Shown in pieces: positions 1-64,000 of a DNA stretch of 64,000 nt; position 1 is the first letter of the stretch, and each line of letters starts with the position of its first letter. The DNA comes from an uncultured bacterium (GTDB lineage: Bacteria > Patescibacteriota > Minisyncoccia > UBA6257 > 2-01-FULL-56-20): assembly GCA_963725235.1 (NCBI GenBank), contig CAVRXN010000002.1, forward strand, positions 314,902 through 378,901. Direction: 5' to 3'. Under the pieces are notes generated by a model. That model searched no databases. It was not told the DNA's origin and saw only the letters and a list, made by a program, of their open reading frames with translations. The position numbers and the translations under genes are program-made.

Positions 1-144
1 ATCGCGATAGCCTTACGGGCATTGAATATATCCTCTCTAAAGATGATTATGAGGTATAATCTATTACTCGTCAATCCCATCCAAGAACCATTAAAAAGTA
101 AAAGCCGTCCGCGACAACATGGTCGGGACGGCTGGAGGGGGCGA

Positions 145-483
145 TCAAATAGATATCGCCACAAGGTACGCTTCGGGTCGGCACCGATAGTGGTGGCGAC
201 CGAACATCATGAGTGTGGACTCTTCGGGTTCGGTGCGGTACTTGAGTTTGACCGTGCCGTTCGCGACATCGATAGGTCCATCCACGTAGATACACATCTG
301 TCCTCCGAATGAATCCACTACATAAAGGAAGCAGTCGCCGCCTTCGAGTGGGATGATTCGATAGATATGTGCCTTTTGGCCGTTCAAGCGACATGCCTGA
401 AGGCGAGCCAAGCGGGCGAGTGCGGCGGGATGTGTAAAAAACAATCGCCAAAAATCCTTGCGAAGCTGCTTAAAAAGTTTCAC
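145..483 (-). CDS. hypothetical protein
   Basis: 112-aa ORF (MKLFKQLRKDFW...); no motif recognised; an overlapping alternative-frame ORF 71..451 makes the frame uncertain. Confidence 0.3.
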   Translation of the reverse strand: MKLFKQLRKDFWRLFFTHPAALARLARLQACRLNGQKAHIYRIIPLEGGDCFLYVVDSFGGQMCIYVDGPIDVANGTVKLKYRTEPEESTLMMFGRHHYRCRPEAYLVAISI

Positions 484-520
484 TGATTTACTCCTTTAGA
501 GAACTAGCGAAGTTCAGGCC

Positions 521-637
521 TTACGGTAGTCTATCCGGATCGATTGTCTGTGCAGGTCGACGGAGCAGGCGAGCGAATCCGATGAAGAGCGCCAGTGCCA
601 ATGGCACCCAGAAAAGAAATTGGATTTTATTAAACAT
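521..637 (-). CDS. small membrane protein (38 aa)
   Basis: AAGGGAG Shine-Dalgarno 4 nt upstream of the ATG at 637; one hydrophobic helix FLFWVPLALALFIGF; the longer 84-aa track ORF start lacks an RBS. Confidence 0.35.
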   Translation of the reverse strand: MFNKIQFLFWVPLALALFIGFARLLRRPAQTIDPDRLP

Positions 638-764
638 ATTCTCCCTTATTAAAGAACTGCTGAATTTGGGACTTCGCTTTGCTCCCACTAAAGAATTCTC
701 CAGTGAAAATGCTTTAGTGGAAGGGGAGATCGATTTTTTAAAATCTGCCTCCCCGCTGTAGGAA

Positions 765-1055
765 TCAATCACCAAGAGTCATAATGCCTTCACGCGTCCG
801 AGTACAGAAGTACCCCTTTACATGACGAACTTCGCCTCCTGTACGTGTCCATCCTCGGAAAATCCAGCTTTCACCGTCGCCACTTTCTTACTCTACTCCA
901 GTGACGGCGACTTCCATATTCTTGCGTTCCACAAATGTGAAACGAACGGTATGACGTAAGAAGCTCGGATTGCCTTCAAAGAGGGAGACCATAAGATCCC
1001 ACTTCGATGGCCCACCAATGATGGTCAACTGAACTTGTTGGTTTTTTAGTGCCAT
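765..1055 (-). pseudogene. 97-codon hypothetical ORF interrupted by an in-frame TAA (888..890)
   Basis: My translation: MALKNQQVQLTIIGGPSKWDL...VAVTGVE-stop-ESGDGESWIFRGWTRTGGEVRHVKGYF...; both halves are in the same frame and protein-like. Confidence 0.3.
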
Positions 1056-1216
1056 ACGACACTCCTTTTCAATCTACCTATCCTTGCGGACGACCTGGTC
1101 ATACGACTCAGGAATTAACTGATACAATTATAGCATGTATAACTATCCTGTCAACCCCTGCAAAATCCACTAAAAATGAGGCATAATAGAGGCATCGCGC
1201 TACAACCACTACTATT

Positions 1217-2011
1217 ATGTACGAACTGACTGTGGGGGAATTTAAGGGGCCGCTCGAGAAGCTGCTGGAGCTTATCGAGGCGGAGAAGATGGACGTGAGC
1301 GAGGTGAGCATGGCACACGTGACGGACGATTTCCTGAAGTACCTCGACGCGCTGAAGTCGAGCGATTTGTTGGCGGGTGTCGCCGAGGAGATGGCGATCG
1401 ACAAGGTGCGGCTCGACCTGCGCGTGCTTGCGGATTTCATCGCGGTCGCGAGCCGGCTGATTTTTTTGAAATCGAAATATTTGTTGCCGGGTTTGGCGCT
1501 AAGCGACGAAGAAGAGGCGGACATCAAAGACCTCGAAGATCGATTGAAGCGTTATCAGGATCTGAAACCGGCATTACGATATTTGAACCAGCTCTGGTCC
1601 GAGCGCCATACATCATATAGCCGTCCATATTTTCTCGGGCAGGGGAAAGGTCTTGCCCCGGACCAGAAAGTTTTTTATCCGGGCGGGAATGTTTCAATCG
1701 AGTCGCTGCAAGCAGCGTTGTCGAGGATTTTTGATTCGATAAAAACGATCGAGATCGAGACGGAAACGATCCGCGAAAAGATCGTTACACTCGAAGAAAA
1801 AATTACCGAAGTGCTTGGCCGCATCCAAAAAGAGGGCGACATGCAATTCAAGAATCTATCCGGCGACAAATCGCGCGGCGAAATGATCGTCGTTTTCCTC
1901 GCAATCCTACATCTCGCCCGCGAGCAGCTGGTCTTAATAGAGCAAATCGGGAATTTTTCTGATATAATGGTGAAGAATTCGCCACCGGAAAAAGTTATTA
2001 AAAAATCATGA
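1217..2011 (+). CDS. scpA: segregation and condensation protein A
   Basis: 264 aa; N-terminus FKGPLEKLLELIEAEKMDVSEVSMAHVTDDFLKYL is typical of ScpA; followed by scpB. Confidence 0.9.
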   Translation: MYELTVGEFKGPLEKLLELIEAEKMDVSEVSMAHVTDDFLKYLDALKSSDLLAGVAEEMAIDKVRLDLRVLADFIAVASRLIFLKSKYLLPGLALSDEEEADIKDLEDRLKRYQDLKPALRYLNQLWSERHTSYSRPYFLGQGKGLAPDQKVFYPGGNVSIESLQAALSRIFDSIKTIEIETETIREKIVTLEEKITEVLGRIQKEGDMQFKNLSGDKSRGEMIVVFLAILHLAREQLVLIEQIGNFSDIMVKNSPPEKVIKKS

Positions 2012-2620
2012 AAGACATTGACAAACAATTGGCAGGCCTCGAAGCGCTGCTTTTCATCCACGGCGAACCGATCGCATACGCAAAAATCGAGTCAGTTTTA
2101 GGATTAAAAAAAGATGAAATCGATGGACTGCTCGCCCAGACTTAAAAAACAGCTCGACGAATCCGACGAGCGCGGCGTCCAACTCGTCATCGGCGGCGGC
2201 AAAGGTACAGAAAAAGTCCAGCTCGCGACAAAACCGGAATTTAATGTCATCCTCGAAAATTTTGTCCGCGAAGAGCTTTCCGAAGATCTGACGCCAGCCA
2301 GCCTGGAAGCGCTCTCTATAATTGCATATCTCGGCCCGATTTCGCGTGCGCGGCTTGAATATCTCCGCGGCGTGAATTCGCTCGTTATTCTAAGAAGCTT
2401 AATGATCCGCGGGTTAATCGAAAGGATCCCAGACCCGGCACACGCAAACGGCTTCGTCTATCAGCCGACATTCGATCTGATGAAGCAGCTCGGCCTGCAG
2501 GGCAAAGAGGATTTGCCGGAATTTGCGCGGTTCCAGGATTTATTAAAAGTATTCGAGGCGCAAAACCCCTCGGCGGCACAATCGTCCACGACACCCGCAA
2601 CAGGCTCCCAGCAAAAATGA
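2008..2620 (+). CDS. scpB: segregation and condensation protein B, frame-disrupted (+1 near 2140)
   Basis: N-terminus MKDIDKQLAGLEALLFIHGEPIAYAKIESVLGL..LLAQ starts at ATG 2008 and continues as LKKQLDES... in the frame of track ORF 2114..2620; winged-helix ScpB motifs (LEALSIIAYLGPISRARLEYLRGV). Confidence 0.8.
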
Positions 2621-3598
2621 ACAATAAAAACTTCTCAAAATTATTTTTTACAGGAGTCGTTATCGGAGTATTCATCTTCTGGATCGCCACAAATCCCGGC
2701 ATTTTTATCAACGGCGGCACGCAAACCGCAGCGGCGAATAGTGCGGCAACTTCGACGACCGTCGCTGGCGGCGCGACAAAGTCCGGCCCGCCAATCTTTA
2801 TTTTGCCCGCGCTTTCGGCGGACATCAGCCAGCAAAACCAACAAGCAACAGCGACCTCATCAAGTGGCAGCACGGCAACGACAGCGCCAAACGTCGGCGC
2901 CTCGGAAATCCTGATCGCCGACCTGCAAAGCGGCGCCAGTTTCTATAGCTTGAACGCCGACCAGCGTTGGCCGATGGCGTCGATCAGCAAGTTGATGACG
3001 GCGGTTATTGCGACCGACGATCTCGACCCGATGGACAGAATAACGATCACGGCGCAGATGACAGCGGTCGATCCGAGTGAAAATGTTTTACATGTCGGCG
3101 ATACGTACACGGTCGAGGATTTGCTCCACGTTATGTTATTGCCGTCGAACAATGTCGCGGCGACGGCGCTCGCAGATTTTTATGGTTATGCAAACTTCAT
3201 GGCTGCGATGAATGCGAAGGCGCAGGCGTGGGGGATGACGGACACCTATTACGATGACCCGTCGGGATTGTCCGCAGCGAACGAATCGACGCCGGACGAT
3301 TTATTAAAACTTGCCCAAAATATTTATTCGCAGTATCCGCAAATCTTGGCGATAACGCGCGAGCCGCAGGCGACCGTCCAAAATCTTGCGACCGGCCAAC
3401 CGGTAATAATTAACAGCATCAACAACTTCGCCGGCACCGCGCCGATTCCTCGGCGGTAAAACCGGTTACACCGACCAAGCCGACGGCAACTTGCTTTCGC
3501 TGTTCAGCTACGACGGCCGCCCGGTCTTCATCGTCGTCATGGGCGTCGACGACGGCGTGCGGTTCGATGCGACACAATCGCTGTATCGATTGGTTTAA
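2617..3598 (+). CDS. D-alanyl-D-alanine carboxypeptidase (peptidase S11), frame-disrupted (+1 near 3445)
   Basis: N-terminal TM segment; SxxK (SISK), SxN (LLPSNN); the KTG motif (FLGGKTGYTDQADGNLL) continues in the next frame to the stop at 3596..3598. Confidence 0.8.
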
Positions 3599-3629
3599 GG
3601 CAAATTTTAAGTAATTTTTAATCCGAGCG

Positions 3630-4688
3630 ATGCAATCAATCATTCTTTCCCAAACGGTGCGCGTGATGGTGCTGGCAACGATCTCATTTTTGGTCGCGCT
3701 TGCGGTTACGCCGCTCTGGATGAAGTTGCTTAATAAGTACGGCTTCAGCAAGCAGCTGCGCGAGTCGAAGGATGCGCCAGTATTTTACGAACTTCATAAG
3801 AAAAAAATTGGCGTGCCGACCGGTGCGGGCATTATCATTTGGTCGACCGTCCTCGCCCTCGCGATCATCTTCGATATTTTGGGCCACGTTTTTGACGGTT
3901 TCTGGCATTACATGAACTTCATTGACCGCCCAGAAACATATTTACCGCTCGCGGCACTTTTCCTTGCCGGTTTGCTCGGTCTGATTGACGATTGGCTTGG
4001 CGCCCTGAAGCTTGGCGGTGCATCGGGTGGAGGATTGCAGGTCAGATATAAATCTATCTTCTATGTTCTTGCAGGTGCAGTCGGCGCCTGGTGGTTCTAT
4101 TTCCGTCTCGGCTTCAACACGTTGAATGTGCCTTTCGTCGGCAACATAACGATCGGTTGGTGGTACATCCCACTCTTTATTTTCATCGTGTTCGCGTCTG
4201 CATTTTCCGCGAATGAAACCGACGGCCTCGACGGCTTGCTCGGCGGTTCATCACTGTTCGCATTCTTCGCGCTCATCGCCGTCGCATTCGTCCTTGGTCG
4301 CTATCAGCTCGCCGCGTTTGGCGGGGTGATGATCGGCGCACTCCTCGCGTTCCTCTGGAGCAACATCTATCCCGCGAAGTTCATGATGGGCGACACCGGT
4401 TCGATGGCGCTCGGTATCTCGATCGGTGTCATTGCGATGCTGACGAATACCGCCTTACTCTTACCACTTTTCATGATCATTCCCGTTATCGAATCGCTTT
4501 CGGTCATCATTCAAGTTACATCGAAAAAGCTTCGCGGTGGCAAAAAAATATTCCGGTCTACGCCGATCCATCACCATTTCGAAGCGCTTGGTTGGCCCGA
4601 GTCACAAATCACGATGCGCTTCTGGATCATCTCGACCATCTCGTGTGCGCTAGGGCTTGTGCTGTTTTTCCTGTCGCGGGCGATGTAG
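3630..4688 (+). CDS. mraY: phospho-N-acetylmuramoyl-pentapeptide transferase
   Basis: 352 aa polytopic membrane protein with NETDGLDGL, MGDTGS and PIHHHFE motifs. Confidence 0.95.
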   Translation: MQSIILSQTVRVMVLATISFLVALAVTPLWMKLLNKYGFSKQLRESKDAPVFYELHKKKIGVPTGAGIIIWSTVLALAIIFDILGHVFDGFWHYMNFIDRPETYLPLAALFLAGLLGLIDDWLGALKLGGASGGGLQVRYKSIFYVLAGAVGAWWFYFRLGFNTLNVPFVGNITIGWWYIPLFIFIVFASAFSANETDGLDGLLGGSSLFAFFALIAVAFVLGRYQLAAFGGVMIGALLAFLWSNIYPAKFMMGDTGSMALGISIGVIAMLTNTALLLPLFMIIPVIESLSVIIQVTSKKLRGGKKIFRSTPIHHHFEALGWPESQITMRFWIISTISCALGLVLFFLSRAM

Positions 4689-4713
4689 AAAAAGGACAGG
4701 TATATACCTGTCC
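4688..4713. terminator. hairpin between convergent genes (T-run on minus strand)
   Basis: GGACAGGTATATACCTGTCC palindrome 4694..4713 preceded by AAAAA (TTTTT on the minus strand), just past the stop of the minus gene at 4719. Confidence 0.5.
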
Positions 4714-4718
4714 ATAAG

Positions 4719-5768
4719 TCATCTGCCGATTTTAGTAAGCATCTTTCGCTCAAGCCGCTTGAGTGGCGTGCGTGCGAATTCTACGTAAAAACTCTCCGCA
4801 AAATCCGCTAGGAAAATGTTTCCAACATGACCCATCGGGTCAGTCGGCCGCCGCGTCGATGAAAGCCAGTCGTCTTCGATATAAGCGCTTCCGAATGCAC
4901 TTGCCAGTCGAGGGAATGCCAACTCATTGTGGCCATCGTATCCGTCGACGAGTATAGTTTCCAAAAGTGCATGCTTCAACCGTTGGCGAAATGTCGAGCA
5001 TGTTGTGCAGGGTTTGAAGCGAACGTCTTGCCTGAGCGCGATCGCGGTGGCTGCTTCGATCGAATGTTGCAACGTGCGGTCGATCGCGTGATACTCGAGC
5101 GATTTTTCGAATGACAGCTGGGGCGTTCGTCCGATTTCGAGCGTATGGAACGCGAACACGAATGCCGATTCGCCGATGCTCTGCGCGAGAGCTTCCGGCG
5201 AAAACGCTTTATGCACATAGGCAGAGAGCTGCTCATGTGGATCGAAGGTTGGTCTGAGTGATTGGATGAGCGACGAAGAAGACGTCGGGTCCTCTTCCAC
5301 GAGCGCGGAATAGATATCATCCTGATGTGTACGGCCAAAGGTTGCTCGATTCCGGATGATTTCGCCGAAATGTCGCCATTTATGTTTCGGCCCATTGAGA
5401 TCGAAATGGATCCACGTTTCCCGTTCTGCTGCTACGTAAATAAGATGGATACTGGGGCGCCCGTCCAACTCACGGCAAGAAAAGGTTCCTGCTGGGCGAC
5501 CATGACCGATGCGTTCGAAGAAATTATCCTGCGTCCATTCGTCAGGATTATTTTTACATTTTTCGCGAAGCGCATCGCCGCCTTCAATAACGAGAACGCT
5601 TCGTCCACGTCCCGATATAAATCTGGCATACGGCAGATCGCCAAATGTCCAACGATATTCGAGGTTTCCTACAAGCGTATGCGGCGCTTCTTCGCCGTGA
5701 ACGGTCGGAATAAAGAGTCCCGTAGCACCGCATAGTGCTACGAATAAGGCTACGGTCGGTGTTTTCAA
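4719..5768 (-). CDS. hypothetical secreted protein
   Basis: 349 aa; signal-peptide-like N-terminus MKTPTVALFVALCGATGLFIPTVHG; no recognised domain. Confidence 0.5.
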   Translation of the reverse strand: MKTPTVALFVALCGATGLFIPTVHGEEAPHTLVGNLEYRWTFGDLPYARFISGRGRSVLVIEGGDALREKCKNNPDEWTQDNFFERIGHGRPAGTFSCRELDGRPSIHLIYVAAERETWIHFDLNGPKHKWRHFGEIIRNRATFGRTHQDDIYSALVEEDPTSSSSLIQSLRPTFDPHEQLSAYVHKAFSPEALAQSIGESAFVFAFHTLEIGRTPQLSFEKSLEYHAIDRTLQHSIEAATAIALRQDVRFKPCTTCSTFRQRLKHALLETILVDGYDGHNELAFPRLASAFGSAYIEDDWLSSTRRPTDPMGHVGNIFLADFAESFYVEFARTPLKRLERKMLTKIGR

Positions 5769-5830
5769 ATTGCCTCCAGATAACGGGGCGCTTGACTACA
5801 CGAACCATAGAGCAAAGCGGTAGGAAGGTC

Positions 5831-5862
5831 AAATAAAAATGCCCCGACGAAGCGCGGGGCAT
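5831..5862 (-). terminator. rho-independent terminator
   Basis: Stem ATGCCCCG/CGGGGCAT (5839..5862); on the minus strand it is followed by TTTTTATTT; lies just downstream of the 5893..6282 gene. Confidence 0.6.
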
Positions 5863-5892
5863 TTACTGCGGATGGCCATCACGGGATCTTCA

Positions 5893-6282
5893 TCAGCGAT
5901 AGGCGATCGCCTGATGGTCGACTGGCATCGTGAGAGTTTTGGTATCGATATCCACGAAGCCTTTATGATTCTCGGTCCAATCAAGTCCAAGCAAGCGATG
6001 CCGGACTATATAGAGAGTTACGGACCTTCCATCCCGACCTTCCCTAGTATCGCGCTCGATGATAAGCGCGTAGTGATCTGGGCGGTGCTTCAACAGAGCT
6101 GTGATATTCGAATTTGTCAGCGTCACCCGTGTTACCGTTACCACATCGTCCGTAGAGATGCCGGCCTCATTTCTGACCTCCTCGAATCGAAAATGATCCG
6201 AGCTTGGCCCTGCTGCCAAACCTACAGCAGCAAAAGAACAAAACAGGGGAGCGAGTAGCGTGAAGTACGATCGTTGCTGCAT
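5893..6282 (-). CDS. hypothetical secreted protein
   Basis: 129 aa; hydrophobic N-terminus MQQRSYFTLLAPLFCSFAAVGLAAG; followed by a terminator. Confidence 0.5.
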   Translation of the reverse strand: MQQRSYFTLLAPLFCSFAAVGLAAGPSSDHFRFEEVRNEAGISTDDVVTVTRVTLTNSNITALLKHRPDHYALIIERDTREGRDGRSVTLYIVRHRLLGLDWTENHKGFVDIDTKTLTMPVDHQAIAYR

Positions 6283-6361
6283 TTATTCGGCCTCCTTGTC
6301 GCCGATGTAAACTATTTATACTATAATGCAAAGACAGAGAATTGGCAACTTTTAATGTTTG

Positions 6362-6443
6362 TGCACAGGGTGAGAGTCGAACTCACCGGGTCAATGACAT
6401 TCGATTTACAGTCGAACCCCGCGCCCTACGGGACTACCTGTGC
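6362..6443 (-). tRNA. tRNA-Tyr (GTA), class II long variable arm
   Basis: Manual fold of the reverse complement: acceptor GCACAGG/CCTGTGC, anticodon arm TTCGA-CTGTAAA-TCGAA, T arm GTGAG-TTCGACT-CTCAC; CCA not encoded. Confidence 0.85.
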
Positions 6444-6461
6444 GATTAAATTCATTTGCTA

Positions 6462-6836
6462 TTATACCTTATACTTTTTATATTTCCTATCCTCGATTGT
6501 CAAGCAACTTGTCGCTTCGATCTCGTTCCACGGCAGAACGTAATTCTCATCATTTTCTGTATGAATAAAAAGCACATCAAAATCAACCTTTTCATATTTT
6601 CTTGCCGTATAGAAAGATTGATTGCCGCCCATAGTTCGGAGGCTTGCCATACATCTTCCGGCTTGCTTCCATAGGCCGGCATACTTTACTTGCACTCGCG
6701 ACAATATACCATCTTTTTCGGCAATGAGATCGTAACGACGCTTGTCGCCGATTGGCAAACAAACTTCATAATGGTGACTCATAAAATGGGATATTGCAAA
6801 ACCGACAGCTAGGTCGCCTCGCTCTTTTGTGGTCAT
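6462..6836 (-). CDS. PD-(D/E)XK endonuclease-like protein (group I intron-associated type)
   Basis: 124 aa; GDLAVGFAISHFMSHHYEVCLPIGDKRRYDLIAEKDG..RVQVKY resembles the small PD-(D/E)XK endonuclease family. Confidence 0.55.
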   Translation of the reverse strand: MTTKERGDLAVGFAISHFMSHHYEVCLPIGDKRRYDLIAEKDGILSRVQVKYAGLWKQAGRCMASLRTMGGNQSFYTARKYEKVDFDVLFIHTENDENYVLPWNEIEATSCLTIEDRKYKKYKV

Positions 6837-6889
6837 ATCTTAATCATGACCAATCATCGGCAAAAAAGCAAAAACTTTTTAATGATTTT

Positions 6890-7312
6890 TTAATCTTCGG
6901 CACCGTCGGCGGAAGCGTCCACGGCATCGCCGCCGGTCGCCGCGTTTCTCCCGCTGATCTCCTTGAAATCAATAGTCGCTTTCTTCTCGCTCGCCGCCTG
7001 GTTGTGGTTAATCTTGCGCAAATGTTTGCTGATCACGTTATCAAGCTTCAACGTAAACACTTTAAATTTGCGCAAAAACTTCAAAAGCCACGTGTTGAAC
7101 GACGCATCGATTTTCTCCGGCAACTCGGAATGTGCCCAGCGGTCGAGAAAGCCGCGCCGCCCGCCGAGGCCGGCCGCGCCACCGGAATCGTCAATCGAAA
7201 CCACATCAGCCGAACCATCCGCCTCTGCAACGCGCGGCAAAGCCCGCACCATCAAATAGAGAACGGCCGAAAGCGAAAACATTAATACGAGGGTGAAGAT
7301 AAAGAGGACCAT
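6890..7312 (-). CDS. hypothetical membrane protein
   Basis: 140 aa; N-terminal TM helix MVLFIFTLVLMFSLSAVLYLMV; sits upstream of tsf. Confidence 0.5.
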   Translation of the reverse strand: MVLFIFTLVLMFSLSAVLYLMVRALPRVAEADGSADVVSIDDSGGAAGLGGRRGFLDRWAHSELPEKIDASFNTWLLKFLRKFKVFTLKLDNVISKHLRKINHNQAASEKKATIDFKEISGRNAATGGDAVDASADGAED

Positions 7313-7318
7313 CGAACA

Positions 7319-7774
7319 TTATACCTCGATCCGGTAGAACTGCGTGACGACGACGTTTTCGCCGACTTTGGCGATGACATCGTTCACGATGTCGTGGACG
7401 GTTCGCGATTCATCTTTAACATACGGCTGGGCGAGGAGTTCATCGACGTTCGCGGGTGCGGACGCGGCGATCTGCATCGCGAGATCGCGGGCAAGTGCCT
7501 GGAATGGTTCGGAGCGGACGACGAAATCAGTTTCGGCGCGGACCTCTAACAAAACGCCGATGCGGTCGGCGTGGACATATGAATAGGCGAGTCCGGCTCC
7601 GGTTTCCCGGCCGGCGCGCTTTTCAACTTTCGCGATGCCACGTTCGCCGATCAGTGCGCGGGCGCGATCGAAATCGCCATCGGCTTCGACGAGCGCTTTC
7701 CGGCAGTCCATAACGCCGGCTCCCGTCACCTCACGCAATTTTTGCACCATTTCCGCTGTTATTTCTTTTGCCAT
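7319..7774 (-). CDS. tsf: translation elongation factor Ts (short form)
   Basis: 151 aa; UBA-like N-terminus MVQKLREVTGAGVMDCRKALVEADGDFDRA and an EF-Ts core; downstream of rpsB as usual. Confidence 0.9.
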   Translation of the reverse strand: MAKEITAEMVQKLREVTGAGVMDCRKALVEADGDFDRARALIGERGIAKVEKRAGRETGAGLAYSYVHADRIGVLLEVRAETDFVVRSEPFQALARDLAMQIAASAPANVDELLAQPYVKDESRTVHDIVNDVIAKVGENVVVTQFYRIEV

Positions 7775-7815
7775 GTTTTTGTTGTTGTCAAATTCCTTTT
7801 AATAATTTTCTAATC

Positions 7816-8608
7816 TTATTTCTGTGCTTCTTCCGTCATCTGTGTCTCTTTGTCTCTTGTCTTCATCCTTATCCCATCTTCGATCGCTTTCTCCATCTTC
7901 GCAAGGAACCATTCGATGCTCTTTTTCGCCTTATCGTTGCCGGGGACCAAATAGCTGATGAGGTCCGGGTCGGCGTCGATGTTTGCGAGGGCGACGATCG
8001 GGATTTTTTTGATGCGTGCTTCGCGGACTGCGGTCGTATGCAATTTCGGGTCGATCATGATAAGGAGGTCCGGTTCGTTCGCCATCGTTTCGAGGCCACC
8101 CATCAATTCTTCGAGTCGCTGGATTTCGCGGTCGATCTCGACGCGCTCTTTTTTCGTATATTTATCGAGTGCGCCAGAAGCGAGGTCGGCACGGATCTTT
8201 TTCAAATGTTCAACGCGACCGGCGATAATCTTGAAGTTCGTGAGTGTGCCACCGATCCAGCGGTTTGAAACGTAAGGCATGCCGAATTTCTTGGCGATGG
8301 CGAGGAGTGATGCCTCGGCGGCCGGTTCGGTCGCGACAAACAAAGCGATACCGCCGTTGCGGATTTTTTCCGTGACGAATGCCAGCCGCCTCGGCCAGCG
8401 CTTCCTCGGTTTTCTCTAAATTGATGACTTCAATACCGCCGCGGTTCGCGATAACGAACTGGCGCATCTTCGGATTCGTCTTGCTCTTTTTGCGGCCATA
8501 AAAAACACCCGCCTCGATCATCTCGCGGGACATTTCGCTCGCACCGGCTGTAGGATATGCCGGTGCCTGGCTGTTTTGGGTTGTGATTTCTTCTGCCATT
8601 GTGTTCAT
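7816..8608 (-). CDS. rpsB: 30S ribosomal protein S2, frame-disrupted (+1 near 8380)
   Basis: N-terminal part (MIEAGVFYGRKKSKTNPKMRQFVIANRGGIEVINLEKT..) lies in track ORF 8210..8608 and continues as FVTEKIRNGGIALFVATEPAA.. in ORF 7816..8343. Confidence 0.85.
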
Positions 8609-8713
8609 ACCAATACAAAATCCCCACTGGGGGAACGAGAAGAACTATAGCATGTAAAAAAAGTGCGCGCAAGTAGTGCGCGCACGGATTGATGGAAGCG
8701 GTTGATTTTTCAA

Positions 8714-9169
8714 TCATCGCGTTCGGCGGAGGAGTTTTACGAGCCGAGGCCCGGGGCGTTTCATGGATTCAATGTGGATCAGCGCGATCTCGCGATATAC
8801 GTTTGGCGGCGGTTGGTGCTCCCGGTAGAGTAGGTAGTGCCTGATAGCATGCTCCAACGAGCCCATCATTCGATGCATATCCCCAAGTATAAAATGTATA
8901 CTCGGGAAAACTGGATCGATTGCAAGTGCTTGCTCAAAGTGTGCTATTGCCTTTTCAGGTTCATCGAGCCGGCGGAAGAGGAGGCCGAGGTTATAATGGG
9001 CTTCAAAGCACTCAGGAGCGACTTCGATAGTCCATTCATAATATCCACGCGCGAGTTGCAAGTAATCATGGCCGCGCTTCAACTGTGCGTTGCCCCTGGC
9101 AATTAACTGTTCAGGCGTCGGCGCGGCAGAAATCTGCGAGGTCCGATATCGCTCAATATTGATTAGCAT
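8714..9169 (-). CDS. tetratricopeptide repeat protein
   Basis: 151 aa; TPR-like repeats (EAHYNLGLLFRRLDEPEKAIAHFEQALAIDP). Confidence 0.7.
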   Translation of the reverse strand: MLINIERYRTSQISAAPTPEQLIARGNAQLKRGHDYLQLARGYYEWTIEVAPECFEAHYNLGLLFRRLDEPEKAIAHFEQALAIDPVFPSIHFILGDMHRMMGSLEHAIRHYLLYREHQPPPNVYREIALIHIESMKRPGPRLVKLLRRTR

Positions 9170-9229
9170 AAAGCTCCTGTGTAGTGATGAGATATTCCAG
9201 ACGGATCATATGGCATTGTAGCTCCTAGG

Positions 9230-10230
9230 TCAAGCAGTTGTGCTGGACGGGTACATCGGTGACACTTTCTGGTTCTTGTAATGGTACTCGACCGGTACCT
9301 CGTAGCCAAGGGTCTGATGGGGACGCTTGAAATTGTATTCGATCAGCCACTCGGTCATCTTTCGATTGAAGGCATCGCAGTCGGTACTCATGTTGCCCAG
9401 CTGGAGAAATTCCCGCTCGATGGTGCCATTGAACCGTTCGTCCACGGGATTGTCTTTGGGCGTTCTCGGACGCGAATGGTAATGCGGCAACGAAAGTTCT
9501 GCAGCTGCCTCCCGGAAATATTTTGCAAACTCGCTGCCATTGTCCGTCTGGAGATTCTCGATCTTCGCATCAAACAGGTAATTGATCCGCTTCAGGAAAT
9601 CAGCCGCATGGTTCGACCCGTGCCCCGGATACATCCGCGCAAAGGCGATTTTCGAGTGGACGTCGATCCCCGTGAGGATATATCGCTTGAGTCCGGCCGT
9701 ATGCCGCACGACGGTGTCGAGTGCCACGAGAAATCCCGCACGTTGCTCCTTCTTGAGCTCCGTGATGCGTTTTTTGGGCTGGTTCTGCTTACGTTTCTTG
9801 GCAAGCTTCTCGTTCTTCGCCGGATGGAAATACAGCTGATGCTTTTCGATCACTCGCTGGATTTTCCACGACGAGATGGGCGTGCCATATTCCTGCCCGT
9901 ACAGAATCCTGAGCTTCATCTTGCCCCAGCGGATGTGGGCGCGACGCAGACGCAGGATGCGGAACTCTTCAATTCGTGACACTTCCCACGTTCGCGTCTT
10001 CTTGGGCGCACGGCTTTTCTCCTCGAGTGATGAGAGGTTGAATGGATCATATCTCCGCTTCCATTCGTAAAAACATTCCCGGCTGATGCCGAAGTGGCGG
10101 CAGGTCAACGCCGCATTCTCTTTGTTTGCCCGGTAGAAATCAAACCAGTCCAGACGCTTCTTGGCTTCGTGCTGAGCGTGGGAATCCGGGCGAGTTCCAT
10201 CGCCCCCGGCAGGATATGGGAGGTAGGCAT
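9230..10230 (-). CDS. IS481-like integrase-core transposase; N-terminus in a different frame
   Basis: Track ORF 9230..10108 has an HTH (CRHFGISRECFYEWKRRY) plus an rve domain (..LQTDNGSEF..). The probable N-terminus MPTSHILPGAMELARIPTLSTK (ATG 10230) aligns with the second IS copy but needs a -1 change near 10165. Confidence 0.75.
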
Positions 10231-10315
10231 GTTGTGCCCAGCATACCTCGTTTTGCCGCTATTTTTGATCCGTAGTTTGTAGGTCATCGGGCAACACCAG
10301 AGTGTCACCGATGTA
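9251..10315 (-). mobile_element. IS element, rve (DDE) transposase, IS481-like
   Basis: Imperfect terminal inverted repeats TACATCGGTGACACT..CTGGT at 9252..9273 and 10296..10315; one integrase-core transposase gene between them. Confidence 0.65.
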
Positions 10316-10332
10316 TCTCATCTTCCGCAGCA

Positions 10333-10360
10333 TTGACATATAAGCAAATGCGAATATACT
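10333..10360 (+). promoter_or_regulatory. sigma70-like promoter for the ArsR-family gene (near-leaderless)
   Basis: TTGACA (10333..10338), 16-nt spacer, TATACT (10355..10360); ATG at 10367; TATAAG/CTTATA inverted repeat overlaps it. Confidence 0.45.
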
Positions 10361-10366
10361 TATAAG

Positions 10367-10663
10367 ATGACTGATTTATGTAATGAAATTAATAAGTTCG
10401 GCAGGGGAATGAGCAACGCGGCACGGTATCGGATTATCGAGGCGTTGTTGAAAGGAAAAAAGACGGTAGGCGAGCTTGTAACAATAGTGAAGTTGTCCCA
10501 GCCGGCGGTGTCGCAACATTTGAAAGTGTTGAAGGCATCTGATCTCGTGGTCGACGAGCGGCGCGGACAGGAAGTGTTTTATGCGGTCAACACGGAGTTC
10601 ATGCTGGACTTGCTGACAAAATTGACGAAGGACGTCAGGAAGCAAAAAGGCGGCAAAAATTAA
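10367..10663 (+). CDS. ArsR/SmtB family transcriptional regulator
   Basis: 98 aa; RYRIIEALLKGKKTVGELVTIVKLSQPAVSQHLKVLKASDLV is a typical ArsR wHTH. Confidence 0.85.
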   Translation: MTDLCNEINKFGRGMSNAARYRIIEALLKGKKTVGELVTIVKLSQPAVSQHLKVLKASDLVVDERRGQEVFYAVNTEFMLDLLTKLTKDVRKQKGGKN

Positions 10664-10702
10664 AAATTAATTAAATTAAGTTAAAAAATTATTAAAAATA
10701 AC

Positions 10703-11320
10703 ATGGACTACACAAAACGTGCGGATGACAATAGCATTGCGGCGACGGTGAAAGCGCTCGGCGAAAAGAATGTAGAAGCGATCGTTGTTGCGACGAAAGA
10801 TGAGGCGCTCACGAAAATAAAAGAACTTATTCCGGCAGGCGCATCAGTGATGAATGGCTCGTCACAGACGCTTGGAGCGGTCGGATTTATCGAATATCTG
10901 AAATCGGGAACGCATGGCTGGAACAATCTCCACGCAGCGATTGTTGCCGAAAAAGATCCAGCGAAGCAGTCGGCGCTCCGCAAGCAGTCGGCCTTATCTG
11001 ACTATTACCTCGGTTCCGTACATGCACTCGCGCAAACAGGAGAGTTCGTCGTCGCGTCCGCATCCGGCAGCCAGTTGGCGCATATCGTTTTCACGTCGCC
11101 GAATTTAATCTTTGTCGTCGGCACGCAAAAGATTGTGCCAACGCTCGATGAAGCTCGGGCGCGCGTCGCGCAATATGTTTTTCCGCTCGAAGACGCACGC
11201 ATGAAATCGACCGGGGCACCAGGCAGCGTATTTTCCAAAGAATTTATTTTCCATACCGAACCGGCTGCAATGGGCCGCAAGCTCCGGATGATCATCGTAA
11301 AAGAGCCGCTCGGATTCTAA
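10703..11320 (+). CDS. LUD (lactate utilisation C-like, DUF162) domain protein
   Basis: 205 aa; YLGSVHALAQTGEFVVASASGSQL and VVGTQKIVPTLDEA resemble LUD-domain proteins. Confidence 0.65.
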   Translation: MDYTKRADDNSIAATVKALGEKNVEAIVVATKDEALTKIKELIPAGASVMNGSSQTLGAVGFIEYLKSGTHGWNNLHAAIVAEKDPAKQSALRKQSALSDYYLGSVHALAQTGEFVVASASGSQLAHIVFTSPNLIFVVGTQKIVPTLDEARARVAQYVFPLEDARMKSTGAPGSVFSKEFIFHTEPAAMGRKLRMIIVKEPLGF

Positions 11321-11340
11321 CATACTAAGATAGAGGAACC

Positions 11341-12087
11341 ATGAATAAAAATATTCTCATCGGCGAAACACCCGCATATCACACCTATCCCGACGGCACC
11401 GGTGGCGATACCGTCGCCCAAAAACATCCCGGCCTGATCGTCATCGAAGAAATCTGGGGCGTGGCGGACCATATTAAATCGGTCGCCGACCGATTTGCGG
11501 CGGAAGGATACAGCGTGTTGTCGCCAGAACTGTTACCGAAAGGCCTGCTCGAAATACTGACGCCCCAAATACAAAAAGATTTGTTCGATCCGGAGAAGCG
11601 TGATGCGGTTCAGCCGAAACTGCGCGAAGCGATGCAGCCGATCCACCAGCCAGAGTATGCCCGCAACGCGATCGCGACATTGAAAGCGTGCGTCGACTAC
11701 TTAGCCGCGGACGAAAATGTCGACGCCACGCACGGCATCGCCGTCGTTGGCTTTTGCTTTGGCGGAACATACGCGTTTCATCTCGCAGCGAACGACTCGC
11801 GCATCCGCGCCGCAGTCCCGTTCTACGGTCAAGCACCGACGCCGGAAGAAATTCCGAACATCAACTGCCCCGTGCTCGCGTTCTACGGCGATCAGGATGC
11901 ACATTTAATGGAAACATTGCCGGCGCTGCGCGAAAACATGGCGCGCGACGGCAAATCGTTCGAAGCCGTCGTCTATCCCGGCGCCGGTCATGCGTTTTTT
12001 AATGACACGAACGCGCGGATGTATCGCGCCGAGGCGGCGGGGGATGCGTGGAAAAAGACGCTCGCGTTTTTGGAAAAAAGTATATAA
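11341..12087 (+). CDS. dienelactone hydrolase family protein
   Basis: 248 aa alpha/beta hydrolase; nucleophile elbow region GIAVVGFCFGG; C-terminal GAGHAF. Confidence 0.8.
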   Translation: MNKNILIGETPAYHTYPDGTGGDTVAQKHPGLIVIEEIWGVADHIKSVADRFAAEGYSVLSPELLPKGLLEILTPQIQKDLFDPEKRDAVQPKLREAMQPIHQPEYARNAIATLKACVDYLAADENVDATHGIAVVGFCFGGTYAFHLAANDSRIRAAVPFYGQAPTPEEIPNINCPVLAFYGDQDAHLMETLPALRENMARDGKSFEAVVYPGAGHAFFNDTNARMYRAEAAGDAWKKTLAFLEKSI

Positions 12088-12104
12088 ACAATCCTAAACC
12101 TTAG

Positions 12105-12190
12105 CGGAGGGGGTGGGATTCGAACCCACGGGTCCCTTTCGGGACGTCGCATTTCAAGTGCGATGGAATGAACCGCTATCCGACCCCTCC
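12105..12190 (-). tRNA. tRNA-Ser (TGA)
   Basis: Manual fold: acceptor GGAGGGG/CCCCTCC, anticodon arm TCGCA-CTTGAAA-TGCGA, long variable hairpin GTCCC-GAAA-GGGAC, T arm GTGGG-TTCGAAT-CCCAC. Confidence 0.85.
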
Positions 12191-12482
12191 TTGCTCTGCA
12201 GATTATCATGAAACGAAGCGACTGGAAAGTCCAGTGCGCGGCGCTCATCCACACAATAAGAAACCCCCTCGCAGGGAGGGGGACAAAGACACAGCCGCCT
12301 TGTCTTTTTAGAACCGCCTACATCGGTACGACTTTAGCGGAGAAGCTCTGACGTCGGAGCTTTCTTTTTTGGAGTTGTGTAACCACATTTTCATCTGCAA
12401 CCCAGGCGATTCTTTTGGCCTCGGCTGCACATATTACTACGCCCGTGAGCGGGAAATATTACAAGACGGCAGGAGGAAAAAG

Positions 12483-12555
12483 TGGACCGTACCGGATTCG
12501 AACCGGTTGCCTCCTCATTGCAAATGAGGCGCTCTACCAATTGAGCTAACGGCCC
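12483..12555 (-). tRNA. tRNA-Cys (GCA)
   Basis: Manual fold: GGGCCGT..ACGGTCC acceptor, anticodon arm CCTCA-TTTGCAA-TGAGG, T arm ACCGG-TTCGAAT-CCGGT. Confidence 0.9.
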
Positions 12556-12683
12556 GAGTGAGGAGTAAATAAACATATTGCTTCATATGTTTATTTATTA
12601 CGAGCGATGGGCTGTGTGGCCGCTTCGGCCACTGCGGCCCATTGGACTGAATGCACTATTGTTTATAACCTATTCGCACCAGA

Positions 12684-12712
12684 TTGACAAACGATATTTT
12701 TTCGAATACAAT
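12684..12712 (+). promoter_or_regulatory. sigma70-like promoter upstream of rpmE
   Basis: TTGACA (12684..12689), 17-nt spacer, TACAAT (12707..12712), 18 nt before the rpmE ATG. Confidence 0.6.
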
Positions 12713-12730
12713 GGAACATATTAAAACATC

Positions 12731-12976
12731 ATGAAAAAAACCATCCACCCGACATATTTCCCGCAGGCGAAGGTCGTCTGCTCGTGCGGCAACTCGTTCA
12801 CGGTCGGCGCCACAAAGCCGGAACTGAAAGTTGAAATCTGCGCGAAGTGCCATCCGTTCTACACCGGCGAAGAGAAATTGATCGATACGGCGGGCCGCGT
12901 CGAGAAGTTCAAGAGCCGCCGCGCGAAAGCAGTTACCGAACCGAAAGTGAAGAAAGTGCGCGTGAAGAAGAATTAG
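12731..12976 (+). CDS. rpmE: 50S ribosomal protein L31
   Basis: 81 aa; [46 protein letters not shown] is classic L31. Confidence 0.9.
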
Positions 12977-12982
12977 GCGAAT

Positions 12983-13015
12983 GCCGCCGGTTGAACCCGG
13001 CGGTGTTTTGTTTTA
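12983..13015 (+). terminator. rho-independent terminator after rpmE
   Basis: Stem GCCGCCGG/CCGGCGG followed by TGTTTTGTTTT. Confidence 0.6.
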
Positions 13016-13049
13016 TTATGGTGTTACGTTTGCCGACCCGCAGCGCTTC

Positions 13050-13121
13050 GCGTCTTTAGCTCAGTGGTAGAGCGTTCCGTTCACATCGGAAAGGTCGGAG
13101 GTCCGATCCCTCCAAGACGCA
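13050..13121 (+). tRNA. tRNA-Val (CAC)
   Basis: Manual fold: acceptor GCGTCTT/AAGACGC, D arm GCTC-AGTGGTA-GAGC, anticodon arm TTCCG-TTCACAT-CGGAA, T arm GGAGG-TCCGATC-CCTCC. Confidence 0.85.
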
Positions 13122-13124
13122 CAG

Positions 13125-13583
13125 TTACTTCTGTAGCAGCCACTCCGAAATATATCCTGCATATCGCTCGCGAACTTCCTGTGGCATATTTTCATATCTG
13201 CCTATAAAATTTCGGCACGAAGCTGTTCCACATTTACATGCCATCTGCCAGCCGTACTGATTATTCTCAGTCATTTCATAATCCCAGGTAAGTTCTTCGC
13301 CTGTAGCAATATCACGCATCGCAACGATTTCAAATAAATTTTTTATGCCACAATTCGGTTCGCAGGAATGATTGAGGACGCGTGCAAGGCCGGCCGAGTC
13401 GCGCCATTTTTCTTGCTCGAATTGGATTGCGTGATTAAGATTTCGTTGATCCCAAACGGAATCGGCGTCGTAAAACGGTCCATCGAACGCAGCGATAAGT
13501 TCACCTTTGCCAATCATCTCTTTCGCGAAAACTCCTTGGCCGCGACCTCTGGTTTCTTTAATCAAAACTTTCCGGCTATCCAT
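13125..13583 (-). CDS. SET domain protein (putative lysine methyltransferase) with post-SET Cys cluster
   Basis: 152 aa; GRGQGVFA, NHSCEPNC, ELTWDY and C-terminal CKCGTASCR motifs. Confidence 0.85.
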   Translation of the reverse strand: MDSRKVLIKETRGRGQGVFAKEMIGKGELIAAFDGPFYDADSVWDQRNLNHAIQFEQEKWRDSAGLARVLNHSCEPNCGIKNLFEIVAMRDIATGEELTWDYEMTENNQYGWQMACKCGTASCRNFIGRYENMPQEVRERYAGYISEWLLQK

Positions 13584-13591
13584 AGGAATCT

Positions 13592-14410
13592 TTATCCCTT
13601 TCTTTCCCCGATAATAAATTCATTCCGAATACCGTAGATCGTAAGATGCATCTTCGGGAATGAAAGCTGACGCCCGGACCTGGAGATCAAATTTTTTATT
13701 TCGCCAAGTGAGGGAATAGTGGCATTCGTAAGCCGCAAAGGAGTTTTAATCTCCGAGCCGAATATATGTGGATAAACCCTAGGGTCATCCAATTTAATAG
13801 ATGCAGGATATGCGTCAAGCGGTTTTAATTGATCACCATATTTCCCAGGAAGCTTGCGATACCATTCTTTAAATTCGCGTTTTAACAACTTTTCCCAGGC
13901 CGTACACCAAGCTTCATAGCATAAAGCTTCTTCATGCATCGTCCCGGTGCAAATCCTGCTTCCGCAATTGCAAACATGCTTACTGCATACGATATCTTTT
14001 TCATCCGCTTCTCCAAGCCCATAGTTTGCAGTGATCTCTTCTCCTTTAAATACTTTACGCATAGTGACGTAAAGTATATGTCCGCGATATGGGTATGCGT
14101 CAGAATTATTGGCGCAGGAATGATTGATCCAATGGATGCCTTCTTTCTTGGGATTGGCTAAAATATCATAACGAAGACCGCCACGCATGTCATACAATCC
14201 ATTTTTATTTTCATCGCTGCTGTCTGGTTTTATGATTTTCCCAATGTAATCTCCAACGACAACTCCGGGTTCGATGTCGCGAGTCGCAAAGATTCCACGA
14301 CCGGTTTTTTTCGATGTCCGCACCACATAATCCGATTTTGGTAAGGTAAGCATGCATATAGTATACCGATATGGTATATTTTTTCTATAGCATGCAGGGT
14401 CGTATCGCAA
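13592..14410 (-). CDS. SET domain protein with C-terminal extension
   Basis: 272 aa; TGRGIFATRDIEPG, INHSCANN, EEITANY, CNCGSRIC; a start at Met20 (14353) is more likely because it avoids 5' overlap with the divergent gene. Confidence 0.75.
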   Translation of the reverse strand: MRYDPACYRKNIPYRYTICMLTLPKSDYVVRTSKKTGRGIFATRDIEPGVVVGDYIGKIIKPDSSDENKNGLYDMRGGLRYDILANPKKEGIHWINHSCANNSDAYPYRGHILYVTMRKVFKGEEITANYGLGEADEKDIVCSKHVCNCGSRICTGTMHEEALCYEAWCTAWEKLLKREFKEWYRKLPGKYGDQLKPLDAYPASIKLDDPRVYPHIFGSEIKTPLRLTNATIPSLGEIKNLISRSGRQLSFPKMHLTIYGIRNEFIIGERKG

Positions 14411-14832
14411 AGAAATTAATAAGAGATCTTGAAGAAAATGTCTATTGCCGACTTCGTCCGTCGAAAGTGCATGGTATAGGCGTCTTTGCTATTCGTGATA
14501 TACCCAAGGGGCAAGAGTTATTTAAGAATTTTTTAAGCTACAATTTGACCGCGTTGCCACTCGAAGAACTTAAGAAAAATCCTAAAATTGATGAATCGGT
14601 CCTGCAGTTGGCATGGGACGTATACCCGGTTTTTAAAGGAAAGTTATATGCGTATCGAGCCGGTCTGAATGCGATTGATATTTCATTTTTCCTTAATCAT
14701 TCGGAAAAACCAAATGTTACTACCGACGAAGAAAGCGACGCATTTTTTGCAGCAAGAAGGATCAAAAAAGGCGAAGAATTGTTTTCTGATCACCGTACAT
14801 ATTCCGACGTAGCGGATTATTATAAAAAATAA
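14371..14832 (+). CDS. SET domain protein
   Basis: 153 aa; VHGIGVFAIRDIPKGQEL, FLNHSEKPN, IKKGEELFSDH; alternative start ATG 14392. Confidence 0.7.
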   Translation: MVYFFYSMQGRIAKKLIRDLEENVYCRLRPSKVHGIGVFAIRDIPKGQELFKNFLSYNLTALPLEELKKNPKIDESVLQLAWDVYPVFKGKLYAYRAGLNAIDISFFLNHSEKPNVTTDEESDAFFAARRIKKGEELFSDHRTYSDVADYYKK

Positions 14833-15740
14833 TGAAGGTCTTTGAAGATACTATCAGCGAGCGAGCAAGGATTAAAAAAATCATTGATGCCTATGGCTAT
14901 TCACCGGAACATAATCTAGAGTGGTATGAATATTGTCGCGATGAAGGGGACGCCAATATCTTCTTTGAATCGGAATCCGGCGAAGGGGGAGTGCTTACGA
15001 TGAAAAATAAAAATGGAAAGGACCACTACGTCTTCTGTGGTCCACTCGCACCGCCCGAACGGCGACTAACTGTTTTGCAAGAATATATCCAAGATGTATT
15101 CCAAAAATTACAACCAAAGAAAATTTGGCTGGAGTTGGAACCATCGCTGCGTCGTGAGTTATTAAAAAATCTTCCGGAAGGTTATAAGGCGAATCGGATC
15201 AATTATACGCTGACATGGCCGGTTATGGATTTAGACCAGTTTGATCCCGAGCTACCCGGCGGTGGTTCGAAAGCGATGCGCAAAGAAAAGCATAAATTCT
15301 ATCGCAATCATTTGGTCGAGGTTCAGGACGCAAAAGCGTTTGAAGACAAGCAGGCATTGCATCAGATGATCGATACGTGGATCAAGAAGCGTCCGACGAA
15401 CGACCATGTCTGGCATGCTCGATATCGCAATATGATCACGGGAAACTTTGCCGGCATGGATGAAGCGCGAGTTTTGGTTGTTGACGGCAAGCCGGTAGGC
15501 ATCAATGCTGGCTGGAAGATGCCGAATAGTGATTGTTATTACGGCGGCATCGGCATCCACGATTATTCCATTGAAGATATCGGACTAGTTCTCTATTGGG
15601 AAGATTTGATTTGGCTCAAAACACAGGGCTACAAGCAAGCTGACATGGGCGGGACGTTCGGCTCTTCATTATATTTCAAAAATAAATTTCATCCGACGTC
15701 GTGGTATAAGACATTTGTATTTTCTATCGAGAAAAAGTGA
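14832..15740 (+). CDS. DUF2156-like (lysyl-phosphatidylglycerol synthase C-terminal / GNAT-fold-like) protein
   Basis: 302 aa; overall pattern (..MRKEKHKFYRNH.., ..VLVVDGKPVGINAGW.., ..ADMGGTFGSSLYFKNKFHP) recalls the DUF2156 family; motif-level call only. Confidence 0.5.
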   Translation: MKVFEDTISERARIKKIIDAYGYSPEHNLEWYEYCRDEGDANIFFESESGEGGVLTMKNKNGKDHYVFCGPLAPPERRLTVLQEYIQDVFQKLQPKKIWLELEPSLRRELLKNLPEGYKANRINYTLTWPVMDLDQFDPELPGGGSKAMRKEKHKFYRNHLVEVQDAKAFEDKQALHQMIDTWIKKRPTNDHVWHARYRNMITGNFAGMDEARVLVVDGKPVGINAGWKMPNSDCYYGGIGIHDYSIEDIGLVLYWEDLIWLKTQGYKQADMGGTFGSSLYFKNKFHPTSWYKTFVFSIEKK

Positions 15741-15764
15741 TACAATGTAATTATATGAAAGAGC

Positions 15765-17276
15765 ATGGCTAAGGAACCGAAAACAAAATTAGCGAACGCG
15801 GATCTGGCTGAAGCGGTTGTCGAAACCGATGCAGTTGCGGCGGCTCCGTCGACGACCACACCGTTAGTTACAACATCACGAACGAACGAAGTTCTTACGC
15901 TAGATGAAAAGCCGGAAGAGAAAGAAATCGTCGCGAAAGAACCGAAAGAGCCCAAGGATTCCCCAGCGGAAACCACCTTCTCCAAAAAATTCTTATTCGT
16001 GACCGAAGAAGCGCTTTCGATCGATCTCGCTTGGAAGATGAAGCAAGAGGGGAACGAGGTCAAGTTGTATATTGGCAACGAGGATGACTACGATATCGGC
16101 GAAGGATTCGTCGAGAAATGTGAGGATTGGAAAGCGTGCATCGATTGGGCGGACGTCATCGTTTTCGACGATGTTATTTCGGGCGTCGGCGGCTTCGGGA
16201 AAACGGCTGATGAGCTGCGAGCAAAGGGCAAGCTCGTCGTCGGCGGCAGCGAATACACCGACCGGCTCGAAACGGATCGCGAGTTCGGGCAACAGGAAAT
16301 GAAAGAGGTCGGCATGTCGGTCTTGCCACACTGGGACTTCGACAATTTCGGCGAAGCGATCGAATTTCTGAAAGCGCATCCGGACCGCTACGTTTTCAAG
16401 CCGAGCGAAGGCGATCTCGACTGGCACATGAAAAATTTGTTATTTATCGCGCACGAAGAAGACGGCAAGGATCTCCTCGAAGTGCTCGAACATAATCGCA
16501 AGACCTGGTCGCGCAAAATCAAGCGCTTTCAGCTGCAGAAAGTCGCGAGTGGCGTCGAAGTCGCTGTCGGTGCGTTTTTCAACGGCAATGAGTTCATCAC
16601 GCCGATCAACGTCAACTTCGAACACAAAAAATTATTCCCGGGCGACATCGGGCCGCCAACCGGCGAAATGGGAACGCTGATGTTTTGGGAAGAGCCGAAT
16701 GGATTCTTCGGCGCGACGCTCGGCCGAGATGACCGAAAAACTCCGCGCGAGCAAATACGTCGGCTATATCGACATCAACTGCATCGCGAACGGTAAAGGC
16801 ATCTATCCGTTGGAATTCACCGCCGCGTTTCGGTTATCCGACGATCTCGATTCACATGGAAGGCATCAAGAGCCCGATGGGTGAATTTTTATATTCGATC
16901 GCGCGCGGCGAAAGTATCCGCTCCGTACGCAAAAGGGATTTCCAGATCGGCGTCGTCGTCGCGACGCCACCATTCCCATACAGCGACGAAAAAATGTTCC
17001 AGGTCTATAAAGACGCATCGATCTTGTTTAAGCCGTGAGAATTTCGACGGCATCCATCTCGGCGACGTGAAACTCGTCGAGAATGACTGGAAGCTCGCCG
17101 GCAAAAGCGGCTACGTCCTCGTCGTCACCGGTTCCGCCGGCACCGTCGAAGGTGCGCGTCGGCAAGCCTATCGCCGCGTTGAAAACATCATGTTGCAAAA
17201 CATGTTCTATCGCACCGACATCGGCGCCAAGTGGTTCGAAGAAAGCGATGAATTGCACACGTGGGGAGTGCTGTAG
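15765..17276 (+). CDS. ATP-grasp enzyme, PurD (phosphoribosylamine-glycine ligase)-like, frame-disrupted (three +1 shifts)
   Basis: Fragments 15765..16796, 16699..16884, 16856..17038 and 16881..17276 read continuously across frames 0>1>2>0 (..EHKKLFPGDIGPPTGEMG.. / ..YVGYIDINCIANGKGIYPLEFTA / GYPTISIHMEGIKSP.. / ENFDGIHLGDVKL..). Confidence 0.7.
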
Positions 17277-17318
17277 GACAAAGTTGACATATAGCTTAAA
17301 GCGATATAATATCTATAT

Positions 17319-17597
17319 ATGACCAGCCAAATTATTTTCAAAATTGAGAAGAAACTGAAAGATAAGGCGATGAAAAAGGCACAGAACGAAGGCATCGCTT
17401 TTGCTGCTGTTTTGAAGCTTGCTACCCAGGCCTATATCAAGGGCGATTTGGAAGTTGAACTGGTTTCTAGGCCGAAGCTAAATGAAAAAACTCGGCGGAA
17501 ACTTATTAAAATTTCAAAGGATATTAAAGCAGGTAAAAATCTTTCGCCCGGATTTAGCCGGGCAAGCGATGCCATCGCTTACTTGAAAGCATTATGA
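17319..17597 (+). CDS. type II antitoxin (RelB/DinJ/ParD-like)
   Basis: 92 aa; overlaps the downstream RelE-like toxin gene by 4 nt (ATGA), as is typical of TA operons. Confidence 0.6.
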   Translation: MTSQIIFKIEKKLKDKAMKKAQNEGIAFAAVLKLATQAYIKGDLEVELVSRPKLNEKTRRKLIKISKDIKAGKNLSPGFSRASDAIAYLKAL

Positions 17598-17851
17598 TTA
17601 TAGATTTTCATAAGAACTTTCAAAAAACCTTTAAACGATTGCCCATAAAAATTCAAAATAAATTCTACCTCCGCCTGGCAATTTTCGAACAAAATCCGTT
17701 TCATCCGGTGTTAAATAATCATGCAGTCGATGCCGCTTATCCGGGGCATCGGAGTATTAATGTAACCGGGGATTATCGAGCATTGTACGAAGCATACGGC
17801 GATAGCGCCGTAATTTTTATGGAAATTGGAACTCACGCTGAGTTGTACTAA
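17594..17851 (+). CDS. type II toxin, RelE/ParE superfamily (YafQ/RelE-like)
   Basis: 85 aa; pattern ..LNNHAVDAAYPGHRSINVTGDYRALYE....IFMEIGTHAELY matches the RelE/StbE family consensus. Confidence 0.75.
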   Translation: MIIDFHKNFQKTFKRLPIKIQNKFYLRLAIFEQNPFHPVLNNHAVDAAYPGHRSINVTGDYRALYEAYGDSAVIFMEIGTHAELY

Positions 17852-17880
17852 TGTGCAATATCGTTATCTGTAATAAAAAA

Positions 17881-17970
17881 TACCTCACCAAGAGCAACCC
17901 GCTTCAACTATCCAATTAAGGAAGTGCGAACTTCGCACGTTTCATTAAGTAGATTGCTCTTGAGGAAGTA
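17881..17970 (+). other. structured non-coding element upstream of the Tas-like gene
   Basis: Outer imperfect stem TACCTCACCAAGAGCAA / TTGCTCTTGAGGAAGTA (14 of 17 positions) encloses ATCCAAT (17910..17916, same motif as the array units) and hairpin GTGCGAA-C-TTCGCAC (17924..17938). Confidence 0.3.
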
Positions 17971-18010
17971 TTAATTTAATTATAGATCTATAGGTTTCAA
18001 TGTCAAATTG

Positions 18011-18039
18011 TTGACTTACCACATCATATCTGATATTCT
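18011..18039 (+). promoter_or_regulatory. sigma70-like promoter for the Tas gene plus array
   Basis: TTGACT (18011..18016), 17-nt spacer, TATTCT (18034..18039); this makes the track start 18040 unlikely and favours ATG 18091, preceded by AGGAG. Confidence 0.5.
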
Positions 18040-18090
18040 ATGTCCAGCAGTTTTTACAACTGCAAATTTAAAAATTCAGGAGAAACCCAA

Positions 18091-26949: not shown

Positions 26950-27024
26950 TGGTGGACCCACGGGGAATCGAACCCCGACCTGCTAGTTGGTAGAAAAGCC
27001 GTGATACCATTTCACCATGGGCCC
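26950..27024 (-). tRNA. aberrant tRNA-like gene with Ala identity (G3:U70), encoded CCA, non-canonical 18-nt anticodon arm
   Basis: Reverse complement GGGCCCA-TG-GTGA-AATGGTA-TCAC-G-[GCTTTTCTACCAACTAGC]-AGGT-CGGGG-TTCGATT-CCCCG-TGGGTCC-A-CCA. Acceptor, D and T arms are canonical; the anticodon arm forms only 3 bp. Confidence 0.5.
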
Positions 27025-27159
27025 ATGTGTACATGAGTCCATGCATAATAACAAAAACATCATTAAAAAATTTATAAGATTTTATGAAGAAAATTTAATA
27101 ATTACGGTCGAAATAGCCAAACAAAAGAAGCCACTTTCGTGGCTCTTTTTATATCATAC

Positions 27160-27606
27160 CTACTCCGCCTTCACCAAAATCTTCAATTCCGCCGTAACGC
27201 CTTTCTTGAAATCGATTGGAATCTTGTATGAGCCGAATTCCTTGATCGGATGATCTAAAGTGATATCAACGCGCTCTTTGGTAATAAGCTTATGTTCGCG
27301 CAGCGCCTTCAAAATCGATTCCTTGTTGACGACGCCGAAAACAGAGCCGTCTTTGCCGTGCTTCAGGTCGAACTCGATGGTCATTTCGCTAACGCGTCGC
27401 GCGAGTGCTTCGAGGTGTTTGTGTAATTCGATCTCTTTCGCATTATGCTCCGCCTTCAACGCCTCGAGTTTTTTCAACGACGTCGCGTTCGCCGGTTCGG
27501 CAAGCTTGTTCGGAAACAAAAAATTGCGCGCATATCCAGCGCTGACATCTTTCACGTCATATTTTTTGCCGACACCGCGAACTTCTTCAAGGATTATTAT
27601 TTTCAT
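27160..27606 (-). CDS. rplI: 50S ribosomal protein L9
   Basis: 148 aa; MKIIILEEVRGVGKKYDVKDVSAGYARNFLFPNKLA. Confidence 0.9.
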   Translation of the reverse strand: MKIIILEEVRGVGKKYDVKDVSAGYARNFLFPNKLAEPANATSLKKLEALKAEHNAKEIELHKHLEALARRVSEMTIEFDLKHGKDGSVFGVVNKESILKALREHKLITKERVDITLDHPIKEFGSYKIPIDFKKGVTAELKILVKAE

Positions 27607-27622
27607 TTTTCCTTTAAATTTA

Positions 27623-27681
27623 TACGAGGAGCTGATTTGATCAGGCCAAATCCCTAAGCCTGGTCAAATCAGCTCCTCGTA
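27623..27681 (-). promoter_or_regulatory. long stem-loop between rpmA and rplI
   Basis: About 22-bp inverted repeat TACGAGGAGCTGATTTGATCAGG / CCTGGTCAAATCAGCTCCTCGTA starting right after the rpmA stop; no U-tract. Confidence 0.45.
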
Positions 27682-27954
27682 TTACTTTACGCTGACCATC
27701 GTCGCGGCGCGGCGAGAGCCATCGAACTTTGTTTTCGTTTTGGATGAAAATTCTACGACGCCGTTTTTGCCGGCATACAGCGTGTCATCGTCCGCACGGA
27801 TGACGTTCATGCCCGGCAAATATTTGGTGCCGCGCTGGCGAAGGATGATCTGGCCGACCATGGCTTTCTGGCCATGATTAATTTTGACGCCAAGGCGCTT
27901 TGCGATGGAATCGCGGCCTAATTTGGTAGAACCTATTGCTTTGGTATGTGCCAT
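27682..27954 (-). CDS. rpmA: 50S ribosomal protein L27
   Basis: 90 aa; MAHTKAIGSTKLGRDSIAKRLGVK..ILRQRGTKYLPGMNV. Confidence 0.9.
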   Translation of the reverse strand: MAHTKAIGSTKLGRDSIAKRLGVKINHGQKAMVGQIILRQRGTKYLPGMNVIRADDDTLYAGKNGVVEFSSKTKTKFDGSRRAATMVSVK

Positions 27955-27985
27955 AGTAGAGTCATTTTATGCTAGAATATAGCCA

Positions 27986-28707
27986 ATGTCAACAACAAAC
28001 AAGTTAGTATTGGATATCGAGACGATCGGCGAGGATTTTGACGCACTCGACCACGCGACGCAGGAAAACCTGACGCGCTGGATCAAAAAGGATTCGGACA
28101 GCGAGGATGAGTACAAAATCGCACTGCAGGATCTGAAAAACGGGCTCGGATTCTCGCCGCTTAACGGGCGAGATCGTCGCGATCGGCCTCCTCGATTACT
28201 ACAAAAACGAGGGTGCGGTATATTACCAGGCGCCGGGACAAGAAAACAAAGAGACAAAAGAAGACGGGATACAATTTAAGCAGATGGACCGAAAAAGTGA
28301 TGTTGCAAAAGTTTTGGGAGCTTGCGACGCGCTATCAGGTGTTCATCACATTCAACGGTCGCGCGTTTGACATGCCGTTCATCATGGCACGGTCGGCGAT
28401 CCACGGCATCCGGCCGACGAAGGATTTGATGCGTGGGCGATACTTGTATCAAAATAATCCGGACGCTTTGCATATTGACCTGCTCGAGCAGCTTTCATTT
28501 TACGGCGCGACGCGGCGCAAGGGGAGTTTGCATCTTTGGTCGCGTGCGTTTGGCATCGAAAGCCCGAAATCAGCTGGCATCACCGGTGATGACGTCGGGC
28601 CGTTGTTCAAGCGCGGCAAATTTCTCGACATCGCGCGCTACAACGTCGGCGACATCCGTGCGACACGGGAGCTGTATTCGAAGTGGGAGCAATATTTGAG
28701 TTTTTAG
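27986..28707 (+). CDS. RNase H-like 3'-5' exonuclease domain protein, frame-disrupted (two +1 shifts)
   Basis: LVLDIETIG (exo I). Continues as TGEIVAIGLLDYYKNEGAVYYQ.. in the next frame, then EKVMLQKFWELATRYQVFITFNGRAFDMPF.. (track ORF 28213..28707) with YNVGDIRATRELY. Confidence 0.65.
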
Positions 28708-28717
28708 GGTGTGTCTA

Positions 28718-29817
28718 GGTTCAGATACATATGAGACAGTTAGGTTTGTAAGATAACGACGTTTTTGGTTGGTAGTCCATTCGCTTTGATCTTGAGGGAA
28801 TATTCGTTGGGCGTGAGCTGTCCCAGTGATTCATGCGGCCTCACCGTGTTCCAGATGTTCTCCCAGTCCCTGATCCTCCGCTGCATGACGGGTAACAGAG
28901 AAGATACGTTCCCTTGCTGGTAAAATTCGCGTTCATCGGCGCCATGTGACCGTTCGACGTAGGTGTTTTCCTTTGGAGTACGGGGATGGATAAAGTACTG
29001 CGTGATCGATCGCGCCTTACATGCCCGCTCGAATTCTTTCTGAAATGGCGCGCCATTGTCCGTCTGTATCGCCTCAATGGGATACGGGAATGACATCACG
29101 CATTCCCCAAGGAATCGTGCGCCGCTCCGTGATGATTGCGACGGGTAGACTCTGAGTACGCGCCGCTTCGAAAGGACATCAATTGCGGTGAATTGGAAGA
29201 ATTTCCGTCCGCCGGGAAGCATGATGTATTTTGTATCCATCTGGATGAGCTGCCCTTCGTAGTGGATGCGCAATCCCCTGGGAAAACGAAGCTTGGGGCG
29301 CAACGCAGACTTCCGCTTCTTGCGTGAAACTTTCCGGTCAATGAGGCCTCTTCGTTTCAAGATCCTGCCGACCGTGCTCGCCGAGACGATGATTCCTTCA
29401 CGTTTGAGCATCACGGCAAGCTTGTATTTCGACCATGCCGGATATTGCTTGCGCAAGGCGACAGCCCGTGTGATGACTGGCCATGGCGTTGTTGGTTTGC
29501 GCAATCGTTTCGGTTTGCGCGAACGTTCATTCAAGCCGAGAACGCCCCGATCCGCACATCGTTCAAGCCAGCGGATGAGCGTCATGCGCCCGATGCCGAA
29601 ATGCCGGGCAGTGAGCGATTGGTTTTTCCCATGTGCCCGATGCCAGTCGAGAATCTTGATGCGACGCTTTGCCTGTTCAGTGAGTTTGTCTGCGAGGGCG
29701 GAAGATGCTGCGATACTCCCTGCCCCCGGAAGGAGGTTGCCGTATATGGTCATACGGCAACCCTGATATTTTCCTTTCATATTTTCAAGGGTCTGCTTGT
29801 ATCATATGTTATGGACC
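28718..29817 (-). mobile_element. IS element, rve (DDE) transposase, distinct from the first copy
   Basis: Imperfect terminal inverted repeats GGTTCAGATACATATGAGACAG (28718..28739) versus the reverse complement of 29796..29817 (about 17 of 22 positions match); a single intact transposase ORF. Confidence 0.6.
28740..29780 (-). CDS. integrase-core (rve) transposase, IS481/IS3-like
   Basis: 346 aa; HTH (ARHFGIGRMTLIRWLER), DDE core (IQMDTKY.., AIQTDNGAPF, ..ERSHGADEREFY). Confidence 0.8.
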   Translation of the reverse strand: MKGKYQGCRMTIYGNLLPGAGSIAASSALADKLTEQAKRRIKILDWHRAHGKNQSLTARHFGIGRMTLIRWLERCADRGVLGLNERSRKPKRLRKPTTPWPVITRAVALRKQYPAWSKYKLAVMLKREGIIVSASTVGRILKRRGLIDRKVSRKKRKSALRPKLRFPRGLRIHYEGQLIQMDTKYIMLPGGRKFFQFTAIDVLSKRRVLRVYPSQSSRSGARFLGECVMSFPYPIEAIQTDNGAPFQKEFERACKARSITQYFIHPRTPKENTYVERSHGADEREFYQQGNVSSLLPVMQRRIRDWENIWNTVRPHESLGQLTPNEYSLKIKANGLPTKNVVILQT

Positions 29818-30244
29818 AGTACAGGGTGTTGACTATTATTCGGAATGGCGTAGTCTATAAGAAGAGCGAAAAAAATATAACAAATTGAGAGTTTTAGCTC
29901 AGGTCATTTCGTCAATTCAGTCGGTCATACCTCCCCCAATTTTCTTAAAAAGGAGAACTTAGATTGGCAAGAAGGATTGAGAAACTTCAAGCCGGCAGAA
30001 TCGCCGCTTTTCATCGTCCCGATAGATGGGATCCAATTGTGGCTCCGATTGCAGCAGGGGGGATGCCTTCGTCGGCGTCTCTAATGCAGATCGCACTTGC
30101 ACAGTTGAGGATGCCCGGAGAAATTCCTCCACAAGCGCTTCGTGGGCCGTTACGTCCACCGGGACCTTTTTCCGGAGAATCATAGTTTCAAACAGTGGGC
30201 ATCCTCCGGGGTGCCCTATTTTTTTCTTTCGAACTGCCGAAAAA

Positions 30245-30274
30245 GAAAACCGCTTTGTTAAGCGGTTTTCTTTT
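30245..30274. terminator. bidirectional hairpin terminator
   Basis: 11-bp stem GAAAACCGCTT/AAGCGGTTTTC flanked by A-run and T-run; overlaps the 3' end of the 30258..31196 gene. Confidence 0.5.
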
Positions 30275-31196
30275 GCTGAGGCCCCATGGCCGAAGAGAGC
30301 GGAGTCGGTGCACTTGCTTGGCTGTTATTCGTGGCGGTCGTTCCGGATGATTGAGTATTCATCTGGAGCGGCTGCTGCTGAATCGGTCTCTGCGGATTGT
30401 TTGAGGTCGCAACAGTGCGAACAGTCGGCTTCTCCTCGCTGTCATCCCACCAGAGCCAGATTGCGATCGCGGCTATGATAAGAATGATAACGACGATGAG
30501 CGGCCAGTTCAGCTTGCTCCATGCGAATGACGAAGACGCCTGCGCGGTCTGCGGCTGCTGTGTCGCTGGAGTTGTCGCTGCGACTGGAGCCGTTGTCGGC
30601 GTGGTCGCTGCTGCGGACGGACCGGTTGTCGGGTTCGCTTGCGCAACACCCGTACCAGTCATCGAACCGCTTCCGGTTGAACCAGTTGAGCCGGTTGAGC
30701 CCATAGCCATCGAGCCCGTACTCGGGGATGTCATCGCAATGTTGCTGCTCTGGATTTCGTTGCCAATCGTGCCGAGCGTTGTCGCGATGCCCTGAAGGGT
30801 CGAAACGAAGCCAGCTGGATTCGAACCAACGAGTTGCGGATTGGCTGCCACCTCGGATTGGATGGTTGCGAGCGTCGTCCGCAATCCATTCAAAGCCGTG
30901 CTGACCGAAGCGATCTGGGCTGCGGTAAGCGTAAGCTGTGTCGTCGCCGTTGTCGGGGTCACGGTTACGCTAACAGCCGGAGCCGGCGTTGTCGCACCCG
31001 GCAGTGAATTATCACCGGCCGGAACCTGGCCTTCCTCCATCTGCAACTGGATCAGCTGCGCCTTCGCAACCTGAAGCTCCTGTTGCATTGCGGCGGCTTG
31101 CGACGGCGTAAGCGACTGGGCATTGGCTAAGGTCGCGGTTAATCCAAAACTCGCAATGGCGATCAATGTTGCTGCGAGAATCAATATTTTTTTCAT
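30258..31196 (-). CDS. secreted low-complexity (Thr/Ala/Ser/Gly-rich) protein with C-terminal TM anchor
   Basis: 312 aa; signal peptide MKKILILAATLIAIASFGLTATLANA; late TM helix WPLIVVIILIIAAIAIWLWW. Confidence 0.6.
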   Translation of the reverse strand: MKKILILAATLIAIASFGLTATLANAQSLTPSQAAAMQQELQVAKAQLIQLQMEEGQVPAGDNSLPGATTPAPAVSVTVTPTTATTQLTLTAAQIASVSTALNGLRTTLATIQSEVAANPQLVGSNPAGFVSTLQGIATTLGTIGNEIQSSNIAMTSPSTGSMAMGSTGSTGSTGSGSMTGTGVAQANPTTGPSAAATTPTTAPVAATTPATQQPQTAQASSSFAWSKLNWPLIVVIILIIAAIAIWLWWDDSEEKPTVRTVATSNNPQRPIQQQPLQMNTQSSGTTATNNSQASAPTPLSSAMGPQQKKTA

Positions 31197-31283
31197 AATT
31201 ATTTAATGTTATTCTGTGACGGCCTTTGAAACAAAAATATAAAGCTGTCAAAGAACGATGGTAAATTAGCTGCCCTGATTATA

Positions 31284-32420
31284 CTAGAGGTTTTCAGCCA
31301 GTGCAACTTCGAGCGGAACGATGGCAAACGGGGAATAGCGCATTTCCGCATAAGCCCGAATCAGGGCTTTTAATATCTTTATAATGAACGCAGTGTCGGC
31401 GGTCACGCCAAGCTTTTTCGCCGCCGCGATTTCGTCGCGCGTCAATTCTTTTTCGAACGTCATTTCGAGCGCCGGATTGATCTTTAGCGAGAGAATTTTG
31501 CGGAGATAATGGATAAGATCTTTCGTAAATTGGACCAGGTTATGGCCTTCATCTTGCAGCTCGGCAATCTGCACGAGTGCAGCCTTGATGTCTTTTGCAA
31601 GGATCGCCGTTGCGAGGTCATGAACCTTCGCGATACCGGTGCGCCCGGTGATCCGTTCGGCGGTTGCGAGGTCGATCGTTGCGCCGGACTTTTTGCCGTT
31701 GGCACCGGCAATGGTCGCGCCTGCGAGCGAGGCGATTTGGTCGAGCAGCGATTCGGCGTCGCGCGCGCTTCCCTCACCGGCGGCGGCGATGAGTTCGAGC
31801 GCGGCTTCATCAATTTTTAATTTCTCCGCGCGCGCGATCGTCGACAGTTTTTCCATGATCGTCGCCTTGGATAATTTTCGAAAAACAAATCGCTGGGCGC
31901 GCGACGTTATCGTCGCCGGCAATTTTTCGAACTCGGTTGTCGCGAGGACAATGACGGAATGCACCGGCGGCTCCTCCAAAGTTTTTAATAACGCATTGAA
32001 CGCAGCGCCGGTCAACATATGCGCCTCATCTATAATATACACTTTGTGCGCCGCGCTCGTCGGCGCAGTGCGGATATTTTCTTTCAAGTTACGGATCTCA
32101 TCAATGCCGCGGTTTGAGGCTGCGTCGATCTCGATGACGTCAAATGAATTTTGCGCATCAATCGAGAGGCACTCGCGACATTCGTTGCACGTCTCACCAA
32201 GCTTCGCGAACTCCGGATCATCGCGCCGGCGCTCACAATTCAATAATTTTGCGAGCAATCGAGCGGTTGTCGTTTTTCCCGTTCCGCGCGAGCCGTAAAA
32301 AATATATGCCTGGCCGAGCCGCCCGGCAGCGGCAGCGTTCCGCAGAATTTCTACATTCGTTTCCTGACCGAGGACGTCCTCAAGTTTTTTCGGCCGATAT
32401 TTACGATAAAGGGCTTGCAT
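31284..32420 (-). CDS. dnaX: DNA polymerase III subunit gamma/tau
   Basis: 378 aa; YRPKKLEDVLGQE, GSRGTGKTTTARLLAK, Zn module CNECRECL, IIDEAHML, SRAQRF. Confidence 0.9.
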   Translation of the reverse strand: MQALYRKYRPKKLEDVLGQETNVEILRNAAAAGRLGQAYIFYGSRGTGKTTTARLLAKLLNCERRRDDPEFAKLGETCNECRECLSIDAQNSFDVIEIDAASNRGIDEIRNLKENIRTAPTSAAHKVYIIDEAHMLTGAAFNALLKTLEEPPVHSVIVLATTEFEKLPATITSRAQRFVFRKLSKATIMEKLSTIARAEKLKIDEAALELIAAAGEGSARDAESLLDQIASLAGATIAGANGKKSGATIDLATAERITGRTGIAKVHDLATAILAKDIKAALVQIAELQDEGHNLVQFTKDLIHYLRKILSLKINPALEMTFEKELTRDEIAAAKKLGVTADTAFIIKILKALIRAYAEMRYSPFAIVPLEVALAENL

Positions 32421-32501
32421 TAGCTATAGGATACGCAATTTTGCCAACAAAAACAATCTTATGCACAGATGTAACGAAAATGTAATCATTTTTGCTCTAT
32501 A

Positions 32502-33767
32502 ATGAGAGCAACGGGTCGACGGCACCAGTTTTTTGCCGTTGACAATATTTTCATGCCGACTAAGCGCACCACAACAAAAAAGCCGAAACAGAAGAAGTTA
32601 AGTTTGAGTGCGCGTTTGAAAATGCACGCCGGTCAGCGTAAGACGCATGCGATAGCGAAGCCGAAATCAAAGGCAAAAGCAATACGACCTGCAAAATTAA
32701 AAAAGAAAGCACCGGTTCTACCGCCGGTCGCACATGCGAATCCCGATCTGCTTCGGAAGCACGACGCGAATCCGATTATCGAACCGCGAGCGAGGAATTA
32801 TTGGGAGATGAAAGCGACCTTCAATCCGGCGGCGGTATATGCCGACCGGCGTGTGCATCTATTATATCGCGCGATCGGCGGCGATGATATTTCCGTTTTA
32901 GGATATGCGGCGAGCAGCGATGGGATGTCGATTGATGAACGATCTGAAGAACCGGCGTTTACACCGATCGTAAAGAAGAAAACGCCGGAGGAAATTGTTG
33001 CGGCGAAAGTTGAAGCGCCCGCATATTCTTCCGGCGGCGGATGGAATGGCGGCTGCGAAGATCCGCGGCTGACGATGATCGACGATAGGATTTATTTAAT
33101 GTACACGGCGTTCGATGGATGGGGTTCGATAAGGATTGCGCTTGCGTCAATCGGTACGGATGATTTTCTCGCGCGGCGATGGCAGTGGAAAAATCCGATG
33201 TTGCTTTCGCCGCCGGGACAGATCCACAAAAATTGGCTTTTGTTCCCCGAAAAGATTAATGGAAAATTTGCCATACTGCACGGGATTACGCCGACCATCA
33301 TGATTGAGTATCTCGACTCACTGGATTTTGACGGCGATGTTTTCATAAAAAGCGAACGGCCTCCGAATGAATATGTTCAAACGAGAAAAGAAGGATGGGA
33401 TAGTCGGTTGCGCGGTGCCGGCCCGCCGCCGATCAAGACGGACGAAGGGTGGTTGCTCTTTTATCATGCGATGGATATGCGCGACCCGAACCGATATAAA
33501 CTGGGAGCGATGATCCTCGCTTTAAATGATCCGACAAAAATTTTATATCGTTCGCAGGCACCGATACTCGAGCCGGAAGAATGGTACGAGAACACGGGTT
33601 GGAAGTCGGGTGTTGTATATTCCTGCGGAGCGGTCGTGAAAGATGGCGAACTCTATGTATATTACGGCGGGGCGGACTCGGTGGTCTGTGTCGCCATGGC
33701 GAATCTGAATGAATTTGTTAACCATTTGAAGAATGAAGGAATCGCAAAATTAACACCGCAAAAATAA
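32502..33767 (+). CDS. GH130 family glycosidase/phosphorylase with basic N-terminal tail
   Basis: 421 aa (alternative start ATG 32553); NPIIEP..WEMKATFNPAAV.., GCEDPRLT, DEGWLLFYHA, VYYGGADS. Confidence 0.8.
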   Translation: MRATGRRHQFFAVDNIFMPTKRTTTKKPKQKKLSLSARLKMHAGQRKTHAIAKPKSKAKAIRPAKLKKKAPVLPPVAHANPDLLRKHDANPIIEPRARNYWEMKATFNPAAVYADRRVHLLYRAIGGDDISVLGYAASSDGMSIDERSEEPAFTPIVKKKTPEEIVAAKVEAPAYSSGGGWNGGCEDPRLTMIDDRIYLMYTAFDGWGSIRIALASIGTDDFLARRWQWKNPMLLSPPGQIHKNWLLFPEKINGKFAILHGITPTIMIEYLDSLDFDGDVFIKSERPPNEYVQTRKEGWDSRLRGAGPPPIKTDEGWLLFYHAMDMRDPNRYKLGAMILALNDPTKILYRSQAPILEPEEWYENTGWKSGVVYSCGAVVKDGELYVYYGGADSVVCVAMANLNEFVNHLKNEGIAKLTPQK

Positions 33768-35719
33768 TGCCATCCATTAAACGCTCGCCCGAAAACCCAA
33801 TCCTAGCGCCGAATCCTGCGGTCCCATGGGAAAGCGCGGCCACCTATAATCCATCGGTCGTCGAAGGCGTCGACGGCAAGATTCACATGTTCTATCGCGC
33901 GACTTCAATGACTGAAAAAGCCGGCGATACGGGCGTATTGATCTCGTCGATAGGGCGCGCCGTAAGCAAAGACGGGATCCATTTTACCGAGCGCGACCAG
34001 CTCGTCTTCCCGATGCGCGACTGGGAAAAGTTCGGCTGCGAAGATCCGCGCGTCACGGAGTTCGAGGGCAAATATTATATTTTCTATACCGCCGTTTCGG
34101 AATTTTCCGCGAACGGCATTAAGGTCGCGCGTCGCGATCACGCGCGACTTGAAAACGATAGACGAAAAACATCTAGTGACGCCGTTCAATGCGAAGGCGA
34201 TGGCGTTGTTTCCGGAGCGGATCGGTGCGGACAAAGATGGCAAGGGCGGCAAGATCGCAGCGCTCCTAACCGTGAACACCGATAAGCCGCCGGCAAAAAT
34301 CTGTCTCGCGCTGTTCGACCGCATCGAAGACATATGGTCGGAAGAATATTGGAAAGAATGGTATGAGCATTTCGAGGATCACGCGCTCGACATCGAGCAG
34401 AATGAGAAGGACCAGCTCGAGCTCGGCTCGGCGCCCGTAAAAACCGAAAGACGGGTGGCTCGTATTTTATTCATATATTTATAATTATTTTTCACCAGCC
34501 GGCGACGTTTGGCGTCCAGGCGATTTTGCTCGACCAACGCGATCCGATGAAAATTGTCGGCGAAGTGAAGCGGCCATTTCTCGTGCCCGAAGATGAGTAT
34601 GAAGCGTATGGCCGCGTGCCGCAAGTCGTTTTTCCATCAGGCGCGCTTATACAAAAAAATCAAATATATCTTTATTACGGCGCGACGGACACGACGTCGT
34701 GCGTCGCGACGATGGAATTGAAAGAGCTTCTCGAGGAAATGAAATTTGTCACGGCGCGGCAATTGGTCCGATTCGAGAAAAATCCGATCATCGTGCCGAT
34801 GGCCGAACACAGCTGGGAATCGAAGGCGACATTTAATCCGGCCGCGGTCTATGAAGGTGGCAAGGTTCGTATCTTTTATCGCGCGATGTCGGATGACAAT
34901 ACGTCGACGATCGGCTATGCGAGCTCAGCAGATGGCGTCGATATCGAAAAGCGTGAAGCCAGATCCGGTCTATGTCCCGCGCGCCGATTTCGAACAGAAG
35001 CATGTGCCCGGCGGGAATTCGGGCTGCGAAGATCCACGCATGACGAAAATCGGTGACGTGCTTTATATGTGCTACACGGCTTTTAACGGCCAAGATCCGC
35101 CGCGCGTCGCATTCACCTCGATCGGCATCCGCTGACATGCTCGACCACAAATGGAACTGGTCGAAGCCGGTTTTGATTTCGCCGCCGGGCCTCGACGATA
35201 AAGATGCGGCGCTTTTCCCGCGAAAAATCGATGGGAAATATTGGTTCCTGCACCGGCTCGGCTCGGATATCTGGATCGATTCAGTACCTGATCTAAATTT
35301 CGACGGCGAGACAAAATTTATCGGTGGAAAAATTTTGATGCGGCCCGCGCGACACAGCATGGGATTCGAAGCGGATTGGTATCAGCGCGCCACCGATCGA
35401 GACCCGCGACGGCTGGCTCTTGCTCTACCATGGAATTTCGAAACGAACGAACCACTATAATATCCGCGCGGCGTTGCTCGATCTCCGCGATCCGTCAAAA
35501 ATTTTATACCGTACGCACGACACATTGCTTGAACCAAAAATGCCGTACGAACGCGAAGGCTTGGTTAATAATGTCGTCTTCCCATGCGGTGCCGTCGTCA
35601 TTCGCAACCAACTTTTCGTCTATTATGGCGGCGCAGATAAATACGTCGCCGTCGGAACGATTGATTTGAAAGCGCTCGTCAGCGGGCTTGTCAAAGAGGC
35701 GAAGTTTCAGGTACAATGA
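33767..35719 (+). CDS. tandem double GH130 glycosidase, frame-disrupted (six +1 shifts)
   Basis: Two GH130 modules (GCEDPRVT.. and GCEDPRMT..) read through frames 2>0>1>2>0>1>2 across track ORFs 33767, 34149, 34526, 34746, 35053 and 35420. Confidence 0.75.
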
Positions 35720-35725
35720 CTCCCG

Positions 35726-36289
35726 ATGGCACTCGCATATACTGATTTAGTCAAGGGAACTTTGTTCATTATGGATGGCGCACCGTACGAGGTGATCGAC
35801 ATGCATTTTTTGCGCATGCAACAGCGGAAGGCGACGGTGCAGACCCGGATTCGCAACTTGATCACGGGCAAATTGCTCGACCGCAATTTCCAGGCGAGCG
35901 ATAACTTCGAGGAAGCCGAGATCGAGCGCAAAAACGCGATGTTTATTTACGCCGCGAAGGGTGAATATTGGTTTCATGCCGAAGGCGATCCGAAAGCGCG
36001 GTTTTCACTGTCCGAAGAACTCGTCGGTGACCAGGGCCAGTTTTTGAAACCCAACACGAAAGTGCAGACGATGGTGTTTAACGACAAAGTTATTAAAGTT
36101 GAAATTCCAATCAAGATGGACTTTAAAGTCATCGAAGCGCCGCCGGCCATCCGCGGCAACACTTCGCAGGGCGGCACGAAAGTCGTCACCGTCGAAGGCG
36201 GCGCGAAAGTAAACGTTCCGCTCTTTATCAACGAAGGCGAGACCATCCGCATCAACACGACGACCGGGGATTATGTGGAGAGAGTGTAA
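35726..36289 (+). CDS. efp: translation elongation factor P
   Basis: 187 aa; typical EF-P (LVKGTLFIMDGAPYEVIDMHFLRMQQRKATVQTRIRNLITGK). Confidence 0.95.
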   Translation: MALAYTDLVKGTLFIMDGAPYEVIDMHFLRMQQRKATVQTRIRNLITGKLLDRNFQASDNFEEAEIERKNAMFIYAAKGEYWFHAEGDPKARFSLSEELVGDQGQFLKPNTKVQTMVFNDKVIKVEIPIKMDFKVIEAPPAIRGNTSQGGTKVVTVEGGAKVNVPLFINEGETIRINTTTGDYVERV

Positions 36290-36292
36290 TTT

Positions 36293-36502
36293 ATGGCAAT
36301 AAAATACGATAAATCAGTTGATGCTTTATATATCACCCTTAAAAAGGGGAAGGTTTCTAAGACCAAAGAGGAAAGTGGCTATCTTGTCGATTACGACAAG
36401 CAAGGCGACTTGCTTGGGGTTGAGATTTTGCATTACTCTAAGAAAGCTCCGGTATTGGGGAAAATGACGGTCGGGAAGATTGCGAAGTCGGTTGCTGGAT
36501 AA
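36293..36502 (+). CDS. DUF2283 domain protein
   Basis: 69 aa; MAIKYDKSVDALYITLKKGKVSKTKE..VDYDKQGDLLGVEILHYS matches the DUF2283 pattern. Confidence 0.7.
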   Translation: MAIKYDKSVDALYITLKKGKVSKTKEESGYLVDYDKQGDLLGVEILHYSKKAPVLGKMTVGKIAKSVAG

Positions 36503-36558
36503 GAAAAAGGCGCAGTCGAGTGAACGACCGCGCCGAGTAACAAGGTAGAGGAATAAAA

Positions 36559-36759
36559 TCATCTAGCCCTTCGACGAGAAAACAAAAGAGTGCGCATTCC
36601 ATGGATGGACACCGTACCGATTGCTCCCGCAAGAACATACGGATAGTCTTCGTGTAGACCAATGTATTGCGCGACGCGGTAGGCGAGAAAGCCCATAAGG
36701 ACTGCTACGATGGCAACCGCCAAAAACTTTCCAATCAAGATACCTAATCTTTGGGGCAT
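36559..36759 (-). CDS. small membrane protein (66 aa)
   Basis: GGAG RBS 8 nt upstream of the internal ATG at 36759; two hydrophobic helices; the longer track start would overlap the mnmA start. Confidence 0.4.
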   Translation of the reverse strand: MPQRLGILIGKFLAVAIVAVLMGFLAYRVAQYIGLHEDYPYVLAGAIGTVSIHGMRTLLFSRRRAR

Positions 36760-36800
36760 CGAAAAACTCCTGAATAGGAATTTACCCTTTATATAAAAGA

Positions 36801-37922
36801 ATGTCAATGCAATCTAAAACTGTCTTCGTCGGCATGTCGGGTGGAGTGGACAGCTCTGTCACGGCATTGCTACTCAAGAACCAGGGCTATAACGTCGTGG
36901 GTGTTTTCATGCGCTGTTACAATCTCGACGGCTGCGCCGAGCGCGACGCGGAGGATGCCCGGCGGGTCGCGGAACATATTGGCATCCCGTTCTATGTTTG
37001 GGATTTCGAAGAAGAATATAAACAGCGCGTGGTCGAATATATGATCGACGGTTATCGTGCGGGCATCACGCCGAACCCGGATGTCATGTGCAATCGCGAG
37101 ATTAAATTTGGATTATTCCTCGAGAAGGCGCTCGCGGCTGGCGCGGATTTTGTTGCGACGGGGCATTATGTAAAGATTAAAAATTCATTAAAAGGTGGTG
37201 TTGCCAGCGCGAAATTATTCGCCGCACGCGACAAAAACAAAGATCAGTCCTATTTCCTCTGGACGTTAACTCAGCAACAACTCCAGCACTGCCTATTTCC
37301 AATCGGCAATTATCTGAAGCCGGAAGTTCGTCGGATTGCTGCGCGCGCCGGTTTGCCGACCGCGACAAAAAAAGATTCGCAAGGAATTTGTTTCCTTGGC
37401 GACATCAGCGTCGTTGATTTTTTGAAACAATATATTCCCGAAAAACGCGGTGCACTCGTCACGACGACTGGTGAACGAATCGGCGAACATTTTGGCGCCG
37501 AATTTTATACCATCGGCCAGCGGCATATCGATGCCGACTTCAAGTTCCCGAAGACCGGCGGCGAGCGCCACAATCGTGAGCCATTCTATGTTGCATCGAA
37601 AGATGCAGCGACGAATACGGTCGTCGTGGCGGAAGGTGATGAGAATGAGGCACTGTATCGACAGGAGGTTGAGCTGACACAGGTGAATTTTTTGGCCGAT
37701 GATGGAAATAAAAAGAAAAATGTCATTTCCGAAAAGCCGACCGCTGTCTTCGCCCGCATCCGTTATCGCCAGCCACTTGCGCAGGCGAAACTTTCGCAAT
37801 CAAGTGAGGGCAACGCGGCGCACCTCGAATTCGTCCGCCCGCAAAAATTCGTTGCATCCGGCCAGTCGGCCGTTTGGTACTCAAAAACCGGCGAAATGCT
37901 CGGCGGCGGCGTTATTTTATAA
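36801..37922 (+). CDS. mnmA: tRNA-specific 2-thiouridylase
   Basis: 373 aa; PP-loop VFVGMSGGVDSSV, NPDVMCN, DKNKDQSYFL, KDSQGICF. Confidence 0.9.
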   Translation: MSMQSKTVFVGMSGGVDSSVTALLLKNQGYNVVGVFMRCYNLDGCAERDAEDARRVAEHIGIPFYVWDFEEEYKQRVVEYMIDGYRAGITPNPDVMCNREIKFGLFLEKALAAGADFVATGHYVKIKNSLKGGVASAKLFAARDKNKDQSYFLWTLTQQQLQHCLFPIGNYLKPEVRRIAARAGLPTATKKDSQGICFLGDISVVDFLKQYIPEKRGALVTTTGERIGEHFGAEFYTIGQRHIDADFKFPKTGGERHNREPFYVASKDAATNTVVVAEGDENEALYRQEVELTQVNFLADDGNKKKNVISEKPTAVFARIRYRQPLAQAKLSQSSEGNAAHLEFVRPQKFVASGQSAVWYSKTGEMLGGGVIL

Positions 37923-37973
37923 ATTGAGTTGATAAAATAAAGAATTTGCTGTATCGTCTAAACAGGAGGAAAA

Positions 37974-38099
37974 ATGTTCTTTGTCGGTTTTCTTGATTGC
38001 GTTGCGAATGTTTTCACTTCGGGCATCAGTGGTGCTGAAGTCGGTGTGCTTACCTGGTTTGGGTCGTTCGCCGTGTACAAGTTTTTGAAAAGATCGTAG
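37974..38099 (+). CDS. small membrane protein (41 aa)
   Basis: AGGAGG RBS 5 nt upstream of ATG 37974; MFFVGFLDCVANVFTSGISGAEVGVLTWFGSFAVYKFLKRS; followed by a terminator; too short for the ORF track. Confidence 0.4.
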   Translation: MFFVGFLDCVANVFTSGISGAEVGVLTWFGSFAVYKFLKRS

Positions 38100-38116
38100 T
38101 TCAGTCGAATCCTGCA

Positions 38117-38150
38117 AAGCCGGCGAGCACCACGCTCCGCCGGCTTTTTT
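38117..38150 (+). terminator. rho-independent terminator
   Basis: Stem AAGCCGGCG/CGCCGGCTT followed by TTTTT. Confidence 0.65.
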
Positions 38151-38201
38151 ATTACGCCAAAATACGCTATGCTATGGCAATAACCTTCGCGCCACGCAAA
38201 C

Positions 38202-40022
38202 ATGGAAAGCAGCAAAAACATTCGCAACTTCGTTATCATCGCGCATATCGACTCGGGCAAATCGACGCTCGCCGACCGCTTGCTTGAGATAACGGGAACG
38301 GTGCCGATGCGCTCTATGAAAGCGCAGTATTTGGATCGGATGCCGCTTGAGCGCGAGAGGGGGATTACGATCAAGATGGCACCGGTACGGATGGAATATG
38401 AAAGCGCGGCGATGGCCGGCAGCGCGGGCGCGAACGCGGGTGCGAACATTAAATATATATTAAATTTAATCGACACCCCTGGCCACAGCGACTTTGGCTA
38501 CGAAGTCTCACGTGCACTCGCGGCGGTCGAAGGCGCGATCTTGCTTGTCGATGGAACGAAAGGCATCCAGGCACAAACACTTTCAAATTTACGAGGTGCG
38601 CAGAAAGCGGGCCTCAAAATTATTCCTGCGGTAAACAAGATCGATCTTGGTTTGCCGCAGATCGAGAACGTCGTCAACGCAACGGCCGAGTTGCTCGGCG
38701 TTGATCGCAGTGAAGTTTTTAAAATCTCGGCAAAAACCGGTGCAGGTGCAAAGGAATTGCTCGAAGCCGTCATCGAACAAGTTCCGTCGCCGCGCAAATT
38801 GCCCGGCACCGCCGCGAAGGCGCTCGTATTCGATTCATTATACGACGACCACAAGGGCATCATCGCGTTCGTTCGCGTGTTCGAGGGTGAGTTCAAGGCG
38901 GAGGATATGAAATTCATCGCAAGCGGCGCGAGCTTCAAACCGAAAGAAGTCGGCTATTTTTTCCCGGATTTAAAAGTCTCTCAGAAAATTGCGGATGGCG
39001 AGATGGGTTACGTTGCCACGGGGTTAAAGGATCCGTTGCTCGTCAAGATTGGCGACACGCTTGTTATAGGGAATGGCGCCACTGCGGCGGAAGCCCTTCC
39101 CGGTTATCGCGAACCCGGCCCGGTCGTGTTCATCTCATTCTATCCTGACGGCGCAACGAAGTTTGACGATTTGAAGCGCGCGTTCGAGCGCTTGCAGTTG
39201 AACGACGCCGCGTTGTCGTTCGAACCGGACTCGAACGAGGCGCTCGGTCGCGGTTTGAAAGTTGGGTTCCTCGGCCAGCTCCATTTCGAAATAACATCGG
39301 ATCGGTTGAGCCGCGAATATAATCTGGAATTTTTAACAAGCTTCCCATCGATCGCATATCGCGTGAAAAATAACGGCATCATAGAAATAATCAAGCAGCC
39401 ACAAGATTTTCCGGATAAACCGGAAAAAGTATGGGAGCCACTCGTCGACCTCGAAATATTGGTTCCGCAAAAATATTTGAGCGCCGTGCTCGCACTCCAG
39501 ACGACGTTCGACCTGGAGGTCGGCGAAGTAAAGACGCTCGGCGACAATCTTCTCATCGAATCAAAAATGCCGTTACGCGAGCTGATTCGCGATTTCGATG
39601 ACCAATTGAAATCGTCGTCACAAGGATACGCATCATTTACCTACGAGCTCGCCGGCGAACAGGAAGCGGAAGTGGAAAAATTAGAAATATTAATTGTTGA
39701 TGAAGTCATTCCGGCTCTGACACGAATCGTGCCCAAAAAAGATATCGAGCGCGAAGGGCGGCAGACCGTCGAACGTTTGAAAGATTTACTGCCACAGGAA
39801 CAATTTTCGCAGGCAATCCAGGCGCGAACGCAGGGAAAAATTATAGCTCGCGAAACGATTACAGCTATAAAGAAAAAGCTTGGCGATTTCGGAAAGAACG
39901 GGGGAGACCGGACAAGAAAGATGAAGCTATGGAAGAAACAGGAGCGCGGTAAGGAACGCTTGCAGGGCACCGCCCGCGTCGATATCTCGCCGGAAGTGTT
40001 CCGCGAAATCCTTAAAAAATAA
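38202..40022 (+). CDS. lepA: translation elongation factor 4
   Basis: 606 aa; IRNFVIIAHIDSGKSTLADRLL, DTPGHSDF, NKIDL and a LepA C-terminal domain. Confidence 0.95.
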   Translation: MESSKNIRNFVIIAHIDSGKSTLADRLLEITGTVPMRSMKAQYLDRMPLERERGITIKMAPVRMEYESAAMAGSAGANAGANIKYILNLIDTPGHSDFGYEVSRALAAVEGAILLVDGTKGIQAQTLSNLRGAQKAGLKIIPAVNKIDLGLPQIENVVNATAELLGVDRSEVFKISAKTGAGAKELLEAVIEQVPSPRKLPGTAAKALVFDSLYDDHKGIIAFVRVFEGEFKAEDMKFIASGASFKPKEVGYFFPDLKVSQKIADGEMGYVATGLKDPLLVKIGDTLVIGNGATAAEALPGYREPGPVVFISFYPDGATKFDDLKRAFERLQLNDAALSFEPDSNEALGRGLKVGFLGQLHFEITSDRLSREYNLEFLTSFPSIAYRVKNNGIIEIIKQPQDFPDKPEKVWEPLVDLEILVPQKYLSAVLALQTTFDLEVGEVKTLGDNLLIESKMPLRELIRDFDDQLKSSSQGYASFTYELAGEQEAEVEKLEILIVDEVIPALTRIVPKKDIEREGRQTVERLKDLLPQEQFSQAIQARTQGKIIARETITAIKKKLGDFGKNGGDRTRKMKLWKKQERGKERLQGTARVDISPEVFREILKK

Positions 40023-40280
40023 TGGAATTTTGTGCAGCGGATTTGGTATAATAAAAACGAAGGGAGACAAATGAATAGGCATCGTATAGTCGTGATCGTA
40101 ATTATGTGGCTTCTCCTTTGGTTTTTGCTGTTGAAACTAACCCCGGCAAAGGATGACAAATCCGTAATCGCCTATGGGGGCGCTGCTCTTTTTTGTAGCC
40201 GTATGTCTCTACGTAGGTAGATGTACCATACGGAGCAGGAAATCGCACTCGGGTTGAGTGCGCCTTGCCATTGCTAACAG

Positions 40281-40313
40281 GCGCGGTTCCACACGGACCG
40301 CGCCCTTTTTCTT
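40281..40313 (+). terminator. rho-independent terminator
   Basis: Stem GGCGCGGT/ACCGCGCC followed by CTTTTTCTT. Confidence 0.6.
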
Positions 40314-40351
40314 CCCCACGATCGTATAAATAATATAACCGAACCGAGCGC

Positions 40352-40380
40352 TTGACAAAAAATCATTCATCGGCTATAAT
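40352..40380 (+). promoter_or_regulatory. consensus sigma70-like promoter upstream of the KH-domain gene
   Basis: TTGACA (40352..40357), 17-nt spacer, TATAAT (40375..40380). Confidence 0.6.
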
Positions 40381-40441
40381 CTAAACACAAATTAAGAAAA
40401 GGTCGCAGGAATACAGAAAAATCAGCTAAACCAGTAATTCA

Positions 40442-40741
40442 ATGGCGAATTCATCTACGGCAGACCAGGAATTTCTCGAGTATCTCGTGAAATCGTTGGT
40501 CGACCATCCGGAAGATGTGAAGGTCGATCGAAAAGTCGACGAGATGGGCGTCCTGCTCTCACTTCACGTCAACTCGCTGGACATGGGCCAGGTCGTCGGC
40601 CGTCAGGGTGCGACGGCGAAAGCCATCCGTTCGCTCTTGCGGATCGTGGGCGTAAAGAATAACGCGCGCGTGAACCTCAAGATCGAGGAGCCGGAAGGCA
40701 GCACGCGTCCGCCCCGCGCGGAACGCAGCGAGCAGCAGTAA
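40442..40741 (+). CDS. KH domain RNA-binding protein (UPF0109/KhpA-like)
   Basis: 99 aa; LEYLVKSLVDHPEDVKVD......GQVVGRQGATAKAIRSLLR carries the GxxG KH signature. Confidence 0.8.
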   Translation: MANSSTADQEFLEYLVKSLVDHPEDVKVDRKVDEMGVLLSLHVNSLDMGQVVGRQGATAKAIRSLLRIVGVKNNARVNLKIEEPEGSTRPPRAERSEQQ

Positions 40742-40743
40742 AC

Positions 40744-40774
40744 AAAAATCCCCGAGCAAAATCGGGGATTTTTG
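40744..40774. terminator. bidirectional terminator between convergent KH gene and msrA
   Basis: AAAAATCCCCGA-GCAAA-TCGGGGATTTTT. Confidence 0.65.
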
Positions 40775-41341
40775 TTACTTGCTTTTCTTCTCCAGCAGCT
40801 CCGCAAACTCCTTCTGCAATTTTTCCACCTTCGGTTCGATAATCAATTGGCAATACGGCTGGTTGGGATTCTTCGCGAAGTAATCACGGTGATAACTTTC
40901 GGCTTCGTAGAACTTGTCGAGGGGTTTGATTTCCGTCACAACCGGCCGTCCACCGGGATCGGACGCATTAAGTCGCGCGATAAACGCGATCGCAGCGTCG
41001 CGTTGTGCATCCGTCGTATATAAAATGATCGAACGGTATTGCGTGCCGACGTCGTTGCCCTGGCGATTCAAGGTCGTCGGATCGTGCGTCGCAAAGAAAA
41101 CGGTTAAAAGATCATTAAAAGAAATCTGCGTCGGGTCGAATTCGATCCGGGTTGCTTCGGCATGGCCGGTCGTTCCGCTGCAAACCGCTTCATAGGTCGG
41201 CGCCAGTGCGCCTGCCGGCGTTGCGGGTCCGCCAGCGTAGCCAGGCATGACCGAGATAACACCACGCAATTCCTTGAAGACCGCCTCCGTGCACCAGAAG
41301 CATCCGCCGCCGAAGACCGCTGTTTCATAAAGTTCGGGCAT
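40775..41341 (-). CDS. msrA: peptide-methionine (S)-S-oxide reductase
   Basis: 188 aa; GGGCFWCTEAVF active site, HAEATRIEFDP, HDPTTLNRQGND. Confidence 0.9.
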   Translation of the reverse strand: MPELYETAVFGGGCFWCTEAVFKELRGVISVMPGYAGGPATPAGALAPTYEAVCSGTTGHAEATRIEFDPTQISFNDLLTVFFATHDPTTLNRQGNDVGTQYRSIILYTTDAQRDAAIAFIARLNASDPGGRPVVTEIKPLDKFYEAESYHRDYFAKNPNQPYCQLIIEPKVEKLQKEFAELLEKKSK

Positions 41342-41513
41342 GCCATCTATTATAACTCAAATATGACCCAAAAGCCCATAATCAGGGGTCTTAGACGGAG
41401 GGAAACGAGATCGTGCCAACGAAAACGCAGGCGCGACCTCCCGCTACGGCCCCTGGCTACGGGTTTTTCACGCCGTGAATTCTGCGCGTATTATAATCGT
41501 TAACGCAAAAAAA

Positions 41514-42167
41514 TCAACTGCGTCCGTTCGCGCGTCGCGGCAGCGGTTCCCCGTGCACGGTCGAATAGACGATCTTACCGCCTTCGAAAATGTGTAGATC
41601 GTCGGTTTCTTCCGAGACGGTGAAAATTGTCGTGCCATGAAATGAATACGAGCTCGTGATCGCGGCGATGTGGCGCATGTGCACCTTGTGCTTGAAACCG
41701 AACTGGGTCGAAAGGTCGGGCGCGCGACGCGGATTTAATTTATGCGCCGTCGCACGCGGACGCAGGCCTTCAATCATTGCACCGGAATGGAGAACGTTGC
41801 CGCGCGCGTCGATAAGGATCGCGCCGTCGAAATTGATCGTATGGATGATAGCCTCACGGCGTTTCTCTGTGGCGTATGCTCGCTGCGATGTCACGTTCCC
41901 TCCCGATGCCACCTGGTCAGCGGTCCGCATAATATTGATGTTGTGCTGCTTAAAAATATCCTGTGATGCATCTGGCGTGTCGGCATATTTCTCCCAGCGC
42001 CGATCGTTCCAGCCAAGTATCACAAATAAGCCGAATTTTTTACGGCGTTGCATAAGGTTAAGGATGAGCGCAGCCATCCGTAATTTGAGCGGCAGGGGAG
42101 CCGCGCCGGTGGATTTTGCGAGTGCCTTTTCGATCCGTTGCAGCTCCTTCTTGGAATCCCGTTTCAT
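41514..42167 (-). CDS. DAC (DisA_N / diadenylate cyclase)-like domain protein
   Basis: 217 aa; FDGAILIDARGNVLHSGAMI (DGA motif) and MRHIAAITSS..TIFTVSEETDDLHIFEGGK (degenerate RHRAA, SEET); no TM segments. Confidence 0.5.
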   Translation of the reverse strand: MKRDSKKELQRIEKALAKSTGAAPLPLKLRMAALILNLMQRRKKFGLFVILGWNDRRWEKYADTPDASQDIFKQHNINIMRTADQVASGGNVTSQRAYATEKRREAIIHTINFDGAILIDARGNVLHSGAMIEGLRPRATAHKLNPRRAPDLSTQFGFKHKVHMRHIAAITSSYSFHGTTIFTVSEETDDLHIFEGGKIVYSTVHGEPLPRRANGRS

Positions 42168-42240
42168 TGTTATTCATTATACGACGGACGGCAAGAAAAA
42201 GTTTAGAAAGATTTAATCACCTTTTTGGTATGATGGGCGG

Positions 42241-43360
42241 ATGAACAACAAAAAAATTATTTCAGGTGCGGTTTGGACGGTTGGTTTGCTTGCGGTGGGC
42301 GTCGGTGGGTTCTGGTATTTTTCGGGCGGAGCGGGTCCGGGCGGGAGCGTCGCATGGTCGAACGGCGTCGCGCTCGTCGAGAGTTCGTGGGATGAAGCGG
42401 TCGGGTTGCCGGCGGGGACATCAACGGTCGCGGCTGCGCTGATAGGGAATTCTGAGAGCGACGACGATCAGGGCTCGAATGAACAAGCCGCGCAAGCGAC
42501 GGTGACGCCACCGTCGCCTCCAACGCCTCCAGGGCCGCCGCCGGTCTATTCGATAGCGGATGTTGGCTCGTTCGGATGACACGGATAGCTCGACGACGAT
42601 AACGACGACTTCGGTTGCTATCTCTGCGGTGGCGAGTTCGACACCCTCATCTTCGCAGCCGGCATCAGCGCCAATTGCGGCGCCAGCTCCGTCGCCAACC
42701 GTTTCTTACTCTGCGCCATCGAGCTCCAGCCCGGTTGCGCAGGCGGCTGCAGCGACAACGACGACGGTTGCTACGACTACGCCCGCAGACGTTTCGACGA
42801 CGCCCGTGACGACAGTCGTCGTAACGACGACGTCAACACAGCCGACATCTACGGCACCAACTCCGACTCCACCATCCACGCCCGCACCAGCTTCGATTGA
42901 CCACCTCGTCATCGTACAGGTGCAAATCGCGGGCGCAGCGAGTACCAATGATTTTGTGAAAATTTTCAATCCGACTGGCGCGGCAGTCGATTTGAGCGGT
43001 TGGAAGTTACATAAAAAATCGAGTACGGGAACGGATTACTCGCTAAAAACATTTGCGACTGGCGCAAGCATAGCATCGGGTGGTTACATAACCTGGGCAA
43101 ATTCGGAAAATGGATTTGCCGATTCGATCGGTGCCGACGTATCGAGTACGGAAACGCTATCGGCTGACAACAGTGTCGCGCTGATGGACCCGAGTGAAAC
43201 GGTAATCGATGCGGTAGCATGGGGAACCGGCACAAATCAATACGTCGAAGGCGATGCGTACCCGGACAGCCCGACTGCAAACCAAGTTTTGGTCCGGAAA
43301 TCAGTCGCAAGCACCGTTGTCGATACGGATGATAATGCAAATGACTTTACGGCGCAGTAA
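42241..43360 (+). CDS. membrane-anchored lamin tail domain (LTD) protein, probably frame-disrupted (+1 near 42570)
   Basis: TM N-terminus (track ORF 42241..42579), Ser/Thr/Pro-rich linker, then the C-terminal LTD pattern FVKIFNPTGAAVDLSGWKL...ALMDPSETVIDAVAWG...NDF (ORF 42560..43360). Confidence 0.65.
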
Positions 43361-43374
43361 ACGCCGGCGCGCCG

Positions 43375-44646
43375 CTACATTCTCCGCCACGCTCGCCACG
43401 CCCGCACGGGTGACATGATCATGAGGAGATAATACAGCTCAACGAACCGACTGAACTCCCAGCCGAGCCATCCATCAAAGACAAACGGGCCGAGCTTCGC
43501 GATCGCCCAATTTTCGCCGGCGGGAATAACCCAAGGATATTCGCTCGGACGGTAAACGCTCGCGAGGAATTCGTGTGCGCCGAGTTCGGTGCGCTTGATT
43601 TCGGCGATGACGTTACGTGCGGCGATCTGGCCTTCGAGAATTGCAATGTGTGCGACGGCGGGAACGGCGCGGCCGGTGCGCGGGTCCATGAAGCAGACGC
43701 TGTCGCCGATACCGTAGACCATGGGCGCGATTTTTAGATCGGGCGTTCCCGCAACGCATGCCATATCGTTTTTCGCGAGCGGCTTGCCGCGCTGGTCCTT
43801 CGCGACGGGCAGTGTCGTCAGCAGGTCGGGCGTTTTCACGCCGCCGGTCCAGATGAACGCGTCGAACGGGATCGGCGCGCTTTCGGCAACGGCAATTTCA
43901 TTCGTCGAAACGCCGGTTATTTTCATATTGGTTTTTACCTCGATGCCGAGCTTGGCGAGTCGTTGGGCGGCGATTTTCGCGGCGCGTGCGTCAAATCCAT
44001 TCAAAATACCGGGCATCGCTTCGACGATCGAAACCGAAACGCGCACATTCCGGTTTTCTTTTTGCACGCGATTTGCCCAAAGCCGGATCTCGGAAGCGAG
44101 CTCGATGCCATTCGGTCCGGCGCCACCGATGACAATTTTTATTTCCGCTGCGCCCGGCCGCGAACCTATGTCGAACGCCGCCTTGATTGTTTCCCGGATC
44201 TGCAGCGCACTCTCGAGCGTTTTCAGTTGCAAAGCGTTTTCCTGCATGCCCGGTATCCCGAAGAAATTGGTCTCCGAGCCGAGCGCAATAATGAGATAAT
44301 CGGCGTGAAGATTTTCGCTTGGCAACCCTGCTTGCTTACCGCTGGATTTAAGATAGATATTACCATCCGGAAGATTGAGGGAGGCAACTGCGGCAGTCAC
44401 GAAACGGATGGGTAGATCCTCGAGAAGCGTTGCAATATCGTACGTGCAATTTTCTTCTTCGTCGGCAGTCGGCGATGCCGCAACTTTATAAAGCAATGGG
44501 ATATACAGATGACAATCATTTCGGTCGACGAGCACGACTTCATATCGGTCGAGCAATTTCAACCGGCGTAACGATTTCGAAACATCCATCGCGGCACGCA
44601 GGCCGCCGAACCCTGCGCCGAGAATCACCACACTCTTTTTTGCCAT
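43375..44646 (-). CDS. ndh: type II NADH dehydrogenase / FAD-dependent pyridine nucleotide-disulfide oxidoreductase
   Basis: 423 aa; VVILGAGFGGL and IVIGGAGPNGIELA dinucleotide-binding motifs; GDS... Confidence 0.85.
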   Translation of the reverse strand: MAKKSVVILGAGFGGLRAAMDVSKSLRRLKLLDRYEVVLVDRNDCHLYIPLLYKVAASPTADEEENCTYDIATLLEDLPIRFVTAAVASLNLPDGNIYLKSSGKQAGLPSENLHADYLIIALGSETNFFGIPGMQENALQLKTLESALQIRETIKAAFDIGSRPGAAEIKIVIGGAGPNGIELASEIRLWANRVQKENRNVRVSVSIVEAMPGILNGFDARAAKIAAQRLAKLGIEVKTNMKITGVSTNEIAVAESAPIPFDAFIWTGGVKTPDLLTTLPVAKDQRGKPLAKNDMACVAGTPDLKIAPMVYGIGDSVCFMDPRTGRAVPAVAHIAILEGQIAARNVIAEIKRTELGAHEFLASVYRPSEYPWVIPAGENWAIAKLGPFVFDGWLGWEFSRFVELYYLLMIMSPVRAWRAWRRM

Positions 44647-44695
44647 AGTTTCAATTATATCATTTTATGCCGTTTGCCATGATATACTATAACCA

Positions 44696-45859
44696 ATGAT
44701 CCGATATTTAAGCGTGGCGAAAACAAAAGAGTTGGCGGGAATTGCTTTAGTGCGCTTGGACTTTAATACGGAAGACGATTGGCGCATGCGTGCCGTTGTG
44801 CCAACCCTTAAATTATTATTAAAACATTCGGCGAAAATCGTCATCATGAGCCATCGCGGCCGGCCGGCGCCACTACGGAGCAGCACGGCGAAGATCGACA
44901 AGAAATTCAGCTTGCGGAAAAACGCCCAACAACTCGAACGGTTGCTTCGCCGAAAAGTAATTTTCATACCCGATTTTAATTTTACGAAGATGCGCGCCGC
45001 GATCACACACGCGCCTCGCGGCTCTGTTATATTGCTCGAAAACCTCCGCTTTGATCCGGGCGAAGAGAAAAACGATTCTCGATTCGCCCGCCAACTTGCC
45101 TTGCTCGGCGATTTTTATGTTAACGATGCCTTCGCGGTCTCGCATCGTGCGAACGCGTCGGTCGCCGCAATAACAAAATTTCTGCCGAGCTATGCCGGTC
45201 TCGAGCTCGAGGTCGAGATAAAATCGCTGTCGCGCGCGATGCGCTCGCCAAAGCATCCACTCGTATTTATCGTTGGTGGAGCTAAGGCAGAAGACAAGCT
45301 CGAAGTTATTAAATATTTTCACGGCCGGGCCGATTGGCTCCTGCTTGGCGGCGGTCCCGCAAACACGATATTGTCGATTCGCGGTGTCAATGTAAAAAAA
45401 TCGGTTCGCGATACGAATCCGAGCGACCTCCGCGAAATGCATTTGCTTTCCCGTTCCAAAAAAGTGGTGATCCCAACCGATTTTGTCTGGCACGGCGATT
45501 TCATCTGGGATGTCGGTCCGAAAACCGTCGCCGAATTTTCAAAGAAGATCGCGACCGCGCGAACTATTTTATGGAGCGGCCCACTCGGTTTGATCGAAAA
45601 GCCAGCATACGCACGCGGTTCGATCGCCATCGCTCGCGCGATCATACGTGCGACCGCCGCGCCTCGCCGCACATTTTCGATCAGCGGCGGCGGCGAAACA
45701 GTCATGTTCTTAAAAAAATATGGCTTCGATAAAAAATTCAGCTTCATCTCGACCGGCGGGGGAGCAATGATTGATTTTCTCGCAGGAAAAAAGTTGCCGG
45801 GCATTGCGGCGCTCGAAGGCGGCGTTCGTGCCCCGCACGAGAGCGGCCGCAAAAATTAA
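44696..45859 (+). CDS. pgk: phosphoglycerate kinase
   Basis: 387 aa; LVRLDFN, IMSHRGRP, NDAFAVSHR, FIVGGAKAEDK, STGGGA. Confidence 0.95.
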   Translation: MIRYLSVAKTKELAGIALVRLDFNTEDDWRMRAVVPTLKLLLKHSAKIVIMSHRGRPAPLRSSTAKIDKKFSLRKNAQQLERLLRRKVIFIPDFNFTKMRAAITHAPRGSVILLENLRFDPGEEKNDSRFARQLALLGDFYVNDAFAVSHRANASVAAITKFLPSYAGLELEVEIKSLSRAMRSPKHPLVFIVGGAKAEDKLEVIKYFHGRADWLLLGGGPANTILSIRGVNVKKSVRDTNPSDLREMHLLSRSKKVVIPTDFVWHGDFIWDVGPKTVAEFSKKIATARTILWSGPLGLIEKPAYARGSIAIARAIIRATAAPRRTFSISGGGETVMFLKKYGFDKKFSFISTGGGAMIDFLAGKKLPGIAALEGGVRAPHESGRKN

Positions 45860-45870
45860 ATTTTGATTAA

Positions 45871-46836
45871 ATGAACTACGACATTTATTTCCATAACGAT
45901 TTCGATGGGCGCGCGGCAGCAGCGGTTGTGCTTGCATTTTTGCGCAGCCGTGGCGACGACATCGAGCATTTTGTTCCGGTGAAATATGACATCATCCCAA
46001 AGTGGCTTGATGAAAATTTTATGGTAAAAAATAAATTATTCCGCGGCAAGCATAATCCGGCGATTGTCGTCGATTTTCCGTATCATCCGCAAGCCGCGTT
46101 TTGGTTCGACCATCACGTCCGCCCGTTCCGCAATCCCAGCTGGGAGAAAAAGTTTAAACCGTCGGCCGGTCGGCGCTACGACGATTCATATCGCTCCGCA
46201 TGTCATCTTGCATATGATTCACTGCGCGCCGATTTCGGCTGGAAGCCGCCGGCGCACCTGCGCGAGTTGGTTACGTGGCTCGACGTTATTGATTTCGCAA
46301 ATTATAAATCGGCACGGCAAACGATCGAGATGAAAGAAGCGGCGATTCAGGCGAATGTATTTATCGAGAACGGTGGCGATGCGGCGCACGCCGGCGAAAC
46401 GGTTAAATTTCTTGCAACCCGCCCGCTGACGACGTTCGTTAAAACGGTACGCGTAAAAAAGTTTATCGCACGCATGCGGCGCAACATGGCGGCGAGCATT
46501 CGCTTTCATGAAAAAAATATTAAAATCGACGGCCGTGTCATGGTCATCGATCTCGCCGGCGACAAGACCGAAGACCTCGCATATTTCGCGCCCTACTTCT
46601 TGTACCCGAAGATGTTATACACGGTCCGCTTCCATAGTTTTCCAGGCAAACCATCGCTATTCCATATTAATGTTGCCGTGAATCCCTGGCTGCGCGCGCA
46701 GAATCGTAAAAATATTGGGACATTTTTGAAGCATAATGGCGGCGGCGGACATAAAGACGTAGGCGGCACGGAAATTAAGGGGCGGGCGGCGACATTGAAA
46801 GTTATCGGCAAAGCGGTGAAATTTTTAAATAGTTAA
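45871..46836 (+). CDS. DHH/DHHA1 superfamily phosphoesterase-like protein
   Basis: 321 aa; HNDFDGRAAAAV (motif I), FWFDHH (DHH), GGGGHKDVGG (DHHA1 GGGH). Confidence 0.6.
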   Translation: MNYDIYFHNDFDGRAAAAVVLAFLRSRGDDIEHFVPVKYDIIPKWLDENFMVKNKLFRGKHNPAIVVDFPYHPQAAFWFDHHVRPFRNPSWEKKFKPSAGRRYDDSYRSACHLAYDSLRADFGWKPPAHLRELVTWLDVIDFANYKSARQTIEMKEAAIQANVFIENGGDAAHAGETVKFLATRPLTTFVKTVRVKKFIARMRRNMAASIRFHEKNIKIDGRVMVIDLAGDKTEDLAYFAPYFLYPKMLYTVRFHSFPGKPSLFHINVAVNPWLRAQNRKNIGTFLKHNGGGGHKDVGGTEIKGRAATLKVIGKAVKFLNS

Positions 46837-46847
46837 ATATTTATTAA

Positions 46848-47480
46848 ATGCGAGCAAAAAAAATAAAATTCTACGCATACTTTGTCCCGGGCGGTGCGAA
46901 GCCGATCCAGGGCGTGACAGGTAGTTGGAAAGAATGCGAAAAAATGGTTTCGGGAAAAGTTGGCGCGCGCTTTAAGGCGTTCGAGTCGCGCGGCGAAGCT
47001 GAAGCATGGCTCGCGGGCGGCGCTCGATACGAAGCGCGACCATCGCTCGCGGCGCGAAAACTCGAACCCGGCATTTACTTCGACGCGGGCACCGGGCGCG
47101 GCGAAGGCGTCGAAGTGAGCGTTACCGACGAGCGAGGAAAAAATTTATTGCATAAAGCGGTTTCAAAGCAGCAGCTGAACCAGTTCGGTAAACATGTGAT
47201 CGCGAGCGATACCGCGACGAATAATTATGGCGAGTTGCTCGCGTTACGATATGCACTCGAGATCGCGCGAAAAACCCGCATTAAAAAAATATTCGGCGAC
47301 AGCCGCCTCGTCATCGACTATTGGTCAAAGTGGCGCATCAAACGCAACGAATTACCGGAGGAAACCGTCGAACTCGCGAACGAAGTCGCCGAACTGCGCG
47401 AAAAGTTCGAGTCCGGTGGCGGAACTATCGAGCGCATCGGCGGGGGACATAATCCAGCGGACTTGGGGTTCCATAGATGA
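46848..47480 (+). CDS. rnhA: ribonuclease HI with N-terminal RNase H1/viroplasmin-type hybrid-binding domain
   Basis: 210 aa; KFYAYFVPGG..GVTGSWKECEKMVSG..FKAFESRGEAEAWL, then an RNase H core (YFDAGTGRG.., NNYGELLALRYALEIA, GDSRLVIDYW). Confidence 0.8.
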   Translation: MRAKKIKFYAYFVPGGAKPIQGVTGSWKECEKMVSGKVGARFKAFESRGEAEAWLAGGARYEARPSLAARKLEPGIYFDAGTGRGEGVEVSVTDERGKNLLHKAVSKQQLNQFGKHVIASDTATNNYGELLALRYALEIARKTRIKKIFGDSRLVIDYWSKWRIKRNELPEETVELANEVAELREKFESGGGTIERIGGGHNPADLGFHR

Positions 47481-48340
47481 TGACGATCGCAAAATTCCGA
47501 AAAACCATCCGTGCCCATTACCGAACGCACCCGCGCCCCATGCCCTGGCGCCGGACGCGTGATCGGCGCGATCCATACAAAATTCTCGTTTCCGAAATCA
47601 TGCTCCAGCAAACGCAGGTCGCGCGTGTTATTCCGTTTTATGAAAATTTCATTAAAAAATTCCCAGATTTTAAAACGCTCGCACGGGCAAAAACGAGCGA
47701 GCTACTAAAAGCCTGGCAGGGCCTCGGCTATAACCGCCGTGCGCTCGCGCTACAAAAACTCGCCCGCGAGGCATTAATAAAATATAACGGCAAACTCCCA
47801 CGCTCCACGGATGAACTAATAAAACTCCCTGGCATCGGCCCATATACAGCCGGCGCCATCCGTGCATTCGCATTCAACGAGCCGGACATTTTTATCGAAA
47901 CAAACATTCGCCGTGTTTTTATCCATTTTTTCTTTCCGCCGGCAAAAAAATCGAGTAAAACTGCTAAAAAAGTAACCGACGCATCGCTGCGCCGTTACAT
48001 AGAGCGAACCCTCGACCGCAAAAATCCTCGCGAATGGTATTGGGCGCTTATGGATTACGGAGCGATGATGGGTTCCACGAAAAACCCAAACCGCCGGAGT
48101 GCACATTACACGAAACAATCGAAATTTGCCGGCTCCGACCGGGAAATCCGTGGAAAAATCCTGCGTGAACTGATTGCGGCGGACGATGCGGGCGATGCAG
48201 GAAGCAAGAAAAAAATCAGCATATCGTCTATAATAGAGAAGCTCGTCGAACCACCTACGAAGGTTTCGAAAATTCTCCAATCACTTGCCCACGAAGGTTT
48301 CATTGTGAAAAATGGGCGACACATTCGTATTAATAATTGA
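47477..48340 (+). CDS. HhH-GPD DNA glycosylase, MutY/endonuclease III-like
   Basis: 287 aa; PWRRTRDRRDPYKILVSEIMLQQTQV, WQGLGYNRRA, LPGIGPYTAGAIRAFAF. Confidence 0.8.
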   Translation: MMTIAKFRKTIRAHYRTHPRPMPWRRTRDRRDPYKILVSEIMLQQTQVARVIPFYENFIKKFPDFKTLARAKTSELLKAWQGLGYNRRALALQKLAREALIKYNGKLPRSTDELIKLPGIGPYTAGAIRAFAFNEPDIFIETNIRRVFIHFFFPPAKKSSKTAKKVTDASLRRYIERTLDRKNPREWYWALMDYGAMMGSTKNPNRRSAHYTKQSKFAGSDREIRGKILRELIAADDAGDAGSKKKISISSIIEKLVEPPTKVSKILQSLAHEGFIVKNGRHIRINN

Positions 48341-48354
48341 TTAAACGCCTTTAA

Positions 48355-49527
48355 ATGCCCAAAAAAATTCTTATTATTGGCATAGTACTGGCGGCATGCG
48401 TGCCGATCGGCGTTTTTGCAGCGACAACCCCATTTTATTATGGCGTCTGGCTGCCATACTGGCAGGGCCAGAACGGTGCGGCGAACATTTCTCAAAATCT
48501 GGACAAGCTTAATGAGGTGAGCCCATTTTCATACGAAATCGGCAGTGGCGGAGCGCTGATTGACGATCTGAATATTGGTAATGGCAGTTGGGCGCCGTGG
48601 TTCAGCGCGGTCAAAGAGGACAATATAAAAATAATTCCGACGATTGCCGATTTCGATCCGACCGCGATCTATAACCTGCTGTCGAGCACGGCATCGCGGC
48701 AAGCGGAAGAAAATAGAATTGCTGCACTCGTCAAAGCGCAAAATTTCGACGGCATCGATATCGATTTCGAAAGCATGGATTCGGACACCCGCCCGTACTA
48801 CTCGTTATTTATAGAAGGCCTCGCCGAGCGTTTGCATCCTGCCGGAAAAGAATTGACCTGCACCATCGAAGCGCGCACACCGCCCGTCGATCTGTATCAA
48901 ACGATCCCGACGAATATTACGAGCATCCCGTATCCGGAAAATTACAGCGTGCTCAACCAATACTGCGACGAAGTGCGTGCTATGGCCTATGACGAGGATA
49001 CGATTGATGTTGAACTGAACGCAACGAAAGGCGATGGCCAACTCTACGCACCGGTCGCGGATCCGGATTGGATAAAGCAGGTGCTGAGTGATACGTTGCC
49101 GTATATCAATCCGAAAAAAGTGATGCTCGGTATTCCGACGTATGGCTATGAATATGAAGTTTCATGGACGAGCGGCGTTACGACGTACACGCGTGTCCGC
49201 GCATTCGATTATCTCGATGCGATGGAGCGCGCTGCCTCGATGGACATAACACCAACGCGCGACAATGCGGATGAGCTGAGCTTCGTGTATACATCGTCAA
49301 CCTATCTATCCGAGCCGCCGATCTTGGTGACCGATGTTCTTTCGACGGAGCCGCTGATTTTCGACACGCCTCCGCCCGCGAATGCGACGACGACATTTTT
49401 CGTCAGCTTCCCGGACGCGACGTCGATTGCCGACGAAATTAAAGTGGCTAAAGCCGATGGCCTGCGTGGCGTCATGCTCTTCAAAGCCGATGGCGATATC
49501 GATCCGGCGACATGGCAGTATATGTAA
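48355..49527 (+). CDS. glycoside hydrolase family 18 (chitinase-like), secreted
   Basis: 390 aa; signal/TM N-terminus; catalytic DxxDxDxE motif FDGIDIDFE. Confidence 0.8.
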   Translation: MPKKILIIGIVLAACVPIGVFAATTPFYYGVWLPYWQGQNGAANISQNLDKLNEVSPFSYEIGSGGALIDDLNIGNGSWAPWFSAVKEDNIKIIPTIADFDPTAIYNLLSSTASRQAEENRIAALVKAQNFDGIDIDFESMDSDTRPYYSLFIEGLAERLHPAGKELTCTIEARTPPVDLYQTIPTNITSIPYPENYSVLNQYCDEVRAMAYDEDTIDVELNATKGDGQLYAPVADPDWIKQVLSDTLPYINPKKVMLGIPTYGYEYEVSWTSGVTTYTRVRAFDYLDAMERAASMDITPTRDNADELSFVYTSSTYLSEPPILVTDVLSTEPLIFDTPPPANATTTFFVSFPDATSIADEIKVAKADGLRGVMLFKADGDIDPATWQYM

Positions 49528-50135
49528 AAACGAGGATGGTTGTCGGAATCGACGAAGTTGGGCGCGGAGCGCTCGCTGGTCCGGTCGTCGTTGCCGCTGC
49601 AGCAATTGGCGGCCGATTATCATTCGCGACCAACCTCGTCACATTAAAAGATTCTAAAAAACTGAGCGCGAAGCAGCGGGAACAGTGGTACAAATTATTT
49701 ATCACGCATCCAAAAATCTCATTCGTCGTCGCGCGTGTATATCCCCGCCAGATCGAGAAACGGAATATTTCGCAGGCTGCCAATTTGGCGGCGCAGCGTG
49801 TAATTAAAAAATTATTAAAAACCGGCGAGCGATTTTCAATTCCGATATTCCTCGATGGCGGCCTCTATCTCGGCAACAAAAAATGGCAGGCAAAAAATAC
49901 TGCGGCGAACACGATGGTCAAAGCGGATGAAACTATTGAGGCCGTCATGATCGCTTCGATAATCGCCAAAGTCCATCGCGACCGATTCATGAAAAAGCTG
50001 GCAAAGCGGCATCCGAAGTATGGTTTCGAAATCCATAAGGGCTATGGAACAAAAATCCACCAGACGGCAATTGCGCAATACGGCCCATCCGTCGTCCACC
50101 GATTGACTTTCATCAAGAAAGCCGCTACAATCTAA
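49512..50135 (+). CDS. rnhB: ribonuclease HII
   Basis: 207 aa; VVGIDEVGRGALAGPVV, DSKKLSAKQRE, ASIIAKVHRD. Confidence 0.9.
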   Translation: MAVYVKTRMVVGIDEVGRGALAGPVVVAAAAIGGRLSFATNLVTLKDSKKLSAKQREQWYKLFITHPKISFVVARVYPRQIEKRNISQAANLAAQRVIKKLLKTGERFSIPIFLDGGLYLGNKKWQAKNTAANTMVKADETIEAVMIASIIAKVHRDRFMKKLAKRHPKYGFEIHKGYGTKIHQTAIAQYGPSVVHRLTFIKKAATI

Positions 50136-50145
50136 CGATAAACCA

Positions 50146-50298
50146 ATGGGAGGCGTACCAGTAAAACATCATTCCAAAGGCAAGGTCGGCCGCCGCCGGT
50201 CGCATTTGGCTATGAAAAAGGAACGCTTGCTCGTTTGCAAAAACTGTGGCGCGCCGAAGATGGCGCACCGGGTTTGCCCGCAGTGCGGCAAGAAGTAG
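50146..50298 (+). CDS. rpmF: 50S ribosomal protein L32
   Basis: 50 aa, below the track cutoff; my translation MGGVPVKHHSKGKVGRRRSHLAMKKERLLVCKNCGAPKMAHRVCPQCGKK has CxxC..CxxC. Confidence 0.85.
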   Translation: MGGVPVKHHSKGKVGRRRSHLAMKKERLLVCKNCGAPKMAHRVCPQCGKK

Positions 50299-50365
50299 CG
50301 GCGAGCCGCAGGGCGGCGCCACGCAGTTTGCAGTATTTCGGAAACAGGAGTAAATTTACAAGTAG

Positions 50366-50812
50366 ATGGCCACTCGGCACCTTATACGAACAGTAATTTT
50401 GCAATCGTTATACGAGTGGGATTTTTATGGTCAAAAGAAAGATGTGACGGCGATACTCGAGCGAAATATGGCCGAGTTTGCGCCCGGCGTTGATGAGCCC
50501 GAGTTCGGCTGGAAAATTATGCAGGGCGTCGCTGAACATTTTAAAGAGATAGACAACATCATCCGGAAAGCCGCTCCCGAATGGCCGCTCGAGAAAATAG
50601 CGATCATAGACCGCAACATTTTGCGCATCGGTCTCTATGAATTACTGTTCGCAAATCCGGACGAGGTGCCGCCGAAAGTGGCAATCAACGAAGCGATCGA
50701 ATTAGCAAAAAATTATGGCGGACCGAATGCCGCACGGTTTATCAATGGCGTTCTTGGAACGATCTATCGCGAAATGCATCCGGCAACTGGACCTGAAATG
50801 ATCAAAAAATAA
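50366..50812 (+). CDS. nusB: transcription antitermination factor NusB
   Basis: 148 aa; [48 protein letters not shown]. Confidence 0.9.
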
Positions 50813-50870
50813 TTAACCACAGCTACCATCCTCACGGACGCGGGTTCGCCCGTTTTCATGAGAATGGCAG

Positions 50871-51569
50871 ATGTATTTTCCGAATATGGAGTTATCTGCA
50901 TTAGAAAAAAAACTCGGCGTCAATTTTAAAAAAGAAGATTTATTGACAGAGGCACTTACGCATCGTTCATATTTGAACGAGTATCCGCGTTGGCGCCTGC
51001 CGCATAACGAGCGTCTCGAATATCTCGGGGACGCTGTTTTAGAGTTGCTCGTTTCCGAAGAATTGTTCGAAAAATTCCCGAAGGAACCGGAGGGCCAATT
51101 GACGGTTTTGCGCGCCGCACTCGTCAACTACCAAATCCTCGCGCGCGTCGCCGAAACCGTCGGCCTCCAGAGTTTTATTTTAATGTCGCGCGGCGAGCGG
51201 AAAGATACCGGCCGCGCGCGTGAAGTTATTTTGGCGAATGCGATCGAAGCGGTCATCGGCGCGATATATGTCGACCAGGGTCTCGAAAAAGTCCGCGGTT
51301 TTGTAAAAAAATTCGTGATGGCGAACCTCGACGACGTATTGGAAACAAAAAGCTATCGCGACGCAAAAAGTGAATTGCAGGAAATTGTCCAGGAAAAATT
51401 AAAAGTTACGCCGAACTATAACGTACTCGATGAAGCGGGCCCGGCGCATAAACGGACGTTCAGGATGGGAGTTTATTTTGGCGGCAAGCTGATCGCTTCT
51501 GGCGAGGGGCCGTCGAAGCAGGAAGCCGAGATCGAGGCGGCGAAGAATGCATTAAAGAAATATAAATAA
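50871..51569 (+). CDS. rnc: ribonuclease III
   Basis: 232 aa; NERLEYLGDAVLELLVSE signature and a C-terminal dsRBD (GPAHKRTF.., GEGPSKQEAEIEAAK). Confidence 0.9.
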   Translation: MYFPNMELSALEKKLGVNFKKEDLLTEALTHRSYLNEYPRWRLPHNERLEYLGDAVLELLVSEELFEKFPKEPEGQLTVLRAALVNYQILARVAETVGLQSFILMSRGERKDTGRAREVILANAIEAVIGAIYVDQGLEKVRGFVKKFVMANLDDVLETKSYRDAKSELQEIVQEKLKVTPNYNVLDEAGPAHKRTFRMGVYFGGKLIASGEGPSKQEAEIEAAKNALKKYK

Positions 51570-51577
51570 TTTTTTCC

Positions 51578-53896
51578 ATGCCCCATCTATTGAAACGGCT
51601 CGAACTGAACGGCTTTAAATCTTTTGCAGGGAAGACGGTCTTGGAATTCCCGGCGGGAATTATAGGTATCGTGGGTCCAAATGGATCCGGCAAGACCAAT
51701 GTTGTCGAAAGTATTCGGTGGCTGTTGGGTGAGCGCGACAGTAAGAACCTTCGCGGAGGAAAAGTGGAAGATTTGATCTTCGCAGGGACACCGAAGCGGG
51801 CGCGGGTCGGCGTCGCAAGTGCCAGTTTATATTTCGAAAATAAAAATAAGTTTTTTCCAGTAGATTTCGAAGAAGTCGTTGTTACCCGCCAGATCTCTCG
51901 CGGCGGCGATAGTAAATATTTTTTAAATAAATCAGAGGTTTTATTACGCGACCTTGTCGATTTTTTTGCAAAAGCACGTCTCGGCAGCCGCGGTATGGTG
52001 ATCATCGGCCAGGGAAATAGCGACCTTTTCGTCCGCTCAACACCGACAGAGCGGCGCGAGATGATAGAAGAGGTATTGGGCCTCCGCGAATATCAAATTA
52101 AAAAAGCCGATGCGGAACGGCGTCTGAAAAATACGCGGATCAATCTCGAGAAGACAAAGGCGCTGGTAGGGGAAATTCTGCCGCATTTGCGTTCGCTGAA
52201 GCGCCAGACGAGCCGCTGGGAACGGCGCGATGCGCTTGAAGAAGAATTACAGACGCTCGAAGGCCAATTTTTTGGATCGCAGCTGCATGAAATTTCAATT
52301 AAAACGGTGGCAGCTGAAGCGGCAATCACGGAAAACAAAAAACAGTTCGACGCGCTTGAAAAGGAATTACACGAAGCCGAGGCGCGTCAGGCGAAAGTTG
52401 AAGCGAGCCAGCCGGAAGAAAAGCGTGAACTGGCAAAAATAAAGGAGACCGTGCGGGCGTTGCTCGAGCGGCGGAGCGAATCGCAGAAAGATCTCGGCCG
52501 GCTCGAAGCGCAGATCGAAATTGCTCGGTCGCAGCCCGCGACGGGCACAGGTGGGCCAGCGGAGAAAAATAATCGCAGTGCGGATGACGATGACGAGCTC
52601 GAAAAGTTAACCGATCTTATAAAAAAGTTAAAAACCGAGCTTGAGTTGGCGTTGAACGAAGATCCGCGTGAGCTACAAGCGGTCGTCGAAACGATTATCG
52701 AAGAGATGCAGTTCGTGATCGAGGATGCGGAACGGCGTGAGAAGCGTGCGGCGAAGGCAGGTGCGCGAGCGAACGATGAGGAAGAGGCACCGATGAAAAA
52801 GTCAGGCGTGCCAGAAGGTATGAAAAAAGAACTCGAAAAACTGACGGCGGATCTTCGCATGCTCGAAAAAGAACTTGCTGATTTGCGCACGCAGGAAAAA
52901 TCACTCGAAGAAAGCCAGGAAGGATTTTATAAAACCTTCAAGGATGCAGTCGCGGCGGTTCAAGCGGCGAAAAATAAAATAGGGGAATGGGAAAATCGAA
53001 ATCGCGAACGCGTGCTCGAGAAGGAACGGCTCGATTTGCGGCGCGAGGAGGTTGTTCGGCAAATCGAACAAGCCGGGCGGCATGCGGAGGATTTTGCTAT
53101 GGCGGCAAAAAACGGCGATACAAAGGTCGCCGCGGAAACTTTCTCATCCGTCGAGCTGCAGGATATGGAGAAGCGCCTATTCCGGTTGCGCGGCGAGCTG
53201 GCGTCGATCGGCGAAGTGGATCAGGCATTAATGAAAGAGGCACAGGATACGGAGACGCGCTATGCGTTTTTGACGAAAGAATCTGAAGACCTCGAGAAAG
53301 CTGTTACTGACCTTACCGCGTTGATGCATGAGCTTTCGGAAAAGATTAAAACCGAATTTGATAAATCCTTACATAAAATCAACGACGCATTTAATGAATT
53401 TTTCAAAACTATGTTTGGCGAGGGCGGGGCGAAGTTGAAAGTGCAGAAGCCGAAGGAGATTGGCGGGGGCGCCGGTGAGGATAATGAGAACGGGGCGGAC
53501 GGCGAGGGGATAATTACTGACGCAAAAGACGAAGAAACCGACCCGCTGTTGCAAAAGCCCGGCGGCGTCGAAATCGAATTGAAGCTCGCGCGCAAACGAA
53601 TTACGTCGCTCGACGCGCTCTCCGGCGGCGAACGTTCGCTCGTCGGTATCGCCGCACTGTTCGCGATGGTGTCCGTCAGCCCGCCGCCATTCCTCGTCCT
53701 CGACGAAATCGACGCGCCACTCGATGAACGCAACGCACGCCGCTTCAGCGAAATGTTAAAAAATTTCTCGAAACACACGCAATTCCTCGTCGTCACGCAT
53801 AATCGCGCGACCATGGAAGCCGCCGACATCCTCTACGGCGTGACGCTCGCCGAAGATGGCAGCTCGAAGGTGGTGTCGTTGAAGTTGGAGAATTAA
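51578..53896 (+). CDS. smc: SMC-family ATPase (short, no recognisable hinge)
   Basis: 772 aa; Walker A GPNGSGKTN, long coiled-coil/charged middle, C-terminal LSGGERSLVGIAALFAM and LVLDEIDAPLDERN. Confidence 0.8.
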   Translation: MPHLLKRLELNGFKSFAGKTVLEFPAGIIGIVGPNGSGKTNVVESIRWLLGERDSKNLRGGKVEDLIFAGTPKRARVGVASASLYFENKNKFFPVDFEEVVVTRQISRGGDSKYFLNKSEVLLRDLVDFFAKARLGSRGMVIIGQGNSDLFVRSTPTERREMIEEVLGLREYQIKKADAERRLKNTRINLEKTKALVGEILPHLRSLKRQTSRWERRDALEEELQTLEGQFFGSQLHEISIKTVAAEAAITENKKQFDALEKELHEAEARQAKVEASQPEEKRELAKIKETVRALLERRSESQKDLGRLEAQIEIARSQPATGTGGPAEKNNRSADDDDELEKLTDLIKKLKTELELALNEDPRELQAVVETIIEEMQFVIEDAERREKRAAKAGARANDEEEAPMKKSGVPEGMKKELEKLTADLRMLEKELADLRTQEKSLEESQEGFYKTFKDAVAAVQAAKNKIGEWENRNRERVLEKERLDLRREEVVRQIEQAGRHAEDFAMAAKNGDTKVAAETFSSVELQDMEKRLFRLRGELASIGEVDQALMKEAQDTETRYAFLTKESEDLEKAVTDLTALMHELSEKIKTEFDKSLHKINDAFNEFFKTMFGEGGAKLKVQKPKEIGGGAGEDNENGADGEGIITDAKDEETDPLLQKPGGVEIELKLARKRITSLDALSGGERSLVGIAALFAMVSVSPPPFLVLDEIDAPLDERNARRFSEMLKNFSKHTQFLVVTHNRATMEAADILYGVTLAEDGSSKVVSLKLEN

Positions 53897-53901
53897 TCGT
53901 G

Positions 53902-53972
53902 TGGACCCAGGGAGAATCGGACTCCCGCCTCAGCAATGCGAATGCCGCGTAATACCACTTTACTATGGGCCC
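53902..53972 (-). tRNA. tRNA-Ala (CGC)
   Basis: Manual fold: acceptor GGGCCCA/TGGGTCC with G3:U70, anticodon arm CGGCA-TTCGCAT-TGCTG, T arm GGGAG-TCCGATT-CTCCC; CCA not encoded. Confidence 0.85.
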
Positions 53973-54082
53973 GAAGCGAGCTGGCAACAAATAAGCTAGC
54001 TTATTTATTGTCAGCGAACGAGGGCGCACGCGGCTGCCGCGGGGGCCCGAAAATCTTTTATATAGTATGGTAAAATTCCATT

Positions 54083-54847
54083 ATGCGCAAATTGATTGTA
54101 GCGAATTGGAAGGAAAATCCTGGAACCGAATCGGCAGCGGCAAAGCTATTTAAAGAAATCGCAGCGATCAAGCGCCCGAACGCCGACGTCGTCGTTTGCC
54201 CACCGTTTGTATATATCGAAGAGATTACCGAAGCGTATCGAAAAATATCAGCGCGGGCAAAAAAAGACCTTGCAATCGGCGCGCAGGATATTTTTTGGGA
54301 AGAACGAGGTGCGTTCACGAGCGCCGTCGGCCCAAGCATGGTAAAAAAGCTCGGCGCGAAATACGTTATCATCGGCCACTCGGAACGCCGCCGTTATCTG
54401 AAAGAGACCGACGAGATGATAAATGCAAAAATTAAATTGGCGTTAAAAGACAATCTGAACGTTATTCTCTGCGTCGGCGAGCCGATCGCGGTTCGAAAAA
54501 AGGGAATGGCCGCCGTAAAAGCATTCATTAAAAGTCAATTAAAAAAAGACCTCCCCGGGATACTCGCCGGGATAAAAGGAAAATTGACCATCGCCTACGA
54601 ACCGATCTGGGCGATCGGCAGCGGACGGAATGATAACCCTGAAGACGCACGGGCAATGGCAAAATTCATGAAAGACGAAGCGAAGAAAATAAGTGGCGCC
54701 AAAATCATATTTCTCTATGGCGGCTCGGTCAATGGCAAAAATGCGGGCAATTATATACAATATAAAGAGATCGATGGCGCACTGGTCGGAGGCGCAAGTT
54801 TAAAGCCGGTAGAGTTCGGAAAAATAATAGCGGCAACAGCAAAATAA
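54083..54847 (+). CDS. tpiA: triosephosphate isomerase
   Basis: 254 aa; IVANWKEN, IIGHSERR, AYEPIWAIGSG, YGGSV. Confidence 0.95.
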   Translation: MRKLIVANWKENPGTESAAAKLFKEIAAIKRPNADVVVCPPFVYIEEITEAYRKISARAKKDLAIGAQDIFWEERGAFTSAVGPSMVKKLGAKYVIIGHSERRRYLKETDEMINAKIKLALKDNLNVILCVGEPIAVRKKGMAAVKAFIKSQLKKDLPGILAGIKGKLTIAYEPIWAIGSGRNDNPEDARAMAKFMKDEAKKISGAKIIFLYGGSVNGKNAGNYIQYKEIDGALVGGASLKPVEFGKIIAATAK

Positions 54848-54865
54848 AATAATTAAAATAACATT

Positions 54866-55621
54866 ATGGACAAATCAATGAAACCGTTTTGGGGAGTGAT
54901 GACAGCGTTTATAGCGATTCTAATCTTGTTTTTAGTGGCGTTTGCGATACCGGCAACGCTCGCATGGCAGGGTTCGTTCACGCCCGCGCGGACGATAACC
55001 GTCAGTGCGCAAGGGATGACGACAGCGACGCCGGATGAAGCGGTCGTCGATTTCTCTGTCGTAACGCAGGGGACGAATCCGCAGACGCTGAGCGACAACA
55101 ACAATACAAAGATAGGCGCGGTGATGCAGTTTCTCGGCGCACAAAACATCGCGTCGAGCGATGTTGCGACAACGGGCTACGACCTCCAGCCGAATTATAT
55201 TTACGATCAGGCGTCGCAGCGGAATGATATAACAGGTTATACGCTGACACAAACCGTAGAAGTCAAAATCAAGGACCTGACGCAAGTGGCAACGGTTCTC
55301 GGCGGCCTCGCACCGCTTGGCGTGAACCAAATTGGCGGCGTCAACTTTACATTCCAGAATCCGGATGAGTTTACCGCGATCGCGCGTGGCATCGCGCTGA
55401 CGAACGCCTCGACCGAAGCCGGCCAGATGGCCGCGCAAGCGGGCGCGTCGCTCGGCGAAGTCGTGACGGTAAGCGAGTCATCAAACATCCTGGTGCCGGG
55501 ACCACAGCCGGTGTACGCGATGGCTGCGGGCGGGGCAACGAGCGCACCGGTTACTCCGTCGCTCGCACCGGGAACGCAGCAAGTTACGGATAACGTGACG
55601 GTGACCTACGAGTTAAAATAA
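54866..55621 (+). CDS. SIMPL (DUF541) domain protein, membrane-anchored
   Basis: 251 aa; N-terminal TM; ITVSAQGMTTATPDEAVVDFSV..YDLQPNY..GYTLTQTVEVKI pattern of SIMPL/BP26-like proteins. Confidence 0.75.
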   Translation: MDKSMKPFWGVMTAFIAILILFLVAFAIPATLAWQGSFTPARTITVSAQGMTTATPDEAVVDFSVVTQGTNPQTLSDNNNTKIGAVMQFLGAQNIASSDVATTGYDLQPNYIYDQASQRNDITGYTLTQTVEVKIKDLTQVATVLGGLAPLGVNQIGGVNFTFQNPDEFTAIARGIALTNASTEAGQMAAQAGASLGEVVTVSESSNILVPGPQPVYAMAAGGATSAPVTPSLAPGTQQVTDNVTVTYELK

Positions 55622-55628
55622 CGCGATC

Positions 55629-56273
55629 ATGACGACGATGCCGCGGCGCGACCTCTTAAGCGGTTTTATCATCGGCGCCGCCGTCGGATTGCTCATCCAG
55701 CCAATTCTCGCAAACAATGTGCCGGCGCATGACCTGGCGTATCTTACGCCGCTGGTTCGCGCCGGCATTTTTGTTTTCTTCCTCATCCTCGCCCCGCTCG
55801 CCCTCTGGATTATAAAAATGCTGGCGACAGCCGTCCGCGGTTTGCGCGGCCTCTACCAATTCGCCCAATTCGCCGCCGTTGGAACGTTAAATAGTTTCAT
55901 TTACGCCGGCATATTAAATCTCGAAACCTTTTGGTATGGCTCGGCCATGATAAGCAACGTGCGTTTCGCCGTGTTTGTGGCGATATGCTTTTTATTTTCG
56001 ACAACCAACAGCTTTTTCTGGAATAAATACTGGACGTTTGACGTGCATGGAAAAGCGAACGCGGGTGAGGTCAGCGGTTTCTACGGGGTCGCGCTCGTAG
56101 GATTAGTGTTAAGCACGGCAGCGGCGACCATAACAAAGATCCTTGGCCCCGCCGATTCGCATATTTGGATCAACATCGTTGCACCGCTCGCCGGCATCGC
56201 CGTTTCGTTCATATGGAATTTTTTCGGCTACAAGTTTTGGGTGTTTAAGAAGCCCGCCGCGCCGCGCGAATGA
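55629..56273 (+). CDS. GtrA family membrane protein
   Basis: 214 aa; 4 TM; FAQFAAVGTLNSFIYAGILN and FFWNKYWTF motifs. Confidence 0.75.
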   Translation: MTTMPRRDLLSGFIIGAAVGLLIQPILANNVPAHDLAYLTPLVRAGIFVFFLILAPLALWIIKMLATAVRGLRGLYQFAQFAAVGTLNSFIYAGILNLETFWYGSAMISNVRFAVFVAICFLFSTTNSFFWNKYWTFDVHGKANAGEVSGFYGVALVGLVLSTAAATITKILGPADSHIWINIVAPLAGIAVSFIWNFFGYKFWVFKKPAAPRE

Positions 56274-56294
56274 TGAATATGATATAATAAAAAC

Positions 56295-56699
56295 ATGTTC
56301 CCGCTCTACTTCCTGTATGACCAGTGGCCGGTGCTTATCCTTCGCATCGCCCTAGGCGCCATTTTCATCGCACATGGTTGGCCAAAGATTCGCAACCTGA
56401 AGCAAACGGCAAAGAATTTTGATGCGATGGGCTTCAAGCCGGGCAAATTGTCCGGAACAATCGCGGCGCTGCTCGAATTCTTCGGTGGCTTCTTAATTTT
56501 AGTCGGCCTCGCCACCGGTCCGGTCGCAGCACTTTTTATAATCGAATTCGTAGTCATTATCATCTGGCGTCTCGCTAAAAAAATGCCGTTCATCGGCGGC
56601 TGGGAACTCGATCTCCTGATTCTCGCCGGTGTCATCGCGCTATTCGCCCTCGGCGGGGGAATGTATTCACTCGATCGGCTATGGTTCGGTATGTTATAA
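56295..56699 (+). CDS. DoxX family membrane protein
   Basis: 134 aa; LRIALGAIFIAHGWPKI and 4 TM helices. Confidence 0.8.
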   Translation: MFPLYFLYDQWPVLILRIALGAIFIAHGWPKIRNLKQTAKNFDAMGFKPGKLSGTIAALLEFFGGFLILVGLATGPVAALFIIEFVVIIIWRLAKKMPFIGGWELDLLILAGVIALFALGGGMYSLDRLWFGML

Positions 56700-56706
56700 T
56701 AAAAGT

Positions 56707-58122
56707 ATGAAAAAATCACGATTGATTCTGGGTTTCGGCTTCTTGCTTCTTGCGCTATGCTTTTCATATGTGCAGATAGCTCATTCCAACGCTGCCACTT
56801 CCGCTTGTAATTATGCCTGTTGCAGCAATGCTGAATGCACCGTCGGCGGCCAATATTGTTTCAACCCCGGAACCCCTCAGGCAGGCTGCACGACTCCGGC
56901 ACAATGTGGCGGTGCAGCAGGTTGCGGCATAGGATATGCTTGTACGAATGGCTTATGTCTCCCGTCGACACCGAGTCAAACTCCTACACTCGCTTCTGCG
57001 CCAACCCAGACGACGTCGGCATCAACTGGCGCGAACGTATATTGCAGCAGCGATACTGATTGCGCCGTTGGCAAAAATAATCCTACGTCCAACGGGATCA
57101 ACACGACCGTATGTTATTATCCTGGAACAACAGCTTCATATTGCGGCACGCCACTTTCGCCGGGCGATTCATTGCCAGCATGTTCATTCCCAACGAGTAC
57201 GTTTAACCAAGCAGGCAATGCGGCAATCCAGATCGCTTGCCAAGCCTTATTCGGGGGAACCTACAGCGCTTGTGTTGCCAACCACCAAGGCCTCGACTGC
57301 GCATATACAAATCAGACACTTGCAGCAAACTGTGGCATGCCGGGCGCAGGCATGGGTGGTCCCGGCCTATGCGTCCCCGGTGCGTTGGTTCCCGGTTGTA
57401 TTGCGACGATGACCGAAGCCCAGCTTGCGACAGCTGTTGGAGCAAGTTGTTCTTCCTTGACTTCTTCGAGCAGCACCACCCCGCCGCCGCCGGCAAATCC
57501 ATCGAGTACAACTTCAACAGCTACCAACCCGATCACCGGCATGCAGGGCTTCAATCCCGCGACCGGCGATTACACGAACGGAACCGCTGTCCAGAATACT
57601 TTCATTGTCCTGTATGGAAACTTCGGCACCATCGGTAATGTCGTGAAGATTGATGGAACGCTCGTGACGCCGAGCTACCAGAGTATCAATCAGATTAATG
57701 TTTCTATTACCGGAATCGAACCAGGCAACCATTCCGCCAGTGTCGCTGCGACGCTCTCGGGAGTTCCACCGACAACGAAAACAGGATCGATCACGTTCGC
57801 GGTGACAGCGACAAGCGGCAAGGGGACGCCGCTTCAACCGGAGACATCGTTCGGCTCTTCGTTGGGTGCGGCATATGCCATGATTACCAACGTAGTCCAA
57901 AGCAATGGGTTAGGCACTAGCGGCAGCGGCGGAAACTCTCCCCCGAGCGGTTGCTCGGCGGCCGCGGCGGCAACGACACTTGCAAGCTTGGTCTCGACGT
58001 TACAGGGAGCGCTCAATGTCTTGTCTGCGGGTAATGTTTCGCCCGCTGTTACGTCCGGAATACAAAGCTTGATTACAACAATCGGCCAGATCATTCCACA
58101 GCTCTCGAGTTGCACTCAGTAG
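56707..58122 (+). CDS. secreted Cys-rich cell-surface protein (paralog A)
   Basis: Start at ATG 56707 (MKKSRLILGFGFLLLALCF signal peptide) inside track ORF 56629..58122; Cys-rich N-domain, Pro/Thr linker, Ig-like segment ITGMQGFNPATGDYTNGTAVQNTFIVLYG. Confidence 0.7.
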   Translation: MKKSRLILGFGFLLLALCFSYVQIAHSNAATSACNYACCSNAECTVGGQYCFNPGTPQAGCTTPAQCGGAAGCGIGYACTNGLCLPSTPSQTPTLASAPTQTTSASTGANVYCSSDTDCAVGKNNPTSNGINTTVCYYPGTTASYCGTPLSPGDSLPACSFPTSTFNQAGNAAIQIACQALFGGTYSACVANHQGLDCAYTNQTLAANCGMPGAGMGGPGLCVPGALVPGCIATMTEAQLATAVGASCSSLTSSSSTTPPPPANPSSTTSTATNPITGMQGFNPATGDYTNGTAVQNTFIVLYGNFGTIGNVVKIDGTLVTPSYQSINQINVSITGIEPGNHSASVAATLSGVPPTTKTGSITFAVTATSGKGTPLQPETSFGSSLGAAYAMITNVVQSNGLGTSGSGGNSPPSGCSAAAAATTLASLVSTLQGALNVLSAGNVSPAVTSGIQSLITTIGQIIPQLSSCTQ

Positions 58123-58145
58123 CGTAGTTAAGTAGAATTGGGCGG

Positions 58146-59672
58146 ATGCTACGTGTACGCCTCTATGAAGTAATCCCGGCAGCCCTGACCTGGGCCACGC
58201 TTCTTGCGATGGTCCTTTTCTCTTGGCTCCTGCCGGTCTGGGTTTCGATTTTTATCATCCTGTTTGATACGTATTGGCTGTTAAAAACGGTCTACCTTTC
58301 ATTCCATCTCCGCGCGACGTTTACACAGATGCGGGCGAATATGAAAACGAATTGGCTCGAGAAAGTCCGCGAATTGCCGGCTCGTGAATCTTCCTGGCAA
58401 GATTTATATCATCTGATCATTTTGCCGATGTACAATGAGCCGTATGAAGTCGTTCGCGAAAGTTTTGAGTCGCTGACGCGGGCAAACTATCCATCGGATA
58501 AGTTCATCGTTGTTCTCGCGCTCGAAGAGCGGGCAGGGGATATGGCACAGGAAGTTGGGCGGAAGATCGAAAAAGAATTTAGTGGGGCATTTCACAAATT
58601 TTTAATAACAACTCATCCGGCCGATCTGCTCGGCGAGATTCCCGGCAAGGGATCGAATGAGGCATGGGCGGCAGCTCGCGCGAAAGAGGCGATTATCGAT
58701 CGCGACCGCATCGATTATAAAAAGATTTTGGTTTCGGTGTTCGACGTCGATACGCAGATTTTCCCGGAATATTTCGGCCGGTTGACGTACGTTTTTTTGA
58801 CCGCACCCGATCCGCTGCGCGCGATCTATCAACCCGTCCCGCTTTTTACCAATAATATTTACGAAGCGCCTGCGCTCGCGCGCGTCGTTTCGTTTTCCTG
58901 CACGTTTTGGCAAATGATGCAGCAGTCGCGTCCGGAGCGTTTAACATCTTTTTCATCCCAATCCATCCCGTTCCAGGCACTCGTCGATATCGGTTTTTGG
59001 AATCGCAATATCGTGTCCGAGGATTCGCAGATTTTCTGGCAAGGATATTTCCGGTACGGCGGCGACTTCCGTGTCGAGCCGCTCTTTTTTCCGGTTTCGA
59101 TGGACGCACCAATCGCGCCGACGTTTTGGGGCGCATTAAAAAATATTTATAAACAGCAGCGGCGCTGGGCCTGGGGCGCAGAAAACGTGCCATACCTACT
59201 CGAAGGATTTCATCAAAATCCGAAAGCGAAACGCCGCTGGTACTGGACGTTCAACGCAATCGAAGGTTATCACTCGTGGTCAACAAATTCACTGATGATT
59301 TTCGCGCTCGGTTGGCTGCCGCTGTTCCTCGGTGGCCGCCACTACGGTACCTCGCTCCTCGCATACAGCTTGCCGCACATAACGCGCTGGATCATCTCAC
59401 TCTCGATGGTCGGCGTCGCGAGCTCCGCGATTATGGCCCTTATGTTTTTGCCGCCGCGGAAAAATGGCAACGTAGGCGCGATGAATTATTTAATTTACGT
59501 TTTGCAGTGGATTTTGATGCCGTTCACGCTGATCGCATTCGGCGCCATCCCCGGCATCGAAGCACAAACGCGCCTCGCACTCGGCGGCCGCGCGCGACTC
59601 GGCTTTTGGGTCACGCCGAAAGGACGGCGCGCGGTCAGCGCGACGCCTACTCCCGGTGCACCGACTTCTTGA
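58146..59672 (+). CDS. processive family-2 glycosyltransferase, polytopic membrane protein
   Basis: 508 aa; LIILPMYNEPYEVV, VFDVDT (DxD region), QQRRWAWG (QxxRW) and multiple TM helices. Confidence 0.8.
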   Translation: MLRVRLYEVIPAALTWATLLAMVLFSWLLPVWVSIFIILFDTYWLLKTVYLSFHLRATFTQMRANMKTNWLEKVRELPARESSWQDLYHLIILPMYNEPYEVVRESFESLTRANYPSDKFIVVLALEERAGDMAQEVGRKIEKEFSGAFHKFLITTHPADLLGEIPGKGSNEAWAAARAKEAIIDRDRIDYKKILVSVFDVDTQIFPEYFGRLTYVFLTAPDPLRAIYQPVPLFTNNIYEAPALARVVSFSCTFWQMMQQSRPERLTSFSSQSIPFQALVDIGFWNRNIVSEDSQIFWQGYFRYGGDFRVEPLFFPVSMDAPIAPTFWGALKNIYKQQRRWAWGAENVPYLLEGFHQNPKAKRRWYWTFNAIEGYHSWSTNSLMIFALGWLPLFLGGRHYGTSLLAYSLPHITRWIISLSMVGVASSAIMALMFLPPRKNGNVGAMNYLIYVLQWILMPFTLIAFGAIPGIEAQTRLALGGRARLGFWVTPKGRRAVSATPTPGAPTS

Positions 59673-61824
59673 AGTCGTCGAATCGTTTCTTTAACGCGCC
59701 ATATCCAGCGAGCGCCGGATCTTTTGCAAGAATTGCCGTTGCCGCCTCGCGCGATGATTTCACGAGCTCGGCATCCTGTAACGCGTTCATCGCCGCATCG
59801 GGAAACCCAGTCTGCACATCCCCGAAAAATTGTCCCGGCCCGCGAAGCTCGAGATCTTTTTCTGCAAGCTCGAAACCATTTTTCGCATCTATAATTGCAT
59901 GCAGACGTGCGCCGCTCGTCGCGGCCGTCGAGTCGGTGAACAAAAAACAATACGACTGGTGTTCCCCCCGCCCGACGCGCCCGCGAAATTGATAGAGTTG
60001 CGCAAGGCCGAACCGGTCGGCGCCTTCGATCATCATGATCGTCGCGTTCGGTATGTCGACGCCGACTTCGATAACGGAGGTTGATACGAGAATGTCGATG
60101 CCATCGGCTTCGCCGCGCGCGCCGCGCCGGTCCTTAAACCGACGCATGATTTCCTCCTTCTCGCGCGGCTTCATCTGGCCGTGGAGCATCGCAACGCGCA
60201 GCTCCGGAAATATTTTCTTCGACAGTTTTTCATACTCCTCCGTAACCGACTTTAACTCGCTCTCCTTTTTCTTGCCCTCCTCCTCTTCCGCTGGGTTGAT
60301 ACGTGGACAAATAACGAATGCTTGCCGGCCTTCGCCGATCTGCGCGCGGATAAAATTATACGTCGCCTGGCGCTCGATGGGCGAAACGATTTTTGTTTCG
60401 ATCGGTTTCCGGCCGGATGGCAGTTCGGTTATTAAAGAAAGATTAAGATCGCCGAAGACCGTCAACATTAACGTGCGGGGAATTGGCGTTGCGGACATCG
60501 ATAGAAAATGTGGCATCAGTTTCCCGGTGCTGTTTCCTGTCGCGCGCGCGAGTGCCTGCCGCTGGCGGACGCCGAACCGATGCTGTTCATCGATAACAAC
60601 AAATCCCAAGTTTTTGAACGCGATATTTTTTTGGATAAGCGCATGAGTGCCGAAAACGATCATAATCTCGCCTGCGGTAACTTTTTTATTGAACGCATCC
60701 TTCGACAATTTCGATTCCATACCGTCGCCATAAAAAGCGACAGCTTCGCTCGCCGTTAGCAATCCGATCGACGGCTTTGCGCCGGGCAATTTCTTCATCG
60801 TCTGAAAATGCTGCCGCGCCAAAATTTCTGTCGGGGCCATGAACGCAGTTTGATAGCCGTTTTCGGCGGCCATGACTGCGGCGATTGCGGCAACGACGGT
60901 TTTGCCCGAGCCGACGTCGCCCTGCAGCAAACGGTTCATCGGCCGTGATTTTTCCATATCTTGGATAATTTCCCAAAGCGAGCGCTTCTGCGAAACCGTC
61001 AGCTCGAATGGTAGCGCAGCGAGCATCATCTTGACCCGCTCGATGTCCGTCGCGATCGGTGCCGCATGCTCCTGCGCCATTTTCATCTTTTGTTCATAAT
61101 TAAAAAGGTGCAACAAAAATATATTTTCGAAATCGAATCGACGACGGGCGACCGCAGCATGCTCAATCGTCGGCGGGAAATGGATCGCATGATACGCCTG
61201 GTTGACTTCCGGTAGATCGAGCGCCGACAACGTCTCCGCCGGTAACCATTCCTTCATTGATTGCACGCGCCGCAAAATATTTTGCATGACGAACCGGATG
61301 CCGCGCGAGGTCAGCCCGCGCGTTTCGGGATAGATGGGGATGATGCGCGCCGTGTGGCGCGTTTCTACGCCCACGCCATCCGCGCCGATCGTCGACGATT
61401 TCAAAATCTCATACGCCGGATGATTTAAATATAATTCGCTTTCGTCCGAGATAGAAATTTTTCCAGCAAAATTCGCGATACGACCCGGCCGTAGCGCAGT
61501 TGCGACGAATGGCTGATTAAACCAAACCGCACGGATCGAGCCGGACTCATCGAGCAGTGTCGCTTCGACGATTGTCAACCCGCGGCGCGTGCGGCGCGTG
61601 CGGACATCCTCGACGGCAGCTTGGATGGTTGCTTGCTGGCCCGGTTCGAGCTCGGCGACAGTATAGACCTTCGAGAAATCTTCGTAGCGGGTAGGGAAGT
61701 GGGCGAGCAAATCGCCGACCGTATGCAGGCCGAGATTTTCAAGACGGCGCAAGTAAGGAGCTTTGGCTCCAAGTGCTTCAAACAACGGTGTCTCAGGGGC
61801 AAGCCGTCTCATCGGTTTGCCCAT
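59647..61824 (-). CDS. recG: ATP-dependent DNA helicase RecG
   Basis: 725 aa; wedge domain, Walker A GDVGSGKT, DEQHRFG, TATPIPRT, QLYQFRGRVGRG. Confidence 0.95.
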   Translation of the reverse strand: MGKPMRRLAPETPLFEALGAKAPYLRRLENLGLHTVGDLLAHFPTRYEDFSKVYTVAELEPGQQATIQAAVEDVRTRRTRRGLTIVEATLLDESGSIRAVWFNQPFVATALRPGRIANFAGKISISDESELYLNHPAYEILKSSTIGADGVGVETRHTARIIPIYPETRGLTSRGIRFVMQNILRRVQSMKEWLPAETLSALDLPEVNQAYHAIHFPPTIEHAAVARRRFDFENIFLLHLFNYEQKMKMAQEHAAPIATDIERVKMMLAALPFELTVSQKRSLWEIIQDMEKSRPMNRLLQGDVGSGKTVVAAIAAVMAAENGYQTAFMAPTEILARQHFQTMKKLPGAKPSIGLLTASEAVAFYGDGMESKLSKDAFNKKVTAGEIMIVFGTHALIQKNIAFKNLGFVVIDEQHRFGVRQRQALARATGNSTGKLMPHFLSMSATPIPRTLMLTVFGDLNLSLITELPSGRKPIETKIVSPIERQATYNFIRAQIGEGRQAFVICPRINPAEEEEGKKKESELKSVTEEYEKLSKKIFPELRVAMLHGQMKPREKEEIMRRFKDRRGARGEADGIDILVSTSVIEVGVDIPNATIMMIEGADRFGLAQLYQFRGRVGRGEHQSYCFLFTDSTAATSGARLHAIIDAKNGFELAEKDLELRGPGQFFGDVQTGFPDAAMNALQDAELVKSSREAATAILAKDPALAGYGALKKRFDDFKKSVHRE

Positions 61825-61874
61825 AGTATACCATATTCACGCTGTGGATAACATTATGGTAAAATAAAAACATT

Positions 61875-64000
61875 ATGATGAAGCGATCTGCTTGGGTTCT
61901 CGGTGTCGCCATTATCATCGCCGCCGGCGTGTTCGCGTTTTCAGCAATTGCCATTCCTCATTCCCGCGCGGCAACCACTCCAGCGCCATTCATCGCCTGC
62001 AGTAGCGACGCCGATTGCGCCGTTGGCGGTACTACGTTCAACCCGACGTCCAATGGGATCAACACGACCGTCTGTTATTATCCCGGCACGACGGCCTCAT
62101 ATTGCGGCACGCCACTTTCGCCGGGCGATTCATTGCCAGCATGTTCATTCCCATCAAGTACGTTCAATCAATCAGGATACGCGGCAATTGCAGTCGCGTG
62201 CCAGGCAAAGTTCGGTGCGACGTATGATGCCTGCGTAGCCAACCACCAAGGCCTCGACTGCGCATACACCGATCAATCGCTCGCATTCAACTGCGGCATG
62301 CCGGGCGCAGGGCAGGGTGGACCGGGATATTGCATCCCCGGTGCGCTCGTTCCTGGTTGTATCGCGACAATGACCGAAACGCAGCTTGCGACTGCGCTCG
62401 GGGCGAGTTGCTCCGATCTTACTCCTGCGACTCCTGCGCCACCAACGCCTCCCGCCCCGCCAGCCACTCCGACCAAAACACCCTCTGGATCGACCAACTC
62501 CATAACTGGCATCCAAGGTTTCAACCCTGCAACCGGTTTATATACCAACGGAACCGCCGTACAAAATACCTACATCGTCCTCTATGGATATTTTGGTGCA
62601 ACGGGCAATGAGGTGGTGATTGATGGAAATCTCGTCGTACCAAGCTACCAGAGTACAAACCAGCTCAATATTCCGATCGGCGCCATCGCGGTCGGAATTC
62701 ATACGGTGGTTGTGTCATCGCTCCTTCTCGAATCGCCCGAATCCGGTTCGGCAAGTTTTACCGTGACGACGAGTGCGGCAGGATCGTGGGCTACTCCCGA
62801 TGCGCTCGATGGCCCCGGCATAGAGACGATTAACCCGGCAATACAGAATTTCTTTTCGAATGGAGGAGCCGGTTCGCCGGGAGCGTCTGGAGCGTCCGGG
62901 GCGAATACCACCCCAGGAGCTGCGAACACCACTCCTGTTGCGAATTTCCCCGTAACGATCCTCGTAACCGCGGCGTCGTTAAACGTCCGCTCCGCACCGA
63001 ATACGACCGCACCACTCGCCGGTTCGCAAACGCTCGTGCAGGGCGATACATTCATCGCGTCAAACGAAGTCACCGGCCAAAGCGTCACCGAAGACGGCGT
63101 GACGACCGCCCTCTGGTGGGTGTCATCGCTCGGCAATTATGTTTGGTCGGGAGGCACGACGGTTGAGGGGAGCGCTCCGGCTTCGGGCGGCCCGCCGGCG
63201 CCAACCGAAAAAGGATCGCCGCTCGGCGCACAGACGACGGCGAGCAATCCGAGTATTACGTATGCCTATGTAACTCCTCCGGCATCGTTACCAGTAGGGG
63301 GTAGCTACTACCTCTCGATTGAAGGAGTATTTGATAACTCGGGAAACACAGTTTCGTTCAATGGGCAATCGATAGCCGTTCTTGTTCAAAATCAATCATT
63401 CATCGAAGTCTCACTCGGGACCACCGCGCCAAGCCAATCTTTTACGGTCACCGTCAGTGATTCCCACGGAACCTCGCCCGCCTACACGTCTACAACCATC
63501 GCGCCGCCGGTTCTGAGCTCCGTCCAGGGATATAATCCGACAACCAATCAATACGAAAAAACAATAAACATCGTTAACCCCGGTGACGCCGATCTTATCC
63601 TTTATGGCTCTTTCGCTTCTTCCACCTCGGGATATATCGTCATCATGAACAATCAGATCGATCTTCCCATTACATATCAGGGTTCAAAGCAGATAAATGT
63701 TTCGCTCGCCGGCATCGCGGCAGCTTCCTCGCCGTTCACTGTCGAGGTCAGCAATCCAGGCGTGGGAGTTTCTGCGACGGTTCAGGTGGGGGTGGGCGCT
63801 GGGGCAAGTATTAGTACTCAAACGATGTCGGTTTCCATTCCGGCTATTTTAGCGCAGTTGCGCGCAGCATCCAGTCTCGCCGGGGCATTGAATATTGTAC
63901 AGAATGCCGGATTGACTATCTTGGGAGGAGTAACGGATCAGGATGGCGACGTTTCCTATCTTGTTACAACACCAAACGGCACGTTTGTTGCGGCGATCGG
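61875..64000 (+). CDS. secreted Cys-rich cell-surface protein (paralog B) with SH3b-like domain; partial, runs off the window
   Basis: Absent from the ORF track (no stop before 64000). My translation from ATG 61875: MMKRSAWVLGVAIIIAAGVFAF.. It has the same Cys-rich domain as paralog A, repeated ..QG[FY]NP.T..Y.. Ig-like modules, and LNVRSAPNTTAPLAGSQTLVQGDTF...ALWWVSSLGNYVWSGG (SH3b-like). Confidence 0.7.
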   Translation, partial: MMKRSAWVLGVAIIIAAGVFAFSAIAIPHSRAATTPAPFIACSSDADCAVGGTTFNPTSNGINTTVCYYPGTTASYCGTPLSPGDSLPACSFPSSTFNQSGYAAIAVACQAKFGATYDACVANHQGLDCAYTDQSLAFNCGMPGAGQGGPGYCIPGALVPGCIATMTETQLATALGASCSDLTPATPAPPTPPAPPATPTKTPSGSTNSITGIQGFNPATGLYTNGTAVQNTYIVLYGYFGATGNEVVIDGNLVVPSYQSTNQLNIPIGAIAVGIHTVVVSSLLLESPESGSASFTVTTSAAGSWATPDALDGPGIETINPAIQNFFSNGGAGSPGASGASGANTTPGAANTTPVANFPVTILVTAASLNVRSAPNTTAPLAGSQTLVQGDTFIASNEVTGQSVTEDGVTTALWWVSSLGNYVWSGGTTVEGSAPASGGPPAPTEKGSPLGAQTTASNPSITYAYVTPPASLPVGGSYYLSIEGVFDNSGNTVSFNGQSIAVLVQNQSFIEVSLGTTAPSQSFTVTVSDSHGTSPAYTSTTIAPPVLSSVQGYNPTTNQYEKTINIVNPGDADLILYGSFASSTSGYIVIMNNQIDLPITYQGSKQINVSLAGIAAASSPFTVEVSNPGVGVSATVQVGVGAGASISTQTMSVSIPAILAQLRAASSLAGALNIVQNAGLTILGGVTDQDGDVSYLVTTPNGTFVAAI

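Follow-up and report, generated by a model that had tools for sequence, protein, structure and literature searches.

The frame disruptions that interrupt conserved genes in the window, as we call the whole 64,000-nucleotide stretch analysed here, are most probably (roughly four chances in five) an artefact of consensus building or polishing in a mixed-strain population and not features of the organism. We read the insertions as consensus errors rather than biology because an independent, near-identical assembly has the genes intact. They are absent from that assembly and from relatives, they are co-located with SNP-dense patches, and 21 of 21 sites fit two alleles.

Between 2.1 and 42.6 kb, conserved genes carry 29–30 single-base insertions and 1–2 single-base deletions. 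Ten genes are broken (scpB, S11 peptidase, rpsB, ATP-grasp, ftsI, murF, ctp, exonuclease, double GH130 and LTD protein), the essential rpsB, ftsI and murF among them. The sequence-only reading had counted about 25 disruptions, almost all of them +1. Its sites were all borne out, each to about 12 nt, and the disruptions are real; the count was slightly low, five events having been overlooked (S11 at ~3587, +1; 16912, −1; 16938, +1; 22961, +1; 22998–23002, +1). The bias towards insertions stands, qualified by the deletions, of which that at 16912 is clear. A transition at 22170–22180 that had seemed ambiguous resolves into two separate +1 insertions 5–10 nt apart. The sites are as follows.

2131–2140, plus strand: extra base in scpB, frame 0 to 1 (frameshift-aware alignment, 5 relatives)
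3442–3445, plus strand: extra base in S11 D-Ala-D-Ala carboxypeptidase (5 relatives)
3587–3590, plus strand: second extra base in S11 peptidase, near the C-terminus (next-frame SLY|DWFKANFK in 5 relatives)
8383, minus strand: extra base in rpsB, GCGGCT-G-GCATTC in gene orientation (window-only 1-nt insertion against L015, L016 and L017)
16727–16728, plus strand: extra base in ATP-grasp, CGA+G, relatives having CGA or CGG (window-only against L008, L002, L010 and near-identical L014)
16820–16825, plus strand: extra base in ATP-grasp (relatives including L008, L002 and L010)
16912–16913, plus strand: one base missing in ATP-grasp, the only clear deletion (window-only 1-nt gap against L008, L002 and L010)
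16938–16939, plus strand: extra base in ATP-grasp, GGA+T, GGT in relatives (relatives' alignment)
17027–17033, plus strand: extra base in ATP-grasp (relatives' alignment)
21548–21551, plus strand: extra base in ftsI, CAA-G-AAT-TTT, with AAT in L012 and GAA in L007/L008
22170–22172, plus strand: extra base in ftsI (L012 alignment and relatives)
22177–22180, plus strand: extra base in ftsI, 3' of the preceding one (L012 alignment and relatives)
22614–22616, plus strand: extra base in ftsI, ACGC equalling L012 AGC and L007/L008 ACG merged
22961–22963, plus strand: extra base in the ftsI C-terminal tail (L012 alignment and relatives)
22998–23002, plus strand: extra base in murF codons 4–5 (L012 alignment and relatives)
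23185–23186, plus strand: extra base in murF (L012 alignment and relatives)
23202–23205, plus strand: extra base in murF, GATT equalling L012 ATT and L001/L004 GAT merged
23323, plus strand: extra base in murF, A+CGA, AGA and CGA both Arg
23556–23561, plus strand: extra base in murF (L012 alignment and relatives)
24194, plus strand: extra base in murF (L012 alignment and relatives)
25079–25083, plus strand: extra base in ctp (S41 protease), GG-C-A, GGC and GGA both Gly
28159–28161, plus strand: extra base in 3'-5' exonuclease, CC-G-C, CCG and CCC both Pro
28286–28289, plus strand: extra base in exonuclease, GACC equalling L012 ACC and L007/L008 GAC/GAT merged
34131, plus strand: extra base in double GH130 (window-only against L009)
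34444, plus strand: extra base in double GH130 (L009 alignment)
34498, plus strand: extra base in double GH130, CCA+G, CCA and CCG both Pro (L009 alignment)
34959–34962, plus strand: extra base in double GH130 (L009 alignment)
35131, plus strand: extra base in double GH130 (L009 alignment)
35307–35309, plus strand: +1/−1 pair in double GH130, 2 nt apart, net shift 0 (L009 alignment), equally readable as three substitutions (GGCGAG versus GGGATG)
35342, plus strand: extra base in double GH130 (L009 alignment)
42571–42577, plus strand: LTD (lamin-tail-domain) protein, frame 0 to 1 (frameshift-aware alignment, placed to a range only)

Three Pfam profiles are each split over two fragments: SMC_ScpB in scpB (profile positions 3–35 and 37–159), Peptidase_S11 (3–185 and 205–238) and Ribosomal_S2 in rpsB (1–47 and 46–216). 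After 16912 the ATP-grasp gene runs for 8 codons (YPLRTQKG) in the shifted frame, up to 16938. The LTD shift falls in the linker joining the membrane anchor to the LTD domain, and four homologues (353–397 aa) span both fragments at 60–62% identity.

Our reference was an independent assembly, the Logan contigs of run ERR11523662, four of which (L009, L012, L013 and L014) span 38 kb of the window. Identity is 99.97% for L014 (window 10506–16788), 98.55% for L012 (19759–28741), 99.56% for L009 (29794–40780) and 99.96% for L013 (42582–54620); L012 and L009 each span a SNP-dense patch. Window and L009 differ in homopolymer length at three positions (33245, 40189 and 40758). The frameshift at 33245 is in the Logan contig and not in the window; the reference itself is not error-free.

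Comparison with close genomes had been proposed from the sequence alone as a check on the shifts. Now run, it finds the ERR11523662 assembly without any testable insertion and its genes whole: FtsI (546 aa), MurF (425 aa), Ctp (408 aa), the exonuclease (239 aa) and the double GH130 of L009 (648 aa) are all intact. Of the gene-breaking insertions, 22 lie where L009, L012 or L014 covers the window, and all 22 are window-only. Genes are also intact at the sites in farther relatives, namely L007, L008 and L010 (82–89% nucleotide identity) and L002 (77%), and in the more distant relatives used for the rpsB, scpB, S11 and LTD sites. No shift is conserved in any relative, across relatives at 60% to 99.97% identity. 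Aligned to L013, the window has no indels and 5 SNPs over 12,039 nt (42582–54620). The earlier statement that 43.4–64 kb is clean is upheld by this alignment to 54620; from 54.6 to 64 kb the intact long ORFs suggest an absence of shifts.

SNPs between the window and the Logan contigs fall largely in two patches.

21773–24191: SNP-dense patch against L012, with 93 of the 115 SNPs of the alignment, ~3.9% divergence, mostly at third codon positions
33803–35557: SNP-dense patch against L009, with 30 of the 37 SNPs of the alignment and all GH130 insertions

The first patch encloses 10 of the 11 ftsI/murF insertions, that at 21548 lying just upstream of the first SNP. SNPs within ±150 nt number 6.76 at insertions versus 1.23 at random positions (0 of 5,000 permutations, P<2e-4), and 19 of the 22 gene-breaking insertions fall where 3 or more SNPs are close by, which is true of 14% of the sequence. 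Sites 16728 and 21548 are at the edge of SNP-dense stretches, outside them. About one in ten SNPs of the dense patches has turned into an insertion. The error had earlier been read as coverage-dependent; clustered the shifts are, but they track SNP-dense patches and not anything that could be tied to coverage.

In a two-allele test, we deleted a different base no more than 5 nt away from each inserted one and scored a pass when the second allele was synonymous or gave a residue known in relatives. All 21 sites pass against 11.4 expected (P ~2.4e-6), a P value that is post hoc because the hypothesis arose after inspection of the sites, with about half of random insertions passing. The clearest case is 22170–22180, where the window has GGA-C-AAG ATC ACG-T-CCG, L012 has CAT ATC GGT and L008 has AAG ATA ACG. 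The extra bases are the first of L012 CAT and the last of L012 GGT, set around L008-type AAG ATC ACG.

Minus the extra bases, ftsI, murF, ctp, exonuclease and GH130 contain no internal stops and are 97–100% identical in amino acids to the Logan proteins. Relative to the Logan haplotype, murF has 45 synonymous and 6 non-synonymous codon differences, with 49 of 53 differences at third positions, and the exonuclease has 7 synonymous and no non-synonymous codons. Neither nonsense substitutions nor an excess of random non-synonymous substitutions was found in the repaired genes against this haplotype. By these codon counts, the repaired genes are under purifying selection.

Insertions that duplicate a neighbouring base, noted earlier, are no commoner than chance: among the 21 precisely placed sites only 7 do so, giving a run of 2, where chance would give ~44%; the remaining 14 are runs of 1 and none exceeds 2. 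The window has 168 long homopolymers (A/T ≥6, C/G ≥5), all of them more than 3 nt away from any site. No motif is shared by the 21 sites over ±10 nt, the largest column information being 0.55 bit (relative entropy). Homopolymer-length sequencing error of the nanopore, 454 or Ion Torrent type is excluded by the runs of only 1–2, such errors typically falling in runs of at least 4, and transcriptional slippage rescue was rejected since the frameshifts have no long A/T tract. The sequence-only reading had favoured insertion-biased consensus error, for instance in an unpolished long-read assembly. The former is supported; "unpolished" is too simple a description, with 168 of 168 long homopolymers untouched and 12 kb free of indels.

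From this pattern we infer that alleles have been merged, as well as the sequencing platform and software involved. Two co-existing strains (haplotypes) of a Paceibacterota-like bacterium would differ at the affected sites, both alleles being present in the source sample. Reads of both would pile onto one contig, and a consensus or polishing step would keep both alleles' bases next to each other, such as A+CGA from AGA/CGA or ACGC from AGC/ACG. Each merge would add one base and move the frame by +1. As a common supersequence, the merged text would contain each allele in full, so that errors would nearly always be insertions, and merging would confine them to polymorphic patches regardless of homopolymers. 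A pure supersequence model would not yield the deletion at 16912. One candidate source is a noisy-long-read consensus model that penalises indel errors less than substitutions. A polisher could also be responsible, if a variant is represented as an insertion plus a deletion and only the insertion is accepted. Strain heterogeneity, previously raised as an alternative to artefact, would thus be part of its cause and not its rival.

Residual long-read errors could also have survived in the variable patches, through low coverage of a minor strain or unmappable short reads, independently of which sites are polymorphic. Raw errors of some long-read chemistries are insertion-rich, and such errors would likewise be absent from other assemblies and cluster in divergent patches; the 16912 deletion and the length differences at 33245, 40189 and 40758 resemble ordinary noise. 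We nevertheless consider this explanation unlikely, given that a second plausible allele can be read at 21 of 21 sites where random insertions would yield 11.4, that the pair at 22170–22180 copies the bases of the other haplotype exactly, and that there is neither a surplus of random non-synonymous substitutions nor any involvement of homopolymers.

Genuine mutation, with ftsI, murF, rpsB and others having recently become pseudogenes as the lineage decays under relaxed selection, is very unlikely. The insertions do lie on a haplotype unlike the intact Logan one and could in principle be strain-specific, but they strike essential genes (rpsB, ftsI and murF) up to six times each, and 29–30 insertions against 1–2 deletions is not the mixed lesion spectrum expected of pseudogenes, in which deletions would be at least as frequent as insertions, nonsense and missense changes would occur and dN/dS would be raised. 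Bacterial mutation is deletion-biased. Moreover, nonsense changes are absent, differences are mainly synonymous and no insertion is common to any relative. It is extremely unlikely that one strain's chromosome truly carries the extra bases, the strain either surviving its multiply frameshifted ftsI, murF and rpsB by a novel, motif-independent +1 recoding or persisting as a defective lineage complemented by the co-existing intact strain or by its host. Programmed recoding, by which a +1 ribosome shift or RNA polymerase slippage yields full-length proteins, would account for the uniform +1 direction. We give it next to no chance: the sites share neither motif nor homopolymer, shifts occur up to ~100 nt ahead of the old-frame stop and not at a stop or rare codon, two of them are only 5–10 nt apart, and they are conserved neither in the 98.6–99.97% identical genome nor in any relative.

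Consensus error in a mixed-strain population has partial precedents. An IDEEL-type full-length-protein test has been used to measure how indels truncate genes in (meta)genomes assembled from long reads (PMC9262707), and polishers are reported to fail or introduce frameshifts in heterozygous regions (PMC8092372). As in the long-read truncation cases (PMC9262707), single-base indels in the window split conserved genes, are missing from accurate assemblies and were found via full-length homologues. Usual long-read cases, however, are homopolymer-length errors, often deletions and genome-wide, whereas those in the window are non-homopolymer insertions in strain-variable patches only. The collapsed-haplotype failures addressed by haplotype-aware polishers such as Hapo-G (PMC8092372) are similar in that the window's errors match SNP-dense patches and resemble two-allele mixtures, although the Hapo-G setting is diploid eukaryotes and short-read polishing and ours is metagenomic, with a bacterial population. 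The strict pattern of alleles side by side giving +1, which we did not find described in PMC9262707 or PMC8092372, is our own reading of this window. Programmed +1 frameshifting (prfB type; genome-wide in Euplotes) likewise needs +1 for the protein, but there a slippery codon precedes a stop or rare codon and the site is conserved among relatives, neither of which applies here. Endosymbionts with poly(A) slippage rescue likewise combine genome reduction with frameshifts in essential genes; their rescue sites are long A/T runs, whereas the 168 long homopolymers of the window are uninvolved.

The genes are almost certainly intact in the organism itself, so the disruptions have no biological significance and are of low biological interest. 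They do matter for the record, where ten genes, rpsB, ftsI and murF among them, would receive pseudogene or fragment annotations. Such annotation would lower completeness estimates and could make a candidate-phylum bacterium with a reduced genome seem to have lost genes that it retains. Insertion-only, homopolymer-independent errors found only in SNP-dense patches would be diagnostic of a contig collapsed from two strains, and where they are present haplotype-aware polishing, rather than further polishing of the usual kind, would be required.

An alternative genetic code was also considered and rejected, since the disruptions are frame changes at the nucleotide level and not in-frame stops. 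The stops ending intact genes are TAA (31), TGA (12) and TAG (8).

Conserved genes between 2.1 and 42.6 kb of the window are broken by single-base changes of reading frame. Sites were placed with a purpose-written, frameshift-tolerant protein-to-DNA aligner, with relatives from a genome scan as queries, and base-level calls were made from three-way nucleotide alignments. Consecutive Pfam profile coordinates are split over adjacent ORF fragments in different frames, and protein alignments located further events:

scpB: Pfam ScpB 3–35 and 37–159 on two fragments, shift at 2131–2140
S11 (D-Ala-D-Ala carboxypeptidase) gene: Peptidase_S11 3–185 and 205–238 on two fragments, shifts at 3442–3445 and ~3587
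rpsB: Ribosomal_S2 1–47 and 46–216 on two fragments, window-only base at 8383
ATP-grasp gene: four +1 events and one −1 event, by protein-to-DNA alignment
ftsI: four +1 events, by protein-to-DNA alignment
murF: five +1 events, by protein-to-DNA alignment
ctp: PDZ/S41 domains split across frames (Pfam)
exonuclease gene: PolB-like domain split across frames (Pfam)
double GH130 gene: two GH130 domains split across frames (Pfam)
LTD (lamin-tail-domain protein) gene: a single ORF in four homologues spanning both window fragments, shift at 42571–42577

The ftsI events at 22170 and 22180 are separate +1 shifts around three in-frame codons, on which five of five relatives agree. In the nucleotide alignments every disruption is one window-only base, and two more insertions were found at 22963 and 22998. 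The total of 29–30 insertions and 1–2 deletions in ten genes bears out, and extends, the sequence-only reading of about 25 clustered and nearly all +1 shifts. Control genes (mraZ, rsmH, dnaX, a hypothetical, L9 and L27) have in-frame indels only relative to L007 and L008, contigs of more distant relatives. When every retrieved relative was screened for neighbouring matches in different frames, no sites beyond those already known were flagged.

Protein matches place the window, which has a GC content of ~52%, in a Patescibacteria (Paceibacterota-like) genome. In the genome collection, relatives of RsmH (53–70%) are confined to Paceibacterota-like Patescibacteria MAGs, and homologues of MurF, GH130 and LTD also carry such labels. 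These collection relatives served for protein-level placement and are unsuited to base-level calls. With the extra bases taken out, murF translates without a stop codon, and the resulting protein matches intact 425-residue proteins with 94–95% identity. The contigs of these matches, L007 and L008, are syntenic with the window at 12–32 kb (82–89% nucleotide identity), and in them ftsI, murF, ctp, the exonuclease gene and the ATP-grasp gene are all intact.

The rebuilt double-GH130 protein matches a 648-residue protein from Logan run ERR11523662 with 97% identity. Three further contigs of this near-identical, independently assembled genome (the Logan strain) were found by exact look-ups of intact window proteins. 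The same kind of look-up gave no match for rsmH, GH130-1, L9 and the proteins at 7319–7774 (−) and 3630–4688, so that near-identical reference sequence is confined to the four stretches listed below.

Logan contigs of ERR11523662 aligned to the window (contig; window positions; identity)
L014; 10506–16788; 99.97%
L012; 19759–28741; 98.55%
L009 (10,978 nt); 29794–40780; 99.56%
L013; 42582–54620; 99.96%

The Logan contigs encode intact FtsI (546 aa), MurF (425), Ctp (408), exonuclease (239) and double GH130 (648). Comparison with close genomes, as proposed in the sequence-only reading, gave a uniform result: all 22 gene-breaking insertions within the covered 38.3 kb are window-only bases, absent from the ERR11523662 contigs. 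Sites at 0–10.5, 16.8–19.7, 40.8–42.6 and 54.6–64 kb rest on relatives of 60–87% identity. The downstream region that had been called free of shifts contains no indels where L013 covers it (42582–54620), and the clean status of 54.6–64 kb is based on intact ORFs. Since a near-identical genome lacks the insertions, and rpsB, ftsI and murF are essential, the organism does not need these frameshifts and almost certainly does not itself carry them. Members of the MurF and GH130 clusters were also searched for the window's own haplotype in intact form, and none was closer than the copy in the Logan strain. A literature search found no mention of accession ERR11523662.

The Logan contigs are an imperfect reference, as a reversed case at 33245 shows. 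Here the window reads CCCC and has an intact 421-residue GH130 gene (32502–33767), whereas L009 reads CCC and splits the gene into 266 and 155 residues; the L007 homologue is intact (431 aa). Three single-base length differences outside genes could reflect either routine noise or true variation: a T run (six versus five) at 40189 and an A-run difference at 40758, where a terminator-like hairpin (CCCCGAGC-AAAA-TCGGGG) has its loop, both with no SNPs nearby, and one missing base at 24381, downstream of murF. Logan contig ends at 16788, 40780 and 42582 lie 12–60 nt from indel sites, a hint that they may mark strain branch points; the pair at 28741/29794 is instead explained by a transposase gene.

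The insertions follow sequence divergence. With positions taken from the alignments to the near-identical contigs, the inserted base stands alone at 14 sites and forms a run of two at seven. The window has 168 long homopolymers, all of them more than 3 nt away from any site, and no motif is common to the insertion sites. Duplication of a neighbouring base, which had been noted at several candidate insertions, was discarded as a signature, as it occurs at 7 of 21 sites and is not above chance. Most SNPs relative to L012 (93 of 115) fall in 21773–24191, the ftsI/murF stretch with 10 of its 11 insertions, and 30 of the 37 relative to L009 fall in 33803–35557, the GH130 stretch with 6–7 insertions. 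L013 has five SNPs over 12 kb, and the single SNP and single insertion against L014 are both close to its end, where the ATP-grasp cluster begins. The mean number of SNPs within 150 nt is 6.76 for insertions versus 1.23 for random covered positions (0 of 5,000 permutations). The pattern in murF marks these SNPs as genuine variation instead of noise: third codon positions hold 49 of 53, and the change is synonymous in 45 of 51 altered codons. Hence, in SNP-dense patches the window follows a second, functional haplotype.

Individual sites suggest how two haplotypes could yield an extra base. In A+CGA, both AGA and CGA encode Arg, and in CC+G+C and GG+C+A the extra base is at third codon positions. 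ACGC in the window is AGC in the Logan strain and ACG in L007/L008; GATT reads as ATT/GAT, and GACC as ACC/GAC. Where the window has GGA-C-AAG ATC ACG-T-CCG, the Logan strain has CAT ATC GGT and L008 has AAG ATA ACG. The window sites would be both strain alleles written in tandem. Such an insertion-only supersequence would be expected from a consensus model that penalises indel errors less than substitutions, or from a polisher that applies the insertion half of a variant and leaves out the rest. Polishers are documented to fail in heterozygous regions, including by adding frameshifts (PMC8092372), and the IDEEL test is built on indel-driven protein truncation in long-read MAGs (PMC9262707).

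In a two-allele test, another base up to 5 nt away was deleted, the second allele had to be distinct, and each changed codon had to be synonymous or specify an amino acid that relatives also have. All 21 sites pass, against 11.4 expected (P ~2.4e-6, for a post hoc hypothesis), random insertions into the same genes passing 42–61% of the time. A stricter test, restricted to synonymous single-site merges, gave 10 of 21 versus 7.6 expected (P=0.18), which is not significant alone; the two-allele signal also needs residues seen in relatives and 2–3 nt 'shifted codon' variants. Because the hypothesis is post hoc and the stricter test is not significant alone, we rate allele merging as a probable mechanism and no higher. 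The error pattern is useful as a diagnostic of collapsed strains.

We conclude that the frame disruptions are an assembly artefact (probability above 0.95) and not a real biological feature. The preference for consensus error in the sequence-only reading is supported by the intact near-identical assembly, with the amendment that the driver is strain polymorphism and neither homopolymers nor a general lack of polishing. Plain residual error from low coverage would likewise cluster in divergent patches, but it fails to account for three observations: the two-allele result at 21 of 21 sites, the lack of non-synonymous changes of a random kind, and the recurrence of the other haplotype's bases at 22170–22180.

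Biological readings are contradicted. Real pseudogenisation would have to strike essential genes, up to six times per gene, with nearly all events being insertions (29–30 versus 1–2 deletions), no nonsense changes and mainly synonymous substitutions. Transcriptional slippage or a programmed +1 frameshift is at odds with sites that have neither motif nor homopolymer, with shifts that come well before the stop codon of the old frame, with two shifts only 5–10 nt apart and with the lack of conservation in the near-identical genome.

An alternative genetic code was also rejected, and there is no sign of UAG reassignment, TAG for one still terminating 8 of 51 intact genes. ARAGORN calls a tRNA at 26950–27024 (−) with anticodon CTA, which would read UAG and is labelled 'Pyl' (Rfam tRNA, 49 bits). 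The anticodon arm appears atypical, and this tRNA could be a false call.

Other elements were noted in the window. A 497-residue ORF at 56629–58122 (+), in the otherwise clean region, has a GTG start, matches no Pfam family and scores lower than its neighbours in codon usage. The ATP-grasp gene is separated from mraZ by some 2.3 kb (17300–19400), a stretch that has no counterpart in L002, a relative at 77% nucleotide identity, and corresponds to only ~1 kb in L008; it holds overlapping small ORFs (17319–17597 and 17594–17851) and a 307-residue ORF without a Pfam match. A 346-residue transposase/integrase (rve, HTH_32) at 28740–29780 (−) fills the gap between L012 (end 28741) and L009 (start 29794) and is missing from the syntenic L007. 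It is therefore probably an IS element that this lineage acquired and that has further copies elsewhere in the genome.

The stretch 32502–35719 encodes three consecutive GH130 (beta-mannoside phosphorylase-like) domains: the single-domain gene GH130-1 is followed directly by the two-domain gene, a form widespread in Paceibacterota (>100 homologues, 66–84% identity). Immediately 5′ of the likely GH130-1 start codon is a hairpin at 32512–32552 (GGGTCGACGGCA...TGCCGTTGAC), conserved in L007 apart from small flanking indels, which could be a regulatory 5′ leader; that is the hairpin itself, not the indels.
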